Positions 1 to 64,000 of a DNA stretch of 64,000 nucleotides are shown here, piece by piece. Positions within the stretch are counted from its first letter, which is position 1, and each line of letters begins with the position of its first letter. Under the pieces are notes generated by a model. That model had not been told where the DNA came from and did not search any database. It saw only the letters and a list, made by a program, of their open reading frames with translations. This stretch comes from Haplodiscus bocki. Its lineage: Eukaryota. Where the stretch lies: positions 21,700,001 to 21,764,000 of the forward strand of contig OZ296649.1 in NCBI GenBank assembly GCA_965655095.1, given 5' to 3'. The translations under genes were made by a program, and so were the position numbers.

Positions 1-885
1 GAAAATTACAGAACTACACACTGTTCTCTGATTTAAACAATCCCCATGGCTTGAAAATGTTTTTAACAAAACGCAGATAAAAGATTTTGAGCAAAAAGCA
101 AATTCGAAAAAATCTTTCCACAAAATAATGATTAATGCTTTCTATGCAAAACTCATAGAAGATTTAAGAAAACGTATGAGCCCTGATTTCATAGATAAAA
201 CGGATAAAGAAAAACTAATTGAGACACAATCAGAAACAACAGTTCAAGATAAAATTGGAGAATATGAAAAGATTAATTTTATTTCTTTTAATTTGGAAAA
301 CACTATTTTTACGACACTTATTTTTGTAGGATTTTGTATGTTAGAATTATCGGATTTTGTATTGTGTTTGTGGTGATTTTGTAAAATACTTCCTTATTTT
401 GGCGAAGATATTGTATAGTTACTTTATATCAATACGGATTCAATTGTATTTTCTTTTGCTCCAATTAAGAATTTATTGGATGATTTGAAACATTTTAGTA
501 AAGATTTAGACTTTAGTGAGATAGATTCACCACATGAACTAATTTCGGGAAAAAAAAGTAAAACGAAGAATGAAACCTGAATCATCTCCAGAAGATGAAA
601 TAGATGAAGTAGTGTTTTTATTGAGTAAGTATTGTAATAAAAAACCAACGAACTTAACTGAATCGAAACACAAAGGAGTACAATCACATATTACCTACAC
701 CTTAGAAGAAGCGAAGTTTTATTTAGAAAATAAATGAAACCAAATGTGGTGTTAATAAAACTTTTAGAAGTGAAAAACATGAATTTTTAATGGTAAAACG
801 ACCAAAGTTAGCTTCAAATACTTTCGATAATAAAAGATGCTATATCAATAAATTTGCAAGTATACCATGGAGTCATTGTGTATAT
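1..885 (+). pseudogene. pPolB C-terminal part, lineage 1 (runs off the window edge)
   Basis: FKQSPWL (~32-52); motif B-like HKIMINAFYAK..EDLRKR (~119-175); IFVGFCMLELS; motif C-like LYINTDS (~422-442); terminal FDNKRCY..SIPWSH. Confidence 0.9.
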
Positions 886-907
886 GATGATAATAATATT
901 ATTTCAA

Positions 908-1580
908 ATGGTTGAAAAAATTACTAGTCTTTTTATAAACAAGATTTATGCCAAAATTCTAAAAAAAACAACTTATGCTACCAAAGAAACTGATGTATTT
1001 TACGTAGATGATACTTGAAGCACGGATTTATTAGAACCAAACGATTAAGGAACAACAAATACTAAAGGTCAAATATAAAACTCTGTAATTATCGATAATT
1101 TTTGTAAAATTGGATGTACTATTCCATTGGGAAAAATGCTCAAACAAAAAAAAATCCGATTGAAAACATTCTCAATTTTTCCAAGAGAAAACCAAATTTA
1201 ATTGAGACTAATGATGGAAAACAAGCTGTAAAATTTTTATATCATCTCCCAAAACAACTGTTACAAAAGTAATCGCTACTCATCAAAACGAGCAGTATTC
1301 GATGAAAGTTGTAACAGAACAATTAAAAATCTCCATAAAAACTTGTATTTGGAAAAGGTACAGGAAAATGGATCGATGTAATAAATACAGTAACAAAACA
1401 AAACAAATATACAAAATATCTTCATTTAATTTGACACCAATTCAAGTATCTTTTAAGAAGAATGAGGGATTTTTTTACATACATTCATTGAAGAAAAGTG
1501 AGACAATAAAACCAAAGTCTAAGCTAGGAGTTTTGGTTAGAACTGCAAACAGGAAGAAAGTTTTCATAAAAGGTGATGAT
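908..1580 (+). pseudogene. Polinton-type rve integrase, N-terminal and core part, truncated at ...KVFIKGD
   Basis: Degenerate YVDDT*STDLL, VIIDNFCKIG.TIPL, KRKPNLIETNDGK, LTPIQVS, KPKSKLGVLVRTANRKKVFIKGD. Confidence 0.88.
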
Positions 1581-2104
1581 TAGTGTTTATATATCGAATA
1601 TATTTATTCCCTTTTTTTGTAACCCCACATAGGGTTTTGTAGATTTCATGATTTTGAGAAGATGAGTTCGGTAATGAAAATCATACGTTTTTGCAATGTT
1701 GATTACCAGCAAAAATTTCAGTTATCAATTTCTGGGTGTATTGTTAGGCACCAGATTCCTTATGAAAAAGCGTAATTTTAACCAAAGAAGAAAAGTATCT
1801 TCAACCAGAAAAAAAATAACTATCAAAAAACTAACATACTTATCCAGTCACATCAAATGCATGAGCAATTACCAAATCATAAATGTAAATTTTTTTAGGG
1901 TTAGTATTTTGCTACTCCATAATGAATGTGGTGTTTAACTGTACAAGCAAAAACTGATCACTGAAAACAATATTCATAATTAAAATTGCAACAAAAAACA
2001 TGATTTTCATTTCCAAATTCATCGTCCAAAAATCAATAAATTTAGAGAATCGTAGGTGGTGATATGAAAAGTGGGGAATTTTTGTAATTGATAAATGCAC
2101 ACTG
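1581..2104. repeat. ~525 bp imperfect palindrome ('M', copy A): ~200 bp inverted arms around a ~120 bp core
   Basis: 1661 GATGAGTTCGGTAATGAAAATCA pairs with the reverse complement of 2001-2023 (GATGAATTTGGAAATGAAAATCA); termini TAGTGT...ACACTG; homologous to 46632-47163 and 41904-42238. Confidence 0.8.
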
Positions 2105-2204
2105 CTTTTTACAAAGTTTAATTGTAAACATAACAGTAACCAGTTCTTTATTTTCAAAAATTTAATATAAATTACAAAAGTTGGCTACCTCTTCTACAGT
2201 GAGT

Positions 2205-2960
2205 TATGCTAATGATTTTTTTAAACTTTATAAGGGCAAATAAACCAAGTGTATGAACTGTGATACCGTCAATAAATCCCTTAGCAGATCTGGATGTTAT
2301 GAACACATTAGATCAAATATCCTCTTACTAAAAACAAGAGGCTTAACAAGATGTGATATATGCAACAATGTTTAAACTGAAAATGGTCGACTGGTTTGTA
2401 AAAATTATGCAAATATTGTTGCACTGATATAAAGATATTTGAACGGGAAAACCGTATTACATCCGAAAACGGTCATGAAAACAAAAAAAAATTACTTCAA
2501 GAACAACCTCTCGATAATAAACGGAAGCTTTAACATTATTTTCTGATGTTTGCGATTTGACTTCGGAGGAAAAATATGGCGACGGCATTTAGAATCAAAT
2601 AAACATCTTCTTAAAACAGGTAACTTTATCAAAACTAAATGTGATACTTGTAGGTTTGATTCACCACAAAATTATCTCAAAAGGAATTTAAATGCAAACA
2701 GATACAAATACAATCTTCGTGAAAAAGAACATTATCTTCAAAAATATTAACCCCAACAAGCAAACAACTGTTCAGAAACAAAATGTGGAAGGTGCAATAA
2801 ATTTTTAAGAAGTGAAATAAGAGAAACCCTTAATCAATAAAAGAAACGCGGAGAAAAAAGTTCATCAAAGTATTTTTTAAGTGAAACTTGCAATATATTT
2901 GTTGAAGAATCAAATACTAAACACAAAAAACTTTAGCACACATAAGAAAATATAATGCAG
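2205..2960 (+). pseudogene. Array of C2H2-like (CxxC...HxxSxxH) zinc fingers upstream of, or fused to, pPolB
   Basis: CMNC..EHIRS, RCDIC, DVC..WRRHLESNKH, KCDTC, KCGRC, ETCN..KH. Confidence 0.7.
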
Positions 2961-5900
2961 AATAAACAACAAAACCAAATTCCAAAAGTGAAGAACCAAA
3001 TGAAAACGGGAAAGCAATTAAAATTGAAAACATAAAAAGAGCGGCTAGCACTGATTGTTCATTTGCTTACCACGAGAAACAGCACAACTTTTCAATCGAA
3101 TTTAAATCTTTAGCACCAGATTATGCTATTACATTTATCAAGATTTCCCAAAATGCAACATTTAACATGAATGATTTGAACAGAATACTTATAGAAACAA
3201 GTAGAACCTATGCAACAGTAAGTCACAAATAATATTTTAAATGCCCTGTATCCTTTTATGCTTTCTTTGAATAAAAAGGATATGATGTTAGACGTGATTA
3301 GTTTATTATTATTGCAACTGATTTTTACCTAAATACACCACAGGAAAGATTTGTATTCACCAATTGAAATTATTAAAAATAACATCCAACCAGAGTTACA
3401 ATCTATAATTGAAAATTTTGAGTAAAAGTAGTTCCGGATTTAGATTTGAAAGTCTTACTTTTGTGGTCAGAACGTATTCACAAACTGGAAAAAATTGGTG
3501 GAAGCAGTTACATTGATCTTCCTCATTACCGTAGATCAATTATTAACCCTCAAAATCATTATGATAGTAATTGTGCAATATGGTCAATCTTAAGCAAAGT
3601 TTCTTCAGAGGAACAATTGTATTTATACCTAGAAGATATGTAAAACATTTATTTTAATACAAGAAAAATACAGATTTCAGTGATGGATTTTAAATTAAAG
3701 ATATTCGCAAATTAGGAAGTTCGAAGAATTTCTGCAATAAAATCTTTGAACTTGATAATGCTAAAAATTTTTACGAAGGTGCTTTTAACCCAACATACAA
3801 CTCGATAAAAAAGAAACTATAAATCCTTTTGATTCATTGCTATACAAATAGCAATACTGTTTCAAAAAACAAACGCATGCTTTTGTCGGTTCACCAAACA
3901 GGACAAATTTATGTAGAAAATGTTTGTCATCCTATTCCACAGGAAGCTAAGTCTACACCAGGGATTCTGCTGAAACATGAACCATGTAAAATGAATCTTC
4001 CAGATGATAAATATTTTAAAATTACTATGTTTCGTTACAAACTAGTAGCATTACATTCTACAGAGTATGCAGACTTCGAATGCAATAATATTGCTATAAA
4101 CAAAACAAAATCGAACACCATATTCTTTACTGAGCAAAAACCTGTCACTTACGTTTTAGGCAAATTTTCCAAATTAGAAGAATCTCTTAAAATCTATATA
4201 TATTACAGACTTTGGTGGTGTATGTGTAAAATAATTTGTGAAATATATAACAAAATTACATAAAAACTTACTTCAGAAATATAGTCATACTAACTTCTTT
4301 TCGAAAATGACTGAAACAAAGTAAGGATTTTGATAAAGCTGATAAATGCTGGATATGTGAAAGGAACTTTGAAAAGATGAAGAAGCATTTTGTAAAAAAT
4401 ATAAAACATTTAATAATCCTAATGAAACAGTGAGCAATAACAAAAAACTGTCAAATGTAGAGGAGCATCATATCTTGTATGCAAATTGAAAATAAGATCA
4501 CCGTATTCACATTTTATGCCTATGGTTTTACATATTATTTCTAGGTATGATTCTGTTTTTTAATGACAACTAATTCCACAAAAACTTTTCAGAAAAAAAA
4601 ACGAACTTTAAGGTAATACCGAGAACAAGAGGAGAATATTTCACAGTTTTTCATGGTCATGTAATGTTCAAAAATTCCTAAAGTTTCAGGAATTTTCATT
4701 TAGGAAATTTAGTAAAAACATTGAAAGTTTCAGATATATATTTTTAAAAAACGTGTTTGGTGATCGGTGTGAAATTGTAAGAAGGAAAATGGGATACCAT
4801 ATGAAGCATATAAATCTATAGAAGTTTGCAGCAAAACTTTATCAGATCTCAAAGTAAAGATTATTCTTCATCATTGAAAGAAAACACCGGATCCATCTGA
4901 TACAAGCGAAAGATGTAAAAAATATTAGCTTAAAGCTGAAAAAGAATTTTTTATCTTTCTTAAAATATGTGATTTGTTAATATTAGCAGATGTTTTTACT
5001 GGATTTGTAATAGAATCATCTGAAACCTAAAAATGAAAACCATTATGTTTTGTGTCATCACCACGCTATACATATCAATCTGCATTAAAAATTACAATTC
5101 TCCAAAATGAATTTTCACAATCTGAAGATTTATTTCTACGTGTTTAAAATGCTTTACGAGAAGGTTCTTGCGGTGTTTGTGGACCTCGTTTTGTTGAAGG
5201 CAGTGAGAAAATTGTAATATTATGCGTAAAGGAAAAAAAATACATGGATGATGTATGTCCCAATGATTAGTTTCTATTGAAAAGAAATTTACAAAAATTT
5301 TTACAACAGAAGATGTTACAATAACACCAGAAGACTCCGATGTTGGATAGGCTGTAGATGTTAATCCAAAATCCCACGACAACATAAAAAAACAACATGC
5401 TTTCCACTTTGTTCGGAAAATTAGAAAGTGGATACAACATACTTCACAGACGTTTGTGAACAGCATTAAAGCAGCAGACTAAAAACCACGAAGAAAATTA
5501 GATTGCAAATGGACTGATAAATAAATGATTAATTTACCCAATAAAAACACCTAAAATTTTATGTTAACCACGGCACAGAAATTGTGAAAACAAACAAAAT
5601 TATGGTTTTAAAAGAAAAAGCAATTTTGAAATGATAATTGGATAAAAATACAAATTTTAGAACAAACGGCAAAAGCTGTGAATTTAGAGAAAAAATTCCG
5701 GTAGGTATGACCTGCAGCCTGTTTTTGTAAAAAAAAAAGGAGAATCCAGGAAAAAGAAAACAAACAAAAATTGTAACAAATTTTAAAAACTGTAAAAAAA
5801 GAGCAAAGTAATTTAACCTACAATGATAATACACAATATCCTTTTGAAGATGGTACTTCGCTTTGGAGCTGTACATTTCAGAAACAAAAGATTCTCCTGA

Positions 5901-6130
5901 ATAGGCCAATGGTAGTTCAATTTACTGTTTTATAACTGGCAAAAATATTTATTTATGAAAACTTTTATGATAAACCATAAGTATAATTGAGTGAAGAGTT
6001 TTTGCAATTCCAATACACTGATGCAGAATCAATTGCATAAGGTTTTGAGACGAGCGGCAAAGCCAGAAATTGAAAAACAAATTCACGAAACGTTTGATAT
6101 GTTTGATAACAGCAACCTAGAGACACAATT
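2960..6130 (+). pseudogene. pPolB lineage 2, copy 1 (N-terminus to just past motif C)
   Basis: GGSSYIDLP..IINPQNHYDSNCAIWSIL (~3497-3595), exonuclease YADFEC (~4066), KCWICE, CDLLILADVF, YGxCMSQ region, CxWTDK, QYTDAES (~6011). Confidence 0.9.
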
Positions 6131-6895
6131 TATTTACGAAATGAAAGAGAACTAGAGGATTCGAAACAAATAACAAAAAACAATGACAATTATATTGAAG
6201 ATGATAAAATTGAAAGTGATCTACTAAACCCTCTTTTTACACGTATTGTGAAAGAAAAAGGGACTTTTGTAAAAGAAAATTTATCTTAAATTGAATTTAT
6301 AAAGAGGTGCAAAAACTATTAGGAAAATAGCAAACGTCAGTAGTGTCAGATATAGTGTCGAACAATCAAATGAGGTAAAACGAGGTAAACCATCTTTTTA
6401 TATTCTGTTTTCCTTTTTTTCACCGCATAATGTAAAATCTGTTCTCAATTTCACACTTTTATTCAACAGAACACTTAAAAACATGCACAAATTCATGCCT
6501 TTTAGCAATTAATTGAAATAATGACACAAAAAACCCGGAAGAACGAGGAAAAAAAGACAAGGCTGGTTTTTTACATGTTTTGGTTGTTCAATACTATTTC
6601 TGACACTATTTGTAGACAAAAATTTGAACAAAAGACGTAGAAATCTGAATTTGTGTGTCCAAATCCGGTAAAATATTGATCACCGATGTTCGGGAGAAGA
6701 GAATATTTCAACAATAAATGCACAATTATTGTCAATTGCGATTAAAAATCAAATGTTTGTTCATCTTTTCTTTCATTTTAGAAATTAAAAAAGGTGTTTT
6801 TTTTTTAAAAAAAAAGGACTACCGTCAGAGTGCATGAGGATCTGTCCGCGTCACCAATAGTCGTAAGAAAACCTTAACAGTGTTCAGCTTCCTAA

Positions 6896-7070
6896 ATGTG
6901 AAAACAAGTCCTAATTGACAAATTCATCAAAACAATTTGTTCTAAACCTGCTAAGAAAAATTATGATACAATCAAAACTGTGGTCAAACACATTGAAAAC
7001 ACTTGGAGATTAGGTTTTTCAGATTTGGTAGAATATGGAACAAAAAATAATAAAGGTTTTAGATATATAA
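6896..7070 (+). pseudogene. Integrase N-terminal fragment
   Basis: DKFIKTICSKPAKKNYDTIKTVVKHIENTW..DLVEYGTKNNKGFRYI; near-identical (inverted) to 38735-38910. Confidence 0.85.
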
Positions 7071-7081
7071 ATTGATAGTAA

Positions 7082-7345
7082 TGTAAATTCATTACATGCA
7101 GCCTCCATTTTTCAAGAATAATTGAAGGTTTACAAACTGAAAGTTTTATTTTATTTTAGCCAGTTTCAATTCTAATGTCTCTTGTCGCTTTGTATGACTA
7201 TTTTTTTTACTTTATGTATTAGTTTTACTATCTCCAAAATTAGTGTTCCATTCTTGTTAGCGGGGATATTTCTAGAACGATCCATTTCAATTTGTAGAAA
7301 GTCACAATTCTTCATATCCATTTTTTCACGATTCACATTCACAAT
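7082..7345 (-). pseudogene. Minor capsid-like gene N-terminal fragment
   Basis: NKNGTLILEI..SHTKRQETLELK..EKWRLHVMNL resembles the starts of the genes at 15150 and 43000. Confidence 0.65.
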
Positions 7346-9320
7346 GGATGTGAAAAATCATTTGTTACATGTATAAGAGAAGTTGATGAAAGCTTACATC
7401 AAATATATAGTCGTACTGAATTTCCTTCAAAAATGACTGAAACAAAATGAAGAAGAATTCGATAAAGCTGACAAATGCTGGATGTGTGAAAAGAGCTTTG
7501 AAGAAAAGAAGAAGCATAATGTAAATATTACAAAAACATTCAATATTCCTGAAAAAAACAGTGAGCAATAATAAAAGTAAGGGATCGCCGAAAAAACATG
7601 AAAAATTCAAGGTGAGAGACCATGACCATTTAGCAGATAAACTCAAAGGAGCAGCATATGTTGTATGCAAATTGAAAATAAGATCACCGTTTTCACATTT
7701 TATGCTTACCGTTTTACATATTTTGTCTGGGTATGATTCTTTTTTTAATGACAACTAATTCGACAAAAATTTTTAAAGAAAACGAAATTTAATGTAATAC
7801 AAAATACAAGAACAGAAGAATTTACAGTTGTTCATGGTCATTTAAAGTTCATAGATTCTTAAAGTTTCAGGAATTTTCATTTAGCAAAATTAGTAAAAAC
7901 ATTAAAAGTTTCAGATTTTTCTTAAAAAAGGAGTGTTTGGTGATCGTTGGGAACTTGTAAAGAAGAAAATTGTATTCCCCTATGAAGCATATATATCTAC
8001 AGAAGTTTGCAGCAAACCTTTGTCAGATCTCAAAGTAGAGATGATTCTTCATCATTAAGAGAAAACAGCGGATCCAACTGATACAAACGAAATAAGTAAA
8101 AATTTTAAGCTTAAAGCTGGAGAAAGTATTTTTATCTTTTAAAAAGTATGTGATGTGCTTATATTAGCAGATGTTTTTACTAGATTTGTAATAGAATCAT
8201 CTGAAAGTTATATATCAAAACCATCAAGTTTTATATCATTACCAGGCTATACATATCAATCTGCATTTAAAATGACATTTTCCCAAAATAATTTTCACAA
8301 TCTGAAGATAAGTTTCTACCTGTTTAAAATGCTTTACGAGAAGGTTTTTGCGGTGTCTGTGGACCTCGTTATGTTAACCGAAGTGGGAAATTTGTAATGT
8401 TATGCATAGAGGAAAAAAATTTTTATGGTTGGTGTACATCGCAGTGTTTACTTCTAATTGAAAGTAAATTTATAAAAATTCTTAAAACAGAAGTTGTTTA
8501 AAAAACACCAGTAGACTCTGATAATGGATAGGCTGTAGACCTTAATCTCAAATCCCACGACAATATAAAAGAAACATGATGTTTTCCTATTTGTCCGAAA
8601 AATTAGAAAGTGGAGACAACATTCTTCACAGACTTCTGTGAACAGCATTAAACCAGCAGACTAAAAACCACAACGAAAATTAGATTGCGATTGGACTGAT
8701 AAATAAATGATTAGTTTACCCAATAAACAAACCTAAAAGTTTATGTTAACCATGGTACGGAAATTGTGAAAACAAACAAAATTATGGGTTTAAAAGGAAA
8801 ACGAAATTTGAAATTATCTATGAATATGAACACAAACTTTAGAGCAAAAGGCAAAAGCAATGAACATAGGGAAACCATTCCGGTAGGTATGACCTGCAGC
8901 CATTTTGATAAATGAGTGGAGAATGCACGAAAGAAAAAGAAAACAAGTGAAACTTGTAACAAAATTTAAAAATTGTAAAAACGAAGCAAAGTAAACTAAT
9001 TTGCAATGAATATACACAGTACCTTTTCAAAGATGGTACTCCAATTTGGAATTAAACATTTCATAAACAAACAAGTCTTTTTTTTAGGCCATTAATAATT
9101 GAATCTACTGTTTTATATTTAGCAAAGTTTTATATATATATGGAAACTTTTATGATAAATTACAGGCATAATTCGGCGAAGATAGCTTGCAATTCCATTA
9201 TGCTGATACAGAATCATTTGTATTAAGTTTTGAGACAAGCAAATTAGTCGGAAGTTTGTAAACTGGACAAAACAAATTGATACGTTTGATTTCAGTAACC
9301 TAAAGAAACACAAATTTTTC
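7345..9320 (+). pseudogene. pPolB lineage 2, copy 2 (endonuclease VII-like insert to motif C)
   Basis: KCWMCE, KVRDHDHLADKLKGAAYVVC, LHILSGYDS, FPYE, DVLILADVF..SLPGYTYQSA, CDWTDK, HYADTES. Confidence 0.9.
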
Positions 9321-9659
9321 ACAAAAAAATGACCTAGCTGATTCGAAACAAATAACAAAAAACTATGAAAATGACATTGGGGATGATAAAATTGGAAGTG
9401 ATCTACTAAACACTTTTCAAAGGTAAAGTGAAAGAACAAAACTTTTGAAACGGATGAAATGTCTAAAAATAAATCTATAAACAGATTCATTTACCTTTAG
9501 GAAAAAAACGTCAGTAGTCTCAGATACAGTGTTGAACAACCAAGGCAGGTAAAATGCCATTACTTATTTTTTACCGCATATTCTCACATATTTTCTGACT
9601 TTCAACCTTTTATTCAACATAACAATCTAAAAAACGCACGAATTCATGCATATCAGCAA

Positions 9660-11205
9660 TTGGTTTATTTATATTTTATGAACCATGTGATGTGCTGTCC
9701 TTAACAGTTCTTTTTTTGTTTTGTTAGAGAACCTTTGGAAACCTATGCTTTAAAGCCATTTCATTCTGTATCATTCCATTCAAGGCTTTACATATCAACG
9801 TGTGTTAAAAAGACAGAAATGAAAATTGAAATTTCACAAGCTAAAGAATTATTCTTACCTGTGAAAAAATTTATTCCAGGGGTTTTTTCAGGTTTTTGTG
9901 GACCTCGTTACTTTAAATGAAGTGGAAGTATTTTAAAAAAATACGTAGATGCATGCAAATATTCATATGGTTGGTGTTTATCGCAAAGTTTACTTTTTAT
10001 GGAAAATAAATTTACAAAGACTGTTACAACAGAAGATACTTCAAAAACACCAAAAGTTTCTGATATTGGATATGCTGTAGACGTTAATCTGAAATCCCAT
10101 CACAATATAAAAACACGAAGGACATATATTCCATTTTTTTCGAGAAATTACAAACTGGATACAACATTCTTAACAGATTTATAACAGCATTAAAACAACA
10201 GACTATGGACAACAAAGAAAATTGCTTTCCGATTGGATTGATAAAACCTAATGTTTTCCACATTTAGAAAAAAAAAATTTTATGTTTCTTGGCACGGAAG
10301 TTATGAAAACAAGTAAATTTATGAGTTTAAAACCAACCATGAAAGCATATTTACATATAAATACAAACTTAGGAGCAAGAAGCAAAGCCATCACATTTTG
10401 AGAAAAAAGTCCCAGAGGTATGACTTGCATCCTACTTTCGAAACTAATGGAGATCCCAAGAAAAAGAAAACATACAAAAATTTTATCAAGGTGTAAAAAA
10501 TTTAAAAACGAGCAAACTAATTTAACTTGCCAGGACTATACACGATATCCTTCAAGAAATGGTACTTCTTTTTGGATTCACACGCTTGATAGAGAAAAAA
10601 TACTATTTTGTAAGCCAATACTAATCGAATTTACTGAATTAGAAAAAGCATAGTTCTTTGTGTATTAAGCATTTTACGATAAACTGCAACCGTATTTCTG
10701 TGAAGATAGATTGCAATTGCATTATACGGACACAGACTCAGTTGTATCAAGTTTTGACACAAGCAACCTGATTACAGATTGAAAAATTCGGGAAACGAAA
10801 TTTGATATGTCTGATTTCAGCAACCGAAAGAAACACCGAGATTTATAAAACACAACAACTGAAAAAGTTTTTGGTAATTTTAAAAAAGAACCACCAAGTA
10901 CAATTGATGTTGAATAATTTTGTGCATTGAAAGCGAAAGATAATTGTTTCAAAACTAAACGTGAAAGTGAACGTATACAACTAAAGGAGGTATCAAAAGA
11001 AGCATTAAAAATTGTTAAATTTGATAGAGACTTGAATTTTTTGAATGATATTTTTTTCAGAAGATGAAAATTCAATTAACGCAACACATAGAAACAAAAA
11101 TAAAAATCATACATTGGAAATACAATCAACAAACGAAAAAAAACTTTGTGAATTTGATGATAAAAAGGAAATATATAAACGCAAAAGAGAGTGAGTCTTG
11201 AGGGA
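9660..11205 (+). pseudogene. pPolB lineage 2, copy 3 (exonuclease III to C-terminus)
   Basis: CDVL, CGPRY, YVDA..YGWCLSQ (motif A), DWIDK, KPILIEFTELEKA, HYTDTDS (~10720-10740), GNFKKE, CEFDDKK. Confidence 0.9.
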
Positions 11206-11359
11206 AGAAATATCACCACTGTCTTTGTTTACCTTTTTCTACTGTGAATGCATCTATACTTTTATTACATGTCTGGTTTTGTATGTTGTTTTTAGGTTTG
11301 GGCAATTTTAACTTAACTAAATAAAAACAGGGATTTCTTTATTAGATTATACTAAATAT

Positions 11360-12590
11360 ATGAATGCTAAACCTAACTAAAATTTTAGTAAACCGCAAGA
11401 TAAATACAGAATGCGATTACTAAAGGTAGAAGAACAAAGTCCATTAAAACCAATGCTACAAAAAAAGAAGTATCAAAAGAAGTTGGATCATCAACAAGAA
11501 CTTTATCCAGACATGGAGCAGACATTTTCTTTAAAATTTGAGCTAACTATACAAGCAAGAAGCCCAAAAAGTTAAACCTGAAAAAAGACTGACACGAGAA
11601 GGTAAGTTAAAGAAGGAAGAAATGAACAAGAGAAAAATTGCAACTATATTGATACAGTTAAAAAAATTGTTAGTGATGTTCAATAAAAATAAATTTTTGG
11701 AGAAGTTAGGCCACAAACAAAACAAGTTGAAACAACAATGAAAGATTTTGCAGAAAATTCAGAAAAGGTATCCAATACAAATGTTGCAACCGCAGAAGAA
11801 AATTTACATAAACTAATTGGTAATGATGTAATCATAACCTAATTGTTAAATATTGCAGGAGAAATGTTTTTAAAAGATAAAAAAGAACTAGAAGAATCCA
11901 ATGAAACACTAAAAAACTATGAAACTTGCATTGGAGATTATAACAAAACTGATCTACTAAATACTAACCTTGAAAGTAATATGAAAAGAAAAACAAATTC
12001 CGAGGAAAAAAGTATAAAATAACTTCTCTAAATAGATTTCTAAACCTTTTGGAAAAAAACAAACGTAAACCGCAATTTTATAAACGAGTAGCACACGTTA
12101 AACTTACAGTAAAAAAGTCCACTAGCGTCATCATTTATAGGGAATTTTTTTGTAATTTTGAAAACGAAACATTCCTTCGTTTGTTGAAATATTAACTATT
12201 TCTGTTTTTATTTCATTTATCGATAAAAAAGAAATTATATCTACATAATTAGATTGCAACTAGACAAGAATCAAAGCATAAAACAATTGGTAACGATGCA
12301 GTCAAAGCCAAAACGTTAAATAAAGCAGGACAGATGTTTCTAGAATGTGAAAAAAAAATAGATGATTCAACTCAAATAACAAAAACTTGAAAATTACATT
12401 CGGGATAATAAAAGTAAACATGATCTACTAAACACTGTTTTCAACAATAATATGAAAAAAAACTTCTGAGGAAGATAGAAGATAATAAAAAAGTCTATGA
12501 TAAACTTATTAACCGTTTAGAAAATAACAAACGTGAGTAGTATCAGAAAAAGTGTTCAACAACAAAACAGATAAAATACGAATATTTTTG
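11360..12590 (+). pseudogene. K/E-rich, probably coiled-coil accessory gene with ~470 bp internal duplication
   Basis: 11811 AACTAATTGGTAATGATG recurs at ~12281 AACAATTGGTAACGATG; the TGATCTACTAAA motif recurs at ~11950, 12421, 6217 and 9399. Confidence 0.5.
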
Positions 12591-13269
12591 TTCATTTTTC
12601 CTTGTGTTTCTCGCATATTTTCAAATATTTTCTCAATTTGACCCTTTTATTCCATAAAACGTTTACAAACATGCACATGTTCATGCATGTCATCAAAGAA
12701 TTGGAGAAATCGATATAAAAAAGATGGAAAAATGAGGAAAAATAAAAAGAAAAAGAGTGGTTTTCTACTTGTTTTGATTGTTCACAACTAAATTTGATAC
12801 TACTGATAGAAGGACTATCCATGTCAATGGCTGGTAAAATGTCGACCATCCATGTACAACAGAAGGTAAAATATCAGCTATAAATGAACATTTAATGTCA
12901 ATTTCCACTACAAAAACACTAGTTTCTTCAATTTTCTTCTGTTTCAATTATTAGATAACGTGTTTAAACTTCCAGAGTGAAAAAATGACTACCTTAAAGC
13001 TAAAATGGGACTATCCATATTCAAGATTGATAAAGTTTTGACCATCGATGTTCAAGAAAATGTGACACATCAAATCTCAATGTAAAATTATTACCAAATT
13101 TGAAGAGTACAAGGTAACTCAGTTTAATCGTATTAAAACAGGTGGCTGATGATTGGATTTTACATATTCAGTGGGAGAAAAGGACGATCCTTAATTTCCA
13201 GAAGAATATTAAAAACAAAACAAAGTTTTTCAATTTCAATTTTAAAAACTGTTTTTTTTACTTTTGCTT

Positions 13270-13530
13270 AAGCTTCTGAGTCGCAGAACTTAGACTCAAG
13301 TTCAGTACTACGATGTAAAAAACAAAACATAATGTTAAAACTTATTGGAAAAAAATATTTATCTGAAGCTAACTCAAAAACAAATAGGACATCAATTGGA
13401 CTATTCAGATTTTTTGGCTAAACGGAATACAGACGAAAAAACCACGTCTAATCCTTATAACAGAAAAAAAGCAAAAAAAGACGAGCTCTCAAGATAACTT
13501 CACACAAGGTTAAGCCGGAAATTGTGATAA
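13270..13530 (+). pseudogene. Small putative helix-turn-helix protein
   Basis: LDSSSVLR..NIMLKL..KLTQKQIGHQLDYSD..KR pattern (TQxQIxxxLxxSxxxxxR), read across frameshifts. Confidence 0.5.
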
Positions 13531-14529
13531 CGATAATAAGATTTTTCTTGTAAAGGTTTGATTGATAGTGTTTTTAACAAAAACTAAATGACTGAATTTG
13601 TATAAACCATCAACAAACGATCCCAAAACACAAAAATTTATAGAACTAATTCTTGACAAATTTTCAGATGAATCACATACAACTGAGTCCTAAAGAGATC
13701 AAATTACTTTTACACAAAAAAGAATTAATGACGGAGTAAGGGTAGTAATGGTAGAGACAAATTAGGATACGGAGAGTGGGAATTGAACTGAAAGATAATA
13801 CAATTAACTTTCAACATGTAAAGAAGGAATTTCACATGACGAAAGTATGAAACAAAATAAAAAAATTAATTTTAGTGAAGCTTTGGTTGAAAAAATGCAA
13901 TATTTACAAAATTAGATAAAATTCCTATAAACATAAAAGTAATATTGAACTTTGAATAAAAAAGAGAAATATACGTGCTACAAAAGTTTTTGTTCTTTAA
14001 ATTTAAATGATAATTCCTAATTTTTTTTATTTGTTGATCTCTTTTCGTATATAGAGCCCTTTATAAATGATACTTATCAGCTTTGACAAAATTTGTCAAG
14101 GTGATTTTTATTATAATCTATCTGGAAAAGATAAACAACAAGATAAAAACTTTGACAACGTTGATAATTCACTACATCATCATTCGACTCAAACAAAAAA
14201 ATTCAGAACAATTTAAAAAAACAAACATGACAATAAAGTTTACAGGAAAAAAATTACCTTTTCAAAAAAAATGTATTGAGATCAAAAAAAGAAAGAGAAA
14301 ATCGTAATTCATGGAATGAAAGTGTAGAGATACCTTTACAAGCGTATGATGTAACTTTGAGTTTTTGCAATGAAAATAAAGGAATTTTAAAAATAATTCC
14401 ATTAAAGCCACAGTACAAATATTTTGTGATGTAAGTCTTTTCGGTCGATTTGATAGGAAAAATGAAATTTTCAAGGATTACATTTATCATAAAAAAATGA
14501 CGAAAAGGACTGTTAGAATTAAAAAACTG

Positions 14530-14925
14530 ATGACATTTATTGAAGTTTTTAAATTTTTTTTAAATTAAGAAAAGCCACATCAAAAGTGAATATAAAAGAA
14601 GTACTGAACAAAGAAGGATTGACTATGGGAATCTACATGAAAGACAGCGAATTTTCATTAAAAGTGGTATCTTTGCTTGACATTCAGTTGGACGGACACA
14701 ATGGATAGCATAAATAATTGAAAAAACTTTGATTATAACGAATGTCCACCACCAACATTATTTAGAACAAAATTGACTAATAAAAGAAATGAAGACTTTG
14801 CTTTTTTCAGCCTTCGAAATCCGAGAGAAAGCAAGTCCTTCTGCTGCTTATTGTATATGCATATTTTACTTAAAATAAATAATAAAAACGGATTGTAAAT
14901 CTGTTATATTATATAATATATTAGA
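14530..14925 (+). pseudogene. Adenain-like cysteine protease
   Basis: KATS..IKEVLNK..GIYMKDSEFS, GTQWIA (GTHWVA), FDYNECPPP (FDSxGxPP), AAYC. Confidence 0.75.
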
Positions 14926-14927
14926 TA

Positions 14928-15167
14928 ATGTCACAAAGAAAAATGAAAGTAGATAATTTTGTGATATACATTCGCTGCAAGATCGGTGCGCCAAACGCAC
15001 ATTTTATTGTAGCTGACGAGTATGAAATTAACAGTTCTCCAAAGAGGACCCGTCAATCAAAACGTTCACTAAATCAAAATCCTAAACACATTACAAAGAA
15101 AATGACTGGTGAAAGATTTAGAGGTTATCAAAAGAAGTTAAAAAAACAGATGAAAAAAAACTTATAA
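14928..15167 (+). pseudogene. Small basic protein (copies at 18926, 22919, 27250)
   Basis: K/R-rich 79 aa ORF between protease and minor capsid genes; a core-protein role is only a guess. Confidence 0.4.
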
Positions 15168-16175
15168 ATAAAAACAACACTGATACACTAATTGCTCAAA
15201 CAAACACAAAAACACAAAATATCCCAGAGTTCAAAATAACAAAATCAACGATTACTTTCAATTTAAACCCACCATCACAAACGGGAGTCGAAAAAAACGA
15301 TAGCTGTAACTAATTTAGAAGTATTGAACTGCGATTTCCAACATAACTTAACATATTGATGATTTTACAATCTATAGACCAGGATATTGGGAAAGTCCTG
15401 AAATGTTGAAAAACTAACAGAATTGTTAGAACAAAGAATTTCAAATCAAATTATATTACATGTGAAAGAGGCCAACAAAAGAAAATTAGAAATGAAAGTA
15501 GGAGTAAAAATTTATCAGCTATCAGACCTTAAAAAGTTTTCAAAAAGACGAGTTTTTCAAAGCTTCAGAAAATTTGAAATATATTGATCTTGCAGATATG
15601 GTGTTAGGAAGTTTCTGACATATAAGGAAAAGGAACATTTACAAGATAAAAAAGATATTGGTGCTGAATACGAAACTTCCTAAGTTCCAAAGAAAACATA
15701 GGAAGTAAGGGAAATGAGTAACACCTTAAAACCTGTTTTCACCAAAACTGTAAAAATTGAATTGAAAGCGATTGATTTTACAAACAAAACTGTTACGACA
15801 GAAGATACAAACAAAAACGATTTGTGAAAATTCAATGAAAAAAGTTTGTTCCATCAAGTTTCCAAACCTGAACATACTAAAAAACCTATACCAGCGAGAA
15901 TCCAGTTAACTTTAGTGAGAGTGACAAGGTTCATTTAAAATAAGTTAATATTGGTGTTAGTATTGTGAATGGAATTAGACAACCTATCTTTTAAGGCTGT
16001 GCGTTAGTTAAACCTCCCGGTCAAAGGATTAATAAAAGACCTAGGATAAAAGTTTACCAAAAAAACAAACAAAACTGTTTTGACTTCCATTATGTTTTAT
16101 GTAGAAAATGTTAGGAATAACAGAGTTACTTTCAATGGTTATACTTTGACTTTTATTATAATAATAACAAAACTT
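15150..16175 (+). pseudogene. Minor capsid (penton-like) gene 1 (copies ~19150-20170, ~23145-24165)
   Basis: N-terminal TDTLI.QT.TK.Q...EFK, AVTNLEV; C-terminal DKVHLK..SIVNGIRQPI..KPPG..IMFYVE..VTFNGYTLTF. Identity inferred from this motif pattern and gene context. Confidence 0.65.
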
Positions 16176-16229
16176 TTTTAATTGTGAATCTGTTTTGTGT
16201 AAAGTTAAAATTTTTAAAAACGAATCTAA

Positions 16230-17314
16230 ATGCTTATAAACATAAAAACAAAAACGAATGTTTTTTAATTTTTAGTTATAAAAACAATGATACACTTAAT
16301 CAACACACTCAAACAAAAGCACAAGGGATCTTGAAAAGTAAATTAGCAAAATCAAGACAGTCCTTCTCATTTGATATACCTCTCAAATTAAAAGGTGGTG
16401 AATGGATCTTAAATTCAACGAAGTTAGAAGTATATAACTAGTTTCGTTTTAAAAAACGAAAACAATAACTTTGAAATCATTAAACCAGTTGAGAAGAAAG
16501 AGAATTGTTAATCTATACATAGTTTAAAAAATGTCGTTGGAAAATTTTGTCCCGAACATCTTAAATATGAAGCATTAAGACCGGTCATTATTGAAAAGTT
16601 TTTCAAAAATTGAGTTTGATGATATAAACGTAATCAGAAAAATCTAACACTTAACGGAAGAAGGATTGGAATCTTTTTCAATTGGTAACAAAGCTGAAGA
16701 TTCAGTATACGATGAGTTTTTGATAGATTAGTAACAATGTGTTTTTCAAGACTTTGAGAGTTTTCTGAGAACAATGCGAATAGAAGAAAATGATAACACC
16801 TTCATATTACAAAATATAATTCTAATTGCGAGACTTATGAAAGGCCACCAGATACATATGAAGATAGTTATAATAAAAACACTTTAGATAGTCGCGCGGA
16901 AGCTAATGTTTCTATTAGCAGTATCACAATGAAATCACAATTAAAAACGAAGAAGAAGTTTTGGTTGTCGAAAAATCATTTTTTTTCAATACAATGCTAG
17001 GCCTTAGCCTGGAATGGGTTTATGAACCTAAAAATGAATATATTAGTCGAAACAAAATGAAGAAAACTACAAGAATTAAAATTCATATAAAATGTGATTG
17101 TAGAGACGTAACAGTGTTGAATGCTTTTCGAGAACCAACAGTTTATAGTTTTACTCCAAGTAAACCTCCTGTTGTTAAATTGAGTTCTCAGCTGGAGACA
17201 AAATTTAAAAAAAAACAATATGTTTTGTGTAGTATAGCGTTTGCTTTGGAAAATTATGACAGACGCGTGGTTTGTTTCAATGAAGAAACTTTGACCTTTA
17301 CTTTGTTTTCATAA
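16230..17314 (+). pseudogene. Minor capsid (penton-like) gene 2, paralog of gene 1 (copies ~20225-21310, ~24220-25303)
   Basis: DTLNQHTQTK.Q..FSFDIPL..EWILNSTKLEVYN; KIHIKCDC.DVTVLNAFREPTVYSF..KPP..FNEETLTFTL. Confidence 0.65.
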
Positions 17315-17330
17315 AAAACATATTTTATAA

Positions 17331-17725
17331 ATGAGCTAATAAGAACTGGAAATACTTTATTTGTGTTGGAGGGATGTTTCTCTCTATTACTAAATCTGTC
17401 ATTGGTGGGATCAATGAAACAGGTCAAAAAATTTTGTTTGGAAAATGTATACAATGTAATACAAAAAAATCAAGGAGTGTTAGTGATAAGACAATATGAA
17501 CTGAAGGAGTAAGTAAAGTCCTTAAAAACAAAGGGAAAACTTCTGCTAAGGCAGGTAAAAAATTGGCTGCAAATGTGGGGAAGACACCTGTAAAAGCATT
17601 GGAATTTAGGGCAAAAATGGGTAGTGCAGCCGCATATAAAAATAGAAAAGCAGTTTTATCTACAGTTCCAGATGTAATAAAGTTTAATCATCCTGCTGAA
17701 GGATTATATCAAAGAAAATTTGTAA
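17331..17725 (+). pseudogene. Small protein with CxxC ribbon and basic amphipathic region (copies 21327-21723, 25321-25716)
   Basis: ILFGKCIQCNTKKSRSVSDKT.*TEGVSKVLKNKGKTSAKAGKKLAANVGKTPVKALE..GSAAA..KAVLSTVPDVIKF. Confidence 0.55.
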
Positions 17726-17774
17726 AGTTAAAATATACAAAACAGTTTTATTGTCGCAAAAAAGTCGGCTACTA

Positions 17775-18275
17775 GGATATATCCATCGGCAGCATTAGAA
17801 CCAATTACAAATGTTGAAGAGGGATCAAAGAAGAAAATGTTTAATGTTAACAGCTTCAATATCCCTAATAACAATCTTGAAGGAAAGATCATCTAATTTA
17901 ACGATAGAAACAAAAAATCAAAAAAAAAATATAAAACCTATAAAGTTTTGCCTACAATATAAAAAACAGTTGATACTTTCGTCATTCTTGCTACAGCTTC
18001 AAGTTTCAAAACAGTATCAATCACTGACTCTTCTGTTTTTTTTTAGTGATGCCAATTTCAACTGGAACTGCCTGTGGATGAACTTTAACAAACAATGTAT
18101 TCTACGCAACAACTATGAATATATAGGATATTTGAAGGCTAATTGTAGGAGAACACAACAAACTAATAACTTTCCTGAAAAGTTTTCTAGGAAATGTTTA
18201 CATGATAATGTGATTGATAAAAAAGAAAACAACTCTCTATGTAAAAATTTTACGATATTTGTAATTGAAAACAGA
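17775..18275 (+). pseudogene. Putative membrane protein (copies ~21775-22265, ~25770-26270)
   Basis: YPSAALE.., KKSKKKYK, then hydrophobic hairpin TVDTFVILATASS..VMPISTGTACG, C-terminal CLHDNVIDKKE. Confidence 0.55.
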
Positions 18276-18284
18276 ATTGGTCTT

Positions 18285-18830
18285 TTTGATCCTCTTTTTT
18301 AAGGTAAAACATATCTTATATCGGAAAAACTGAAAGCATTTTTTGATAGAAAAGTTTTTTTTATGACCAGATCTCCTGAAAAATATGCTAATGATTATAT
18401 TACAGATGGAAAAATAGAGAACTAGGCGAATATCAGGGTGTTATTGTGGTTCTTGTTATTATAAAAGAATCTATAAAAAAACCATAGATTCCTTCTTCAC
18501 AAGAGGATGTCACAAAGTTCTGGATTTTTGTTTTTTGTCTCAGTTACTTTTGATCCACCAAAAAAAAAACAAAAAGGAACAACAGTAACATAAATATTCT
18601 GATCGAAACAACTTTAAAGGTTGTTGAACACATATATAGGGACATTCCAGGATTTGATATGAGTTATTTTGAATTCAAGGACCTTTGTAGAAAAGCATGG
18701 AAAAATGAGGAAGATAATTATCTCTATATGGATAGATCTAAAAAGAAAAGTGCAGGTAAGTTTTGTATTTGTAATGAAAGCAAACCAAACATGTGTATGG
18801 AGTGCGTTCCAGAAACAAATCGTTTTTATA
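18285..18830 (+). pseudogene. A32/FtsK-like packaging ATPase, 5'-deleted (unit 2 copy ~22280-22825)
   Basis: Decayed Walker A DPLF*GKT, TRSPEKY, FFTRGCH, LSQ, IYRDIPGFDMSYFEFKDLCRKAW. Confidence 0.8.
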
Positions 18831-21800
18831 TTATGTGTAATAAATACGATCAATTATTCAGTTTTACCTAAACTAAATAAGAAAAACGGATTGTAAAACT
18901 GTTATATTTTATAATACAATAGATAATGTCACATAGAAAAATGGAAGTAGATAATTTTGTGATAAACATTCGCTCCAAGAACGGTGCACCAAACGCACAT
19001 TTTTTTGGAGTTGACCAGCAGAAATTTAACAGTTTTCCAAAGAGGACCCCTCAATCCAAACGTTCACTAAATCAAAATTTTACACTTTTCACCAAGAAAG
19101 TGACTGGTAAATGATTTAGATTTTATCAGAACAAGTTAAAAAATAGAAGAATTACTACTTGTAAATAAAAACAACACTAATACACTAATTGCTCGAACAA
19201 ACACAAAAACACAAGAGATCTTAGAGTTCAACTTAACAAAATCATAGATTACTTTCAATTTACACCCTTCATTGCAAGCGGAGGCAAAAAAAACGATAGC
19301 TGTAACTAATTTAGAATTATTGTACTGCGATTTCCAACATAACTGAACATATTGATGATTTTACAATCTATAGACCAGGATATTGGGAAAGTCCTGAAAT
19401 TTTGAAAAACTAACAGAACTGTTAGAACAAAGAATTTCAAATCAATTTAAATTACATGTGAAAGAAGCCAACAAACGAAGATTAGAAATGAAAGTAGGAG
19501 TAAAAACTTATCAGCTATCAGAGCTTAAAGGCTTTTCAAAAAGACAAGTTTTTCAAAGCTTCAGAAAATTTGAAACATATTGGTCTTGGAGATATGGTGT
19601 TAGAAAGTTTCTGACAAATAAGGAAAAGGAACATTTACAAGATAAAAAAGATATTGGTGCTGAATACGAAACTTCCTAAGTTCCAAAGAAAACATAGGAA
19701 GTAAGGGAAATGAGTAACACCTTAAAACATATTTTCACCAGAACTGTAAATTTTGAATTGAAAGCGATTGATTTTACAAACAAAACTGTTATGACAGAAG
19801 ATACAAACGAAAACGATTTGTGAAAATTCAATGAAAAAAGTTTGTTCCATCAAGTTTCCAAACCTGAACATACTAAAAAACCTATACCAGCGAGAATCTT
19901 GTTAACTTTAGTGAGAGTGACAAGGTTCATTTGAAATGTGTTAATATTGGTGTTAGTATTGTGAATCGAAATAAACAACCTTTTTCTTAAGGCTTTGAGT
20001 TAGTTAAATACCCAGTCAAAAGATTAATAAAAGACCTAGGATAAAAGTTTACCAAAAAAACAAACACAACTGTTTTGCATTCCATTATGTTTTATGTAAA
20101 AAATGTTAGGAATAACAGAGTTACTTTCAATGGTTATACTTTGACTTTTAATATAATAATAACAAAAACTTCTTTAATTGTGAATCTGTTTTGTGTAAAG
20201 TTAAAATTTTTAAAAATGAATCTCAATGCTTATAAACCTAAGAACAAAAACGAAAATTTTGTTATGTTTAGTTACTAAAAACACTGATACACTTAATCAA
20301 CACACTCAAACAAAATCACAAGGGATCTTGGAAAACAGATTGGCAAAATCAAGACAGTCCTTCTCATTTCATATACATCTCAAACTAAAAGATGAAGAAT
20401 GGATCTTAAATTCAACGAAGTTAGAAGTATATAACTCTAGTTTCGTTTTAAAGAACGAAAACAATAAATTTGAATTATTTAAACCAGTTGAGAAGAAAGA
20501 AAATTGTTAATCTATACATAGTTTGAAAAGTGTCGTTGAAAAATTTTGTGCCGAGCATCTTAAATATGAAGCACTAAGACCGGTCAATATTGAAAAAATT
20601 TAAAAAGTTGTGTTTGATAACATAAACATAATCAGAAAAATCTTACACTTAACGGAAGAAGGATTGGAATCCTTTTCAATTGGTAACAAAGCTGAAGATT
20701 CAGTATTTGATGAATTTTTGATAGCTTACTAACAATGTGTTTTTCAAGATTTTTAGATTTTTCTGAGAACAATGCGAATAGAAGAAAACGAAAATCCCTT
20801 CCTATTACAAAATATAATTTTTATTTCGATAGTTTTGAGAGGCCACCAGATAAAAATGAATTTAGTTATAAGAAAACACTTTAGATAGTCGCGTGGAAGC
20901 TAATGTTTCTATTAGCACTATCACAATGAAATCACAAATTAGAAACGAAGAAGAAGTTTTGGTTCTCAAAAAATCATTTTTTTCAATACAATGCTAGGCT
21001 TTAGCCTAAAATGGGTTTATGAACCTAAAAGTGAATATATTAGTCGAAACAAAATGAAGAAAACTACAAGAGTTAAAATTCATATAAAATGTGATTGTAG
21101 AGACGTAACAGTGTTGAATGCTTTTCGAGAACCAACAGTTCATAGTTTTACTCCAAGTAAACTTCCTGTTGTTAAATTGAGTTCTGAGCTGGAGACAAAA
21201 TTTAAAAAAAACAATATGTTTTGTGTAGTATAACGTTTGCTTTGGAAAATTATGACAGACGCGTGGTTGATTTCAATGAAGAAACTTTGACTTTTACTTT
21301 GTTTTCATAAAAAACATTATTTAAAAATGAGCTAATAAGAACTGGAATTACTTTATTTCGTGTTGGAGGGAGATTTCTCTCTAGTACTAAATCTGTCATT
21401 GGTGGGATCAATGAAACAGGTCAAAAAATTTTGTTTGGAAAGTGTATACAATGTAATACAAAAAAAATCAAGGAGTGTTAGTGATAAGACAACATGAACT
21501 GAAGGAGTAAGTAAAATCCTTAAAAACAAAGGGAAAACTTCTGCTAAGGCAGGTAAAAAATTGGCTGCAAATGTGGGGAAGACACCTGTAAAAGCATTGG
21601 AATTTAGGGCAAAAATGGGTAGTGCAGCCGCATATAAAAATAGAAAAGCAGTTTTATCTACAGTTCCAGATGTAATAAAGTTTAATCATCCTGCTGAAGG
21701 ATTATATCAAAGAAAATTTGTAAAGTTAAAATATACAAAACAGTTTTATTGTCGCAAAAAAGTCGGCTACTAGGATATAACCATCGGCAGCATTAGAACC

Positions 21801-24800
21801 AATTACAAATGTTGAAGAGGGATCAAAGAAGAAAATGTTTAATATTAACAGCTTCAATAACCCTAATAACAATCTTGAAGGAAAGATCATCTAATTTAAC
21901 GATAGAAACAAAAATCAAAATAAAAATATAAAACCTTTAAAGTTTTACCTACAATATAAAAAACAGTTGATACTTTTGTTATTCTTGCTACAACTTCAAC
22001 TTTTAAAACACTATCAATCACTGACTCTTCTGTTTTTTAGTGATGCCATTTTCAACTGGAACTGCCTGTGGATGAACTTTAACAAACAATGTATTCTACG
22101 CAACAACTATGAATATATAGGATAATTGAAGGCTAATTGTAGGAGAACACAACAAACTAATAACTTTCCTGAAAAGTTTTCAAGGAAATGTTTACATGAT
22201 AATGTGATTGATAAAAAAGAAAAAAACTCTCTATGTAAAAATTTTCCGATATTTGTAATTGAAAACAGAATTGGTCTTTTTGATCCTCTTTTGTAAGATA
22301 AAACATATCTTATATCGGAGAAATTGAAAACATTTTTTGACAGAAATATTTTTTTTATAACCAGATCTCCTGAAAAATATACTAATGATTATATTACAGA
22401 TGAAAAAATAGAGAACTAGGCGAATATCAGGGTGTTATTGTGGTTCTTGTTATTCTAAAAGAATCTATCAAAAAACCATAGATTCCTTCTTCACAAGAGG
22501 ATGTCACAAAGTTCTGGATTTTTGTTTTTTGTCTCAGTTACTTCTGATCCACCAAAAAAAAACAAAAAGGAACAGCAGTAATATAAATATTCTGATCGAA
22601 ACAACTTTAAAGGTTGTTGAACACATATATAGGGACATTCCAGGGTTTGATATGAGTTATTTTGAAATCAAGGACCTTTGTAGATAAGCATGGAAAAATG
22701 AGGAAGATAATTATATCTATATGGATAGATCTAAAAAGAAAAGTGCAGGTAAGTTTTGTATTTGTAATGAAAGCAAACCAAACACGTTTATAGCGTGCAT
22801 TCCAGAAACAAATCTTTTTTATAGTATATCTAATAAATACGATCAATTAATCAGTTTTACCTAAACTAAATATGAAAAACGGATTGTAAATTTGTTATAT
22901 TTTATAATATAATAGATAATGTCACATAGAAAAATGGAAGTAGATAATTTTGTGATAAACATTCGCTCCAGGAACGGTGCACCAAACGCACATTTTTTTG
23001 GAGCTGACCAGTAGAAATTTAACAGTTCTCCAAAGAGGACCCCTCAATCCAAACGTTCACTAAATCAAAATTTTACACTTTTCACCAAGAAAGTGACTGG
23101 TAAATGATTTAGAGGTTATCAGAACAAGTTAAAAACTAGAAGAATTACTACTTGTAAATAAAAACAACACTAATACACTAATTGATCGAACAAACACAAA
23201 AACACAAGAGATCTTAGAGTTCAACTTAACAAAATCATAGATTACTTTCAATTTACACCCTTCATTGCAAGCGGAGGCAAAAAAAATGATAGCTGTACCT
23301 AATTTAGAATTATTGAACTGCGATTTCCAACATAACTGAACATAAGTTTGATTTTACAATCTATAGACCAGGATATTGGGGAAGTCCTGAAATTTTGAAA
23401 AACTAACAGAATTGTTAGAACAAAGAATTTCAAATCAATTTAAATTACATGTGAAAGAAGCCAACAAACGAGGATTAGAAATGAAAGTAGGAGTAAAAAC
23501 TTATCAGCTATCAGAGCTTAAAGACTTTTCAAAAAGACGAGTTTGTCAAAGCTTCAAAAAATATGAAACATATTGGTCTTGGAGATACGGTGTTAGAAAG
23601 TTTCTGACAAATAAGGAAAAGGAACATTTACAAGATAAAAAAGATATTGGTGCTGAATACGAAACTTCCTAAGTTCCAAAGAAAACATTGGAAGTAAGGG
23701 AAATGAGTAACACCTTAAAACCTATTTTCACCAGAACTGTAAATGTTGAATTGAAAGCGATTGATTTTACAAACAAAACTGTTATGACAGAAGATTCAAA
23801 CAAAAACGATTTGTGAAAATTCAATGAAAAAAGTTTGTTCCATCAAGTTTCCAAACCTGAACATACTAAAAAACCTATACCAGCGAGAATCCTGTTAACT
23901 TTAGTGAGAGTGACAAGGTTCATTTGAAATGTGTTAATATTGGTGTTAGTATTGTGAATCGAAATAAACAACCTATTTTTTAAGGCTTTGCGTTAGTTAA
24001 ACATCCCGGTCAAAAGATTAATAAAAGACCTAGGATAAAAAATTACCAAAAAAACAAACACAACTGTTTTGCATTCCATTATGTTTTATGTAAAAAATGT
24101 TAGGAATAACAGAGTTACTTTCAATGGTTATACTTTGACTTTTAATATAATAATAACAAAAACTTCTTTAATTGTGAATCTGTTTTGTGTGAAGTTAAAA
24201 TTTTTAAAAATGAATCTCAATGCTTATAAACCTAAAAACAAAAACGAAAATTTTGTTATTTTTAGTCACTAAAAACACTGATACACTTAATCAACACACT
24301 CAAACAAAATCACAAGGGATCTTGGAAAATAGATTGGCAAAATCAAGACAGTCCTTCTCATTTCATATACCTATCAAACTAAAAGATGAAGAATGGATCT
24401 TAAGTTCAACGAAGTTAGAAGTATATAACTCTAGTTTCGTTTTAAAGAACGAAAACAATAAATTTGAATTATTTAAACCAGTTGAGAAGAAAGAAAATTG
24501 TTAATCTATACATAGTTTGAAAAGTGTCGTTGAAAAATTTTGTGCCGAGCATCTTAAATATGAAGCACTAAGACCGGTCAATATTGAAAAAATTTAAAAA
24601 GTTGTGTTTGATAACATAAACATAATCAGAAAAATCTTACACTTAACGGAAGAAGGATTGGAATCCTTTTCAATTGGTAACAAAGCTGAAGATTCAGTAT
24701 TTGATGAATTTTTGATAGCTTACTAACAATGTGTTTTTCAAGATTTTTAGATTTTTCTGAGAACAATGCGAATAGAAGAAAACGAAAATCCCTTCCTATT

Positions 24801-26439
24801 ACAAAATATAATTTTTATTTCGATAGTTTTGAGAGGCCACCAGATAAAAATGAATTTAGTTATAAGAAAACACTTTAGATAGTCGCGTGGAAGCTAATGT
24901 TTCTATTAGCACTATCACAATGAAATCACAAATTAGAAACGAAGAAGAAGTTTTGGTTCTCGAAAAATCATTTTTTTCAATACAATGCTAGGCCTTAGCC
25001 TAAAATGGGTTTATGAACCTAAAAGTGAATATATTAGTCGAAACAAAATGAAGAAAACTACAAGAGTTAAAATTCATATAAAATGTGATTGTAGAGACGT
25101 AACAGTGTTGAATGCTTTTCGAGAACCAACAGTTCATAGTTTTACTCCAAGTAAACTTCCTGTTGTAAAATTGAGTTCTGAGCTGGAGACAAAATTTAAA
25201 AAAAACAATATGTTTTGTGTAGTATAACGTTTGCTTTGGAAAATTATGACAGACGTGTGGTTGATTTCAATGAAGAAACTTTGACCTTTACTTTGTTTTC
25301 ATAAAAAACATTATTTAAAAATGAGCTAATAAGAACTGGAATTACTTTATTTCGTGTTGGAGGGAGATTTCTCTCTAGTACTAAATCTGTCATTGGTGGG
25401 ATCACAGAAACAGGTCAAAAAATTTTGTTTGGAAAGTGTATACAATGTAATACAAAAAAAAATCAAGGAGTGTTAGTGATAAGACAATTTGAACTGAAGG
25501 AGTAAGTAGAGTCCTTAAAAACAAAGGGAAAACTTCTTCTAAGGCAGGTAAAAAATTGGCTGCAAATGTAATGAAGATTCCGAAAAGCAATGGAGATTAG
25601 GGCAAAAATGGGTAGTGCAGCCGCATCTAAAAATCGAAAAGCAGTTTTATCTACATTTCCAGATGTAAAAAAGTTTAATCATCCTGCTGAAGGATTATAT
25701 CATAGAAAACTTGTAAAATAAAAGTATACAAAACGTTTTTATTGTCGCAAAAAAGTCTGCTACTAGGATATATCCATCTGCAGAATTAGAACCAACTACA
25801 AATGTTGAAGAGAGATCAGAGAAGAAAATGTTTAATATTACCAGGTTCAATAACCCTAAGAACAACCTTGAAGAAAAGATCATCTAATTTAACGATGAAA
25901 ACAAGAAATCAAAATAAAAATATAAAACATATAAAGTTTTACCTACAATATAAAAAACAGTTGATACTTTCGTCATTCTTGCTACAGCTTCAAGTTTCAA
26001 AACAGTATCAATCACTGACTCTTCTGTTTTTTTTGTGATGCCAATTTCAACTGGAACTGCCTGTGGATCAACTTTAACAAACAATGCATTCTACGCAACA
26101 ACTATGAATATATAGGGTAATTGAAGGATAATTGTAGAACACAACAAACTAATAACTTTCCTGAAAAGTTTTTTAGGAAATGTTTACATGATAATGTGAT
26201 TGACAAAAAAGAAAACAACTCTCTATGTAAAAGTTTTACAATATTTGTAATTGAAAAAAAAATTTTTTTTTGAAAAGAAAGTTCTAAACAAATGTTTTCA
26301 TAGCAACAGCTAAGTAAAAAATAAACTTCGCTGGAATTAATGTAGCTCTCTAATTTTGAAACTAAGACAGAAAGTAAACCTAGAACTAAGGCTAGCACTT
26401 TTTATAGTTTTTAAAATTGACTTTCTATTTCTGTAAAGC

Positions 26440-27155
26440 AATAAAAATAACTTAGAAAGTGATAATTTCCATGCTAAAGTGAAACGTGTATGTGAAAACT
26501 GTTTTATAATTCAAAAAAATGTCAGTTTTGTGAAAATTTCCACTGCAGGATTTGGTTGGCAAAACATAAATGTCAGAAGAACAAGAATCTTAATGTTGGA
26601 ATTTTGATTTTTGATCCTCTTTTTTAAGGTAAAACATATCTTATATCGGAAAAACTGAAAAGTCATGTTGATGGAAATGTTTTTTTATATAACCAGATCT
26701 CCTGAAAAAAGTACTTATGATTATATTACAGATGAAAAAATAGAGAACTCGGTGAAAATTAAGGTGGTATTGTGGTTCTTGTGCTTATAAGATAATCTAA
26801 CCAAAAACCATAGATTCCTTCTTCACAAGAGGAAGTCACAAAGATCTGGAATTTTGTTTTTTGTCTCAGTCACTTTTGATCCACCAAAAAAAACAATAAG
26901 GAGCAACACTAATATAAATATTCTGATCGAAACAAAATTAAAGGTTGTTGAACACATAAATAGGGACATTCCAGGGTTTGATATGAGTTATTTTGAATTC
27001 AAGGAACTTTGTAGAGAAGCATGGAAATATGAGGAAGATATTTATCTCTATATGGATAGATCTGAAAAGAAAAGTGCAGGTAAGTTTTGTATTTGTAATG
27101 AAAGCAAACCAAACATGTTTATAGAGTGCATTCCAGAAACAATTCGTTTTTATAT
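26440..27155 (+). pseudogene. A32/FtsK-like packaging ATPase retaining its 5' region (unit 3)
   Basis: ILIFDPLF*GKT (26601-26636), FFTRGSH, FDPPKKTIRSNTNINIL, RDIPGFDMSYFEFKELCREAW. Confidence 0.82.
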
Positions 27156-27685
27156 TATGTCTAATAAATACGATCAATTATTCAGTTTTACCTAAACTAA
27201 ATAAGAAAAACGGATTGTAAATGTGTTATATTTTATAATATAATAGATAATGTCACATAGAAAAATGGAAGTAGATAATTTTGTGATCTACGCACATTTT
27301 TTTGGAGCTGACCAGTAGAAATTTAACAGTTCTCCAGAGAGGACCCCTCAATCCAAACGTTCACTAAATCAACATTTTACACTTTTCACCAAGAAAGTGA
27401 CTGGTAAATGATTTAGAGGTTATCAGAAGAAGTTAAAAACTAGAAGAATTACTACTTGTAAATGAAAACAACACTAATACACTAATTGCTCGAACAAACA
27501 CAAAAACACAAGAGATCTTAGAGTTCAACTTAACAAAATCAAAGATTACTTTCAATTTACACCCTTCATTGCAAGCGGAAGCAAGAAAAACGATAGCTGT
27601 AACTAATTTAGAATTATTGAACTGCGGTTTCCAACATAACTGAACATAAGTTTGATTTTACAATCTATAGACCAGGATATATAAT

Positions 27686-28925
27686 ATGTCTAACAAATGG
27701 CACCGTTTATTCACTCAAAAATAAAGATGATTCAGGAGATTTTGAAAAAGTGACCGAGTTAAAATCAGAAGCAGGGCAAGTGCGTTTACAAAAAAAATTT
27801 AAAAAATGCTTCTATTATGATACAAAAGAACTTTTTGAACCAATTACAAACCCAGTCAGCAAAACAAGTGGGAAATTTATTAAAGAATCTGAAACTATAT
27901 TTGCAGCAAATGCGAATGACGTTAAAAGTTTCCCTGGATTTAGTGTTGCTTCAACTAACACGAAAAACATACAGTATTTCAAAAAAAAAGCTATGAAAAA
28001 AGTATAGAACAAGAAAAATAGAACCAAAAAAAATTGTGTTATCTAATAACATAAAAAGTGAAATTAAAAGTCAATTTTTGTTAAATTTAGATCATAAAGA
28101 CAAAGATATAAAAAGTAATTGACATCATTTTCTTCTTAAGAAGAAACATCCAGTTAAAATCGAGTGGCATAAACTATGTTTGACATGATGCAAATGGTAA
28201 AGTTAATAATTCCTATAATTCCGAATATGATTTTCAACAAATGTTAACTAATCCAAAAATAAATCCTAAAAAATCCACAAATGCTGATATTTGCATGAGT
28301 TTCAAAAGACAAATGACTTTCAAAAAAAATCGAAGTGGACCAATTATTAGAAATACTACTGTTAGTTTTAATTTTTTTAGGGGAAAAATCACCAGAAGCT
28401 AATTTTCGACGTAGCTGAAAAGCAGTTGATGATGGTGATGATGCTGGAGACGAAAATTAAAGAGAAATAGAAAAATTGACTCCTACTCATTCCAAAAAAA
28501 ACAATTATAAGAAAAATAACATCAGCTANNNNNNNNNNNNNNNNNNNNNNNNNNNNNNNNNNNNNNNNNNNNNNNNNNNNNNNNNNNNNNNNNNNNNNNN
28601 NNNNNNNNNNNNNNNNNNNNNNNNNNNNNNNNNNNNNNNNNNNNNNNNNNNNNNNNNNNNNNNNNNNNNNNNNNNNNNNNNNNNNNNNNNNNNNNNNNNN
28701 NNNNNAATATTTTGCTGTTGTAATCCAACTACCTAATGAATATGCTTCTCGTCTTGTTACTTTTCTTCTTGAAAACCCAAAAGAAGAATGTGATAGATCA
28801 AGTTCAATTTTTCAAAAAAGCTAGGTGGGAAAGATACGAATCGATTTGATGATGAAAATTTTGCTCTAAACAAAAAAAATTAGAATACAAATGTATTACT
28901 CACACTCAACATAAAAATGTTTTTA
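27686..28925 (+). pseudogene. Conserved accessory gene(s) between ATPase and major capsid, interrupted by the gap
   Basis: QVRLQKKF..YYDTKELFEPIT; after the gap FLLENPKEECDR..LEYKCITHTQH, homologous to 49008-49180. Confidence 0.5.
28529..28705. other. Assembly gap (N run)
   Basis: 177 consecutive n. Confidence 1.
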
Positions 28926-28946
28926 ATTAAATCGAATCCATTATAA

Positions 28947-30250
28947 ATGTTCAACCTGGCAAAGGATAACACTGTTGATAGAACCATTCTTGAATAAGAT
29001 AAGACTCGATATACTCCTCAATCATTAACTATTGTAAGTGGTGAAAATAAACAGAAAAATATTGATATTCCTTGAGAAGATAGTGTTTTTTCGTTGAGAC
29101 ACAACTAACTTGAATTAGAAGTTGATGTTAGACATAAAGTTGGTGTCTTTCTACATATAGATGATGAACGTATAAGATTAGTCATTTTAGGTCCAATGGC
29201 TTTATATAAAAAATATAGGTTAACCTAAAGCTCTGGAAACAAATTTCAAATTATTGGAAACGATTACATTGTATGTTTGATGTACAAAACAACTAAAAGT
29301 AACGAAGACAGTGACGATATATCAATTGGATTTCATCGAGGTATTCAAACCCGTGAACAAAAGTTAACTGATATTGAGAGAATTAAAGGAATATATCAAA
29401 TCAAACGTTCTTTAAAAGATGTTTTTGGCTTTCGTGAGCATCAAAAAAATGCTACATATGAAATGGGATACAAATTAACATTACGAAAAAAAATTGATAA
29501 TAAAGTTTGAAGCCATCGATTTGTAATTGTAGGTACTGTTGCTGATCGAGTTGCTGTTATTCGGGCAAAAGAATGTATAATTCATATAAGTGAATTTAGT
29601 TGGTATGTCCCACATTTTACATCAATTGATTTTCAACAAAGATTTAAATTAGAGCAAATTTAATCTAAATCAGCAACAGAGTTGGCATATTTTAAAAGAT
29701 CCGTTAACAATAATGATTTATCAATTGAAAATATTTGAACTTTCTAAATAGGGGTAGAAGAAATTGTCGATGTTCCGAATTAGGGTTTTTTGAGTTTTAT
29801 GGAAAGAGAACAGTTTCATCAACAAATACAAAGTGAAGATAAATTTTATCAAAAAAGTGTCACAAATGCTCACTGTATTATAATTACAGAAAAACTTCCA
29901 GATGGAAAATAAATTGTGATGATGAACATGATAAATTTTCTCAAGCTTATGGTGAAACTGTCTCGTGTATTAGACTTTTGACTAAAGATAACACTCTTCA
30001 ATCATATTTTACACAAAAACAATTTACTACTTTTAATGATTATCTAGAAGATAATACACCTGAGTATAATTCGAATGATTCGGTTATACGTTATTATCAA
30101 GACTTTGCTACTCTTCAACCTAGACAAGCGAAAGTTGGATTTTCACCCACTGTTGATGCTGTAGTAGTGTTAACTGAATACGCTGTTCTATTGACTGAAC
30201 ATGTAATATCAATCAGAAGTGATGTAAAATAAAATTTCGACATAATATAA
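28947..30250 (+). pseudogene. Major capsid protein (double jelly-roll type), full length with several stops and one frameshift
   Basis: ~430 codons: MFNL..IDIP*EDSVFSL, RLVILGPMALY, LKDVFGFREHQ..TYEMGYKLTL, SWYVPHFT, VTNAHCII.TEK.PD, SQAYGE, YAVLLTEHVISIRSD. Size and position fit a Polinton MCP; the fold is inferred. Confidence 0.78.
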
Positions 30251-30334
30251 AATTTAACACATTCAAAAAGATAAATATAATTTTATCTACAAAGATAAAT
30301 CTAAAAATCTAATAAAGAAATATAAAAGTTTATA

Positions 30335-33300
30335 TAAAATGGCATTGATTCCGCCCTGTGCATGTGTTTTCTTCTGTTATCAATTGAGTTTGTTGCTAGT
30401 TTGTAAGCTTTTCTGAAAAACTTTCCATGATTTCCACTTCTAGGAAGATAAATATTTATACAATTCTCACATTCTACTTGTTGCATTAAGCAGGTATAAT
30501 ATTTGTTAAATATATTTTCATCTCTGGCAGCTTTTTATTTTCTTTTTAGTTTTGTTTTGGTTTCCTTGTCATTTGAACATACAAGTGAATTTGATTTTGC
30601 TTTTTGTATACATAAGTTATCAATCCAGAAAAGTTTTGTAGTTTCAGTTTTTAAGTTTTAAGTTAGCCATTAACTTTTTTTGTCACAATTTAGAAAAGTT
30701 CACGATTTTCGTTTATGTTACCATAAACAAAGTAATCTTTCATTTGACTTAGTTCTCTGATTTTCTTTTTTGTTTTGAAGCGAATAAAGAATGATTGAGT
30801 CACTATCCATATGATGTGTCACAATTCTTCATGGATGGGTCCAAAAAAAGCACTGAGTCTTATATATACGTATTTTAGAAAATTTTAGTACACAAGTTTT
30901 TAAATAAATTAGTTTTTTTAAAAACTACAGTTTGATTTTTAAAAGCACGACAATCAGAGTTACCAAGAGGTTTGAATACTCTAAATGACGATTTGTTCCA
31001 AATTTCACACTGTTTTTGGTATCATCAGTTATTACAAGGTGAATATGTATTCTCCTACGTGAATTTCCCATTGCTTTTAATAGAATAAGTCAAATATTTA
31101 TTTATAAGACGCTCAAATGAATTCGTACGTTGTTGCTTTTCTTTTTCTAATTTTCCTCGTAAAAATGGTTTAAGCCATGACTTCTGTTTAAAGTTTCTTT
31201 TTCTGTGTTTTCTTACCTCCACTCCTTCAGAATTTAGAAAAGTTTACTGCATTTATTCTATAATAATTTTTCCTTCATCTGAATGGTCACTAATCATTTT
31301 CTTTGTTGGATAATTATTTTCAAGTTTTGCACTTCTCATGTAATCACTATATTCAAACAATGGTCTTTGTTTCTTCTCTGGACAAAATGGAAAGTTCAAA
31401 GATAATTTTTTGGCTTCATCTGTATGTTTTAAATCAATTCCAATACATAGCCAATATCAGAGTCTTCTGCTGTCGATAGTATTTTTCCATGCTTACTGTA
31501 TTAATATTTATATTTGCATAAGGTAAAGATTCTGACATTCCAAATTCATAGAGAGTACTCAAAACAAGGTCAAAAAGTTTTGCATCACTTACATCAACTA
31601 CGTATTTTTTCCTATACATTCAGATAATCCACTTCTAATTGCATTCTCAAAAATCGAAAATTTATGTGGTTCTTGAATGTTTTCTAGTTCTGTTGTAACT
31701 TTAACCTTGCGTGCCAAGTATAGCCCGGTAAAGATACAACATATTATGGAATATTTTATTCTCTTTTGTACCAAGTTCCAATGAGACTTCCAAAAAAAAC
31801 CAAAATTGTAACATAAGATTCGATAAAAATTAAAATTAGATTTTTGCCTGTTTCAAGATTTCTTTTTTGCCTATTGTGCGTTTTTTCAAAATCTGTTTCT
31901 GCATCATCTGGTTTTCCGTTCTTTTAATTTCTTCGTTAATTTCTCCGTTGTGTAATTTTCTTCTTTTAATTTCGTTAATTGGTTTGCCGTAGTCTTCCCT
32001 TTCATCAGAATATTCATAAGGATTAGCTTTTTTAAGTGAAGAGATTATAGTTTTCACCGATTTCTTGTTTTGTTAATTTCAAAGCAGCTTCTTTCAATAC
32101 ACTTGTTAATTTATCTCAGCAACGATGTAAAAATCTATATCACTCTGAAAACCTCAGTTGTCCAAAGTTCTGTGAAATAAATTTTTCAAAAGTAGTAAGC
32201 AGTGGCTTAAAATTCAAATAACTAGGCGATTTGCTAAAGATTGTTTCGATAAATATATGAAACTATTTATACTAGAATAACGAAAAAGAATAGAAATTGA
32301 AGACTGAATTTTTTGAACATTTGAGTTACATCTTTCATGTGCTGCTCTTCTATTTTTTCTTGTTGAAGGACAATGATCTTTTAAATCACCATGTAAACGG
32401 AATTTCGCTCCATATAGTCAACATTTATCTTGCTCTTTAGACGTTATTTCCCACGCTTTCAACCACTTTTAGTTTTTTGTTTGTTTGGCTAAAAATGTGG
32501 ATTATTTTTACGTTCTAATTCTTGCAGTTCTATTACAAACCATATTTCACAGCCGCATCCAAGATGATGATGACAGCCAGATCGAAGGATATGCTCTAAA
32601 TTTGACTTGCTATAGTAACAACATGAGGTTGGTTTTTGATGAAAAATTTTTAAATAAATTCGCCTTTGTTTCCAGTGTTGTGTTCACATGTACATTCACG
32701 ATCGCAATAAACTCTAAAAAACAATGGATATTTTCCAAAGCACTTTTTGTATGTATATGTGTTCTCTTCAGGAATTTTCATTAGAGAACGCTTTTTTTGA
32801 GTTATTCCTTTATGTTTAAATGAAACTTTTACTGTTGTAAATGTTTTCATGCAACTTCTACTTAGAAATGGTGTTTCGTAACGGAGTTTTCCATTTGTTC
32901 AATTTTTATGTGTTTTTTGATTAAAAACTAATGATTGTGATATAAACCTAAATCAATTGTCCTTCTACAGTCTGGAGCAAAATTTTCATACTCGGTTCCG
33001 AAGTTATTCTGATGGTGATAGGAAGAATTACGTTTGCTAATGAGTTTGGTTGTTTCGGCATCATGAATGTCTTCAAGAATATCAATTTGATTGTCCTCAT
33101 TGCTTTCTTGATTTATGTTCTGGCTTTTTGACACATAAAGTTTAATTGAAGTTGTGTCTTCATTCGGTTGCAAGACGTTTTTTTGGATTGTTCATTTCTT
33201 CTAATTTTTCATTGTCATCAACTTTCAGTCCATCATTAGGATCAATTCTACCTGTTTTGGTTTCATGAAGATAATTTGTATAGATACTCACTCTAGTTGT

Positions 33301-34330
33301 GTTATCTCTTGGAGGATGTATGGAAGCAATGATAGTATAATTTCCACTCAATTTAGTTTTGTTTTTGGTTTTTGATATCGTCTGATTTCTGATTTTTACC
33401 AGTAATTTTTCATAGGAATCTCATTTTGCCAGTCTAACTTTACAGAATTGTACCTCCAACAATATACACTTAATATATCTCCCTAAAGGTCCTCTAAGTT
33501 CGATGTTTTCAACTTTTGATGCTGTTTCTGATTCTCTGTTGAGATGTGACATTTTCTTTCAGGTTTACTAAATATTTTTGCAAGATTTAAAAACATTTCT
33601 TGTTGTTTGTTAGCTTTTTTGAGTAGGGCAATAGTAAAGGCATTGTAGTTAATGTTTTTTAGTAACTTTTCATTTTAAGTTTTAGAATGTTTTTGGGAAG
33701 GTCATCAATTCTGTTTCCAATAAAAGATATTCTTTCGTATTTGTAAGGGTCGAGACTTTTGCATTTTGAAATTGAGGTTTAGTTTTTATTGGTTTTGTTT
33801 TGAATACTAGATCAGATGGTAACGCAAACTCTTTAACATCATGTTTTTCTACGACTTTGTTTTTATGAGATTTAGTATTAATAAGAATTGTATTTGATTT
33901 AGAAATCCAAATATTACAAACATATCAAATCTCCCTACTGTGAAAATTTCATTACACCTCGAATTCGTAAACTAGTGGCTTGAGCTAAGTGTGTGCCCTG
34001 ACATTTGTTGTAGTCACGGTTTTTGATTTTTTAATGTCCCACTGAAATTTCATGTTTTTCTCAAAATTTGAAGAAAGAGATTTCTGACATAAGTTACATT
34101 TCACCCTGATTTTACGTTGCTTTTCCACAGTGTTTTTCTGCTATTCAAAATATAGATGGTCGTCATATTGAATGTTAATTTATATTAATTTACAAAATTC
34201 ACAATTTGTTTTTTTTTGTCCTGTAATTGGTAAATGTTTTTCAGATGTGATATTTTTGTGATAACTTTCTTAATGTACAGGAATTCCACAAGCTCTCAAA
34301 CGTTTAGTGTTGTCAATTTATTTATTCATT
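30335..34330 (-). pseudogene. pPolB lineage 3, apparently full length, with N-terminal zinc fingers
   Basis: CEFC/CNLC fingers (34000-34330); IIASIHPPRDNTTRVSIY; IDLGLYHNH; KYPLFFRVYCD; KDHC...RAAHERCN; NPYEY; LYEFGMSESLPY; FKQKSWLKPF; HMDSDS (~30795-30815); terminal IDNRR..ESMPF. Confidence 0.88.
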
Positions 34331-34599
34331 TATAGTATAATAAGGTATGCGAAAAAAAAGAAAATATGTCTATATTTGTTTTGTACAATTCCTTATAATT
34401 GAAATGAAGTTTTTAAAAATAGGTTGATGTTGATATATGTTGCTTCACAAAAAGTTAACATACTCTATAAAAAACGTACGAAAATATTTTTATCCTGCTT
34501 CTATTTTTCTTAGAGAGTCTGTATGTGGTTTTGTTTTAGTTTTGTTATGTTGGGGCTTTTCAATAAAATTATTTTAACAAATATTACAAAATGACTCAT

Positions 34600-37500
34600 T
34601 ATGGAAATAAATTCATCAGCATGAAACTTTTTGGTTTTTATATGAGCTTTTTGTATACCTAATCGTCTCCTATTGTCGGACGAAATTACAGAAGAAGTTA
34701 TTTCAGGTTTCTTTTTCTTCTACGATGTTTTTCTTTTTTCTCGTGATCATCCAGATCAAACCCAAATTTTTTACAAATCCTTAAAAAAATATTGCTGTAA
34801 TACCTTTTATGCGTTCAAAGCAAACAGCTATGAGTATAATTCCTTCGATTGATGTCATTAGTATTACTTAGAAAATTTTTCTGAACAATTGATGATAACT
34901 TCTATTATTTTTCTCATAAATTCTTATTGCTTACCCAAACAAGTAAGAAAAGTATCTAAAACTTCATATATCAAAAACCACCAGTGGGTTACTTTACACT
35001 ATTATCTCTTTTAATTTACACAAGCTCTATTGCTGATCGATGGGGCGCAAATTTTTTCTTCCTAAAATACTTTACAAAACTCCCAAAAAACCTCATTTTC
35101 TTGGACTTCAATAAACATGTCACCTAAGCCTGCGATCCTCCCATTAAAGCCATGTTCTCCAGATTATTCATGATGGACATCATTATTTTCAACATAAACG
35201 TTACAACAACTACAAAAAGGTCTCTTCCGTTTCTCTTGAATTTTTTTCTAAAATGTTTTTTATCTTTGTTCTGTTCTTTCAAATCCCATTCAACACTATT
35301 ACAAATCTTGCAAGAAAAATTGTTGAGAATTTCATCAGAACTTTTCACTGAAAAAACTTTAAGAAATGTTGTTTCAGTTGGTATCATTCTTTTAATTAGA
35401 ACAACTTGTTTGAAGGAAACACAAATGTTCTTTTGATCATAAAAAAACCAAAACACTTTTTTAATGATGTGAACTTTACATTTATCAAAAAAAACTTGTG
35501 AAGGATGTTCATAACAAATTTTTGAGAATTTTTCCACATTTCTAATATGATTTATTGAAGAGTAATGACAACTTCCTTTGCTTATTTAATTGCTACAAAA
35601 AATCCAAAAATCAAGATTTTGTTATACCTTCAATAAGCTTTGTAAAATTGTCTGTAGATACAACGCATTCTTTCATGTTTATTGCAATGTTTTTACAAAC
35701 TTTACAACAGTTTATTTTCAAAACTCCCTTCATATTTCTTTTATAAAGCAAATTTAAAATTAGAAAATCAGTTAATTTTGGATATTGGTTTAAATAGTAT
35801 TGGATATAATCAATAAGATGCCTGAAATTAGATTCAGTTCTTGGTCTTCATTTTCAGCAAGATTATATGTTGGTGTCATTTTTTTAACTAGGAGATATTT
35901 ATTTCAATTGTTCGTTGTGTGTTGTTGTTAATTCATATACTTCATTTTATTTTTTAGAACCAAAAATTTTAAAAATATCGAAGAAACGGATTTCATGTTT
36001 CTTTCTTGATACGATTTTCAAATTGAAAATAAAAATTATTAAGTTTCTCCAAGTTGTTTTCTTTACTAAAAACTTTATACAATCATCGCACTTTATTTTA
36101 GTTAAGATCTTAAGATGAAATTCGCGGACTTTCGCTTCTGTGTTACATAATTTTTACAAATTTTATCAAATTTTGTACCTGTTTTGAGCTGAAGCTTTTG
36201 ACTTTAGATGTCTATAGAAGTTTGGATTTTCATATTCGCTGCCACAAATACAACAACATCTCGTAGTCATCTTTACTGTTTAATATTAACTCTAATTTTA
36301 GTTTTTTAATTGGAATATCATTTTCAGTTTTTTTAATGTTATCTTTTTCAAAGAAGCTCCGTTCTACTTTTCTAGACAAGAATCTAGACAGTAGCTTGCG
36401 CAAGTATCGTCTAAATGTTTTGTTATTGTAGAAACCAATTAACAGAAATTTCAAATAAAAATTATTGAAAATTCATGACATTTTTCTTTAGTAAATTAAC
36501 TCCTACAATAATCGCAAGAAGAATGATTTTTTCCCATATCATTATCAATTTTTATGAAATGGTCTTTAGATGAAATGTATTCCTTCATATTTCTTGCGCG
36601 TTTTTACAAATATTTTTGAAAAAATTCTGAAAATTCCAATAATTTTCTTTCACAAACTGTATTGAATATTTGGAAGTCAATTTGTTTTGGACAACGTAGT
36701 TTAAAACCTTATTTAACACTCAGTTTTCCTTCTTCATTTTCAATGGGAGTATAGCCTTGTGTCCTTTTTTTACTTAAGAGAAGTTTGTTTCAATGATTCT
36801 TTTTGTCTTGTTGTTAATTCATGTACTTCATTTAACACCCCAATGTAAAATTTATATAATCGAGGAAACGTAATTCATGTTTTTTTTCTTGATACGATTA
36901 TCAAAATGAAAAAAAGATGTTTTGAGTTTTTCTAAGCTGTTTTGTTATTGTATTTTAAACAATCATCACACTTTAAATTTTTAAAAATATTCAGTTGACA
37001 TTCGTGACCTTTCACTTCCGTGTTATATAATTTTCAGAAACACTACATTTTTTGTATCTGTTTTGAGCTTATGTTTTTTTGGTCCTAAGTGTCTGTAAAA
37101 ATCGGATTTTTTTTATTCTCTTTCACAAATACAACAAAATTTCGTTGTCATCTTTATTATGTTTTTTATATTAATATTTAGTTTTTCAATCCAATATCAT
37201 TTTGTGTCTTTTTATTGTTGCTTTTTCCAATGAAGCTTCGTTGTACTTTTCAGGACAAGAATCTAAATAGTAACTTGCTACAGTATCATATATATGTTCT
37301 GCTATTGTAAAAACAAAATACCTGCAAATTCAATTAATATTTTTTGAAAAGTCATGACAACTTTTTTTAGTAAACTAAATCCTACAGTAATTGCAAGAAG
37401 AATGATCTTTTCCCATATCATTATCATTATTTATCAAGCAGTCTTAAGGTGGAACTTGTTCTTTCATTTTTATTGCACTTTCTTCGATAATATTGCAATA

Positions 37501-38040
37501 TAAAATACTCAAAACTAAATTATTTTTTCCTTTAGAAACTAAAACTTATAATTGGAAATCAATTACTTTCAGTTTAAGCAGTTTAGGCTTTCTTTAACAA
37601 TCAGTTTTTCTTCTTCATTCTCATTAAGAGTATATATTGGTGTCATTGTTTTATTTCTAGAAAGTTTAGTCCAATTGATTTCTTTTGTTGGTCCTAAACT
37701 TTGCACTTCGTTAACTTTTCTGATATATTTGGGTTACAGTTATCACAGAAACGATATATAATAGTTTTTTCTTTGTTTTGGTTATCAATATGAAATTTAG
37801 CTACTTTATGTTTTTCTGAGTTGCTTTCTTTAATGTATATGTTACAATAATCACATTTCTTTTGTTAAGAAAATTTGGATGACCTTCGTGACTTTTTTCT
37901 TCTGTCTTGATTAATTTGTTTGCATTGATTACACTTTCTTTTTGTACACGTTTTACGTTGATGTTTCTTTGAATTTATATGTCTATAAAAGTTTGGCTTT
38001 TCCTATTCTCTATCACAAATAGAACAGTGTTTCATGGTCA
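34600..38040 (-). pseudogene. Multi-zinc-finger accessory gene(s) directly downstream of the integrase
   Basis: CCICGSEY..NFYRHLKSK, KCDDC, CDYC, CKIC, CSCCNVYV..HHE*SGEH motifs. Confidence 0.55.
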
Positions 38041-38200
38041 TCTTTTTTTTTACTGTAATTCATTTAGTTTTAACTCTTTTAAAGAGACTATCGTTGTGTT
38101 ATTTCGTTAATGCTGTCTTTTCTTTAAAACTTCGTTTCAAGTTTCAGAAAAAGAGTCTAGATAGTAACTTGGGAATGTGTCGTCTATTTGTTTTGTTAAT
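35870..38200 (-). repeat. ~885 bp diverged tandem repeat (integrase tail plus zinc-finger gene start), about 3 units
   Basis: Homologous blocks start near 35871, 36757 and 37638; GAATCTAGACAGTAGCTTG-like motif at ~36380, ~37259, ~38154. Confidence 0.8.
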
Positions 38201-38910
38201 GGAAAAAGATCATAGCTGCAGCTTGTAGTATCTCTTTAGTAAAAAGCTTTACGTAAAATAGACGTTCTTACTAATTTTTTCTTTTACTTCAGATTTTGGC
38301 TTTCTTTTTTTGTTTGTATCTTATGTTTTTGTTTACTTCATTTTCATTAAAATTTATTGATGCTCGACTTCGTGTCCTTTTTGTGGAACAAGGGATGTAA
38401 TTTTTGCATTTTGAGGTACTTCGGTAAATCGTGAATACAATTTGCAATTGTTTTTTGATAGACTGGTTCTTTAAGTAGATCACGTATCGTTGCTTTTTAA
38501 CGATCAACAAAATTGCTCCTTTGTTTGTATATCTACTATATTTTTCAAAATAATTGCTATTTGAGAACTGTACGAAAACCTTGTTTAGAAATTGTTTTTC
38601 CACATGAGTGTCAATTAGATTTGGTTCAAAATTAGATTGAGGAATGATATTAGGAGATTCATCAGTTATAGTTTGAGCGGCTTTCTCTGATGCAGTACAC
38701 TACCTGTATATACTAAAATTACCAATTACTACTATTATATATCTAAAACCTTTATTATTTTTTGTTCCATATTCTACCAAATCTGAAAAACCTAATCTCC
38801 AAGTGTTTTCAATGTGTTTGACCACAGTTTTGATTGTATCATAATTTTTCTTAGCAGGTTTAGAACAAATTGTTTTGATGAATTTGTCAATTAGGACTTG
38901 TTTTCACATT
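38065..38910 (-). pseudogene. Polinton-type rve integrase, full length and not split
   Basis: SKPAKKNY..GFRYIIVVIGNFS..AQTITD..PNLIDT..KYSRYTNKGA..LVRTSILRKAF.(K/G)DTTSCSYDLF..DDTFPSYYLD. Confidence 0.88.
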
Positions 38911-41901
38911 TAGGAAGCTGAACACTGTTAAGGTTTTCTTACGACTATTGGTGACGCGGATAGATCCTCATGCACTCTGACGGTAGTCCTTTTTTTTTAA
39001 AAAAAACACCTTTTTTAATTTCTAAAATGAAAGAAAAGATGAACAAACATTTGATTTTTAATCGCAATTGACAATAATTGTGCATTTATTGTTGAAATAT
39101 TCTCTTCTCCCGAACATCGGTGATCAATATTTTACCGGATTTGGACACACAAATTCAGATTTCTACGTCTTTTGTTCAAATTTTTGTCTACAAATAGTGT
39201 CAGAAATAGTATTGAACAACCAAAACATGTAAAAAACCAGCCTTGTCTTTTTTTCCTCGTTCTTCCGGGTTTTTTGTGTCATTATTTCAATTAATTGCTA
39301 AAAGGCATGAATTTGTGCATGTTTTTAAGTGTTCTGTTGAATAAAAGTGTGAAATTGAGAACAGATTTTACATTATGCGGTGAAAAAAAGGAAAACAGAA
39401 TATAAAAAGATGGTTTACCTCGTTTTACCTCATTTGATTGTTCGACACTATATCTGACACTACTGACGTTTGCTATTTTCCTAATAGTTTTTGCACCTCT
39501 TTATAAATTCAATTTAAGATAAATTTTCTTTTACAAAAGTCCCTTTTTCTTTCACAATACGTGTAAAAAGAGGGTTTAGTAGATCACTTTCAATTTTATC
39601 ATCTTCAATATAATTGTCATTGTTTTTTGTTATTTGTTTCGAATCCTCTAGTTCTCTTTCATTTCGTAAATAAATTGTGTCTCTAGGTTGCTGTTATCAA
39701 ACATATCAAACGTTTCGTGAATTTGTTTTTCAATTTCTGGCTTTGCCGCTCGTCTCAAAACCTTATGCAATTGATTCTGCATCAGTGTATTGGAATTGCA
39801 AAAACTCTTCACTCAATTATACTTATGGTTTATCATAAAAGTTTTCATAAATAAATATTTTTGCCAGTTATAAAACAGTAAATTGAACTACCATTGGCCT
39901 ATTCAGGAGAATCTTTTGTTTCTGAAATGTACAGCTCCAAAGCGAAGTACCATCTTCAAAAGGATATTGTGTATTATCATTGTAGGTTAAATTACTTTGC
40001 TCTTTTTTTACAGTTTTTAAAATTTGTTACAATTTTTGTTTGTTTTCTTTTTCCTGGATTCTCCTTTTTTTTTACAAAAACAGGCTGCAGGTCATACCTA
40101 CCGGAATTTTTTCTCTAAATTCACAGCTTTTGCCGTTTGTTCTAAAATTTGTATTTTTATCCAATTATCATTTCAAAATTGCTTTTTCTTTTAAAACCAT
40201 AATTTTGTTTGTTTTCACAATTTCTGTGCCGTGGTTAACATAAAATTTTAGGTGTTTTTATTGGGTAAATTAATCATTTATTTATCAGTCCAATCGCAAT
40301 CTAATTTTCGTTGTGGTTTTTAGTCTGCTGGTTTAATGCTGTTCACAGAAGTCTGTGAAGAATGTTGTCTCCACTTTCTAATTTTTCGGACAAATAGGAA
40401 AACATCATGTTTCTTTTATATTGTCGTGGGATTTGAGATTAAGGTCTACAGCCTATCCATTATCAGAGTCTACTGTTGTTTTTTAAACAACTTCTGTTTT
40501 AAGAATTTTTATAAATTTACTTTCAATTAGAAGTAAACACTGCGATGTACACCAACCATAAAATTTTTTTCCTCTATGCATAACATTACAAATTTCCCAC
40601 TTCGGTTAACATAACGAGGTCCACAGACACCGCAAAAACCTTCTCGTAAAGCATTTTAAACAGGTAGAAACTTATCTTCAGATTGTGAAAATTATTTTGG
40701 GAAAATGTCATTTTAAATGCAGATTGATATGTATAGCCTGGTAATGATATAAAACTTGATGGTTTTGATATATAACTTTCAGATGATTCTATTACAAATC
40801 TAGTAAAAACATCTGCTAATATAAGCACATCACATACTTTTTAAAAGATAAAAATACTTTCTCCAGCTTTAAGCTTAAAATTTTTACTTATTTCGTTTGT
40901 ATCAGTTGGATCCGCTGTTTTCTCTTAATGATGAAGAATCATCTCTACTTTGAGATCTGACAAAGGTTTGCTGCAAACTTCTGTAGATATATATGCTTCA
41001 TAGGGGAATACAATTTTCTTCTTTACAAGTTCCCAACGATCACCAAACACTCCTTTTTTAAGAAAAATCTGAAACTTTTAATGTTTTTACTAATTTTGCT
41101 AAATGAAAATTCCTGAAACTTTAAGAATCTATGAACTTTAAATGACCATGAACAACTGTAAATTCTTCTGTTCTTGTATTTTGTATTACATTAAATTTCG
41201 TTTTCTTTAAAAATTTTTGTCGAATTAGTTGTCATTAAAAAAAGAATCATACCCAGACAAAATATGTAAAACGGTAAGCATAAAATGTGAAAACGGTGAT
41301 CTTATTTTCAATTTGCATACAACATATGCTGCTCCTTTGAGTTTATCTGCTAAATGGTCATGGTCTCTCACCTTGAATTTTTCATGTTTTTTCGGCGATC
41401 CCTTACTTTTATTATTGCTCACTGTTTTTTTCAGGAATATTGAATGTTTTTGTAATATTTACATTATGCTTCTTCTTTTCTTCAAAGCTCTTTTCACACA
41501 TCCAGCATTTGTCAGCTTTATCGAATTCTTCTTCATTTTGTTTCAGTCATTTTTGAAGGAAATTCAGTACGACTATATATTTGATGTAAGCTTTCATCAA
41601 CTTCTCTTATACATGTAACAAATGATTTTTCACATCCATTGTGAATGTGAATCGTGAAAAAATGGATATGAAGAATTGTGACTTTCTACAAATTGAAATG
41701 GATCGTTCTAGAAATATCCCCGCTAACAAGAATGGAACACTAATTTTGGAGATAGTAAAACTAATACATAAAGTAAAAAAAATAGTCATACAAAGCGACA
41801 AGAGACATTAGAATTGAAACTGGCTAAAATAAAATAAAACTTTCAGTTTGTAAACCTTCAATTATTCTTGAAAAATGGAGGCTGCATGTAATGAATTTAC
41901 A
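38735..41901 (-). repeat. Near-identical inverted, circularly permuted copy of 5510-8713
   Basis: 38735-40292 is the reverse complement of 5510-7070; 40271-41901 is the reverse complement of 7082-8713; matching ORFs are identical (e.g. 7365..7754 and 41229..41618). Confidence 0.97.
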
Positions 41902-41903
41902 AG

Positions 41904-42238
41904 TTGACCAAAGAAAATTTATCTTCAACCCGAAGAAACTGGATAACCATCAAATTATTAAAGAATAGATCCATTCACTTCAGGTATATATACATATGCA
42001 ACTACAACAACGAAAAGATAGGTTTTTTTTAGTTAAAATCATGTTTTTTTCATAACGAGTCTGTTGCCTAACAACACCACCCAAAATTCAAAACTAAAAA
42101 CATTGTTGGTTTTCGACGTTGCACAACTGTCTGATTTTCATTACCAAATTCATCTTTTTTCTCTAACTCATGGAATTTAAAAGACAGCAGGTGGTGATAA
42201 CAAAAGGTAAACAATACCTAAAATCGATATACACAATA
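41904..42238. repeat. Half palindrome M (core plus right arm), copy C
   Basis: TTGACCAAAGAAAATTTATCTTCAACC...GATATACACAATA matches 46829-47163. Confidence 0.85.
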
Positions 42239-42239
42239 T

Positions 42240-42410
42240 ACTGAGACAAAACAAATTGGTCTCACAAGTTGTATACAATTACTGAATATTTTGATGATAA
42301 ATTACCAGCCTATCATATGAATGTTTTGCTTGAAAGAAATAACGAAGTTTTGTTGAGAAAAACAGTTTCCTCAATGAAAGAGAAGAAAAAAGCTTGAAAA
42401 ACTACTATTC
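42240..42410 (+). pseudogene. Integrase C-terminal tail (copy at 47165-47335)
   Basis: DKTNWSHKLYTITEYFDDKLPAYHMNVLLERNNEVLLRKT aligns with the tail of the unsplit integrase at ~38070-38235. Confidence 0.8.
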
Positions 42411-42419
42411 AATCATTCC

Positions 42420-42810
42420 CCTAGTGTATACAATTTCAGTAATTCCATTTAAATTCAGTATAAAAAACAAAACTACAAGTAAAAAAAATTGCAGCAAAAA
42501 ATGAACAATCTAGCACTAGAGTCAAAATTATATAAAGGAGACAATAAATTTTCAACAAAATCTGCCATGGCCACGTTACATCTTCTTGAGGGAACTCATG
42601 GGGTCTGTTTTCTTGACAGTTACTATCTTGGTTCCTCTGGATATGCTCCACCTGAAATAAAAGTTATTTAAACTAAAAGTAAACAAGTAAAATGTACCTA
42701 TTCTGAATATCAAATTCAGAAAAAAGTCTTTGTGGTAGTTATTGTTTATATTTTTTTATTGCACAGTTTTGTTTTCAACGGATATTCAAACAGTAGTTTC
42801 AATTTTGTAA
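42420..42810 (+). pseudogene. Adenain-like cysteine protease (internally deleted copy at 47345-47690)
   Basis: LHLLEGTHGVCFLDSYYLGSSGYAPP, KCTYSEYQIQ, SLCGSYCLY (catalytic His, Gln and Cys positions visible). Confidence 0.85.
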
Positions 42811-42999
42811 CAAAACAAACGACTAGATCAAAAATAAAACAAGAGACCAAAATTATACCAACAACAAAAACAGTACCAAAAGAGCAGGAAAACGAAAAAG
42901 CCAAACTGCATTTGTTCGAAAAAGATCATAAATTTGTTGTACAAGAAATGGTGTCGGCTAATGTATTTGACGAATTATGATTTACTATAAAACAATATC

Positions 43000-43815
43000 A
43001 GTCTCTTTAAACTTAGCCCCACTAACAAGGATGAAACACTATTAATCGAGACACTATTAATGAGTAATTTTGTTGCATAAAGTAAAAAAAACCCATACGA
43101 AACCACAACAGGCCTCTGGAATTCAAAATGACTAAATTAAACCAAATTTTGTATTTTTGATCAACCTTCAAATTCTCCTGAGAGATGGATGATGGTTGCA
43201 ATGAATTTACAAAATTATAATACTGTTTGCAACTAAACTGACAAAAAAGATAGTATTTCTCAGTATAAAACTGGTTATTGTGAACAGGAACTTGTTGACT
43301 TTGAGCAGTTGAAAAAATAATTGCACCAAAAACGCCAGAACACACGTTAAAAACTAAAACAAGTTTAGTAATTAAATATGATAATGAATTAAAAGTAAAA
43401 GGTGAACATGGATATGAAAAAATCACTTTTTAACAGTTCCTGACCGTGAATTGCCTCGAAAAAAACCCATAGAAAGATTGAAAGAAGTGAATTACTTACG
43501 GATTTTTTTGGATGAATATCTGGATATGTATTGTAGATTGCAAATAACCAGTGAAGAAAATGAGTAAAATTTGGGGTAAATTTATTTTCGGCCAAAATTA
43601 TTAGTTTATGAAATACCTGTACGAATTTACGTACTAGTTGACATCGAGGACGCCTCTCGAGAAAAAAAAGAACGTTAAGCCGATTAAAAAACAATGAAAA
43701 CATCTTTTTTACAACAAAACAAGAAAAAATTTCAACTTTGATTTGAATGAAATTTTAGGTTTTGCAAGGAGAAAATATCCTGCTTGAACACATTTAGGTG
43801 AAAAACCTACGAAAA
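43000..43815 (+). pseudogene. Minor capsid-like gene, 3'-truncated (copy ~47875-48655)
   Basis: NKDETLL..THTKPQQ.LEFKMTK..WMM..NLQ; YEIP..Y; ILGFARRKYPA*THLGEKP. Confidence 0.6.
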
Positions 43816-43824
43816 AAAGTAATA

Positions 43825-46550
43825 ACTGAAGGTTTGCCTGCAGCTGCTACGTTTTTAAATGCTTTATAGGTGATTTTTATTTTCTTTTTTTGGAGTTCCC
43901 AACGATCACCCTTTACTTTTTTAGTTATTTCAAAATCAGAATCTTTCAAATGTTTTTACTAATTTTGTTAAAGGCATAATCATCAACCTTAAAGAATCTA
44001 TAAATGTTATATGCCACAAATAATTCTGAAACGTTTTTCTCTAGTTTTTGGTAGTACACTAAGTTTCCATTTCTTTATATCTTTTTCGGAATAGATCTGT
44101 CATTTGAAAAAATGAGAATCATATCTAGACAGGTTTTGTAAAACCATAGGCATAAAATGTGAACACGATGATCTTACTTTCAAAATGCATACAACATATG
44201 TTGCTCCTCTGAATTAACCTGTTAAAAGGTCATGATCTCTCATTTTGAAAACTTCGTATTTTCTCAGCAATCCCTTAATTTTATAATTGCTCACAGTTTT
44301 ATCAGGAACATTGAATGTTCTATAGTATATACAAAATGGTTCTTCATTTTCTCAAAGTTCCTTTCACACATACAACCTTTATCAGTTTTATCAAAATCTT
44401 CATTTTTTTCAGTCATTTTTGAATGAAATTTAGTACGACTATATATTTGATGTAAGGTTGTACCTAATGCTGTTGTATGTTTCACAAGTGATTTTACACA
44501 GCCACCACCAGAGTTTGCAATACGTTAAAAGTTCAAAAAGTAATCTAATTTTGAAAAAAATGCGCGGCCGTAGGTGATTGCTTTCTGCTCATAAAGGTGT
44601 TTGGTTTTCGTTTTTGTATTGTTTAATGGAAAAAAATTGCATTCAAAATCTGAATTTGCTGTAGAATGTAATGGTATCCTGTAACGAAAGCTAAACAAAT
44701 GTTAAGATCCCTCATCTGGAAATATCTTTTCACATGGTTCACGTTTCAGGCAGTTTTCTTAATTTAGATATTTTTTGTTTTCAGTTGGAGAGGATGATGA
44801 ACAAATACTTCAAAACTAAGTTCTGTTTGATGAGTGGGCCGACAAATAAATGCAATTTTTTATGTTAACCTGTAATGGTTTTTGTAAAGGTGTAGGTCAA
44901 AACATTTAAATTTTTTTCCTGAGATGTACAGAGGGTAAAAGCAACGTCTCAAAAACTTCTAGGATTATCAAACTCAAATTCTTTAATGCACAAGTCATTT
45001 ACCTTTTCTAATCTAGGAATTTCTTTAATTTGAAATCCGTTGGTGGAAACTATATTTCCTCAATTTATTATATTAAAATGTTTTAAAATACTATTAGGTA
45101 TGGATACATTTGTTTTCACTAGGATTACTTTGATTGAGATGGACCATTTTGCACAGCAAATATAATTATGATTTTGAAGGCTAATATTTGAACTATGGTT
45201 TTGAGAAAGGTCAATCTAACTGCTTCCACCCATTTTGTCAGTTTGTGAAAACCTTATGTCCATAACAAAGAGACTTTGAAATCTAAAACCAAAATCAATC
45301 AGTTCAAAACCTTCAATTTCAGATTGTATTTCTGGTTAGAAATTATTTTCATTTTTTTGATTTTGTGATCATGTTTTTTCTGTGGTATATTTTGATACAA
45401 ATCAGTCTCATTAGGTGTAAAATCAACATTCCCAGTCTCATGCTGTTTTTTTTGTCAAAGAAAGCATGAAAAGATACATGGTTCATGAAGTTTGATTTGT
45501 TAATCTTTCTTGCATAGGTTGTACTTGTTTCTTTCAGTATTGTGTTCATAACATTTATGTTAAATGTTTCATTTGGCGGAATCCCAAAAATTGCAGTAGC
45601 ATGTTCTGGTGTTAACGACTGAAATTGGTTAATATAACTTTGTGCTATTTCTCGTGGTGAAGCAAAAAGACAATTAGGGCTAGCCACTTCTATGTTTTGT
45701 AATTTAATTAAATTTTCGTTTCCAAAAGTTTTTTAAGTTTTGGTCTCTGGTTTTGGTGTTTGTTCTTGTTGATATTTTTTTGTGCTTGCTAAGGTTTCAT
45801 TGTGTTGGGTATGTGATTGTGTAACATATCTACTGCAAGTTTCACAAAAATAAAGTTTTGATGAAATATTCTAACCTCGTGTTTTGTTATTTTTTCTGAT
45901 CGATTATAGGTTCTCCAATTTTCACGATTGAAGTTTTCAAAGCAAAATGCACAATTTCATTCTGAACAGTCGTGTGCTTCTTTGGGTTTTTTTTATAAAG
46001 ATTGCATATTGTTTTTTCTCCGAGTTTTCATTTAGGTTTGATTGATTTAATATTTCCTTTAGAAAATTTTTGTGGTTTTTCAATATTAGAAGTATTAAAT
46101 TCAGGTTTGAAAATGTCTTAGGAAGATGTTTATTTGATTTTTCAAGGCGTTGCCAACTTTTTTTGTTAATAATCAAATTGCAAACATCACCAGATACCAA
46201 TAAACTTTCCATTTATTAGAGATTTTGTTTTTGAAATAAATTTGGTTGACATTTTTTTGCTGGTTTCGTTTTCATTAGTAAGATGGTTTCCCCTGTCAAC
46301 TAAGTTAATATTTGTACAACAATATTCGCCTTCTCTTACGAATATGTCGACTTTTTTCATTATAAACATTTTTGCATTAATCACATCTTGTTAAGTCGCC
46401 TGTTTTTAAAAAAATTGATGTACTGATCTAATGTGTTTATTTCATCCAGTTTCGCTAAAGGATAGATTGCAGGTACCACTATTTAAACAAGTGGTTTTTC
46501 TGTTCTCATAAAACTTAATGAAGTAGTTGGCACATCTCACAGTGGAAAAG
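43825..46550 (-). pseudogene. Zinc-finger array plus N-terminal half of pPolB lineage 2 (diverged inverted homolog of ~2170-4840)
   Basis: DVCNLIINKKSWQRLEKSNKH, ASPNCLFA..FQSLTPEHA, GGS*IDL, ANSDFEC, CMCERNF, RDHDLLTG*FRGATYVVC, NLSRYDSHFF, FIDSL, GDRWEL. Confidence 0.88.
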
Positions 46551-46631
46551 GTGGGTAATTTTCATCATATATGAAACTTTGGCAAAAAAATGGATACAGT
46601 TGTGGTTATAAATAAATTTTGTGGTGAAGAA

Positions 46632-47163
46632 GATTGTGTATTAATCGATTAGTTGTATTCCCCAATCTTTGCATCACAAAATAGAGTCTCGTAATTTTCA
46701 TGATATTTAGAAAATGAACGTCGTTCTGAAAATCATACTTTTTTGCAATGTTGATCATCAGCAACAATTTTTTTATCAGTTTTTGGTTGTATAGTTAAAC
46801 ATCTTATTCTTCATGAAAAAGCGTAATTTTGACCAAAGAAAAAATATCTTCAACCCCAAAAAAATGAAAAACCATCAGAATATTAACAAATAGATCCATT
46901 CACTTCAGGTACATATACATATGCAACTACAACAACAAAAGCATAGCTTTTTTTATAGTTAAAAATATGCTTTTTTCATAACGAGTCTGTTGCCTAACAA
47001 CACCACCCAAAATTGAAAACTAAAAACATTGTTGGTTTTTGACGTTGCAGATTTGTCTGATTTTCATTACCAAATTCATCTGTTTCTTTAACTCATGGAA
47101 TTTAAAAGACACCAGGTGGTGATGAAAAAAGGTAAACAATACCTAAAATCGATATACACAATA
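46632..47163. repeat. Palindrome M, copy B
   Basis: Arms ATTGTGTATTAATCGATT...AATCGATATACACAATA; GAAAATCA/TGATTTTC pairing; same core as 1780-1890. Confidence 0.8.
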
Positions 47164-49007
47164 TACTGAGATACAACAATTTGGTCTCACAAGTTGTATA
47201 CAACTACTGAATACTTTGATGATAAATTACCAGCCTATCATATGAATGTTTTGCTTGAAAGAAGTAACGAAGTTTTGTTGAGAAAAACAGTTTTTCCAGT
47301 GGAAGAAAAAAAGAAGGTTTGAGAAACTGTCTTTACAAAATTCTTTTAGTGTACACAATTTCAGTAATTCTATAAAACTTCAGTATAAAAAACAAAGCTA
47401 CGAAAAAATATATACTGGAGACAAAAAACTTTCAATAAATTCTGCCATAGCCACGTTACATCTTTCCGAAGGAACTCTTTGGGTCTGTTTTCTTGACAGT
47501 TTTTATCTTGGTTCCCCCGGATAAGCTCCACCTAAAAATAATATTATTTACACTAAAAGTAAACAAGGAAAACGTACTTATTCTGAATATCAAATTCAGA
47601 AAAAAGTCTTTGTGGTAGTTCTTGTTTATATTTTTTTATTGCATATTTTTGTTTTCAACGGATATTCAAACAGTAGTTTCAATTTTGTAACAAAACAAAC
47701 GACTAGATCAAAAATAAAACAAGAGACCAAAATTATACCGACAACAACAACAGTACCCAAAAAGCAGGAAAACGAAAGAACGAAAACTGCATTTTTTTGA
47801 AAAACATCTTAAACTTGTCGTACAAAAATGGCCTCGGCTAATGGGTTTAACGATTTACGACTTTCTTTAATACAAAGTCGATCTTTTCAAAATTGGCCCC
47901 ACTAACAAGAATGAAACACTATTAATCGAGACAGTATTTTTGTTGCAAAAAGTATAAAAACACCCATACAAAACCACAAGAGGCCTTAGAATTCAAAATG
48001 ACTCAATTAACCCAAATTCTATAAATTTGATAAACCTTCGAATTTTCCTGAGATGGATGATGGGTGTAACCAATTTACAAAATTTTAATATTGTTTGCAA
48101 AAAAAACTGACAGAACTAATAAAAGTGGTCGGTATATACCTGGTTATTACGAACCGGACCCCGTAGAATTCGAGATTTTCCAAAGATTTTTAGACCAAGA
48201 AACGCCAGAATACGCTTTAAAAGCAAAACTGGTTTAGCAAGAAGGTAGGGAAATGAAATTTAAAAAAGGCGAACATGGAATTGAATACTTTACTTTTTTT
48301 TACCAGATCTTGATTATGAATTACCTCAAAAAATCCTCTAGAAGGGTTGAAAGCGATGAAATACGGACGACATTTTCTTGACGAAGATTTTGATATGTAT
48401 TGTAGAATGCAATTAACGAGTAAAGGAAGTGTGTTTTTATGATGGTAACTTTATGTTGAACCAAAGACAATGAATATTGAAATACCTTCAAAAATTTATG
48501 GATTAAATGACAGTAAATACGCTTCTCAACAAATTATTCAACTTAAAGCCGATGAAAAACAATGAAAAAACTTTTCAACTCTGATTTCATTAACGTTTCA
48601 GGTTTTGCAAAGAAAACATATCCTGTTGGAACAAATCTAAATGAAAAATTTACAACATCTTTATTAGAAGCCAATTTAGTATAAGACATCGTAGCGGTGG
48701 GAAATTTGAGAAAAATGCCCAAAGTCCCTGTAAAGGTAAAATAAAACAAGACAAGAACTTTTTTCGGTAAATATGGTATTGAGGGAATAAATTATAAACT
48801 GGATAATCTATCTCAGGGTGTTTTTTTGTCTAATATAAAGTTCAGAAAAGGCCAGTTCAATGCCAACATTGACATATAATTTTTATGCGAAGACTTCGTT
48901 CTTGATAAAAATTTTGGTGATGAAAATTCAGTTTGACTTCAGATGATAATAAAAATATGAATGTTGAAAAAAAAACAAAATTGTTCACTAATTTATGCTA
49001 GTGGATT

Positions 49008-49180
49008 TGACATTGTTTTTCTTTCCTCTGATTACAATGACTTAGTGGATAGGTTAAGCCTACTTTATCAGGAGGAAAAGATGCAAGTGATGCGAAAAGT
49101 ATAAATGCTTGAACTACATCAATAGTTGCTAAACTTCTTGATTTTGATTGCTTAACAAAAGAAAAAGATGGTATTATGAC
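49008..49180 (+). pseudogene. Fragment of conserved accessory gene
   Basis: DIVFLSSDYNDLVDRLSLLYQE..IVAKLLDFDCLT, homologous to 28755-28920. Confidence 0.55.
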
Positions 49181-49194
49181 TGCTTCCATAAACC

Positions 49195-49850
49195 GTTGAG
49201 GTTTTTGAAAAAGGATCAGCTACAGGTTTAAGAACTTCAATTTTTGCTTTCAATAAAGTGCACTATTTGTCTTCAGCATCTAATCCATCAAATTATGATA
49301 ACTATACCTCTCTTTCCACGCTTCTTTGCGAAAATTTTCAAATTCCTCATAACTCATATCAAAACCAGGCGTGTCATTGAATAAACTTTGTGCTGTCTTT
49401 TCAGTTTTTTTTAAAAAAAATTGATAATGTTGCTATTATCTCTAATTAGTAATGGTTACAGAGAATTTTGGTATGATAAATAATACACATCAATTTTCAC
49501 ATTCCTACTACACGGGGAAAAAGGGGAAATGTCTCTTTGTTTAATTTTCAACATACCACTAAAGACTACAACGCAATCTTTATATTCATCATTTGTATAT
49601 ACTTGTCCCTTACTATCATAATCAAGATATTGTTTAGGAGATCTAGTTATAGTTTTCTTTTTTCAATGTGGGTTAATTATTTCGCTTCATAGGTTTTAAT
49701 TCATCAGAAGATTCGTTTTTCCAAGGAAACAAGGACCTACAATCAAAGTTCGAGTAGTGCCATTAGTATTTTTGCTCTATGACCTACGTTTATTTTGGCT
49801 TTCTTTGTGTCTTCGTTTTTTATGATCATTTGTGCCATTTTTATTAATGT
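49195..49850 (-). pseudogene. A32/FtsK-like packaging ATPase, second lineage
   Basis: Intact Walker A RTLIVGPCFLGKT (49714-49752), ITRSPKQY, DCVVVF, DVYYLS, IRDNSNII, TPGFDMSYEEF. Confidence 0.88.
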
Positions 49851-50044
49851 ATTTTTCACAATCTCTCTTTTTCACTTTTTCTTTATTACAGTTTTTACAC
49901 ACTTTATCTTTTTACACAAAACTTGTCAGTATCAGAATTTTGACTGCATTGTATACAAACCTTATCGCCAGATCTGAAGTGACTCAAAGAATCTTTATTC
50001 TTTTAGAATATTGAGGAGAGAAGTATTTTCTCTACTTGGGTTTA

Positions 50045-51279
50045 TCTTAAAACAAACATTTTCCTTCCACCAGAAATTATGCTAACCAATCTAGTAGGTA
50101 ATACTAACGCAAATGCTATATAATTTGTAACATCAACAGCACCCTAAAAATTGTAAAGTTTCTATTTCACACTAATTGGTTGAGCTTCAATATGACCTTT
50201 CTGGTGAGTATATCAAACACATATGAATTATAAGTTTAAATAAATGAATTTATGTCTTTAAACGGTTTTAATATTCCATCTTTATTGTGCCTGAGAGAAA
50301 AATTCTCTTTTCCGTTTTAAGCTTCGTGCAAAAATGTTATATGGATAATATAGGTTTATATAAATATCAGGATATCGAACAGACACAATTCTACAAACAG
50401 CATATGATACTAGTAACCAGTCAAACGCAAAGTTATCAGGAATTTGTGCCTCGTTTTCATTAATACGCCTGAATCCTACTAAAACCCAAGATGGCCCACT
50501 TGTAACGTTCGATTCCTATTTTAAAAGTCCAACTACGCGTAATATTCTTTGGTTTTCTCAAAACACTACGTTCCTCAAAATACAATTCTGTTGGAATTTC
50601 AATTAACGTTTCATTTGCGATTAAATGTTGATTATCGGGACTTGATGTAAATTTGTCAACGTATCACGGAGTCTCTCATGTAGGAACTTCTGCTCGTGCG
50701 CCTGTGCTTGCTCCAACATTTACACTGTTTGACTAATTACGTTTAAATGAGGATTATAAACTAGACCATATGTAATTTTATTTTGATCAGCACAACCAAA
50801 AATATGAACTAATTGTTTTCTTTAATGAAAAGAACCATTTAATTATCATTGTCTATTAACTTTAACCAATTTCTTGTTCTTGCTTGATCACTGTCAAAAC
50901 AGTAAAACATTTCAATTGTCCCAGCTGATGACGATAAAAGTTTATACAATAATTAGGCTGTATGAAGACTTTCGACTTTCTCTAGATGTTTTTAAAACTT
51001 GTAGTAATTGTTGTTTTGCTAAAGGGAGCAAAAAGACCAAGATTCACTGACCTAGTAGCATCACCCTTGTAGTATTGAGCAACATCAGCACAATGTTAAA
51101 CCTCAATTCAAACAAGGACAACCGTTTTGCAATGAAATGTAACTACATTCACGCGGTATTCGAACTTCTAAATTTTTGTTAACTTGGTCCACTCCTTCTT
51201 TACTTTCAGGAGATTTTCTTTAAAAATCTGATTTGTAAAAATCTCTTGATTTTGGTTCACCGGTTTTAAAATTGAACAT
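50045..51279 (-). pseudogene. Major capsid protein, second divergent lineage
   Basis: MFNF..VRIPRECSYISL, VNLGLFAPFS..TTSF..HLE, ITYGL.Y, WTFKIG, VCRI.SVRYPD, AQPISV, FALVL.TRLVS; collinear with 28947-30250. Confidence 0.75.
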
Positions 51280-51329
51280 TGTTTTCATATGCATCAAAAT
51301 TATTATCACTGAAAAAATTAAGAAACCAG

Positions 51330-51842
51330 AGAATTATTTTTTTTGTTTTTTTTCTTTGGATTATGCGTTCCAATACGTTTCTTATACTCTGCTTGATGTC
51401 TTTTATTATCTTTTTCAACCGTTTTGATATATTTTTCTAAAATCATGAACTGAGGTTTTTGCAATGGTGTTTTTTTCTAAATAATAATTTTCTCTCTTCT
51501 TTGAAATTTTGCTTGCTAATTTGGTGGTAATTGCAAAACCACACAAAAACCTGCTGTTATTGATACTACAAATAAGCCAAATCGAGTTATACTAAGTGCT
51601 ATTGACGTGCGTGCTAGTCCAATAAGTGTAGGTGAACCAATTGTGTTGAAAACTTTTTCATATTTTTCAATTTGTTACATTTCTCTCTGAGTTCTTCAAG
51701 TTCTTCTTCGTAAAATCTTGAAATCACATCGATTTTGCTTTTAGAAAAATTGAAGCTCTTAACTTCCTTTGGTTTTTTACTAATTATTTCTGCCCAATTT
51801 TGAGACTCAGTAATGAGACTTGGGTTTTTTTGTCGACCATAT
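51330..51842 (-). pseudogene. Putative membrane protein, homolog of 17775-18275
   Basis: EVKSFN..FYEEE..KYEKVFNTIGSPTLIGLARTSIALSITRFGLFVVSITAGFCV. Confidence 0.55.
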
Positions 51843-54711
51843 CTAATTTTTACCTGATTTTATTCTGTTAATTGATCCTTGGACAATGTATTTTCTACGT
51901 ATTTTATAATCCAATTCTGACTCTCATTTATATAAATATACGAGGCGTACGCATATAAATTATTCTTTTTTAAAGATTTTATCTTTTGGTGCGCAGAAAA
52001 AATTCGTTGTGGTTGACCGTTTGGTCTCTTATTTTACTCAAGAATATTGAATTGGCAAACCAACAAAAGTTTGTTTTTTGATCGGTGTAAAACCGGTGTT
52101 TTGTGAAATTAATAGAACCTGGGAGAAAAACCGGGATTCATTTAGGTTGATAGTGGTTTTGGTAATAATAAAAAGAGTAGGAAACTGTCCCAGGAATTTG
52201 GGCACTTTCTTTAAACGGAATTGGGCCACTTGTAATGCTTGTCTGAGAAAATAATTTTTGCCTCTTCGCGCTCTGTGGTGCCTGTGTCAGTATCCTGACG
52301 AAAGCTTCCATACTATGACGGTATCAGCTAGGGGTGTAATGAAAACGGCTGAAAACGACCTCTTTGATTTCTTTGACAGTTACTTTTTTCGCATATTGAA
52401 GGTGCTAATTCTGCACAGACTGGTCTGACAAAAAATGAACAACAGCGCTCTAGGAAATCATGTTTGACATAATACTCAATTCATGTCAACTGTGGAGAAG
52501 GTTTTTGGGTCTCTCTGACTTTGCATAATGTTTGTGTAGTTCTTGGAGATTGATGAGTAAAATTAAAAGGCTGAATATTGAACAAATAATGCTAGACTTG
52601 GAAAATAGAACCTTTTTTTCGCTAACATTTGTTCGCACAGGAAGCGCAGGACCTTCTGTTTCCTGGATTTCTCTCCGCTTGACCTATAAATTGGCCAGAA
52701 AGGTCAGTATAACCACTGCGGTGCGTTAACCTACATCTGGATGAAAATTAGCTTTGTTTTTGTTTTTATGCATTTCCATACTTTGTGTAAGTGGGTGCTT
52801 TTCAGTTTGACGATTAGGTTTTGAGAAACCATCAATATCCGCTGTAGTTGAGGATGGAATGCTGTCGGTCTTAAAGTATGCTGAATTGAGAATTCTGATG
52901 CTCCTTTACAACTTCATTACAAAGTTTTGCGACACTGACAAATACCGAGATCTGGAGATGAATACACTCTCTAACCTTACAGAATAACAATTGTATAGGT
53001 ACAATGTGATAATCAAGTTCTGGTGAAGTTGAGAGAATTTTCCACCAGTACTTATTCATTTTGACTACATATGTAGTGCCCCTCTTGAGCATTGGGCATT
53101 AAAATGGCGTAATCTTGAAACATAGTTGCACCAAAAGTTTGAGATGGAAACAGTGTGACAGGTATATATTTCAGTTCGAATTTCTCGAACAAACCCTTGA
53201 CTTGCAACTGAGGCACTTTTTCTAAAAGTGTCAATGTTATTTCACGGTGTCAATGTTAAAGTTTGTCTCAAAATTTAATAAGTATTGTTTGTTTTTGATC
53301 TCAACTGACAAGTTAGATCGTTTTGTGTGAAGGTCAAATTCGACTCTGCAAGACGGCTTTATGAAAATACTTAATGTTCATGTTTTAAAAGATTTTTGGT
53401 TTTTGAGAAAAGGTTGGGAGTTATCACTTTGGAACAAACTTGGTATATGCTTTTCGGAATCTTTGAATTTTGCGCAGGAAATTTTTGGCATTTAATGTAT
53501 CAAAAAACTTATGAAACATGCAAGCAGGTATTACAAAAAGGCATTAGAAAAAGACTTGATAATCGCATTTTTGAAGAATTTCGGCTCCCGCAAAGTGTGG
53601 AGGTAGCAAAAAATTTCAAGTTTTGGCGTTTTCAAAAAAGTTGTTTTCGGGAAAAGCATCTGAAAAGTTTTTGAGTTTGCGTTTTCGAATTTTTCTGGTC
53701 AGTGCAAAGGGGGTGTAAAATGATGTTTTACAAAATTTGAACCTCCCAGGAAAGCGGGGAAGGTTTTTGAGAAAATTTGCAAAAAGCCGATCGATTCGGA
53801 CGGAGCTGTTGCGTTTTCCGAGAAAAAGTCTCGATAATATTCGGGCGCTTTTCACTCGAAACGCACTTTAAAAAGTACCAAAGAAAGCTATCAGATGCAG
53901 AATTACGGAACTACTTGATATTTTGAAATTCGGGTCTCTGAGAGTTAATGGATTTTAACGAAGAATGGGTGTTTGTATCACGAAAAACTGGTCATTCGTG
54001 GTTTTAAAAAACTGGGTGGTATTTAGGAAGGGTCGCTCGGAAGTTTTTGGGACTTATGTTTTGTCAAATATTCGAAGTTCAAAAAGGGGAATCTTCAATT
54101 TTTGTCTCATAGTGCTGAAAAACATCGTTGGTATGATTCATTGGTGTTTTGCAAACTTTGCTTTTCCTCAAGCCTGCAGCGCTTCGAGAAAATATCCCGA
54201 ATGGTGATGAACAGTGAGTTGATTCGAAGGGAGCAACAAATTTTCAGCAAAAGCGTCAATTAACAACAACTGCGGGTGTAGAAGAACGAGTTATTTCTGT
54301 GAAACAAAAAAGAACTCTTCTAGGAAAACTAAAAATAATGAACAGCTCTTACAACACAGATGTGGGCAAATAGCTCACAGTCATTTTCAAGAAATATCTT
54401 ATCTCCTTAAATAAGATATAAGGTAGAAAGTAGCAGATGCAGGCGATTCTACTGCAAGACTGGCTGAGGATAGGAAAATGTTTACATGGAAACTTTATCT
54501 GAAGAATCCGGTGTTCAATTTCAACAATCTTTTTCGCGACATCTAGTGGCTTTTGCTCCGCTTGTCTTTTCTGAATACAATAATCGCTGCACAGATGTTT
54601 CTTTCTGACCAATTCCATTGCTACTGTGAGATTTTTTTCAAAGATGCAGCCTGTTGATCGAAAAATTCAATTCTTGGATTAAAATTTCTAGATCACATAC
54701 AACCAAACAAT

Positions 54712-55017
54712 GGTGTCAGGTCAAAATCTCCTAAGTTAAAATCTCCTAAGTCATAATCTCCTAGGTCAAAATCTCCTAAGCCAAAATCTCCTATGCCAAA
54801 ATCTCCTATGCCAAAATCTCCTTTGCCAAAATCTCCTAAATTATTGATTAAAGTTATCGGCTTAAGAAATTAAATAATTGAGCTTAAAGCTGAAGTAATT
54901 TAGGTTAATTACTTCTAATTATTTAATTAGGACTACCATTATATGTCACATTGGGTATTATGGCATTGGTTATTTTGGCATTGGGTATTTTGGCATTGGG
55001 TATTATGTCCTGACACC
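54712..55017. mobile_element. Small foldback/MITE-like element with subterminal 15-bp tandem repeats
   Basis: Ends GGTGTCAGG...CCTGACACC; left arm 8 x GYCAAAATCTCCTAW (54720-54839); right arm ~4 inverted copies of GCCAAAATACCCAAT (54949-55008). Confidence 0.75.
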
Positions 55018-56429
55018 CATTTCTTGGTATTTTTATCATTTCAAAAACACTTCTGTACTCGGGCTGGGGTATTTTCAGTACCAGGGATTCCGCAAAAATA
55101 CTTTCAGAATACCCTCGAAAATACAATTACGTTATGTTCATTAGAGAGTAGGTTGTATCAATATGTGCTGCTATGCTGTGCTATTATTGTTGAATACAGA
55201 AAAAATCTGTAATAACTATGTCCCAACTCTTAGCCTAACTAATCGACTTGCCGCCACTAGTGAATACGGAAGTTTTCCGGAACGCACTAGTAACTACTAG
55301 TATGAACGAGGATTAATTTAGGAGCTCCAGGATCCTCTTCCGTTTCTGAATACTGATACACGTAAATGCGTACATTTGTACTTTGCGTGAAAAACATATG
55401 ACTGTTTTTTGTCCCTGCTTTCATTTTTGCAATGCTTCAGTCGTAAATACCTAAGTTTTCGAAAAATGGAATTTTTACAAGGTTGCTTTTTGTAAATAAA
55501 CAAAATGTCGGCGCGGAAATAAGCACTTTGATGTCCATTTTCGACGGATTAGGTGGCTGCATTTGTTGTTGAAAAAAGAAAAAGACGTGAACTATGAGCA
55601 GAAAACTGGATGAAAAGGAAATAATTTCCCGCCTGAGCCGGCATTTTCTGCTTTGTAGTGTTAATTTGAGAGTACTTTTATCTATTTTTTACCTGGATTT
55701 GGCGAGTAAATATATATGTTTCTAATCACGGAGAAGGTATCAATAGGAGAAGCGAAAATGATAGGATAGTAACTTTGCTATTGAAGCTAATATTCAGTCC
55801 TGTAACATTGTGAGGACTGACGATATTCTACCAGTTAATCCCAAGTTGAATTTTGCAATAAAAGTCAATTCAGTCTTGAGCTCTGGTTACTTATTTATTA
55901 TCGCACGATCGGTAACGTTAAGGTATCAGAATTTACTAGTTGCTGTCAAAACGGACGGTCCAGAAAACATCGTACGAACAACTTGTCGCGGGACACAATT
56001 GTTCTAAGAGTTATTGACGAAAAAATTACTCAAGTCTCAGAGGCAATCGACAAAAAATGTTCAAGAAGTAGTCTCAGGAGTTTACCAGGACAGAGAGTTG
56101 AATTCTAGACGCATTGTTGCAACTGGATTTTCCATACCCGGTTCAAAATGTTGGGTCCAGTCTGGAACTGCTCCGGAGCCGTCACAAAAATATGACTGGG
56201 AAAACCAGCAGTGCAACGAGGATTGATTGTAGAATCATATTCATCTCGAAGTGGGTACATCAGTCGACCCGTCTTTTATTTCTGCGGACTAGACCGCAAT
56301 CAAGTTCAACACATGATGACAGGAATGCAATAACAACTTCCCTACACAATCCCCTGGTACTTCATCAGGCAATAAAAGGAGTTTGCTTTCGTCAAGCGAG
56401 CCAAAACTCCGCATTGAGAACACCTTTGT

Positions 56430-57410
56430 GAAGATTGATGCAGATCAGTCTTTGTTGGTCCTTCAGTTAGAGCAACAGCAAAATTGCCAACTTCCAAAAC
56501 ATTTTAAGCAGAATTTCGTTGCCACCAAAGTCAATCAGAACAACAATGCCAACATTTGACAACAATTCTGAGAAGTTCGATTTCTTTGAAGACTATTTCC
56601 AAACAAGAAATAGTCTTGTATCTCAAGATACGACAGCGGCTGACTAGAGACGAAAGCGTAGAAAATTTTGATTTCTGAGTGTGGTGATGCATTATGGACG
56701 TTCAAAGACATCACGAGCCCAACCCGACAAAAATGGAGTGGAGTTTTTGCAACTTTGCGTGGGCGAACCGTCAAACTCCAAGTAATAGCTACGACAAAAT
56801 GCAGATGAAACTTGTCCTCAACTCATCAAACCAAAAGTAAGTTGTCTTTCCTGATTAACCTCTCAGACTCGCAGAACACGAATTCGGAATTGCTGCTAAC
56901 GCAATTATTGAACAATTCGTCCATCCCGCAACGCCACAACAGCTAAGAAATTGATTATTCTGGCCCATTTGGAAAATGGCACTTATGACCAGATTGTAAT
57001 TCATCTTGAAAAGGTTTTAGAACTCAATCGTTAAGAACCTCTTCCTGATTTGTAGCTGAAAACAGTGATCCAACATACCAGCAATGTTAAATGTGAAAAA
57101 CCCAAACCAACGTACCACAACCGTAACAAACCAAGACAGTACAAAAAACAATCCCGCCACCTAAAACTAGAGAATCAACAAAGTGAAGGCAACAACAATA
57201 GCACAACAAACAACAGTGGAGCCAATAATTTTAACCGCAACAACAACAAGGACAACAAAACTGGAAGGAATCCAAAAACTTTCCACTCACCCTATGATAC
57301 ATGTGGAAAGAAGAACCATGTAACACACATTTGCTATTTTGGAGCCGCCTCCCTGGAAGACCCGCCGGGCAGGTTAACTCTCAACAACATGACACACACA
57401 ATAATTTGAC
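56430..57410 (+). pseudogene. Gypsy gag
   Basis: TTMPTFDNNSEKFDFFED, GDALWTF, AHLENGTYDQIV.HLE, decayed knuckle DTCGKKNHVTHIC, Asn-rich linker. Confidence 0.7.
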
Positions 57411-57929
57411 AAAGTGTGACCAGGCCGCGGCCCAATCTTCAAAGTGAAAACGCCACGTCCGCATTCCGGAGCTGTAACTGACAAACCGCAGGCCACCAAA
57501 GGAGCAGTACTTCCACCAATCCAAAAGGCTCTCTGGCAGCAACCTCCGGAAACTTTTTTGGATGTTTCTAGGTTAGTTACTTTCCACTGTAACTCAAATA
57601 CTGACTTAGCTCGAAAGACTCCTCTTGTTCAAACCACTCAAAAAATTGACGTAGCATTACAATAGCAGCCAATAAAAGAAACTTTACCTCATATAATTGG
57701 ATCCCACAAGGAGCTGTTCCTGAAGTTGAAACGAGGAACAAACAAGTACCGTACCTGAACGACCCCAGAAAAATAAAACCGAGAACCAAGAGTTTACTAT
57801 TGACACAACAAGTAGATAAGATGGAGACGCCCATTTTCCGCCAATCACAATTACAGCTCCAAAAATAAAGGAAATGCTTCTGAGAAATGAAAACACCGAT
57901 AAATCTTGCATACCTCTATCGTCGGCTAT

Positions 57930-58310
57930 AGTTCTCAAACGAAGGAATGAAGTGCTTTTTGTGCTTCTGGACTCGAAAACTGGCCCGGAAATAGATGCCT
58001 TAACTGACTCAGGAGCGTATGTGAGCAGAATTGCCGAAACTGATTGGGAAAAAAACACAGCCTTCAAACCATCAAAACCTTCAATACTAACGACCCTCCA
58101 ATTTCTTCAAGATGAAATTGCAGGCAATCTATCAGGAAAACGAATAGCCGCAGCCACAACTAAACTTGAGATTGAAGACGATAAGTCTGCTGAACAATTG
58201 GTCACTCTGAAGAATTTAACAGAACCAGTTATTGGGATGCACACCATAAGATATTAAAGCGTATTCTTGCATACAACACATGACCTAATCCATTTTCCTC
58301 ACTTGACGTT
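57930..58310 (+). pseudogene. Retroviral-type aspartic protease
   Basis: IDALTDSGAYVSRI active-site motif (~57990-58030) and downstream EPVIGMH. Confidence 0.85.
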
Positions 58311-59849
58311 GAAAGCCAAAAGCACTTTTAGCGAAATGAGTGCAGAACTCAAATCTGTTCCCAGTTATTACAACTTGAAAATTGTGCCTATGGCAACCAA
58401 AACAATCCCAGCCTTCGTTGGTCAACCATCAGAAAGGATTACAACTGTTACTGTAATGCGCTTAGGCAGAATCAAGTGAACAGCAAGTCTGCTGATTTGT
58501 CCTTTAATTTCAAATTATTCGACAAAAAAAATCAATCAAAACATCAAAAACAAATTAGTCACCTTACACCATCAAGAAATGCGCACGGACTGCCAACTTT
58601 GTTGCTGTTGTGTTTCCGGGGCAATCCAATTTAATCGAATGAGAAGACGAAGCAACCCTTAGTTTGATTCAAGAAGTTGATCCGGACCTCACCATGTACC
58701 CGACTAACTACTCAGAATAAAAAACCTAGAATAAGGGAGCAGAACTTCCTGACCTCCATACAGAAGTTTCTGGAAAAATTGCGGTTGATACGGCAATACA
58801 GACACGTATCTGCAAAGATTTTTATGAATCAAAGGTAAAACAGAATTTGAACCCAAAGGAAGATGTTGGATCAAGAGCCAGTAGCCTTGCGTGATTTGAC
58901 CGGACTGTGTCGCTGCTCACCGAAGCCGAGGAACAAACAACTGAACTCGTCCGAGTCGAATCCCTTGACATTTTAGCCGGACACGAAATGGGTAGCAGTA
59001 TCAAAAGTGAGTGTACCATTAAATTTTGAATAAAAGGACAAAACTAAGTTGTATTCATCCAAAATATTCCAACGCTTTTATGTCTGAAAGCAGACTTCTT
59101 CGTCGAATGGTACCTAATGTACAAATATGAGATAACAGTATTGCCATTCTTCAAGTAAGCTAGCCCCATTTAAGGCTAACAATCATGCTAACAGATGACA
59201 AGTCAGTCACACGGTTCTTCCCGACAAATGCCATTCCACCACCGCGGTGCATTACGCGTTGCGATAAATTACAACTCGATTTCAAAAGAAGACACATGGC
59301 AGGTTAAACCAACACAGCAGCTTGCAATTTCTTTGGAATGGAAACGAAAATTACGGAAAAGATAGCGCTCAAAAATAGATAAGGTACTCAGACAGCACCA
59401 ATTGACTTGCCAAAGTCCACCTTGGAGGTTGCTTACGAAGAGGAGTTTTCTTCGCACAAGCAGACATCAATCATGCCACCGAAGAATAAACCCTAGAGAG
59501 TGAACAATTTCAGAGGAAAGCCGCAGAAAGTGTTGCAAACGAGCAACCTTCCTCACCAAAAGCTGGCCTCAACGAATTCACAAAGTTCGACGGAAGCGCT
59601 ACGTCATACTCCAGGAATGGAATTGAAGCAAGAGCGCGAAACCCAGTGAAGCATGACAAGCTAGTGTTGTAGAACACGAAATTGAAACTTCTAGGCCAAA
59701 CATATGATAAGGTGCTCCTAATGTTAAACAACCAACACATGTGCCAAAAACGAAACGACAACCGCATCACCCTCATTGATTTCCAACTATGCCAAAAACT
59801 CTCCGGGGAAACAGGTAAAGTCAGTTATTAATAAGTTTTCATAGTACAG

Positions 59850-61000
59850 CATTGTGTGAACGAAGTGCTAGGAAACCTAGGAGGAGAAATTGATAAAGAT
59901 TGGGGAATCACTGAAGCAAAAATTGCTTTTCAAGAGATGTACTACTATCCAAAAATAGCTACACTGCTCAAAAACTTTGATATGTTATTTGAGAAATTTT
60001 AACGGAATCACTTATTAACAGTAGTTTTACCAACCCACCGCTCAAAAACCTTTGTTAACACGTTACGGAACCAGAAAAAGTCACGCAGTTGGTTCTGTGT
60101 GAGGAACTAAGTCCGTTGGGGAGCTTCGGAAATATTGTTTCAGCCATGGACGTCTTTTCTATTTACCGGTTTGCTCAACCAAAAACAACCCGTTTTGTTG
60201 GAACGGCTGACAGAGACGTGATTACCATTAAAACCAAGCATGGTTACTTGACGACAGCAATCATTTCCCACAAACGATCAGTGTTTTGACCCAAGTGGTA
60301 ACTAAAAAAGCTCTTGTTTTACGGAATACTCCAAAACACGCCACGAAAAAAACATGCGGCGGTAATTGAAATGCATGAAAAAATGCATGCTTCATTACAA
60401 AAAGTATTGAATTTTGAAACAAGCGAAGGAGGGTCAATGTGGCCTAAGTATGACAACTTTGCAATCCTGAACTAAAACACATCGGACAACACGACTATCT
60501 AATGTGAACCTGGTTCAGTGAACCACCGATGCGTTTTGTGCAATATCCTAAGTTTGAAGCTGGACGTTCTTAACGAAAAACGACCCTTGCCGAACTCACA
60601 AAAAATGCAAGACTTCTTCCAGCAAACAGAAATGAATTTTAACACAATGTCAGTAAAGCTACGCGAGCCAACTTCAATTACAGAGCTTAAAATGACAAAG
60701 AAACAAACGCCTCAAAATTGAGAGGGCGATATTAAGTCTAGCTGATAGAGCCGAAAGCAGAAAATTAAGAAGGCATAATCGTTTTCACATAATTTTCTTT
60801 TTTTGGTGCGCACATTGTTGATAAAGTTTTTTAAGCACAACTACTTGATCGCAAAGTCGGAACGGACGAAACACCAGTGCTTTTTCTTTTGAAACCACAA
60901 ACGCTCACACCTGGAGAAACAGTACCCGGCGTAAAGTCCAAGCCACAGGACGGTAGACCTGATCCTGAAAAATTCAAGAAACGTGATGACTTGTACTGTG
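59850..61000 (+). pseudogene. Gypsy integrase
   Basis: GITE..YYYPKI; IVSAMDVFSIYRFAQP; TAIISHKRSVF (ISDxGxxF); HATKKHA..EKMHASL; WPKY..LN*NTS..CEP. Confidence 0.8.
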
Positions 61001-63571
61001 GAATATGGGTTTCAAAATAATTAACGCCTGTCTTCAACATTGACTTAGACGATTCGGCCTTGCCTAATTCACCTGAAAAAAAAATAGGACTTAAGGAAAG
61101 ATGAAAGGTGTACCATTGCGGGAACAAAGTTTTCCGGATGTTTTTCTTTCAGCCAGACTGGACACTTTACCTAACGGATATGAATTAGGATAATAAACTT
61201 GCAATGGACACGCATCAGAACCCGTTTTTTTCGCAACAAAATCTCTTTGGTACATCCAACTATGTGCTGCCAAAAATAAAAGTACAGTTCCCCAGCAAAA
61301 TCCGTTTTTTCCTCCGAAAAAAATGGAGTGCTTGTTACTTAATCCTTTTACTTATAGGACCTTCCATGGCAACTCACTCAATTTCTCATCATCCTGGATA
61401 CTTCAGCGAGACGATCACTCAAACTCAAAATACGAGTAACTGGTTCGGATTTTCAAAATGAACTGAAAAAATGTTCATTTGTGCCCTACTTGAAAATTCG
61501 GAGCGGCACGCCACTTCTCCTGCCCTCAGACTTATGAAGACTTTCGCCAAAGACAGACCCGAAAACAGGATCTTCATTACAGACGGGCTCCTTACATGCA
61601 GTTGACGGAGTAGCCATGCAGAAACTCTTTCGTGAGGGAAGAGGACTAGTCGAACCCCGCCTCTTCTTTGTTTTCTCAGGATTTGGCTGTTTGGCTGCCG
61701 CTAGCAAGACTGAGACAATGGCTGTCCGGCGCATATTTGGCGTCTCCCATCTCAACTTTGATAGAATTGTTGAAAACAGTCGACACCAAACCAGCGTTTG
61801 GTGTCAACACCGATATCTCTTCCATTCCTCGATGATAGAGTCTGCAGATACGTCAACTGATCTCCAAAAATCGAACTCAGGAAAAATAAAAAACGACTGA
61901 ACAGAAGCAGCGAGAGCACCCAACATAGTAGGCCCCACGTTTAAGAAAAAACTTTTCTGGGTGAACAAGGGAAAACGTACAAAGTGTCAGACGCATGAGA
62001 TTGACTCTTCAACCTACTGATGGTCAACAGCCACTCAACTGCGACCTATGGTGGACTCCACAGCATGTTCCAATGGATTTCCAACAAGATGTACTGTCCA
62101 AAGAAAGACCTGAAACGGACCAAAAAAATGTACCGGAAAACTGGCAATCAATAAATCACCACCGCTGGTGGAGTACTTTAATTAATTTGCAACGAGAATG
62201 AAAATCATTCTCACTGCAAGAAGAAGAAAAAAAACATCGCTAGTAGGTGCACGATTCTACCCGGAACTTTACTCAACCTGTCGCTGCTGAGGGCCAATTC
62301 AAAGAAATTTGGCTTCCGCAGCTTCAGCTTCTGAACCGCAGATCTGGCGAAGCTTCAACAATCGGTCGCGCGATTGGTCAAAGAAATGAAAACAGAATAG
62401 GCACCTTCTACGATGACAACGTTTGGGCAGAAAGAGCTGAGTCTTTGCCAAACCAAAAAACGGACGGCAACTGTAGAAAATACCGTGCGCTCAATGCCCT
62501 CTAGGAAGCGGCCGCAGTTTTTCTGAATTTCGCTCTAAAAGAAATGCATGTCGATTTCCTCAGGAGCTGCAATAAAACGAACAGAAGTACCCTCTATGAG
62601 CTGCTCCTCATCGACTGCTGCAAAACAGGAAAAGTTCGGAAGCACCAAAATCTCCTTGTTTTCAAAAACGGTCTACGCACTTTCCAGTTGAATTTTCCTG
62701 AGAAAGCCAATAACAAATCTGGACGGCTCTCCAAAAACTACATTTTAATAGTCAGCCCCTCAAAATTGCAAGTCAAGGGAAGTGGGGGCAACTAAAACAA
62801 CAAAAGCAGTGAACAGAATGAAACACAAAAAGCGAGGAATGTCCTTAGGCAAGTTTGAATAACCAAACAATACAACAACCCTCACGAACGTGGATCCGTC
62901 AATGATTGATATAGGAAGTTTTCTAGTTAATCTTAGACCTAGAACTACCAATTTGAATGAAGAGAACCCAGGAGTGCTGCAATAAATTCCCTTTTTTTCC
63001 ACAAGTATCAGCCAAACTGAGGAGCAATAAGGGAGCGCTACTAAAAATTGCCCAGTTCTCTTCGATTCAGCCTTCGAACAAGAAACAGACTTGTAACGGT
63101 TCTAGAAAAGTCCTAGTTCACACGCGTTGATTACACCAAACAAAAAAGAAACGAAGAATGGTAAAACAGTTTCCAAGCCGGACCCAGAGGTATGAAGATT
63201 TGATGTAAAACTAGGAACGTTTCTGATAGAAACTAATTCGCACAAAGGTCAATCAGGAGATCAAGATAATGTACGACCGAGACTGGACTATTCCTAAAAG
63301 TTTCCTTGAATCTTCCCAAAATATACACGTAGTGACCATACCTAAATGGAAAACAAACTGAAGTCATAGTAACAGATTTCGAAAGTTATAATAAATAGAT
63401 GGAATTTCGTCCACGCGATCCGGTCTATATAGAATTAGGTGTCAGTTCCTTTCTTCTAAAGCAAAAGGACACAAGAGTATTCGGATTCGGATGTGCTACC
63501 GATGAAACCCAACTCAAAAAAGTGTATGCTACTATATCGCCATCATGCTCCCGTCTACCTGCTTCAGGGAT

Positions 63572-64000
63572 GAGATAAAGGGGAGCACAGACTAATTATG
63601 TTGACCGAAACCTCAACCGGTTGTGGTATCTTCAACTGGCCAGTTACACTGGCATGGTGGAAAAGGGAACGCAACATCATCCAGTTGCAATATCAGGCAA
63701 TTTTTCATCTGGTGAGCATGAACAACGTCAAGAAAAGAAGATCCAGACTGAGAAAAACGCAAAATGGCACTATTTGAGGACATTGCCTCAATAGCCTCGC
63801 GTCAAAAGCTGATACTCAAGCTTTTATTCGTCAGTACGCACTCTGCCCGTCTATTTTGCGGGAATTTTGGCCGGAACATGTGGACCCTCGGTAATGGCAA
63901 CTACAGAAGAGTCAGCACTGGCAGCCATAACTGAGAACAAAACAGAAAAGAACAGACAACGCTCGTGTGGCATCATTGCTAACGCCTCATAGGACTGCGG
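63572..64000 (+). other. Possible polypurine tract and start of a 3' LTR
   Basis: GAGATAAAGGGGAG followed 12 nt later by TGTTGACC; no matching 5' LTR seen in the window. Confidence 0.25.

Follow-up and report, generated by a model that had tools for sequence, protein, structure and literature searches.

Very probably, the window analysed here (the whole 64,000-nt stretch) holds a nest of dead, duplicated Mavericks with at least three PolB lineages, and in the living family the outermost 100-150 bases of an element move together with its polymerase. The likely reason is that each polymerase recognises its own end sequence as the origin of replication. The window alone is ordinary decayed debris. 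The genome it comes from is a natural experiment, in which near-identical capsid and integrase genes are combined with unrelated polymerases and different ends.

A first look at this genome returned 8,891 candidate loci for the major capsid protein (MCP), 11,762 for the packaging ATPase and 17,977 for PolB. In 40 sampled stretches, 36,670 of 400,000 bases matched Mavericks (reversed control: 0), a share of about 9% (3.3-16.3%) with integrase queries left out of the protein part of the estimate. An integrase-only match, L056, was rejected as a Maverick, being an LTR retrotransposon. The Maverick share is 0.3% in Sitophilus oryzae (PMC8576890, partial text) and, in a table row based on RepeatMasker, 4.5% in the acoel Praesagittifera naikaiensis (PMC6451197, partial text), compared with our 9% and its wide interval. 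Vertebrate Polintons reach at most 287 copies (PMC8097293, partial text), whereas thousands of candidate loci are present here. A share near 9% greatly exceeds the copy numbers of vertebrates, and would recommend this host as a first choice for studying the population genetics of Mavericks. Intact copies, which a first, sequence-only reading had proposed to seek in the host genome, do exist: many of its Mavericks carry near-identical TIRs and 6-bp TSDs, with both ends and the TSD located in 18 of 20 elements checked and also in C4, C6, C4b, C10a, C10b and C11r. The nine TIR-bounded relatives of measured length are 14-20 kb long (Polinton range 13-25 kb; PMC10748475, partial text). A zinc-finger-led PolB belongs to the usual build of this family. 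Pentons are paired in type A elements and single in type B, whose MCP is 26-30% identical to that of type A. At least six PolB subtypes circulate.

The link between polymerase and ends was seen in 40 elements whose type A MCP is unbroken. They were drawn from the top 150 matches of a single window fragment; they are thus not a random sample, and related copies among them are not independent events. Their PolB lacks EndoVII in 24 cases and is of the EndoVII type in 15, with one element having none. Across 39 elements of one capsid lineage, PolB class is spread at random over the capsid and integrase trees: MCP identity is the same between elements of the same and of different PolB class (0.904/0.904), as is, nearly, that of the integrase (0.852/0.851), and class changes number 13 on the MCP tree and 11 on the integrase tree, against 12.2 and 12.1 in shuffles. 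The termini behave differently. Sorted by polymerase, the right terminus is AATAA in 23 of 24 elements (one not found), AGTAGTGT in 13 of 13 and AGTATATG in 2 of 2. Terminus and PolB match in 38/38 resolved cases, a set that excludes L107 and in which three right ends were located by a motif pattern from known ends, so that other end types could escape; they match at both ends in 18 of the 20 elements checked (two unresolved). L106, for example, has AATAAT at both ends. The outer 100-150 nt were never alike across the EndoVII divide, whereas TIR interiors were. In the pair L135 and L136, capsid (98%) and integrase (95%) are nearly identical, the polymerases are unrelated and the ends differ. 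One counter-case is the decayed element C12r, whose PolB lacks EndoVII and lies next to an unusual end. Unbroken copies with shared capsid and integrase and PolB-specific ends indicate that it is likely the polymerase, not the integrase, that reads the ends.

The ends might instead follow the polymerase by mere adjacency, the right end being carried along in recombination and TIR copying fixing the left, with no sequence specificity. We hold this to be rather unlikely. In type A elements, PolB and the right end are indeed 1-2.5 kb apart, 17 of 18 resolved elements have a pair of TIRs that agree at 89-99.6%, and nematode TIRs are reported to be highly conserved across a PolB swap (PMC10748475, partial text), which also counts against the end rule itself. 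However, the TIR interior, between PolB and terminus, is mixed between classes (the best interior match of L120, at 87%, is of the other class), so crossovers do fall there, yet none of the 38 resolved termini is mismatched. Furthermore, even elements with different subtypes of PolB are unlike each other in their first 14-30 bases.

In the proposed course of events, co-resident elements would recombine, a new PolB bringing the adjacent right end along. The distant left end would then be copied from the right end via a panhandle of the displaced strand; adenoviruses repair their ends through such a panhandle. A mismatched pair of PolB and end would fail to replicate, while the integrase would tolerate either end. 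To our knowledge, Polinton replication is inferred almost wholly from gene content. On balance, we lean towards seeing the Mavericks of this animal-sized genome, in their thousands and recently mobile, as a single recombining pool, where the polymerase and a 100-150-bp terminal origin would form a swappable replication cassette with subtype-specific ends, both rewritten after a swap and either accepted by the integrase; the window would then represent extinct branches. The short natural end sequences and polymerase subtypes are now named and usable in a direct priming assay.

PolB swapping has already been published; for ends that track the polymerase, we found no earlier report. Our literature search, with most subscription papers, Repbase and supplements outside its coverage, also returned none on this Maverick family. 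The available portion of a 2026 preprint (10.64898/2026.10.13.758929) treats which protein sets the end sequence as an open question, and proposes that pPolB and integrase act on the same ends. The replicase mosaicism it describes in Polisuviricotina resembles ours in that replication and capsid modules reassort; there, the integrase class stays with the replicase class at deep scale, whereas here it stays with the capsid, and the ends with PolB. Nematode Polintons with pPolB1 or pPolB2 likewise combine one capsid/integrase backbone with two distant PolBs, one of theirs having an HNH-type nuclease insert, but in the text accessible to us (PMC10748475) their TIRs are highly conserved across the swap, while here termini change with PolB. 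Adintoviruses (PMC8502044, partial text) are also animal-associated, with an integrase, two PolB classes and capsid modules exchanged between them. Their Alpha/Beta split follows PF03175, by which our EndoVII subtypes do not sort cleanly. Type A PolB matches this family at 1.7e-18, and we rejected such a sorting because one EndoVII subtype misses it and another matches at 5.8e-22, the value for the PolB of L098, a relative of window lineage P1. An N-terminus with terminal-protein and vOTU domains has been described for pPolB (PMC11161782, partial text). Vertebrate Polintons/Mavericks (Polintoviricetes; PMC8097293, partial text) share pPolB, rve integrase, ATPase, MCP, minor capsid and protease-like gene, TIRs, the 6-bp TSD, AGT-AGT ends (one class here) and mostly degraded copies; unlike them, the elements here differ in gene order, type A has two pentons, and the second class ends in AAT-AAT.

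It is doubtful that the family is an undescribed polintovirus clade, with paired pentons and accessory genes as its marks and distinct enough to deserve a separate rank. In its favour, an IMG/VR scan with MCP alignment confirmed 0 of 341 pattern matches, no BFVD entry exceeded 17% identity over full length for the penton or 15% for the MCP, and, among the matches listed, all 120 MCP and all 120 PolB relatives are without a name. However, the low BFVD identities carry no information, as the MCP model is poor and BFVD includes few animal Polintons. The core gene set, the 15-20 kb size, TIRs, 6-bp TSD and AGTAGT ends are all standard, and the PolB type is widespread, its nearest Atlas clusters being EndoVII-bearing PolBs, mostly from arthropods, one named as C2H2-type. 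Paired pentons do not mark all Mavericks of the same genome either, type B having a single one. The zinc-finger-led PolB and paired minor capsids that had been proposed to define such a clade are both ordinary in this genome's very large family.

The expected jelly-roll capsids were borne out, as PF21738 (Pfam DJR) scores above cut-off for living type A and type B MCPs. The MCP model is poor (pLDDT 55.7) and matches DJR capsids at low confidence, including Adintovirus sp. and MELD virus at no more than 15% identity. The model of penton 2, from an unbroken relative (pLDDT 84.4), matches the mavirus penton 6g41 (E 2.3e-8, TM ~0.3), and its top fold matches are two Tetraselmis virus S1 proteins; penton 1 is assigned by homology to it. 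The integrase of an unbroken relative matches PF00665 at 3.2e-10. As for the adenain that had been called, a protease-like gene is present, and its putative label rests on a His/Asp/Cys motif seen in relatives; the unbroken relatives gave neither a Pfam protease nor a PDB match.

In the window itself, the sequence-only reading had seen a Polinton/Maverick core set beneath frames of some 165 aa at most. The longest stop-free frame is in fact 167 aa, and tblastn searches with this genome's unbroken relatives as queries recovered every gene that it had named, at or near its position, with matches spanning 26,034 of 51,900 bases. The best E-values are 5e-71 for MCP (28947-30244), 3.6e-63 for PolB, 7.5e-35 for ATPase, 2.6e-31 for penton and 1.6e-28 for integrase. 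PolB, integrase, ATPase, major capsid, both minor capsids and protease-like gene are all broken, with 110 stops in 5,197 aligned codons. Translations of 11 window fragments, with X in place of each stop, gave no Pfam match, and all gene labels in the window are therefore transferred from unbroken relatives (Table 1). Identity of the remnants to living genes is 0.56/0.63/0.47 by codon position, compared with ~0.99 at all three positions between dead duplicates, showing that the remnants diverged under selection before dying.

Table 1. Maverick features of the window, by position.
Feature	Position	Strand	Remarks
PolB lineage P1, 3′ part, broken	1..885	+	gene start near -2650, upstream of window
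rve integrase remnant after P1	908..1577	+	E 1.6e-28; unbroken relative matches PF00665
PolB group 2 copy Pa, 5′ part, broken	1890..5509	+	protein matches from 3476; 69% nt to 43854-46843
Recent circularly permuted copy (3.2 kb) of 38735-41901	5510..8713	+	arms ~100% identical
Rest of PolB copy Pa	8714..9661	+	terminal-type motif at 9513
PolB group 2 copy Pc, 3′ half, broken	9627..11205	+	matches 9627-11028, E 7e-40; 70% nt to other group 2 copies
Left terminal unit of E2, AGTAGT type	12536..12810	+	72% to right unit; limit uncertain, outer flanks also alike
Protease-like remnant of E2	14571..14654	+	E 1e-7; 65% nt to C2r at 14334-14625
~4-kb unit, three copies and a part copy	14864..27680	+	penton 1, penton 2, zinc-ribbon protein, transmembrane protein, ATPase
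Minor capsid (penton) 1, first unit	15149..16175	+	paralog of penton 2, 46% aa in living elements
Minor capsid (penton) 2, first unit	16223..17305	+	unbroken relative's fold like mavirus, Sputnik and adenovirus pentons
Small zinc-ribbon protein, first unit	17362..17724	+	E 1e-33; relative: weak DUF5679 match below cut-off
Small protein with hydrophobic stretch, first unit	17759..18275	+	no informative Pfam family
Packaging ATPase set 1, first unit	18270..18826	+	E 2e-33; relative matches Pox_A32 (PF04665) at 1.8e-8
283-aa conserved gene, remnant	27705..28943	+	ATPase-MCP interval
Major capsid protein 1, broken	28947..30244	+	E 5e-71; 39-49% to unbroken relatives; relative matches PF21738
PolB lineage P3, EndoVII type, polymerase of E2	30340..34600	-	zinc-finger-like motifs near start; 70% nt to C2r PolB
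Three old ~0.9 kb units, integrase end and small zinc-finger gene	35538..38220	-	67-69% nt; integrase match 37213-37350
Integrase of E2	38143..38882	-	E 1e-27; in-frame continuation across 38735
Right terminal unit of E2, AGTAGT type	39187..39464	-	
PolB group 2 piece U	39772..41419	-	within likely donor segment 38735-41901
Integrase end, protease-like gene (42489-42719), penton start	41904..43805	+	duplicate of 46829-48648, 15% apart
PolB group 2 copy Pd, 5′ half	43854..46843	-	
Integrase end, protease-like gene (47408-47644), penton start, 283-aa gene end	46829..49166	+	
Packaging ATPase, set 2	49298..49752	-	E 2e-8; 32% to set 1
Major capsid protein 2, heavily broken	50048..51279	-	E 2e-15; 31% to living type A, 16% to type B
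Remnant of small hydrophobic protein	51525..51653	-	last Maverick match before GC rise

The block, which starts upstream of the window and extends from about -3000 to 52000, is a nest of at least three old, separate Maverick insertions together with duplications made after death; the first suggestion of a virus is not supported. The remnants would have arrived as separate insertions, made by integrase, from older subfamilies. Three distinct PolBs are indeed present (between-group identity 16-22% aa in nine pairs of more than 200 codons each), although the first begins well upstream of where it had been placed. Window PolBs are 27-46% identical to unbroken ones. P1 is colinear with the living elements L098 and L116 (65-68% nt, 46% aa), and its element's left end was searched for and not found. 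Copies within group 2 (2960-11205/43825) are 59-80% identical over at least 80 overlapping codons, with about equal divergence at the three codon positions. Two MCP/ATPase sets likewise hold up (24% identity between the MCPs, 32% between the ATPases), with the correction that a 4-kb unit holding the first ATPase and its pentons is repeated in tandem, in three copies. Searches of this genome for close relatives of Pd and MCP2 under strict E-values gave, among 150 scored candidates each, one match, which was the window itself, and no TIRs of living type A or type B elements were found within the window.

The largest remnant, E2, shares its gene order with the decayed element G000:C2:5568054-5583579 (63-74% nt). 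It spans 26.9 kb, triplications included, between terminal motifs at 12536 and 39464, with arms 71-72% alike. Its limits are uncertain because the candidate TSD agrees at only 4/6 positions and the outer flanks are inverted homologues of each other. The tandem 4-kb units are 4-7% apart, and of 36 stop columns, 21 are common to all three, 8 to two and 7 private: the unit was amplified after gene death. The permuted copy at 5510-8713 joins the 3′ part of PolB, a terminal unit, an integrase start, an 11-nt joint, a penton scrap and the middle of PolB, with a 22-nt crossover block at both 5510 and 8692.

Such repeats could be assembly artefacts, chiefly the inverted arms of 1,342 and 1,091 nt, which are 100% identical and 32 kb apart, but this is very improbable. 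In contigs of four runs (two samples, one study; one of the samples may be the assembly source), the arms lie at about twice the flanking depth and the junction contigs at single depth, the 11-nt joint recurs in 3/4 runs, and the divergence of the 4-kb units argues against artefactual copies. That the 52 kb form one large virus genome with several polymerases is barely credible: low GC is uniform and viral genes are dense over about 55 kb, and two-replicase genomes have been described (preprint 10.64898/2026.10.13.758929, partial text), but truncated parts of the genes turn up repeatedly on either strand, the majority of repeats are neutral duplicates, all nine TIR-bounded relatives of measured length are 14-20 kb with one PolB each, and no copies above 74% identity outside the window occurred among the 40 scored candidates in each of two DNA searches. 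No RNA run was listed as containing window sequence, a result that carries no information on expression. Small shares of the window sequence are present in five coral-metagenome runs.

The window is decayed Maverick debris belonging to a known class; the interest lies in the genome-wide load of these elements and in their polymerase-linked ends. It comes from a 1.5-Gb genome (G000:C2:21,700,001-21,764,000). A low-GC block begins ~3 kb upstream of it; GC is ~29% as far as 52 kb and 36-43% past that point. No frame stays clear of stops for more than 167 aa, and 0 of 11 of the window's own fragments matched Pfam; gene labels were transferred from natural, unbroken elements of the same genome. Mapping the genes of these relatives covers 26,034 of 51,900 bases and places the named Maverick genes where the sequence-only reading had put them (the protease label is backed by motifs, with no match in Pfam protease and PDB searches). 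That reading's observations hold, including three PolB lineages, and its interpretation as a multi-lineage Polinton/adintovirus-like virus, possibly of an undescribed clade, is supported in part. All three PolB lineages prove to be of EndoVII type.

The first PolB lineage (P1) and its integrase are colinear with L098 and L116, two living elements whose PolB begins with zinc-finger-like repeats. Copies of the second group differ evenly over all codon positions, the pattern of neutral duplicates. E2, the largest remnant, carries a protease-like gene, two pentons, a zinc protein, a hydrophobic protein, an ATPase, a 283-aa gene and an MCP, then PolB and integrase in reverse orientation, an order matched by another decayed element, C2r. 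The old-type end (outer 270 bp) is flanked by inverted terminal-motif copies, like a miniature element, and the C2r end is likewise bounded by such copies. Stops occupy 110 of 5,197 aligned window codons, a load matched in simulation by ~0.12-0.15 substitutions per site, which is an underestimate because alignments avoid stops. Identity to living genes at codon positions 1-3 is 0.56, 0.63 and 0.47, so the remnants are older subfamilies rather than decayed versions of the living ones sampled.

Features of the window (plain coordinates) and of related stretches (L-numbers, fetched stretches; C2 and C9, contigs of the same assembly)
Feature	Location	Strand	Remarks
E2	12536-39464		terminal motif at each limit; polymerase P3; limits uncertain because its outer flanks, too, are homologous in inverted orientation and a clean TSD is gone
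Old-type end with inverted terminal-motif copies	6339-6610, 12536-12804, 39193-39464		
Recent duplication with identical inverted arms	5510-8713, 38735-41901		3.2-kb copy
Small hydrophobic protein	17759-18275		
Small hydrophobic protein	L018:7385-7915	+	
Short 15-bp tandem arrays	54722-54839, 54949-55007		
Decayed LTR retrotransposon	56054-61077	+	gag, protease, RT/RNase H, integrase; labels via relatives L055/L056
Further repeat	61921-64031		no label
C2r	G000:C2:5568054-5583579		decayed element
Type A ATPase	L026:6478-7206	-	
Type A ATPase	L018:8167-8910	+	
Type B 443-aa protein	L035:214-1542	+	
MCP matches	G000:C9:17063079, 17091382, 17119683		

Two short window fragments used as genome queries gave 8,891 and 11,762 first-look candidates, many in open 416-aa or 250-aa frames, and 150 were scored per query. 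Unbroken relatives with TIRs and TSDs are present. Type A elements (17.8 and 19.8 kb; TSDs AATGAG and GAGGCT) encode an rve integrase, a double jelly-roll MCP, an A32 ATPase and a PF03175 PolB, and also carry two pentons and a protease-like gene. The type B element (19.2 kb) has a single penton; its MCP shares 26-30% identity with that of type A, and its PolB, 1,272 aa long, has a zinc-finger-like beginning and contains an EndoVII domain. Both window MCPs are closer to type A (39% and 31%) than to type B (16%). In structure prediction on the unbroken relatives, the penton 2 model (pLDDT 84.4, from 90 sequences) resembles mavirus, Sputnik and adenovirus pentons, and the MCP model matches mostly DJR capsids but is weak (55.7). 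Beside the protease-like gene, type B elements encode a repetitive 443-aa protein with no Pfam match, possibly a fibre; in type A that place is taken by a 144-aa gene. Type A elements have one or the other of two ATPases (47% alike, oppositely oriented), so this gene is exchanged as well. The small hydrophobic protein has LYPSAP close to its start, which we take to resemble the PSAP late-domain budding motif and which, by that analogy, would be a possible hint of envelopment. Among the relatives listed by database searches none is named; similar proteins are presumably present in acoel worm annotations, a lead only.

In forty 10-kb stretches at fixed positions, three reference elements matched 31,851 bases and a wider set 36,670, i.e. 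9.2% (bootstrap 3.3-16.3%); with the latter, 9 of the 40 stretches held at least 500 Maverick bases and the reversed control 0. Published sources, in the portions available, give Maverick shares of 4.5% in an acoel table (PMC6451197) and 0.3% in a weevil (PMC8576890), and at most 287 copies for vertebrate Polintons (PMC8097293).

Polymerase class was compared with capsid, integrase and ends in 40 elements with an open 415-416-aa MCP frame, picked in list order from the 150 scored of 8,891 matches to the MCP fragment. PolB lacks EndoVII in 24 (four subtypes), is of EndoVII type in 13 on the same strand and 2 reversed, and is absent from 1; its frame is open over at least 900 aa in 13. In the 39 elements that have a PolB, its class shows no link to MCP or integrase: same- versus different-class identity is 0.904/0.904 for MCP and 0.852/0.851 for integrase, and class changes 13 and 11 times on the respective trees, against 12.2 and 12.1 in shuffles. 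L135 and L136 have MCPs 98.3% and integrases 95.4% identical, and unrelated PolBs. The right terminus, resolved in 38 of the 39, always tracks PolB class (AATAA, n=23; AGTAGTGT, n=13; AGTATATG, n=2), its first 14-30 bases being PolB-subtype-specific. The left end was fetched for 20 elements, 18 of which have the equal motif at both ends and a 6-bp TSD (17 exact, one with one mismatch; five of the 18 read by eye off printed flanks), the other two being unresolved.

Polinton pPolB carries its own terminal protein (PMC11161782, in the text available), so origin recognition should travel with the PolB gene. We infer that co-resident elements recombine, an incoming PolB bringing its adjoining right end. 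The left end would then be rewritten to match via a panhandle intermediate, as in the adenovirus model, and mismatched PolB/end pairs would fail. Termini could also follow PolB through plain linkage; against it, the class-specific part of the TIR is the outer 100-150 nt only, and the interior between PolB and terminus is mixed, patchily common to classes, although the elements were not sampled at random and the events are not independent.

Earlier publications describe the swapping of PolB, nuclease inserts within it and the exchange of capsid modules (PMC10748475; PMC8502044; preprint 10.64898/2026.10.13.758929). As far as the available text of these sources goes, TIRs of nematode Polintons are called highly conserved across a PolB swap (PMC10748475), and ends shared by pPolB and integrase are proposed (preprint 10.64898/2026.10.13.758929). 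Our literature search, covering listings and the papers named here, found no report of termini tracking PolB, nor of this Maverick family. The nearest Atlas clusters are EndoVII-bearing PolBs, mostly from arthropods; as such PolBs are common there, a zinc-finger-led PolB is no clade marker, contrary to the suggestion that it helps to set an undescribed clade apart.

Duplication within the window took place after element death, for which shared stops are direct evidence: in the 4-kb units, 21 of 36 stop columns are common to all three copies. The inverted arms, 100% identical, represent a 3.2-kb copy with circular permutation; contigs from 4 runs (2 samples, 1 study) show it at double depth, and 3 of these runs also show its 11-nt joint. 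This duplication is recent, with its crossover inside a 22-nt block. A DNA circle out of 38.7-41.9 kb would have entered a homologous PolB copy through a single crossover, this side being the probable donor because integrase and C2r homology continue across 38735. On contig C9, a 28.3-kb tandem unit, marked by three MCP matches in all, comprises a type A Maverick and an adjoining retroelement-like ORF run.

Follow-up and report, generated by a model that had tools for sequence, protein, structure and literature searches.

The closest described systems are the Polintons or Mavericks (Polintoviricetes, adintoviruses), as defined in bioRxiv 10.1101/2023.08.22.554363 and PMC11296320, and the Halocafeteria virophages and PLVs, in which a palindrome lies at the extremity of the TIR, beside the TSD, and hairpin priming has been proposed (bioRxiv 10.64898/2026.07.28.741278). 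In the available portion of the latter report this palindrome measures 52 nt and is tied mainly to replicases other than pPolB, and whole-length palindromes are not described there. Further parallels are adenovirus 12 SYREC, described as helper-dependent (PMC2396429), and the hairpin-ended replicons (poxvirus, rudivirus SIRV2, parvovirus), whose dimer junctions have a palindromic axis and for which dimer intermediates and self-priming are described (PMC5062984).

The window, by which we mean the whole 64,000-nucleotide stretch of Haplodiscus bocki DNA analysed here, contains an integrase gene in two distant pieces. We estimate a probability of about three in four that it records one insertion, with a 6-bp TSD, of a whole-length palindromic Polinton derivative bounded by the terminal repeat M, probably a satellite that replicates by snap-back and is integrated by a helper. 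The parts of the locus are as follows; Pfam searches of 17 mostly decayed fragments gave nothing useful.

1-876, + strand: 3' end of the pPolB of host Polinton Y, degraded, with its 5' start about 2.65 kb upstream of the window (tblastn with an intact natural pPolB)
908-1578, +: intN, the part of Y's rve-type integrase that covers residues 1-227, degraded (alignment to the reference integrase)
1573-1578, +: left TSD copy, 6 bp, GTGATG (overlap of 6 nt in 22 of the 29 relatives that align well)
1579-2106, +: M copy A, a terminal repeat complementary to itself, with two arms (about 215-245 bp) and between them an asymmetric loop (about 100 bp) in the common orientation; decayed AGTAGT-type ends
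2107-12535, +: arm A of the palindromic element, with conserved inner flank and ZnF-pPolB carrying later internal duplications
9331-9509, 11705-11938 and 12253-12535: O131 remnants in arm A
5550-8730, +: recent inverted copy of 38704-41901, about 100% identical, circularly permuted, ends approximate (300-bp tiles)
12536-39464, −: nested autonomous Polinton Z in place of the centre, AGTAGT termini
12536-12804: self-complementary TIR of Z
15149-30247, +: capsid/ATPase module of Z, triplicated in part
30328-33552, −: pPolB of Z
38062-38903, −: integrase of Z
39465-41638, −: inner part of arm B, C-half of pPolB and O131 remnant
41904-43805, +: copy C, comprising partial M (to 42242), intC' and protease; old tandem duplicate of B's right junction (tiles 70-96% identical to 46829-48568)
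43854-46629, −: outer part of arm B, inner flank and N-half of ZnF-pPolB
46630-47167, +: M copy B, the terminal repeat on the right, its loop flipped into the less common orientation
47168-47173, +: right TSD copy, GAGATA
47168-47319, +: intC, residues 227-276 of Y's integrase
47408-50750: rest of Y, with protease (47408-47677, +), ATPase (49298-49899, −) and major capsid gene (50297-50750, −)

A first-pass annotation had described an integrase broken at one codon, with its missing tail right behind M copies B and C, and both observations hold. Indeed, intN runs up to residue 227 of the reference integrase (PF00665, E 6e-12) and M begins directly behind it (1578/1579); M ends at 47167 in copy B and at 42242 in copy C, and the tails at 47170 and 42245 both start at residue 227. 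The two pieces are halves of one gene, as had been proposed: they come from the same integrase subfamily (rho 0.68, p 1e-6, 40 relatives) and, laid on uninterrupted relatives, share exactly 6 nt (22/29). Because of this common subfamily and exact overlap, the sequence comparison identifies a single insertion of one 45.6-kb element, with a 6-bp target duplication, into the older Polinton Y. Y is an ordinary member of the Polintons/Mavericks, having pPolB, integrase and capsid module (judged by genes, TIRs being located for Z only). The two TSD copies agree at 4 of 6 bases. The motif GGTGA, noted to the left of both A and B, was rejected as a TSD: its occurrence beside B is a coincidence, the conserved inner flank showing it in reverse complement, and the true duplication flanks A on its left and B on its right. 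That intN and intC are normally contiguous had been argued from the unsplit integrase at 38062-38903; the contiguity stands, by way of sister loci elsewhere, which are the better proof (three genomic loci are matched by both the intN query and the downstream query), whereas the gene invoked falls in a different subfamily, its DNA being 57-58% identical to that of intN and intC, and belongs to a separate nested element. A PF00665 search of the genome returned mostly long-frame, retroelement-like matches, which were set aside.

M is a self-complementary terminal repeat of Polinton type, neither a MITE nor a recombination site. It is an inverted repeat of about 530 bp with arms about 69% identical, and copy A folds at -65.9 kcal/mol, compared with -40.9 ± 5.1 kcal/mol for 30 mononucleotide shuffles. 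As previously noted, its inner side in both A (+) and B (−) is joined to one and the same conserved sequence upstream of ZnF-pPolB; the idea that it forms the ends of one element was equally sound, M copies bounding arms A and B with the TSD outside them. M was not accepted as a pair of TIRs fused at their ends, as the AGTAGT ends face outward. The loop was scored in 22 copies, 19 in the common and 3 in the flipped orientation, and a head-to-head M junction was found at C11:79.43 Mb. Solo M (about 520 bp) with a TSD occurs at C1:157.70 Mb (6/6) and probably also at C1:153.69 Mb. Clear solo copies account for only 2 of 24 M loci and most other M copies are ends of pPolB elements, so that M does not show the dispersal of an ordinary MITE, whose short non-coding TIR copies lie with TSDs at many unrelated places. 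Two MITE insertions followed by recombination, another earlier suggestion, disagree with the one 6-nt overlap and with arms A and B being each other's nearest relatives.

The clean break inside the integrase, repeated at the junction of copy C, had raised two further ideas: that integrase genes of related viruses are the element's target, or that M splits and rebuilds the integrase. Both are very unlikely, since copy C is a local duplicate, leaving M as a splitting or rebuilding site without support, and insertions show no preference for integrase genes: integrase flanks 1 of 20 old sites and lies at the junction of none of 10 young sites. It occurs in 2 of 29 old-family flanks, both from the window locus, and the young sites gave one integrase match 265 bp away (four young flanks are shorter than 250 bp). 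The integrase query has 15,234 candidate matches in the genome; if 5,000-15,000 of these are genes, they fill 0.3-0.9% of it, and one integrase site in 30 would be met by chance with a probability of about 8-23%. Repeated insertion into one gene or motif, the mark of a target-specific transposon, was not found, and the TSD hexamers differ among 16 sites.

The centre of the inserted element has been replaced by Z, a third, ordinary Polinton in which pPolB, integrase, capsid module and TIRs are all present. Z joins arms A and B at the same base of O131 in both; it would have entered later, near the end of O131, with subsequent loss of the centre, and its symmetric junction may stem from insertion into a hairpin duplex or from a later hairpin deletion. 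Copy C, judging from its tiles, is a local duplicate and no independent insertion. Sequence transfer from arm to arm is also visible within the window. Searches for the family axis in the window with 11 old centres gave no convincing match, Megablast found no match for the exact ends of the recent duplicate (5550-8730), and a protein database search with the Z integrase yielded 0 of 291 candidates. As the element's own TSD matches at 4/6 and its centre is gone, it is assigned to its family by M, by the pairing of its arms and by O131.

A whole family is normally built with inverted pPolB arms. Among old copies, inverted arms were found at 14 of 24 M loci, O131 at 16 M loci and a homologous axis at 10 loci; two copies (C2179 and C11:79.42) fold at another point. 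The old arms have decayed to 65-81% identity, and the TSDs of six two-ended copies match at 30 of 36 bases, a value that none of 200,000 random draws attained. In this family the whole-length palindrome runs from terminus through pPolB and the marker gene O131 to an asymmetric loop, followed by the mirror copy, over 14.5-20.6 kb (inflated in 6 of 10 scored young copies by an N gap at the axis). O131 has 1,743 candidate matches in the genome, and the best 150 include 29 convergent pairs and no divergent or same-strand pair; most of these 150 are open frames of 131 codons, 85-100% identical. Long palindromes were present at 10/10 sampled O131 pairs and 2/10 sampled singletons, the remaining eight singletons lying against a 200-N gap close to where the axis is expected; no internal gap occurs in four young copies. 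Young TSDs (n = 10) match at 6/6 in eight and 5/6 in two, genes are intact and arms are mostly 96-99% identical. Moreover, the closest relative of each arm is its own partner, in 12/12 young and 6/6 old elements (the window element included), so both arms of a copy derive from one template.

The pPolB of a young copy has intact motifs (PF03175, E 4.9e-24), and the window arms match pPolB by tblastn. None of the 16 complete copies held integrase, MCP, mCP, protease or ATPase (the queries could miss an integrase of very divergent sequence); the same search was positive in the equally decayed Z and in two controls. Asymmetric AT-rich loops of 42-224 nt were found in 12 of 15 axes tried. Self-complementary termini occur in 0 of 12 young copies, so M-type ends are unnecessary for the palindromic build. 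The arms scanned showed no recognisable Rep/HUH nuclease or resolvase, and no DNA homology was seen between old and young axes. Beside one young axis, contigs from four runs (two samples, one study) covered 29-30 of the 30 bins, with no piece across the axis. O131 hit no Pfam family over the cut-off and no usable Atlas match; protein searches returned 610 clusters and 201 representatives, all unnamed and the 201 mostly fragmentary, and it was found in one short metagenomic contig and in no viral contig.

O131, joined in young copies by ZnF and HTH, forms a common core, and the outer module of terminus and pPolB varies between deeply different types, the termini being of AGTAGT, AGTAT or AATAAT type. 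One young arm resembles 8 of 11 helper regions compared (TIR 71-84%, pPolB about 90% identical) before passing into family-specific genes; six others carry a distant pPolB clade. In a copy at C4:88.37 Mb, terminus and pPolB are nested among young helpers; this helper-like pPolB is also compatible with repeated origin from helpers. A pPolB tree of 13 rows, all broken pPolBs left out, gave a firm deep split, two separate groups not being supported by the tree alone (65/60). For one pPolB clade, 98 of the best 150 matches lie in divergent pairs or beside O131; all 34 pairs are divergent. O131 itself was found in 0/12 helper regions and 0/59 short helper loci. With helper-type TSDs and ends and no integrase, the inserted elements lack helper functions and appear mobilised like a helper; they are likely Polinton satellites.

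Compared with Polintons, the palindromes likewise have pPolB, AG-type or similar short termini, a 6-bp TSD (within the 5-8 bp that defines the group) and a length of 14-21 kb. They differ in lacking integrase, capsid, protease and ATPase, in carrying every gene twice, in their family-specific core and varying outer module, and in an inverted repeat that covers the whole element except the loop, in place of a TIR of 100-1500 bp and a unique body. M (about 530 bp) and the TIR of Z (265 bp) recall the shorter Halocafeteria palindrome. MITEs and Foldback transposons have long inverted repeats, and solo M resembles a MITE; here, however, the arms contain coding genes, a replicative polymerase among them. 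Adenovirus SYREC reportedly has a symmetric genome with two identical origins on a palindrome, and phi29 is said to have palindromic defective molecules. Those are laboratory one-offs without conserved genes of their own, whereas the present elements form a natural lineage that is integrated in chromosomes in high copy number, has its own polymerase and spans two ages or more. Hairpin-ended replicons have AT-rich loops, nearby tandem repeats and flip/flop isomers. The palindromic axis with its asymmetric loop, the two M loop orientations and the head-to-head M junction are an indirect likeness to them; their dimer is a transient intermediate, whereas here it is the integrated form, known from chromosomal sequence. 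The literature searched, Repbase and Dfam lying outside that search, held no match, and the whole-length palindrome family is apparently undescribed so far.

Because pPolB is present twice and integrase and capsid genes are absent, copying probably proceeds through a fold-back hairpin with borrowed Polinton tools. Protein-primed strand displacement from one end would free a strand self-complementary from end to end, which would snap back to form a duplex of half the length, with the AT-rich loop at its closed end. pPolB could then re-initiate at the open end, pass round the loop and rebuild a dimer with two identical ends, which the integrase of a helper Polinton would insert. As element length matches that of Polintons, helper capsids may package the dimer. 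M would be the same stem-loop design at small scale, and such a cycle would explain its two loop orientations, the junction at C11:79.43 Mb and solo M with TSDs.

Other origins of the palindromes must be weighed. They could be repeated accidents, template switching in autonomous Polintons yielding defective molecules with two left ends that integrate once and are dead ends. The C4:88.37 Mb copy, the symmetric defective genomes known in adenovirus (SYREC) and the two old copies folding at other points would agree with this, but O131 is shared by 16 old M loci and the young family yet absent from the helper regions and short helper loci compared, the axis is homologous at 10 old loci, one pPolB clade is so largely paired divergently or beside O131, and O131 has stayed open in most of its best copies. 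We therefore regard accidents as distinctly unlikely. Fold-back reads, as a source of assembly artefacts, would account for the 200-N gaps and duplicated sequence at many axes and for the 3.2-kb window stretch duplicated at about 100%. They would not give left and right flanks that are different sequences tied by direct 6-bp repeats (in the window, halves of one gene), old arms that differ by 20-35%, or four young copies without internal gaps, and this explanation is hardly credible.

It is also unlikely, though conceivable, that these are non-autonomous Polintons whose TIRs have grown to full length, spread by host polymerase or by excision and reinsertion and kept alike by chromosomal gene conversion, with no hairpin replicon. 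Coding TIRs of about 2 kb are described for butterfly polintons (in the accessible part of bioRxiv 10.1101/2025.02.07.637071), and transfer between arms is seen in the window. However, conversion does not hold arms together that have fallen to 65-81% identity, pPolB stays intact in young copies, and a displaced self-complementary strand would snap back anyway. The hairpin replicon remains our preferred reading. Whether it stands for a distinct class of animal DNA-virus satellite is evenly balanced in our judgement: such a class would be a self-replicating palindromic pPolB element alternating between snap-back monomer and helper-sized dimer, keeping a private core (ZnF-HTH-O131-loop) for long and swapping its outer module of terminus and polymerase to follow the supplier of integrase and capsid.

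Polinton replication and integration have hardly been tested so far. A palindromic derivative that keeps its polymerase and lacks integrase predicts half-length snap-back DNA, integration in trans and size-selected dimers, and many young insertions are available for checking this by observation alone. As scaffolds break at the palindrome axis, the elements would be hidden in assemblies, and searches requiring several core genes, such as the nematode survey (bioRxiv 10.1101/2023.08.22.554363, from its accessible part), would miss them elsewhere. They would be a natural source of hundreds of chromosomal palindromes of 15-20 kb, which bears on genome instability and accounts for a class of assembly gaps. 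If the reading is true, satellite and defective-interfering biology would extend to animal Polintons, in a natural, still-young counterpart of defective-interfering genomes present in hundreds of copies.

Using intact natural proteins of the same genome as queries, we found that the integrase of a host Polinton, Y, is broken at the self-complementary repeat M and that its missing tails directly follow M copies B and C, as the first-pass annotation had proposed. Its further claim, that inverted ZnF-pPolB arms join M at one point, also held: the inner side of both full M copies leads through a common flank into ZnF-pPolB genes pointing in opposite directions. The layout, within decayed Polinton-type sequence piled up from position 1 to ~51,500 of the window, C2:21700001-21764000, is as follows.

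Features of the window
908-1578: integrase residues 1-227 (intN)
1579-2106 and 46630-47167: M copies A and B, a ~530-bp inverted repeat
12536-39464: Z, an ordinary Polinton whose AGTAGT ends are common to dispersed relatives
42242: end of partial M copy C, which arose as an old tandem duplication of the right-hand junction of B
42245 and 47170: integrase tails beginning at residue 227 (intC)
After intC: protease, ATPase and capsid genes, the right side of Y

We take this to be the anatomy of a single insertion, with a probability of about 0.93. The left flank could be aligned with 45 of 46 related integrase loci, and 29 gave good alignments to both flanks; in 22 of the 29 the flanks meet with an overlap of exactly 6 nt (7, 8 or 11 in the remainder), so that the suspected common breakpoint is borne out. 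The hexamers in the window, GTGATG and GAGATA, are alike at only four of six bases, which is consistent with the ~70% identity between the arms. Likewise, the expectation that intN and intC come from one subfamily was confirmed by their correlated identities across 40 relatives (rho 0.68, p 1e-6), a pattern that the halves of the Z integrase do not follow. Three loci are common to the best 40 matches of intN and the best 40 of the sequence downstream of intC. It had also been suggested that the element targets integrase genes. Of the 29 outer flanks at 20 old sites, two contain integrase, both belonging to the window locus, and none of 10 young sites is a split integrase (one match lies 265 bp away; four flanks are shorter than 250 bp), which speaks against targeting. 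The Polinton load of the genome is very heavy (15,234 integrase and 10,958 pPolB candidates, many with long open frames; these are matches, not copy numbers), and with integrase matches so numerous a hit by chance is no surprise. The split integrase represents a nested insertion of the ordinary kind.

Polintons typically have AG-type ends. Alignment of 16 natural M copies showed outward-facing AGTAGTGT-type ends, two long arms and a conserved asymmetric loop. M had been offered as either an ordinary MITE or an element end; the end role stood, with inverted arms near 14 of the 24 M loci examined, and a solo, MITE-like state was seen at only two (C1:157701651-157702171, with a perfect 6-bp TSD, and C1:153693887-153694416), other loci being one-armed, truncated or too briefly covered. 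The GGTGA noted earlier on the left of M is no duplication: at copy B it is simply the conserved inner flank read as its reverse complement. The M loop faces one way relative to the body at 19 ends and the other way at three (window B, C1665, C217), two of the 24 loci being unscorable. At C11:79429500-79430500 a single M has the inner flank on either side, a head-to-head junction palindromic over ~1 kb. Tandem arrays of M-containing units adjoin or lie within palindromic elements at C8:52701800-52716200 (~1.4 kb), C217:30001-89176 (~5 kb) and C5:102133000-102171000 (~4 kb).

The inserted element is palindromic along its whole length. Old, M-ended copies span 14.5-20.6 kb and read M-pPolB-O131 > axis < O131-pPolB-M, O131 being a 131-codon marker gene; their two arms share 65-81% identity.

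M-ended palindromes with this layout
C3:20.83 Mb
C2:132.43 Mb
C8:52.72 Mb
C1:134.11 Mb
C4:27.08 Mb
C5:88.34 Mb

The axis is homologous at 10 old loci; C2179 and C11:79.42 fold at other points. Across six two-ended copies (the window, one solo copy and four full ones; counted without C8:52.7, with tandem ends, C5:102.1, with an inverted flank, and C1:153.7 and C5:63.3, with uncertain termini), 30 of 36 bases agree between the flanking hexamers, a score that none of 200,000 random draws reached.

The window lacks the family axis; arms A and B join Z at the same position near the O131 end. Two histories fit the data: insertion of Z into one arm with later loss of the distal hairpin between near-direct repeats, or insertion of Z into a hairpin duplex followed by copying to both arms and collapse. 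The window was built up in three layers, with Y the oldest, the palindromic element next and Z last; local duplications came afterwards. The Z family carries self-complementary TIRs of ~265 bp (window 12536-12804; L220:1113-1379; L222), and therefore M is not alone in having self-complementary ends. Within Z, the minor capsid-ATPase block (14864-27680) holds ~3.2 tandem repeats of a 4-kb unit at 91-94% identity, ~900-bp tandem repeats (35538-38220, 67-69% identity) overlap the 3' end of the integrase, and 28529-28705 is a 177-base N stretch. An inverted, circularly permuted 3.2-kb copy, ~100% identical (38704-41901 against ~5550-8730), may stem from a circle that re-integrated by homology, or from an assembly effect. 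Fragments at ~57000-60300 resemble, by eye, a putative LTR-retroelement protease/polymerase region.

A pPolB search led to a young element at C4:88.366-88.385 Mb, with a perfect TSD and arms 98.8% identical that hold open frames for a 1208-aa pPolB, a ZnF protein, an HTH protein, O131 and a 218-aa protein. O131 matched 16 old M loci, 0 of 12 helper regions (helpers being ordinary Polintons with their own integrase and capsid genes) and 0 of 59 short helper loci. Among the best 150 of 1,743 genome-wide candidates, 85-100% identical, there were 29 convergent pairs 2.4-7.9 kb apart and no other arrangement. All 10 pairs sampled were palindromes, as were two of the 10 singletons sampled; the other eight singletons adjoin a 200-N gap close to where the axis is expected, so that nothing can be said of their far arms, and inverted sequence is visible in six. 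On several small contigs O131 lies 1.5-3 kb from the contig start and points toward it, as if the contig had broken at an axis. That the palindromes are artefacts is very unlikely. Of 13 young palindromes, 10 have both ends (two are truncated, one extends past the sequence stretch); these 10 measure 15.3-19.8 kb, six of them with an internal gap, and their TSDs match at 6/6 bases in eight and 5/6 in two, the terminus being shifted one base in two cases to fit the common end motif. AT-rich asymmetric loops of 42-224 nt occur at 12 of 15 axes tried, with tandem repeats on both sides of the only fully read axis. We found neither self-complementarity in young ends nor DNA homology between young and old axes. 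A palindromic element at L236:2333-2761 (+) has an additional ORF that weakly matches a GNAT acetyltransferase (E 2e-4, below cut-off).

Integrase, capsid, protease and ATPase cores were found in 0 of 16 complete palindromic copies; the identical search detects them in decayed Z and two controls. Repeated dead-end accidents, or chromosomal conversion without a hairpin replicon, are unlikely explanations of such palindromes. Each left arm is nearest to its own right arm (12/12 young, 6/6 old elements), including those of the window (72.8% to each other vs at most 69.6% to other arms). The outer module varies, with ends AGTAGT, AGTAT or AATAAT and pPolB inward or outward. One palindrome arm is ~90% identical to young helpers across pPolB; six palindromes have a pPolB of a distant clade, whose best 150 matches form 34 divergent pairs and no other arrangement. 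The account that we favour starts from this observed anatomy, the TSDs, gene content, single-template arms and modular ends. Strand displacement by pPolB would free a strand that folds up as a hairpin duplex of half length; a new initiation at the open end of this duplex would restore the dimer, and a helper integrase would insert it. This hairpin cycle is probable; helper packaging, hinted at by a dimer length close to that of Polintons, is a tentative proposal, and for a satellite and hairpin cycle jointly we see even odds.

Judged by the definition in PMC11296320 and bioRxiv 10.1101/2023.08.22.554363 (the latter also giving a length of 13-25 kb), the palindromic element behaves like a non-autonomous Polinton but departs in integrase, capsid genes and TIR-plus-unique-body layout. 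Published work describes coding TIRs of 2 kb (bioRxiv 10.1101/2025.02.07.637071), 52-nt terminal palindromes with a hairpin-priming model (bioRxiv 10.64898/2026.07.28.741278) and helper-dependent SYREC (PMC2396429); further comparison drew on PMC6431247, PMC5062984 and bioRxiv 10.64898/2026.10.13.758929. Full-text searches of literature other than subscription journals, Repbase and Dfam showed no whole-length palindromic Polinton derivative, so prior annotation may exist. All together, H. bocki carries mirror-symmetric pPolB elements that lack integrase and capsid; they form an abundant family whose members are of at least two ages and which very probably constitutes a self-propagating lineage.

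Follow-up and report, generated by a model that had tools for sequence, protein, structure and literature searches.

Duplications in which a donor of order A-B reappears elsewhere as B-A have been attributed to circular DNA in human (PMC7450558, PMC7188851), at tilapia vasa (PMC3245284) and at cattle KIT. In the published descriptions these cases also exhibit a short indel at the closing junction and a non-tandem position, features that are found at the locus reported here. The acceptors described there lack homology to the donor, which makes a circle the parsimonious explanation in those cases. The human lcr16a/NPIPB9 duplication through SVA-SVA recombination (PMC9132208) comes closer, since the copy is permuted, the donor ends are joined within it and reciprocal chimeric repeats flank it; it is interpreted in that report as a circle re-integrating. 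The architecture considered here, including re-integration by homeology, is therefore already published, and the Discussion of PMC9132208 still describes the entry of permuted duplications into genomes as an open question. Related precedents come from repair. In the aborted two-ended SDSA at Drosophila P{wa} (PMC8951532), where synthesis starts from broken ends, and in the TMEJ-closed tandem duplications of C. elegans (PMC7368036), kilobases are synthesized, closure is by end joining and templated inserts occur occasionally; the template in these accounts is the sister chromatid.

The locus lies in a window of 64,000 nt of Haplodiscus bocki (GCA_965655095.1, contig OZ296649.1, 21,700,001-21,764,000), which is the whole stretch of DNA analysed and to which all further coordinates refer. 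On the left, A (5510-7070), a filler J of 11 nt (7071-7081) and B (7082-8713), all on the forward strand, correspond to the inverted right-hand block B-A (41901-38735, reverse strand) with the halves swapped, over approximately 3.2 kb. The two blocks differ by 2 substitutions and 3 homopolymer indels across 3171 nt. More specifically, A equals the reverse complement of 40292-38735 with 1 substitution and 3 gap bases (2 homopolymer runs) in 1561 columns, and B that of 41901-40271 with 1 substitution and 1 gap base in 1632 columns. The arms are nearly equal in length (A 1558 nt, B 1631 nt). According to alignment and pPolB tblastn, A holds the C-terminal half of pPolB, a spacer and the first ~58 codons of a truncated integrase, and B holds a segment q of ~240 nt, an older junction near 7330 and then the middle part of pPolB. 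The preliminary description had reported an order flip, ~11 extra bases where A and B meet and a 22-bp direct repeat bounding the left block; alignment of both halves bears out the flip, the extra bases are the filler, and the 22-mer is found at 5510 and 8692 with a single reversed occurrence in the donor (40271-40292). Judged from the assembled sequence, the permuted 3.2-kb duplication is a real pattern. The copies are separated by an assembly gap of 177 N (28529-28705). No G4 motif was found at the donor ends or the acceptor site, and no repeat pairs the two donor ends beyond short matches at chance level. Relative to lcr16a/NPIPB9 as presented in PMC9132208, the duplication here comprises 3.2 kb of dead Polinton DNA and lies 30 kb from the donor at 99.9% identity, its junctions are all base-resolved, and a second junction lies at one donor end.

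Unlike the acceptors described for the human, tilapia and cattle cases, the acceptor here is a paralog in register with the donor. The left flank (B', 4219-5509, forward strand) is a decayed Polinton pPolB paralog aligned with donor B, identical to the donor at 1085 of 1281 aligned bases (84.7%), and its PolB remnant extends further upstream. The right flank (A', 8714-9661, forward strand) is in register with donor A at 731 of 939 identical bases (77.8%), and in tblastn with intact pPolB relatives A' and A match the same pPolB residues. By alignment and tblastn, the sequence switches from acceptor to donor in the 22-nt run at 5510-5531 and from donor back to acceptor in that at 8692-8713 (both forward strand), leaving reciprocal chimeric repeats at the two ends of the permuted copy, B'/A at 5510 and B/A' at 8713. 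The repeat is best read as an identical run common to pPolB paralogs of 78-85% identity, where acceptor and donor sequence switch in register. A target-site duplication was rejected because the donor, too, contains the 22-mer internally and the flanks run on in register. Nor is the 22-mer the longest run common to both paralogs, seven being longer (24-30 nt). Its flanks are 88.5% identical over 100 nt per side, a level that 3 of the 278 identical runs attain, and the switch site thus lies within the locally most similar region of the paralogs. Both switch points fall inside the one 22-nt run, with diagnostic mismatches directly adjoining and no conversion tract of donor or acceptor. The in-register flanks support the earlier proposal of a homology-directed step into a diverged PolB copy. 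The idea that 2960-5510 and 8713-9660 form one PolB haplotype holds in part: relative to a further copy, C, each flank groups with the donor as its sister (informative sites 113 versus 37/39 and 97 versus 56/48), but acceptor-donor identity falls from 86% to 76% near 8797, ~85 nt beyond the repeat. An older event of like kind at 9661/9665 found no support, copy C standing at ~70% from both paralogs on either side.

The filler at J has the look of a templated insert, probably assembled as two pieces out of 38734-38723, the 12 nt that follow the donor A end. When the 15 nt past that end are taken as template, two pieces account for 12 of the 13 bases at the junction (2/5956 and 23/5937 under two null models, for a statistic picked post hoc); tests with one piece (P 0.02-0.13) or a 25-nt window (74/5956, 59/5933) are weak. 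Polymerase theta inserts, as characterized in PMC5068794, are mostly primed within 10 nt of a breakpoint and from one flank. A copy from 41751 was discarded as an origin, its 8-mer match being at chance level, and so, less firmly, was native sequence upstream of B, into which a sensitive alignment enters by 7 nt and where by eye 4-5 of the 11 bases match two paralogs. No second or diverged copy of the J junction exists within the window, and the many older relatives of the 7075 junction that would speak against a recent event are accordingly absent there; the reading of J as an end-joining scar is supported.

The donor block (38735-41901, reverse strand, by alignment) contains the single 22-nt run, and both of its outer ends had been taken as native. 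For the A end this stands, since relatives of the rve integrase align across 38909-38301 on the right yet end at 7069 on the left. The integrase remnant continues through 38301-38734 (reverse strand; PF00665, rve), its first 12 nt being the likely filler template by sequence comparison, although to call it a full integrase was an overstatement, as its reading frame is broken. The B end, in contrast, has a junction of its own, j4 (41902-41903), identified from paralog alignments, which lies 1-2 nt from the end of the duplication and joins q to a block Y (41904-43805). The 100 nt at 41802-41901 match two paralogs (70/98, 72/97) that continue to match each other past the 41901 point (71/99), and 41902-42001 fails to align with them; 41904-42003 matches another block, 46829-46928 (88/100), whose upstream sequence is absent at 41904. 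The chance of the donor B end falling 1-2 nt from j4 is ~0.4-0.9%. This second junction had gone unnoticed in the preliminary description.

Polinton/Maverick elements carry a protein-primed PolB, an rve integrase and an A32-type ATPase, and remnants of all three are present here. The remnant of the protein-primed family B polymerase has 291 relatives at E<=0.001, mapped back by tblastn; among 16 PolB relatives scanned, 3 carry PF03175 and 5 match Endonuclease_7. For the retroviral-like integrase, 8 of 38 candidates qualified, all with PF00665 (rve), and for the A32-type packaging ATPase 75 of 85, most with PF04665. In difference from such elements, the genes here are all broken and the fragments shuffled, and self-comparisons of the window, whose DNA is heavily decayed, showed no pair of terminal inverted repeats. 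Direct scans of the fragments were empty: none of the 334 stop-to-stop frames taken into the Pfam scan (of 446 of at least 50 aa) rose above the curated cut-off, 16 frames read through with X gave no match, and a 77-aa PolB piece used in a word-based search yielded 0 of 12 candidates. Thus, the Polinton identity comes only via intact relatives. All DNA involved is broken, non-functional Polinton/Maverick sequence, no functional gene was created, and the element supplies the substrate only and not the enzymes.

The left and right copies have diverged at 2 of 3171 unique sites, or 0.063% (Poisson 95% 0.008-0.23%), and the remaining long paralogous blocks in the window are 69-95% identical, in agreement with the earlier view of a very recent event in otherwise ancient DNA. 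The comparison supports the right locus as donor and the left as acceptor. The only polarisable difference, that at 8508 and not that at 6844, has its derived state on the right, the left copy sharing its base with two outgroup paralogs; the left copy thus bears no sign of error-prone synthesis.

Our preferred reading, to which we assign a probability of roughly 40%, is a recent host DNA-repair event among Polinton/Maverick fragments, most likely one in which no free circle took part. In the left pPolB paralog, the 22-nt run would have suffered a double-strand break, after which each broken end would have invaded the inverted paralog, 30-35 kb distant, where its similarity is highest. One end would have copied A (~1.56 kb) and the other, running the opposite way, B (~1.63 kb). 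Re-annealing of the extended strands would have failed over 12-23% mismatch, and their 3' tails may have been joined by polymerase-theta-type end joining, with the very end of the A tail as source of the filler, to give B'-A-J-B-A' and an intact donor. The missing conversion tract would be the default outcome of two 3' ends extended from one break. The site in the best-matching region and the two-piece, flank-templated filler, as in polymerase theta inserts, count for this two-ended repair, as do the nearly equal arms (3% for a circle opened at a uniformly distributed point), although under independent tract lengths equal arms have a probability of 2-8% and are hardly likelier than under a circle. 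Two-ended invasion, kilobases of synthesis and alternative end joining as terminator are described for the fly germline (PMC8951532), and worm tandem duplications are explained by end joining of extended ends (PMC7368036). Against it, the fly precedent would be an analogy from gap repair on a sister chromatid with converging ends, whereas the template here would be an ectopic paralog of 78-89% identity, resulting in a permuted insertion, and no published case of exactly such an ectopic product came up in the literature listings searched. Annealing must also fail despite 77-89% complementarity of the extended strands, error-prone synthesis has left no sign in the left copy, and the filler statistics are weak or post hoc. 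The j4 coincidence points to a donor break, which is built into circle and tandem models and is extra here. A break in the template may be what ended the B copy at 41901, with j4 as its other product; that a single break at 41902 in the donor served both as end of the copied tract and as donor deletion junction, in the same germline event of circle-free two-ended ectopic repair, is unlikely, and the age of j4 would have to match.

Because the acceptor is homologous to the donor, circle-free routes are open and a circle is unnecessary. The circle model of the preliminary description keeps its direction, recency, end-joining scar and homology-directed step, but three routes lead to this sequence and nothing singles out the circle among them; we regard it as possible but doubtful. 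Breaks at 41901 and near 38723 in one chromatid would free B-A, end joining would close it into a 3.2-kb circle, which would enter the left paralog through a single crossover in the 22-nt run; if the 41901 break affected both sisters, repair on the inherited sister would produce j4, which makes a circle the most natural account of the end common with j4. The order flip, short filler and non-tandem position agree with published cases (PMC7450558, PMC7188851), chimeric-flank integration between homeologous SVA elements has been reported (PMC9132208), and the filler and site preference fit equally well. Among the marks of a circle set out in PMC7450558, the order flip and donor ends joined with a short indel (the 11-nt filler) are found here; that paper also looks for no donor-acceptor homology and for exclusion of tandem and inversion alternatives, but the flanks are 84.7% and 77.8% identical in register and two other threadings give the same adjacencies. 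The order flip is no proof of a circle when the acceptor is a paralog, and PMC7188851 cautions on same-chromosome pairs among many paralogs. Formation and ectopic crossover would be required in one cell lineage, the crossover leaving no visible conversion tract on either side and the circle opening nearly opposite J (3%). A circle 100% identical to its source would have used a site only ~89% identical; two-ended repair would need one initiating break and an ever-present template, where the circle would have to bypass its own locus. A tandem duplication at the donor (B-A-J-B-A), from which the acceptor copied A-J-B or which underwent inversion at the 22-nt run and a flip, seems quite unlikely; the flip, in perfect inverted repeats of 1.6 kb, could be biological or merely the path choice of the assembler. 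Tandem duplications of kilobase size whose junctions are templated are documented (PMC7368036), the three threadings yield identical adjacencies and copy number in a symbolic check, and the window holds further tandem duplications and a gap between the two copies. However, two or three separate events would be needed within 0.06% divergence, no tandem copy is left at the donor, and the inversion route also requires crossover without conversion. An artefact in which J stems from a chimeric read (for example a mate-pair fragment of 3 kb that had been circularised) and the assembler crossed between paralogs at the 22-mer is improbable. The block is near mate-pair size, 3.2 kb being a common one, the duplication is known from assembled sequence, homopolymer length accounts for 3 of the 5 sites that differ, and a scaffold gap intervenes at 28529-28705. 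Yet the copies differ by two substitutions, the left base at 8508 being common to two outgroup paralogs; seven longer runs (24-30 nt) between the same paralogs and 28 shared 23-mers elsewhere were left uncrossed; a tandem array of 4 kb nearby, which contains an exact match of 557 nt, was resolved; and random shearing is not expected to hit j4 or to yield a flank-templated filler.

If circle-free two-ended repair is true, published homeologous cases of circle re-integration would need re-reading. All biological rivals and the two other threadings share their junctions, and PCR across 5510, 7075 and 8713 is therefore expected to be positive under each. Because the duplication is young and every junction is resolved to the base, it may still be polymorphic and is directly testable.

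The inverted, circularly permuted duplication of 3.2 kb claimed in the preliminary description was borne out by self-comparison and an exact-match scan. Its left half A (5510-7070) is the reverse complement of 40292-38735 and its left half B (7082-8713) that of 41901-40271, with an assembly gap of 177 N between the left and right copies. The copies differ by two substitutions, at 6844 and 8508, in 3171 sites (0.063%) and by three homopolymer length changes; elsewhere in the window, long paralogous blocks share 69-95% identity on self-comparison. The 22-mer bounding the left block indeed occurs twice there and once on the right, and the 11-nt filler J (7071-7081) between A and B has no second copy, diverged or otherwise, within the window. 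The duplication is real, recent, permuted and placed by homology within dead Polinton DNA.

Pfam searches of 334 of the 446 open frames in the window, and of 16 X-read frames, gave nothing above cut-off. Searching with one X-read frame of B yielded 291 relatives, including one from a snail at 31% identity; among 16 scanned, three carry DNA_pol_B_2 and five match Endonuclease_7. For a frame at the A end the relatives were rve integrases (8 of 38 candidates), and for one in a 4-kb array A32-type ATPases (75 of 85). Protein-primed PolB (pPolB), integrase and ATPase together make up a set typical of Polintons/Mavericks. Every gene in the region is broken, and the region is a patchwork of Polinton fragments. 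Further pPolB remnants lie at 2-577 (+), 9665-11176 (+), 30862-32384 (-) and 43856-46843 (-), an integrase remnant at 914-1616 and an ATPase remnant at 49298-49911. Different Polinton lineages join abruptly at 9661-9665, 41640-41660 and 43805-43830.

Alignments to integrase relatives run through 38735 on the right and end at 7069 on the left; the right block is therefore the donor, confirming the proposed right-to-left direction of copying. The left flanks before (B', 4219-5509) and after (A', 8714-9661) the insert align with the donor in register (1085/1281 and 731/939 identical), and A and B match the same pPolB residues as A' and B', respectively. That these flanks form a single acceptor haplotype is partly supported by their grouping with the donor against a third copy, but their identity to the donor steps from 86% to 76% near 8797 (donor ~40190), away from the 22-nt repeat. 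The acceptor-donor pair is thus not uniform in age, and the step may date from an earlier exchange of sequence between these loci. Both sequence switches fall inside one 22-nt run with diagnostic mismatches directly outside. Longer runs are shared between acceptor and donor; the 100-nt flanks of this one are 88.5% identical, equalled by 3 of 278 runs; with 50-nt flanks, 7% of runs equal it. Because the paralogous flanks are in register, both switches share one run and the surroundings are similar, the 22-nt repeat is a recombination footprint and not a target-site duplication; the 22-mer is present in the donor too.

The native continuation claimed for the donor B end was not found; a second junction, j4, lies there. 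The terminal segment of B (41661-41901) matches two paralogs that run on together past 41901, whereas the donor switches at 41902-41903 into a block (41904-43805) that is a truncated relative of 46829-48648. With old joins estimated by us at 5-12 per 14 kb, the probability that a block end lies 2 nt or less from such a join is 0.4-0.9%. The coincidence may be fortuitous, or a single DNA end may have served twice, for example after a break that was replicated or where replication was persistently blocked. In worms such a persistent block produces matching breakpoints (PMC4654259), though here no G4 motif was found at the block ends or switch site. An old inverted repeat (arms ~200 nt, 69%) occupies two paralogous places, 1583-2103 and 46623-47159, and the block at 41904 starts inside its counterpart.

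Two-ended ectopic repair without a circle is preferred, at a probability of roughly two in five; this and the other weights are judgements. A single acceptor break would have had both ends extended on the paralog and the tails joined by end joining, which predicts coincident switch points with no free intermediate. Its steps are documented separately (PMC8951532, PMC7368036; background, PMC7407515). Against it, annealing has to fail, j4 requires an extra donor break, and arms as symmetrical as 1558 and 1631 nt are expected in 2-8% of cases under independent tracts. Of the 13 junction bases, 12 are accounted for by two overlapping pieces of the 12 nt immediately past the donor A end. For a two-piece statistic chosen post hoc, after inspection, nulls were 2/5956 and 23/5937 when the window was 15 nt, and 74/5956 and 59/5933 when it was 25 nt; a one-piece test gave only P of 0.02-0.13. 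This is suggestive of a filler templated there, resembling the polymerase theta inserts described in PMC5068794.

Of the circle proposed earlier, formed from the right block and crossed over into the left paralog, placement by homology stood, but the circle itself was not demonstrated. It fits j4 well, yet it needs two events, an 89% target chosen over the identical source, a crossover without conversion and an arm symmetry of 3% expectation, and is a tentative second choice. A tandem duplication that was later copied or inverted is rather unlikely; three threadings give the same adjacencies, so junction PCR cannot separate the models, and the assembled order hinges on phasing through 1.6 kb repeats. 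Assembly artefact is improbable because longer shared runs were left uncrossed, the two copies are not identical, and at 8508 the left one retains the outgroup base; unnamed routes are marginally less probable still. The order flip is the published mark of circle-mediated duplication (PMC7450558, PMC7188851, PMC3245284). Acceptors in the human circle set lack homology to the donor, unlike here, whereas lcr16a (PMC9132208) shows this same architecture, with re-integration between homeologous repeats and chimeric flanks. The present case is a further instance of a known architecture, adding base-level junctions, the shared end at j4 and clear tests. Literature searches found neither two-ended ectopic repair as the cause of such a duplication nor one in Polintons, weak absences given thin coverage of subscription journals.

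Elsewhere, a ~4 kb Polinton piece is repeated in tandem across 14864-27680, as three copies and a partial one at 91-95% identity. Each unit has an A32-type ATPase remnant, and copies 2 and 3 are identical over one 557-nt stretch (homogenisation is patchy). An old ~900-nt tandem repeat (35538-38220; three units, 63-69%) has Cys/His-rich frames. Across 52000-64000 the frames scanned gave no Pfam match above cut-off, GC rises from ~30% to 42%, and two repeats of 15-nt period lie at 54722-55007.
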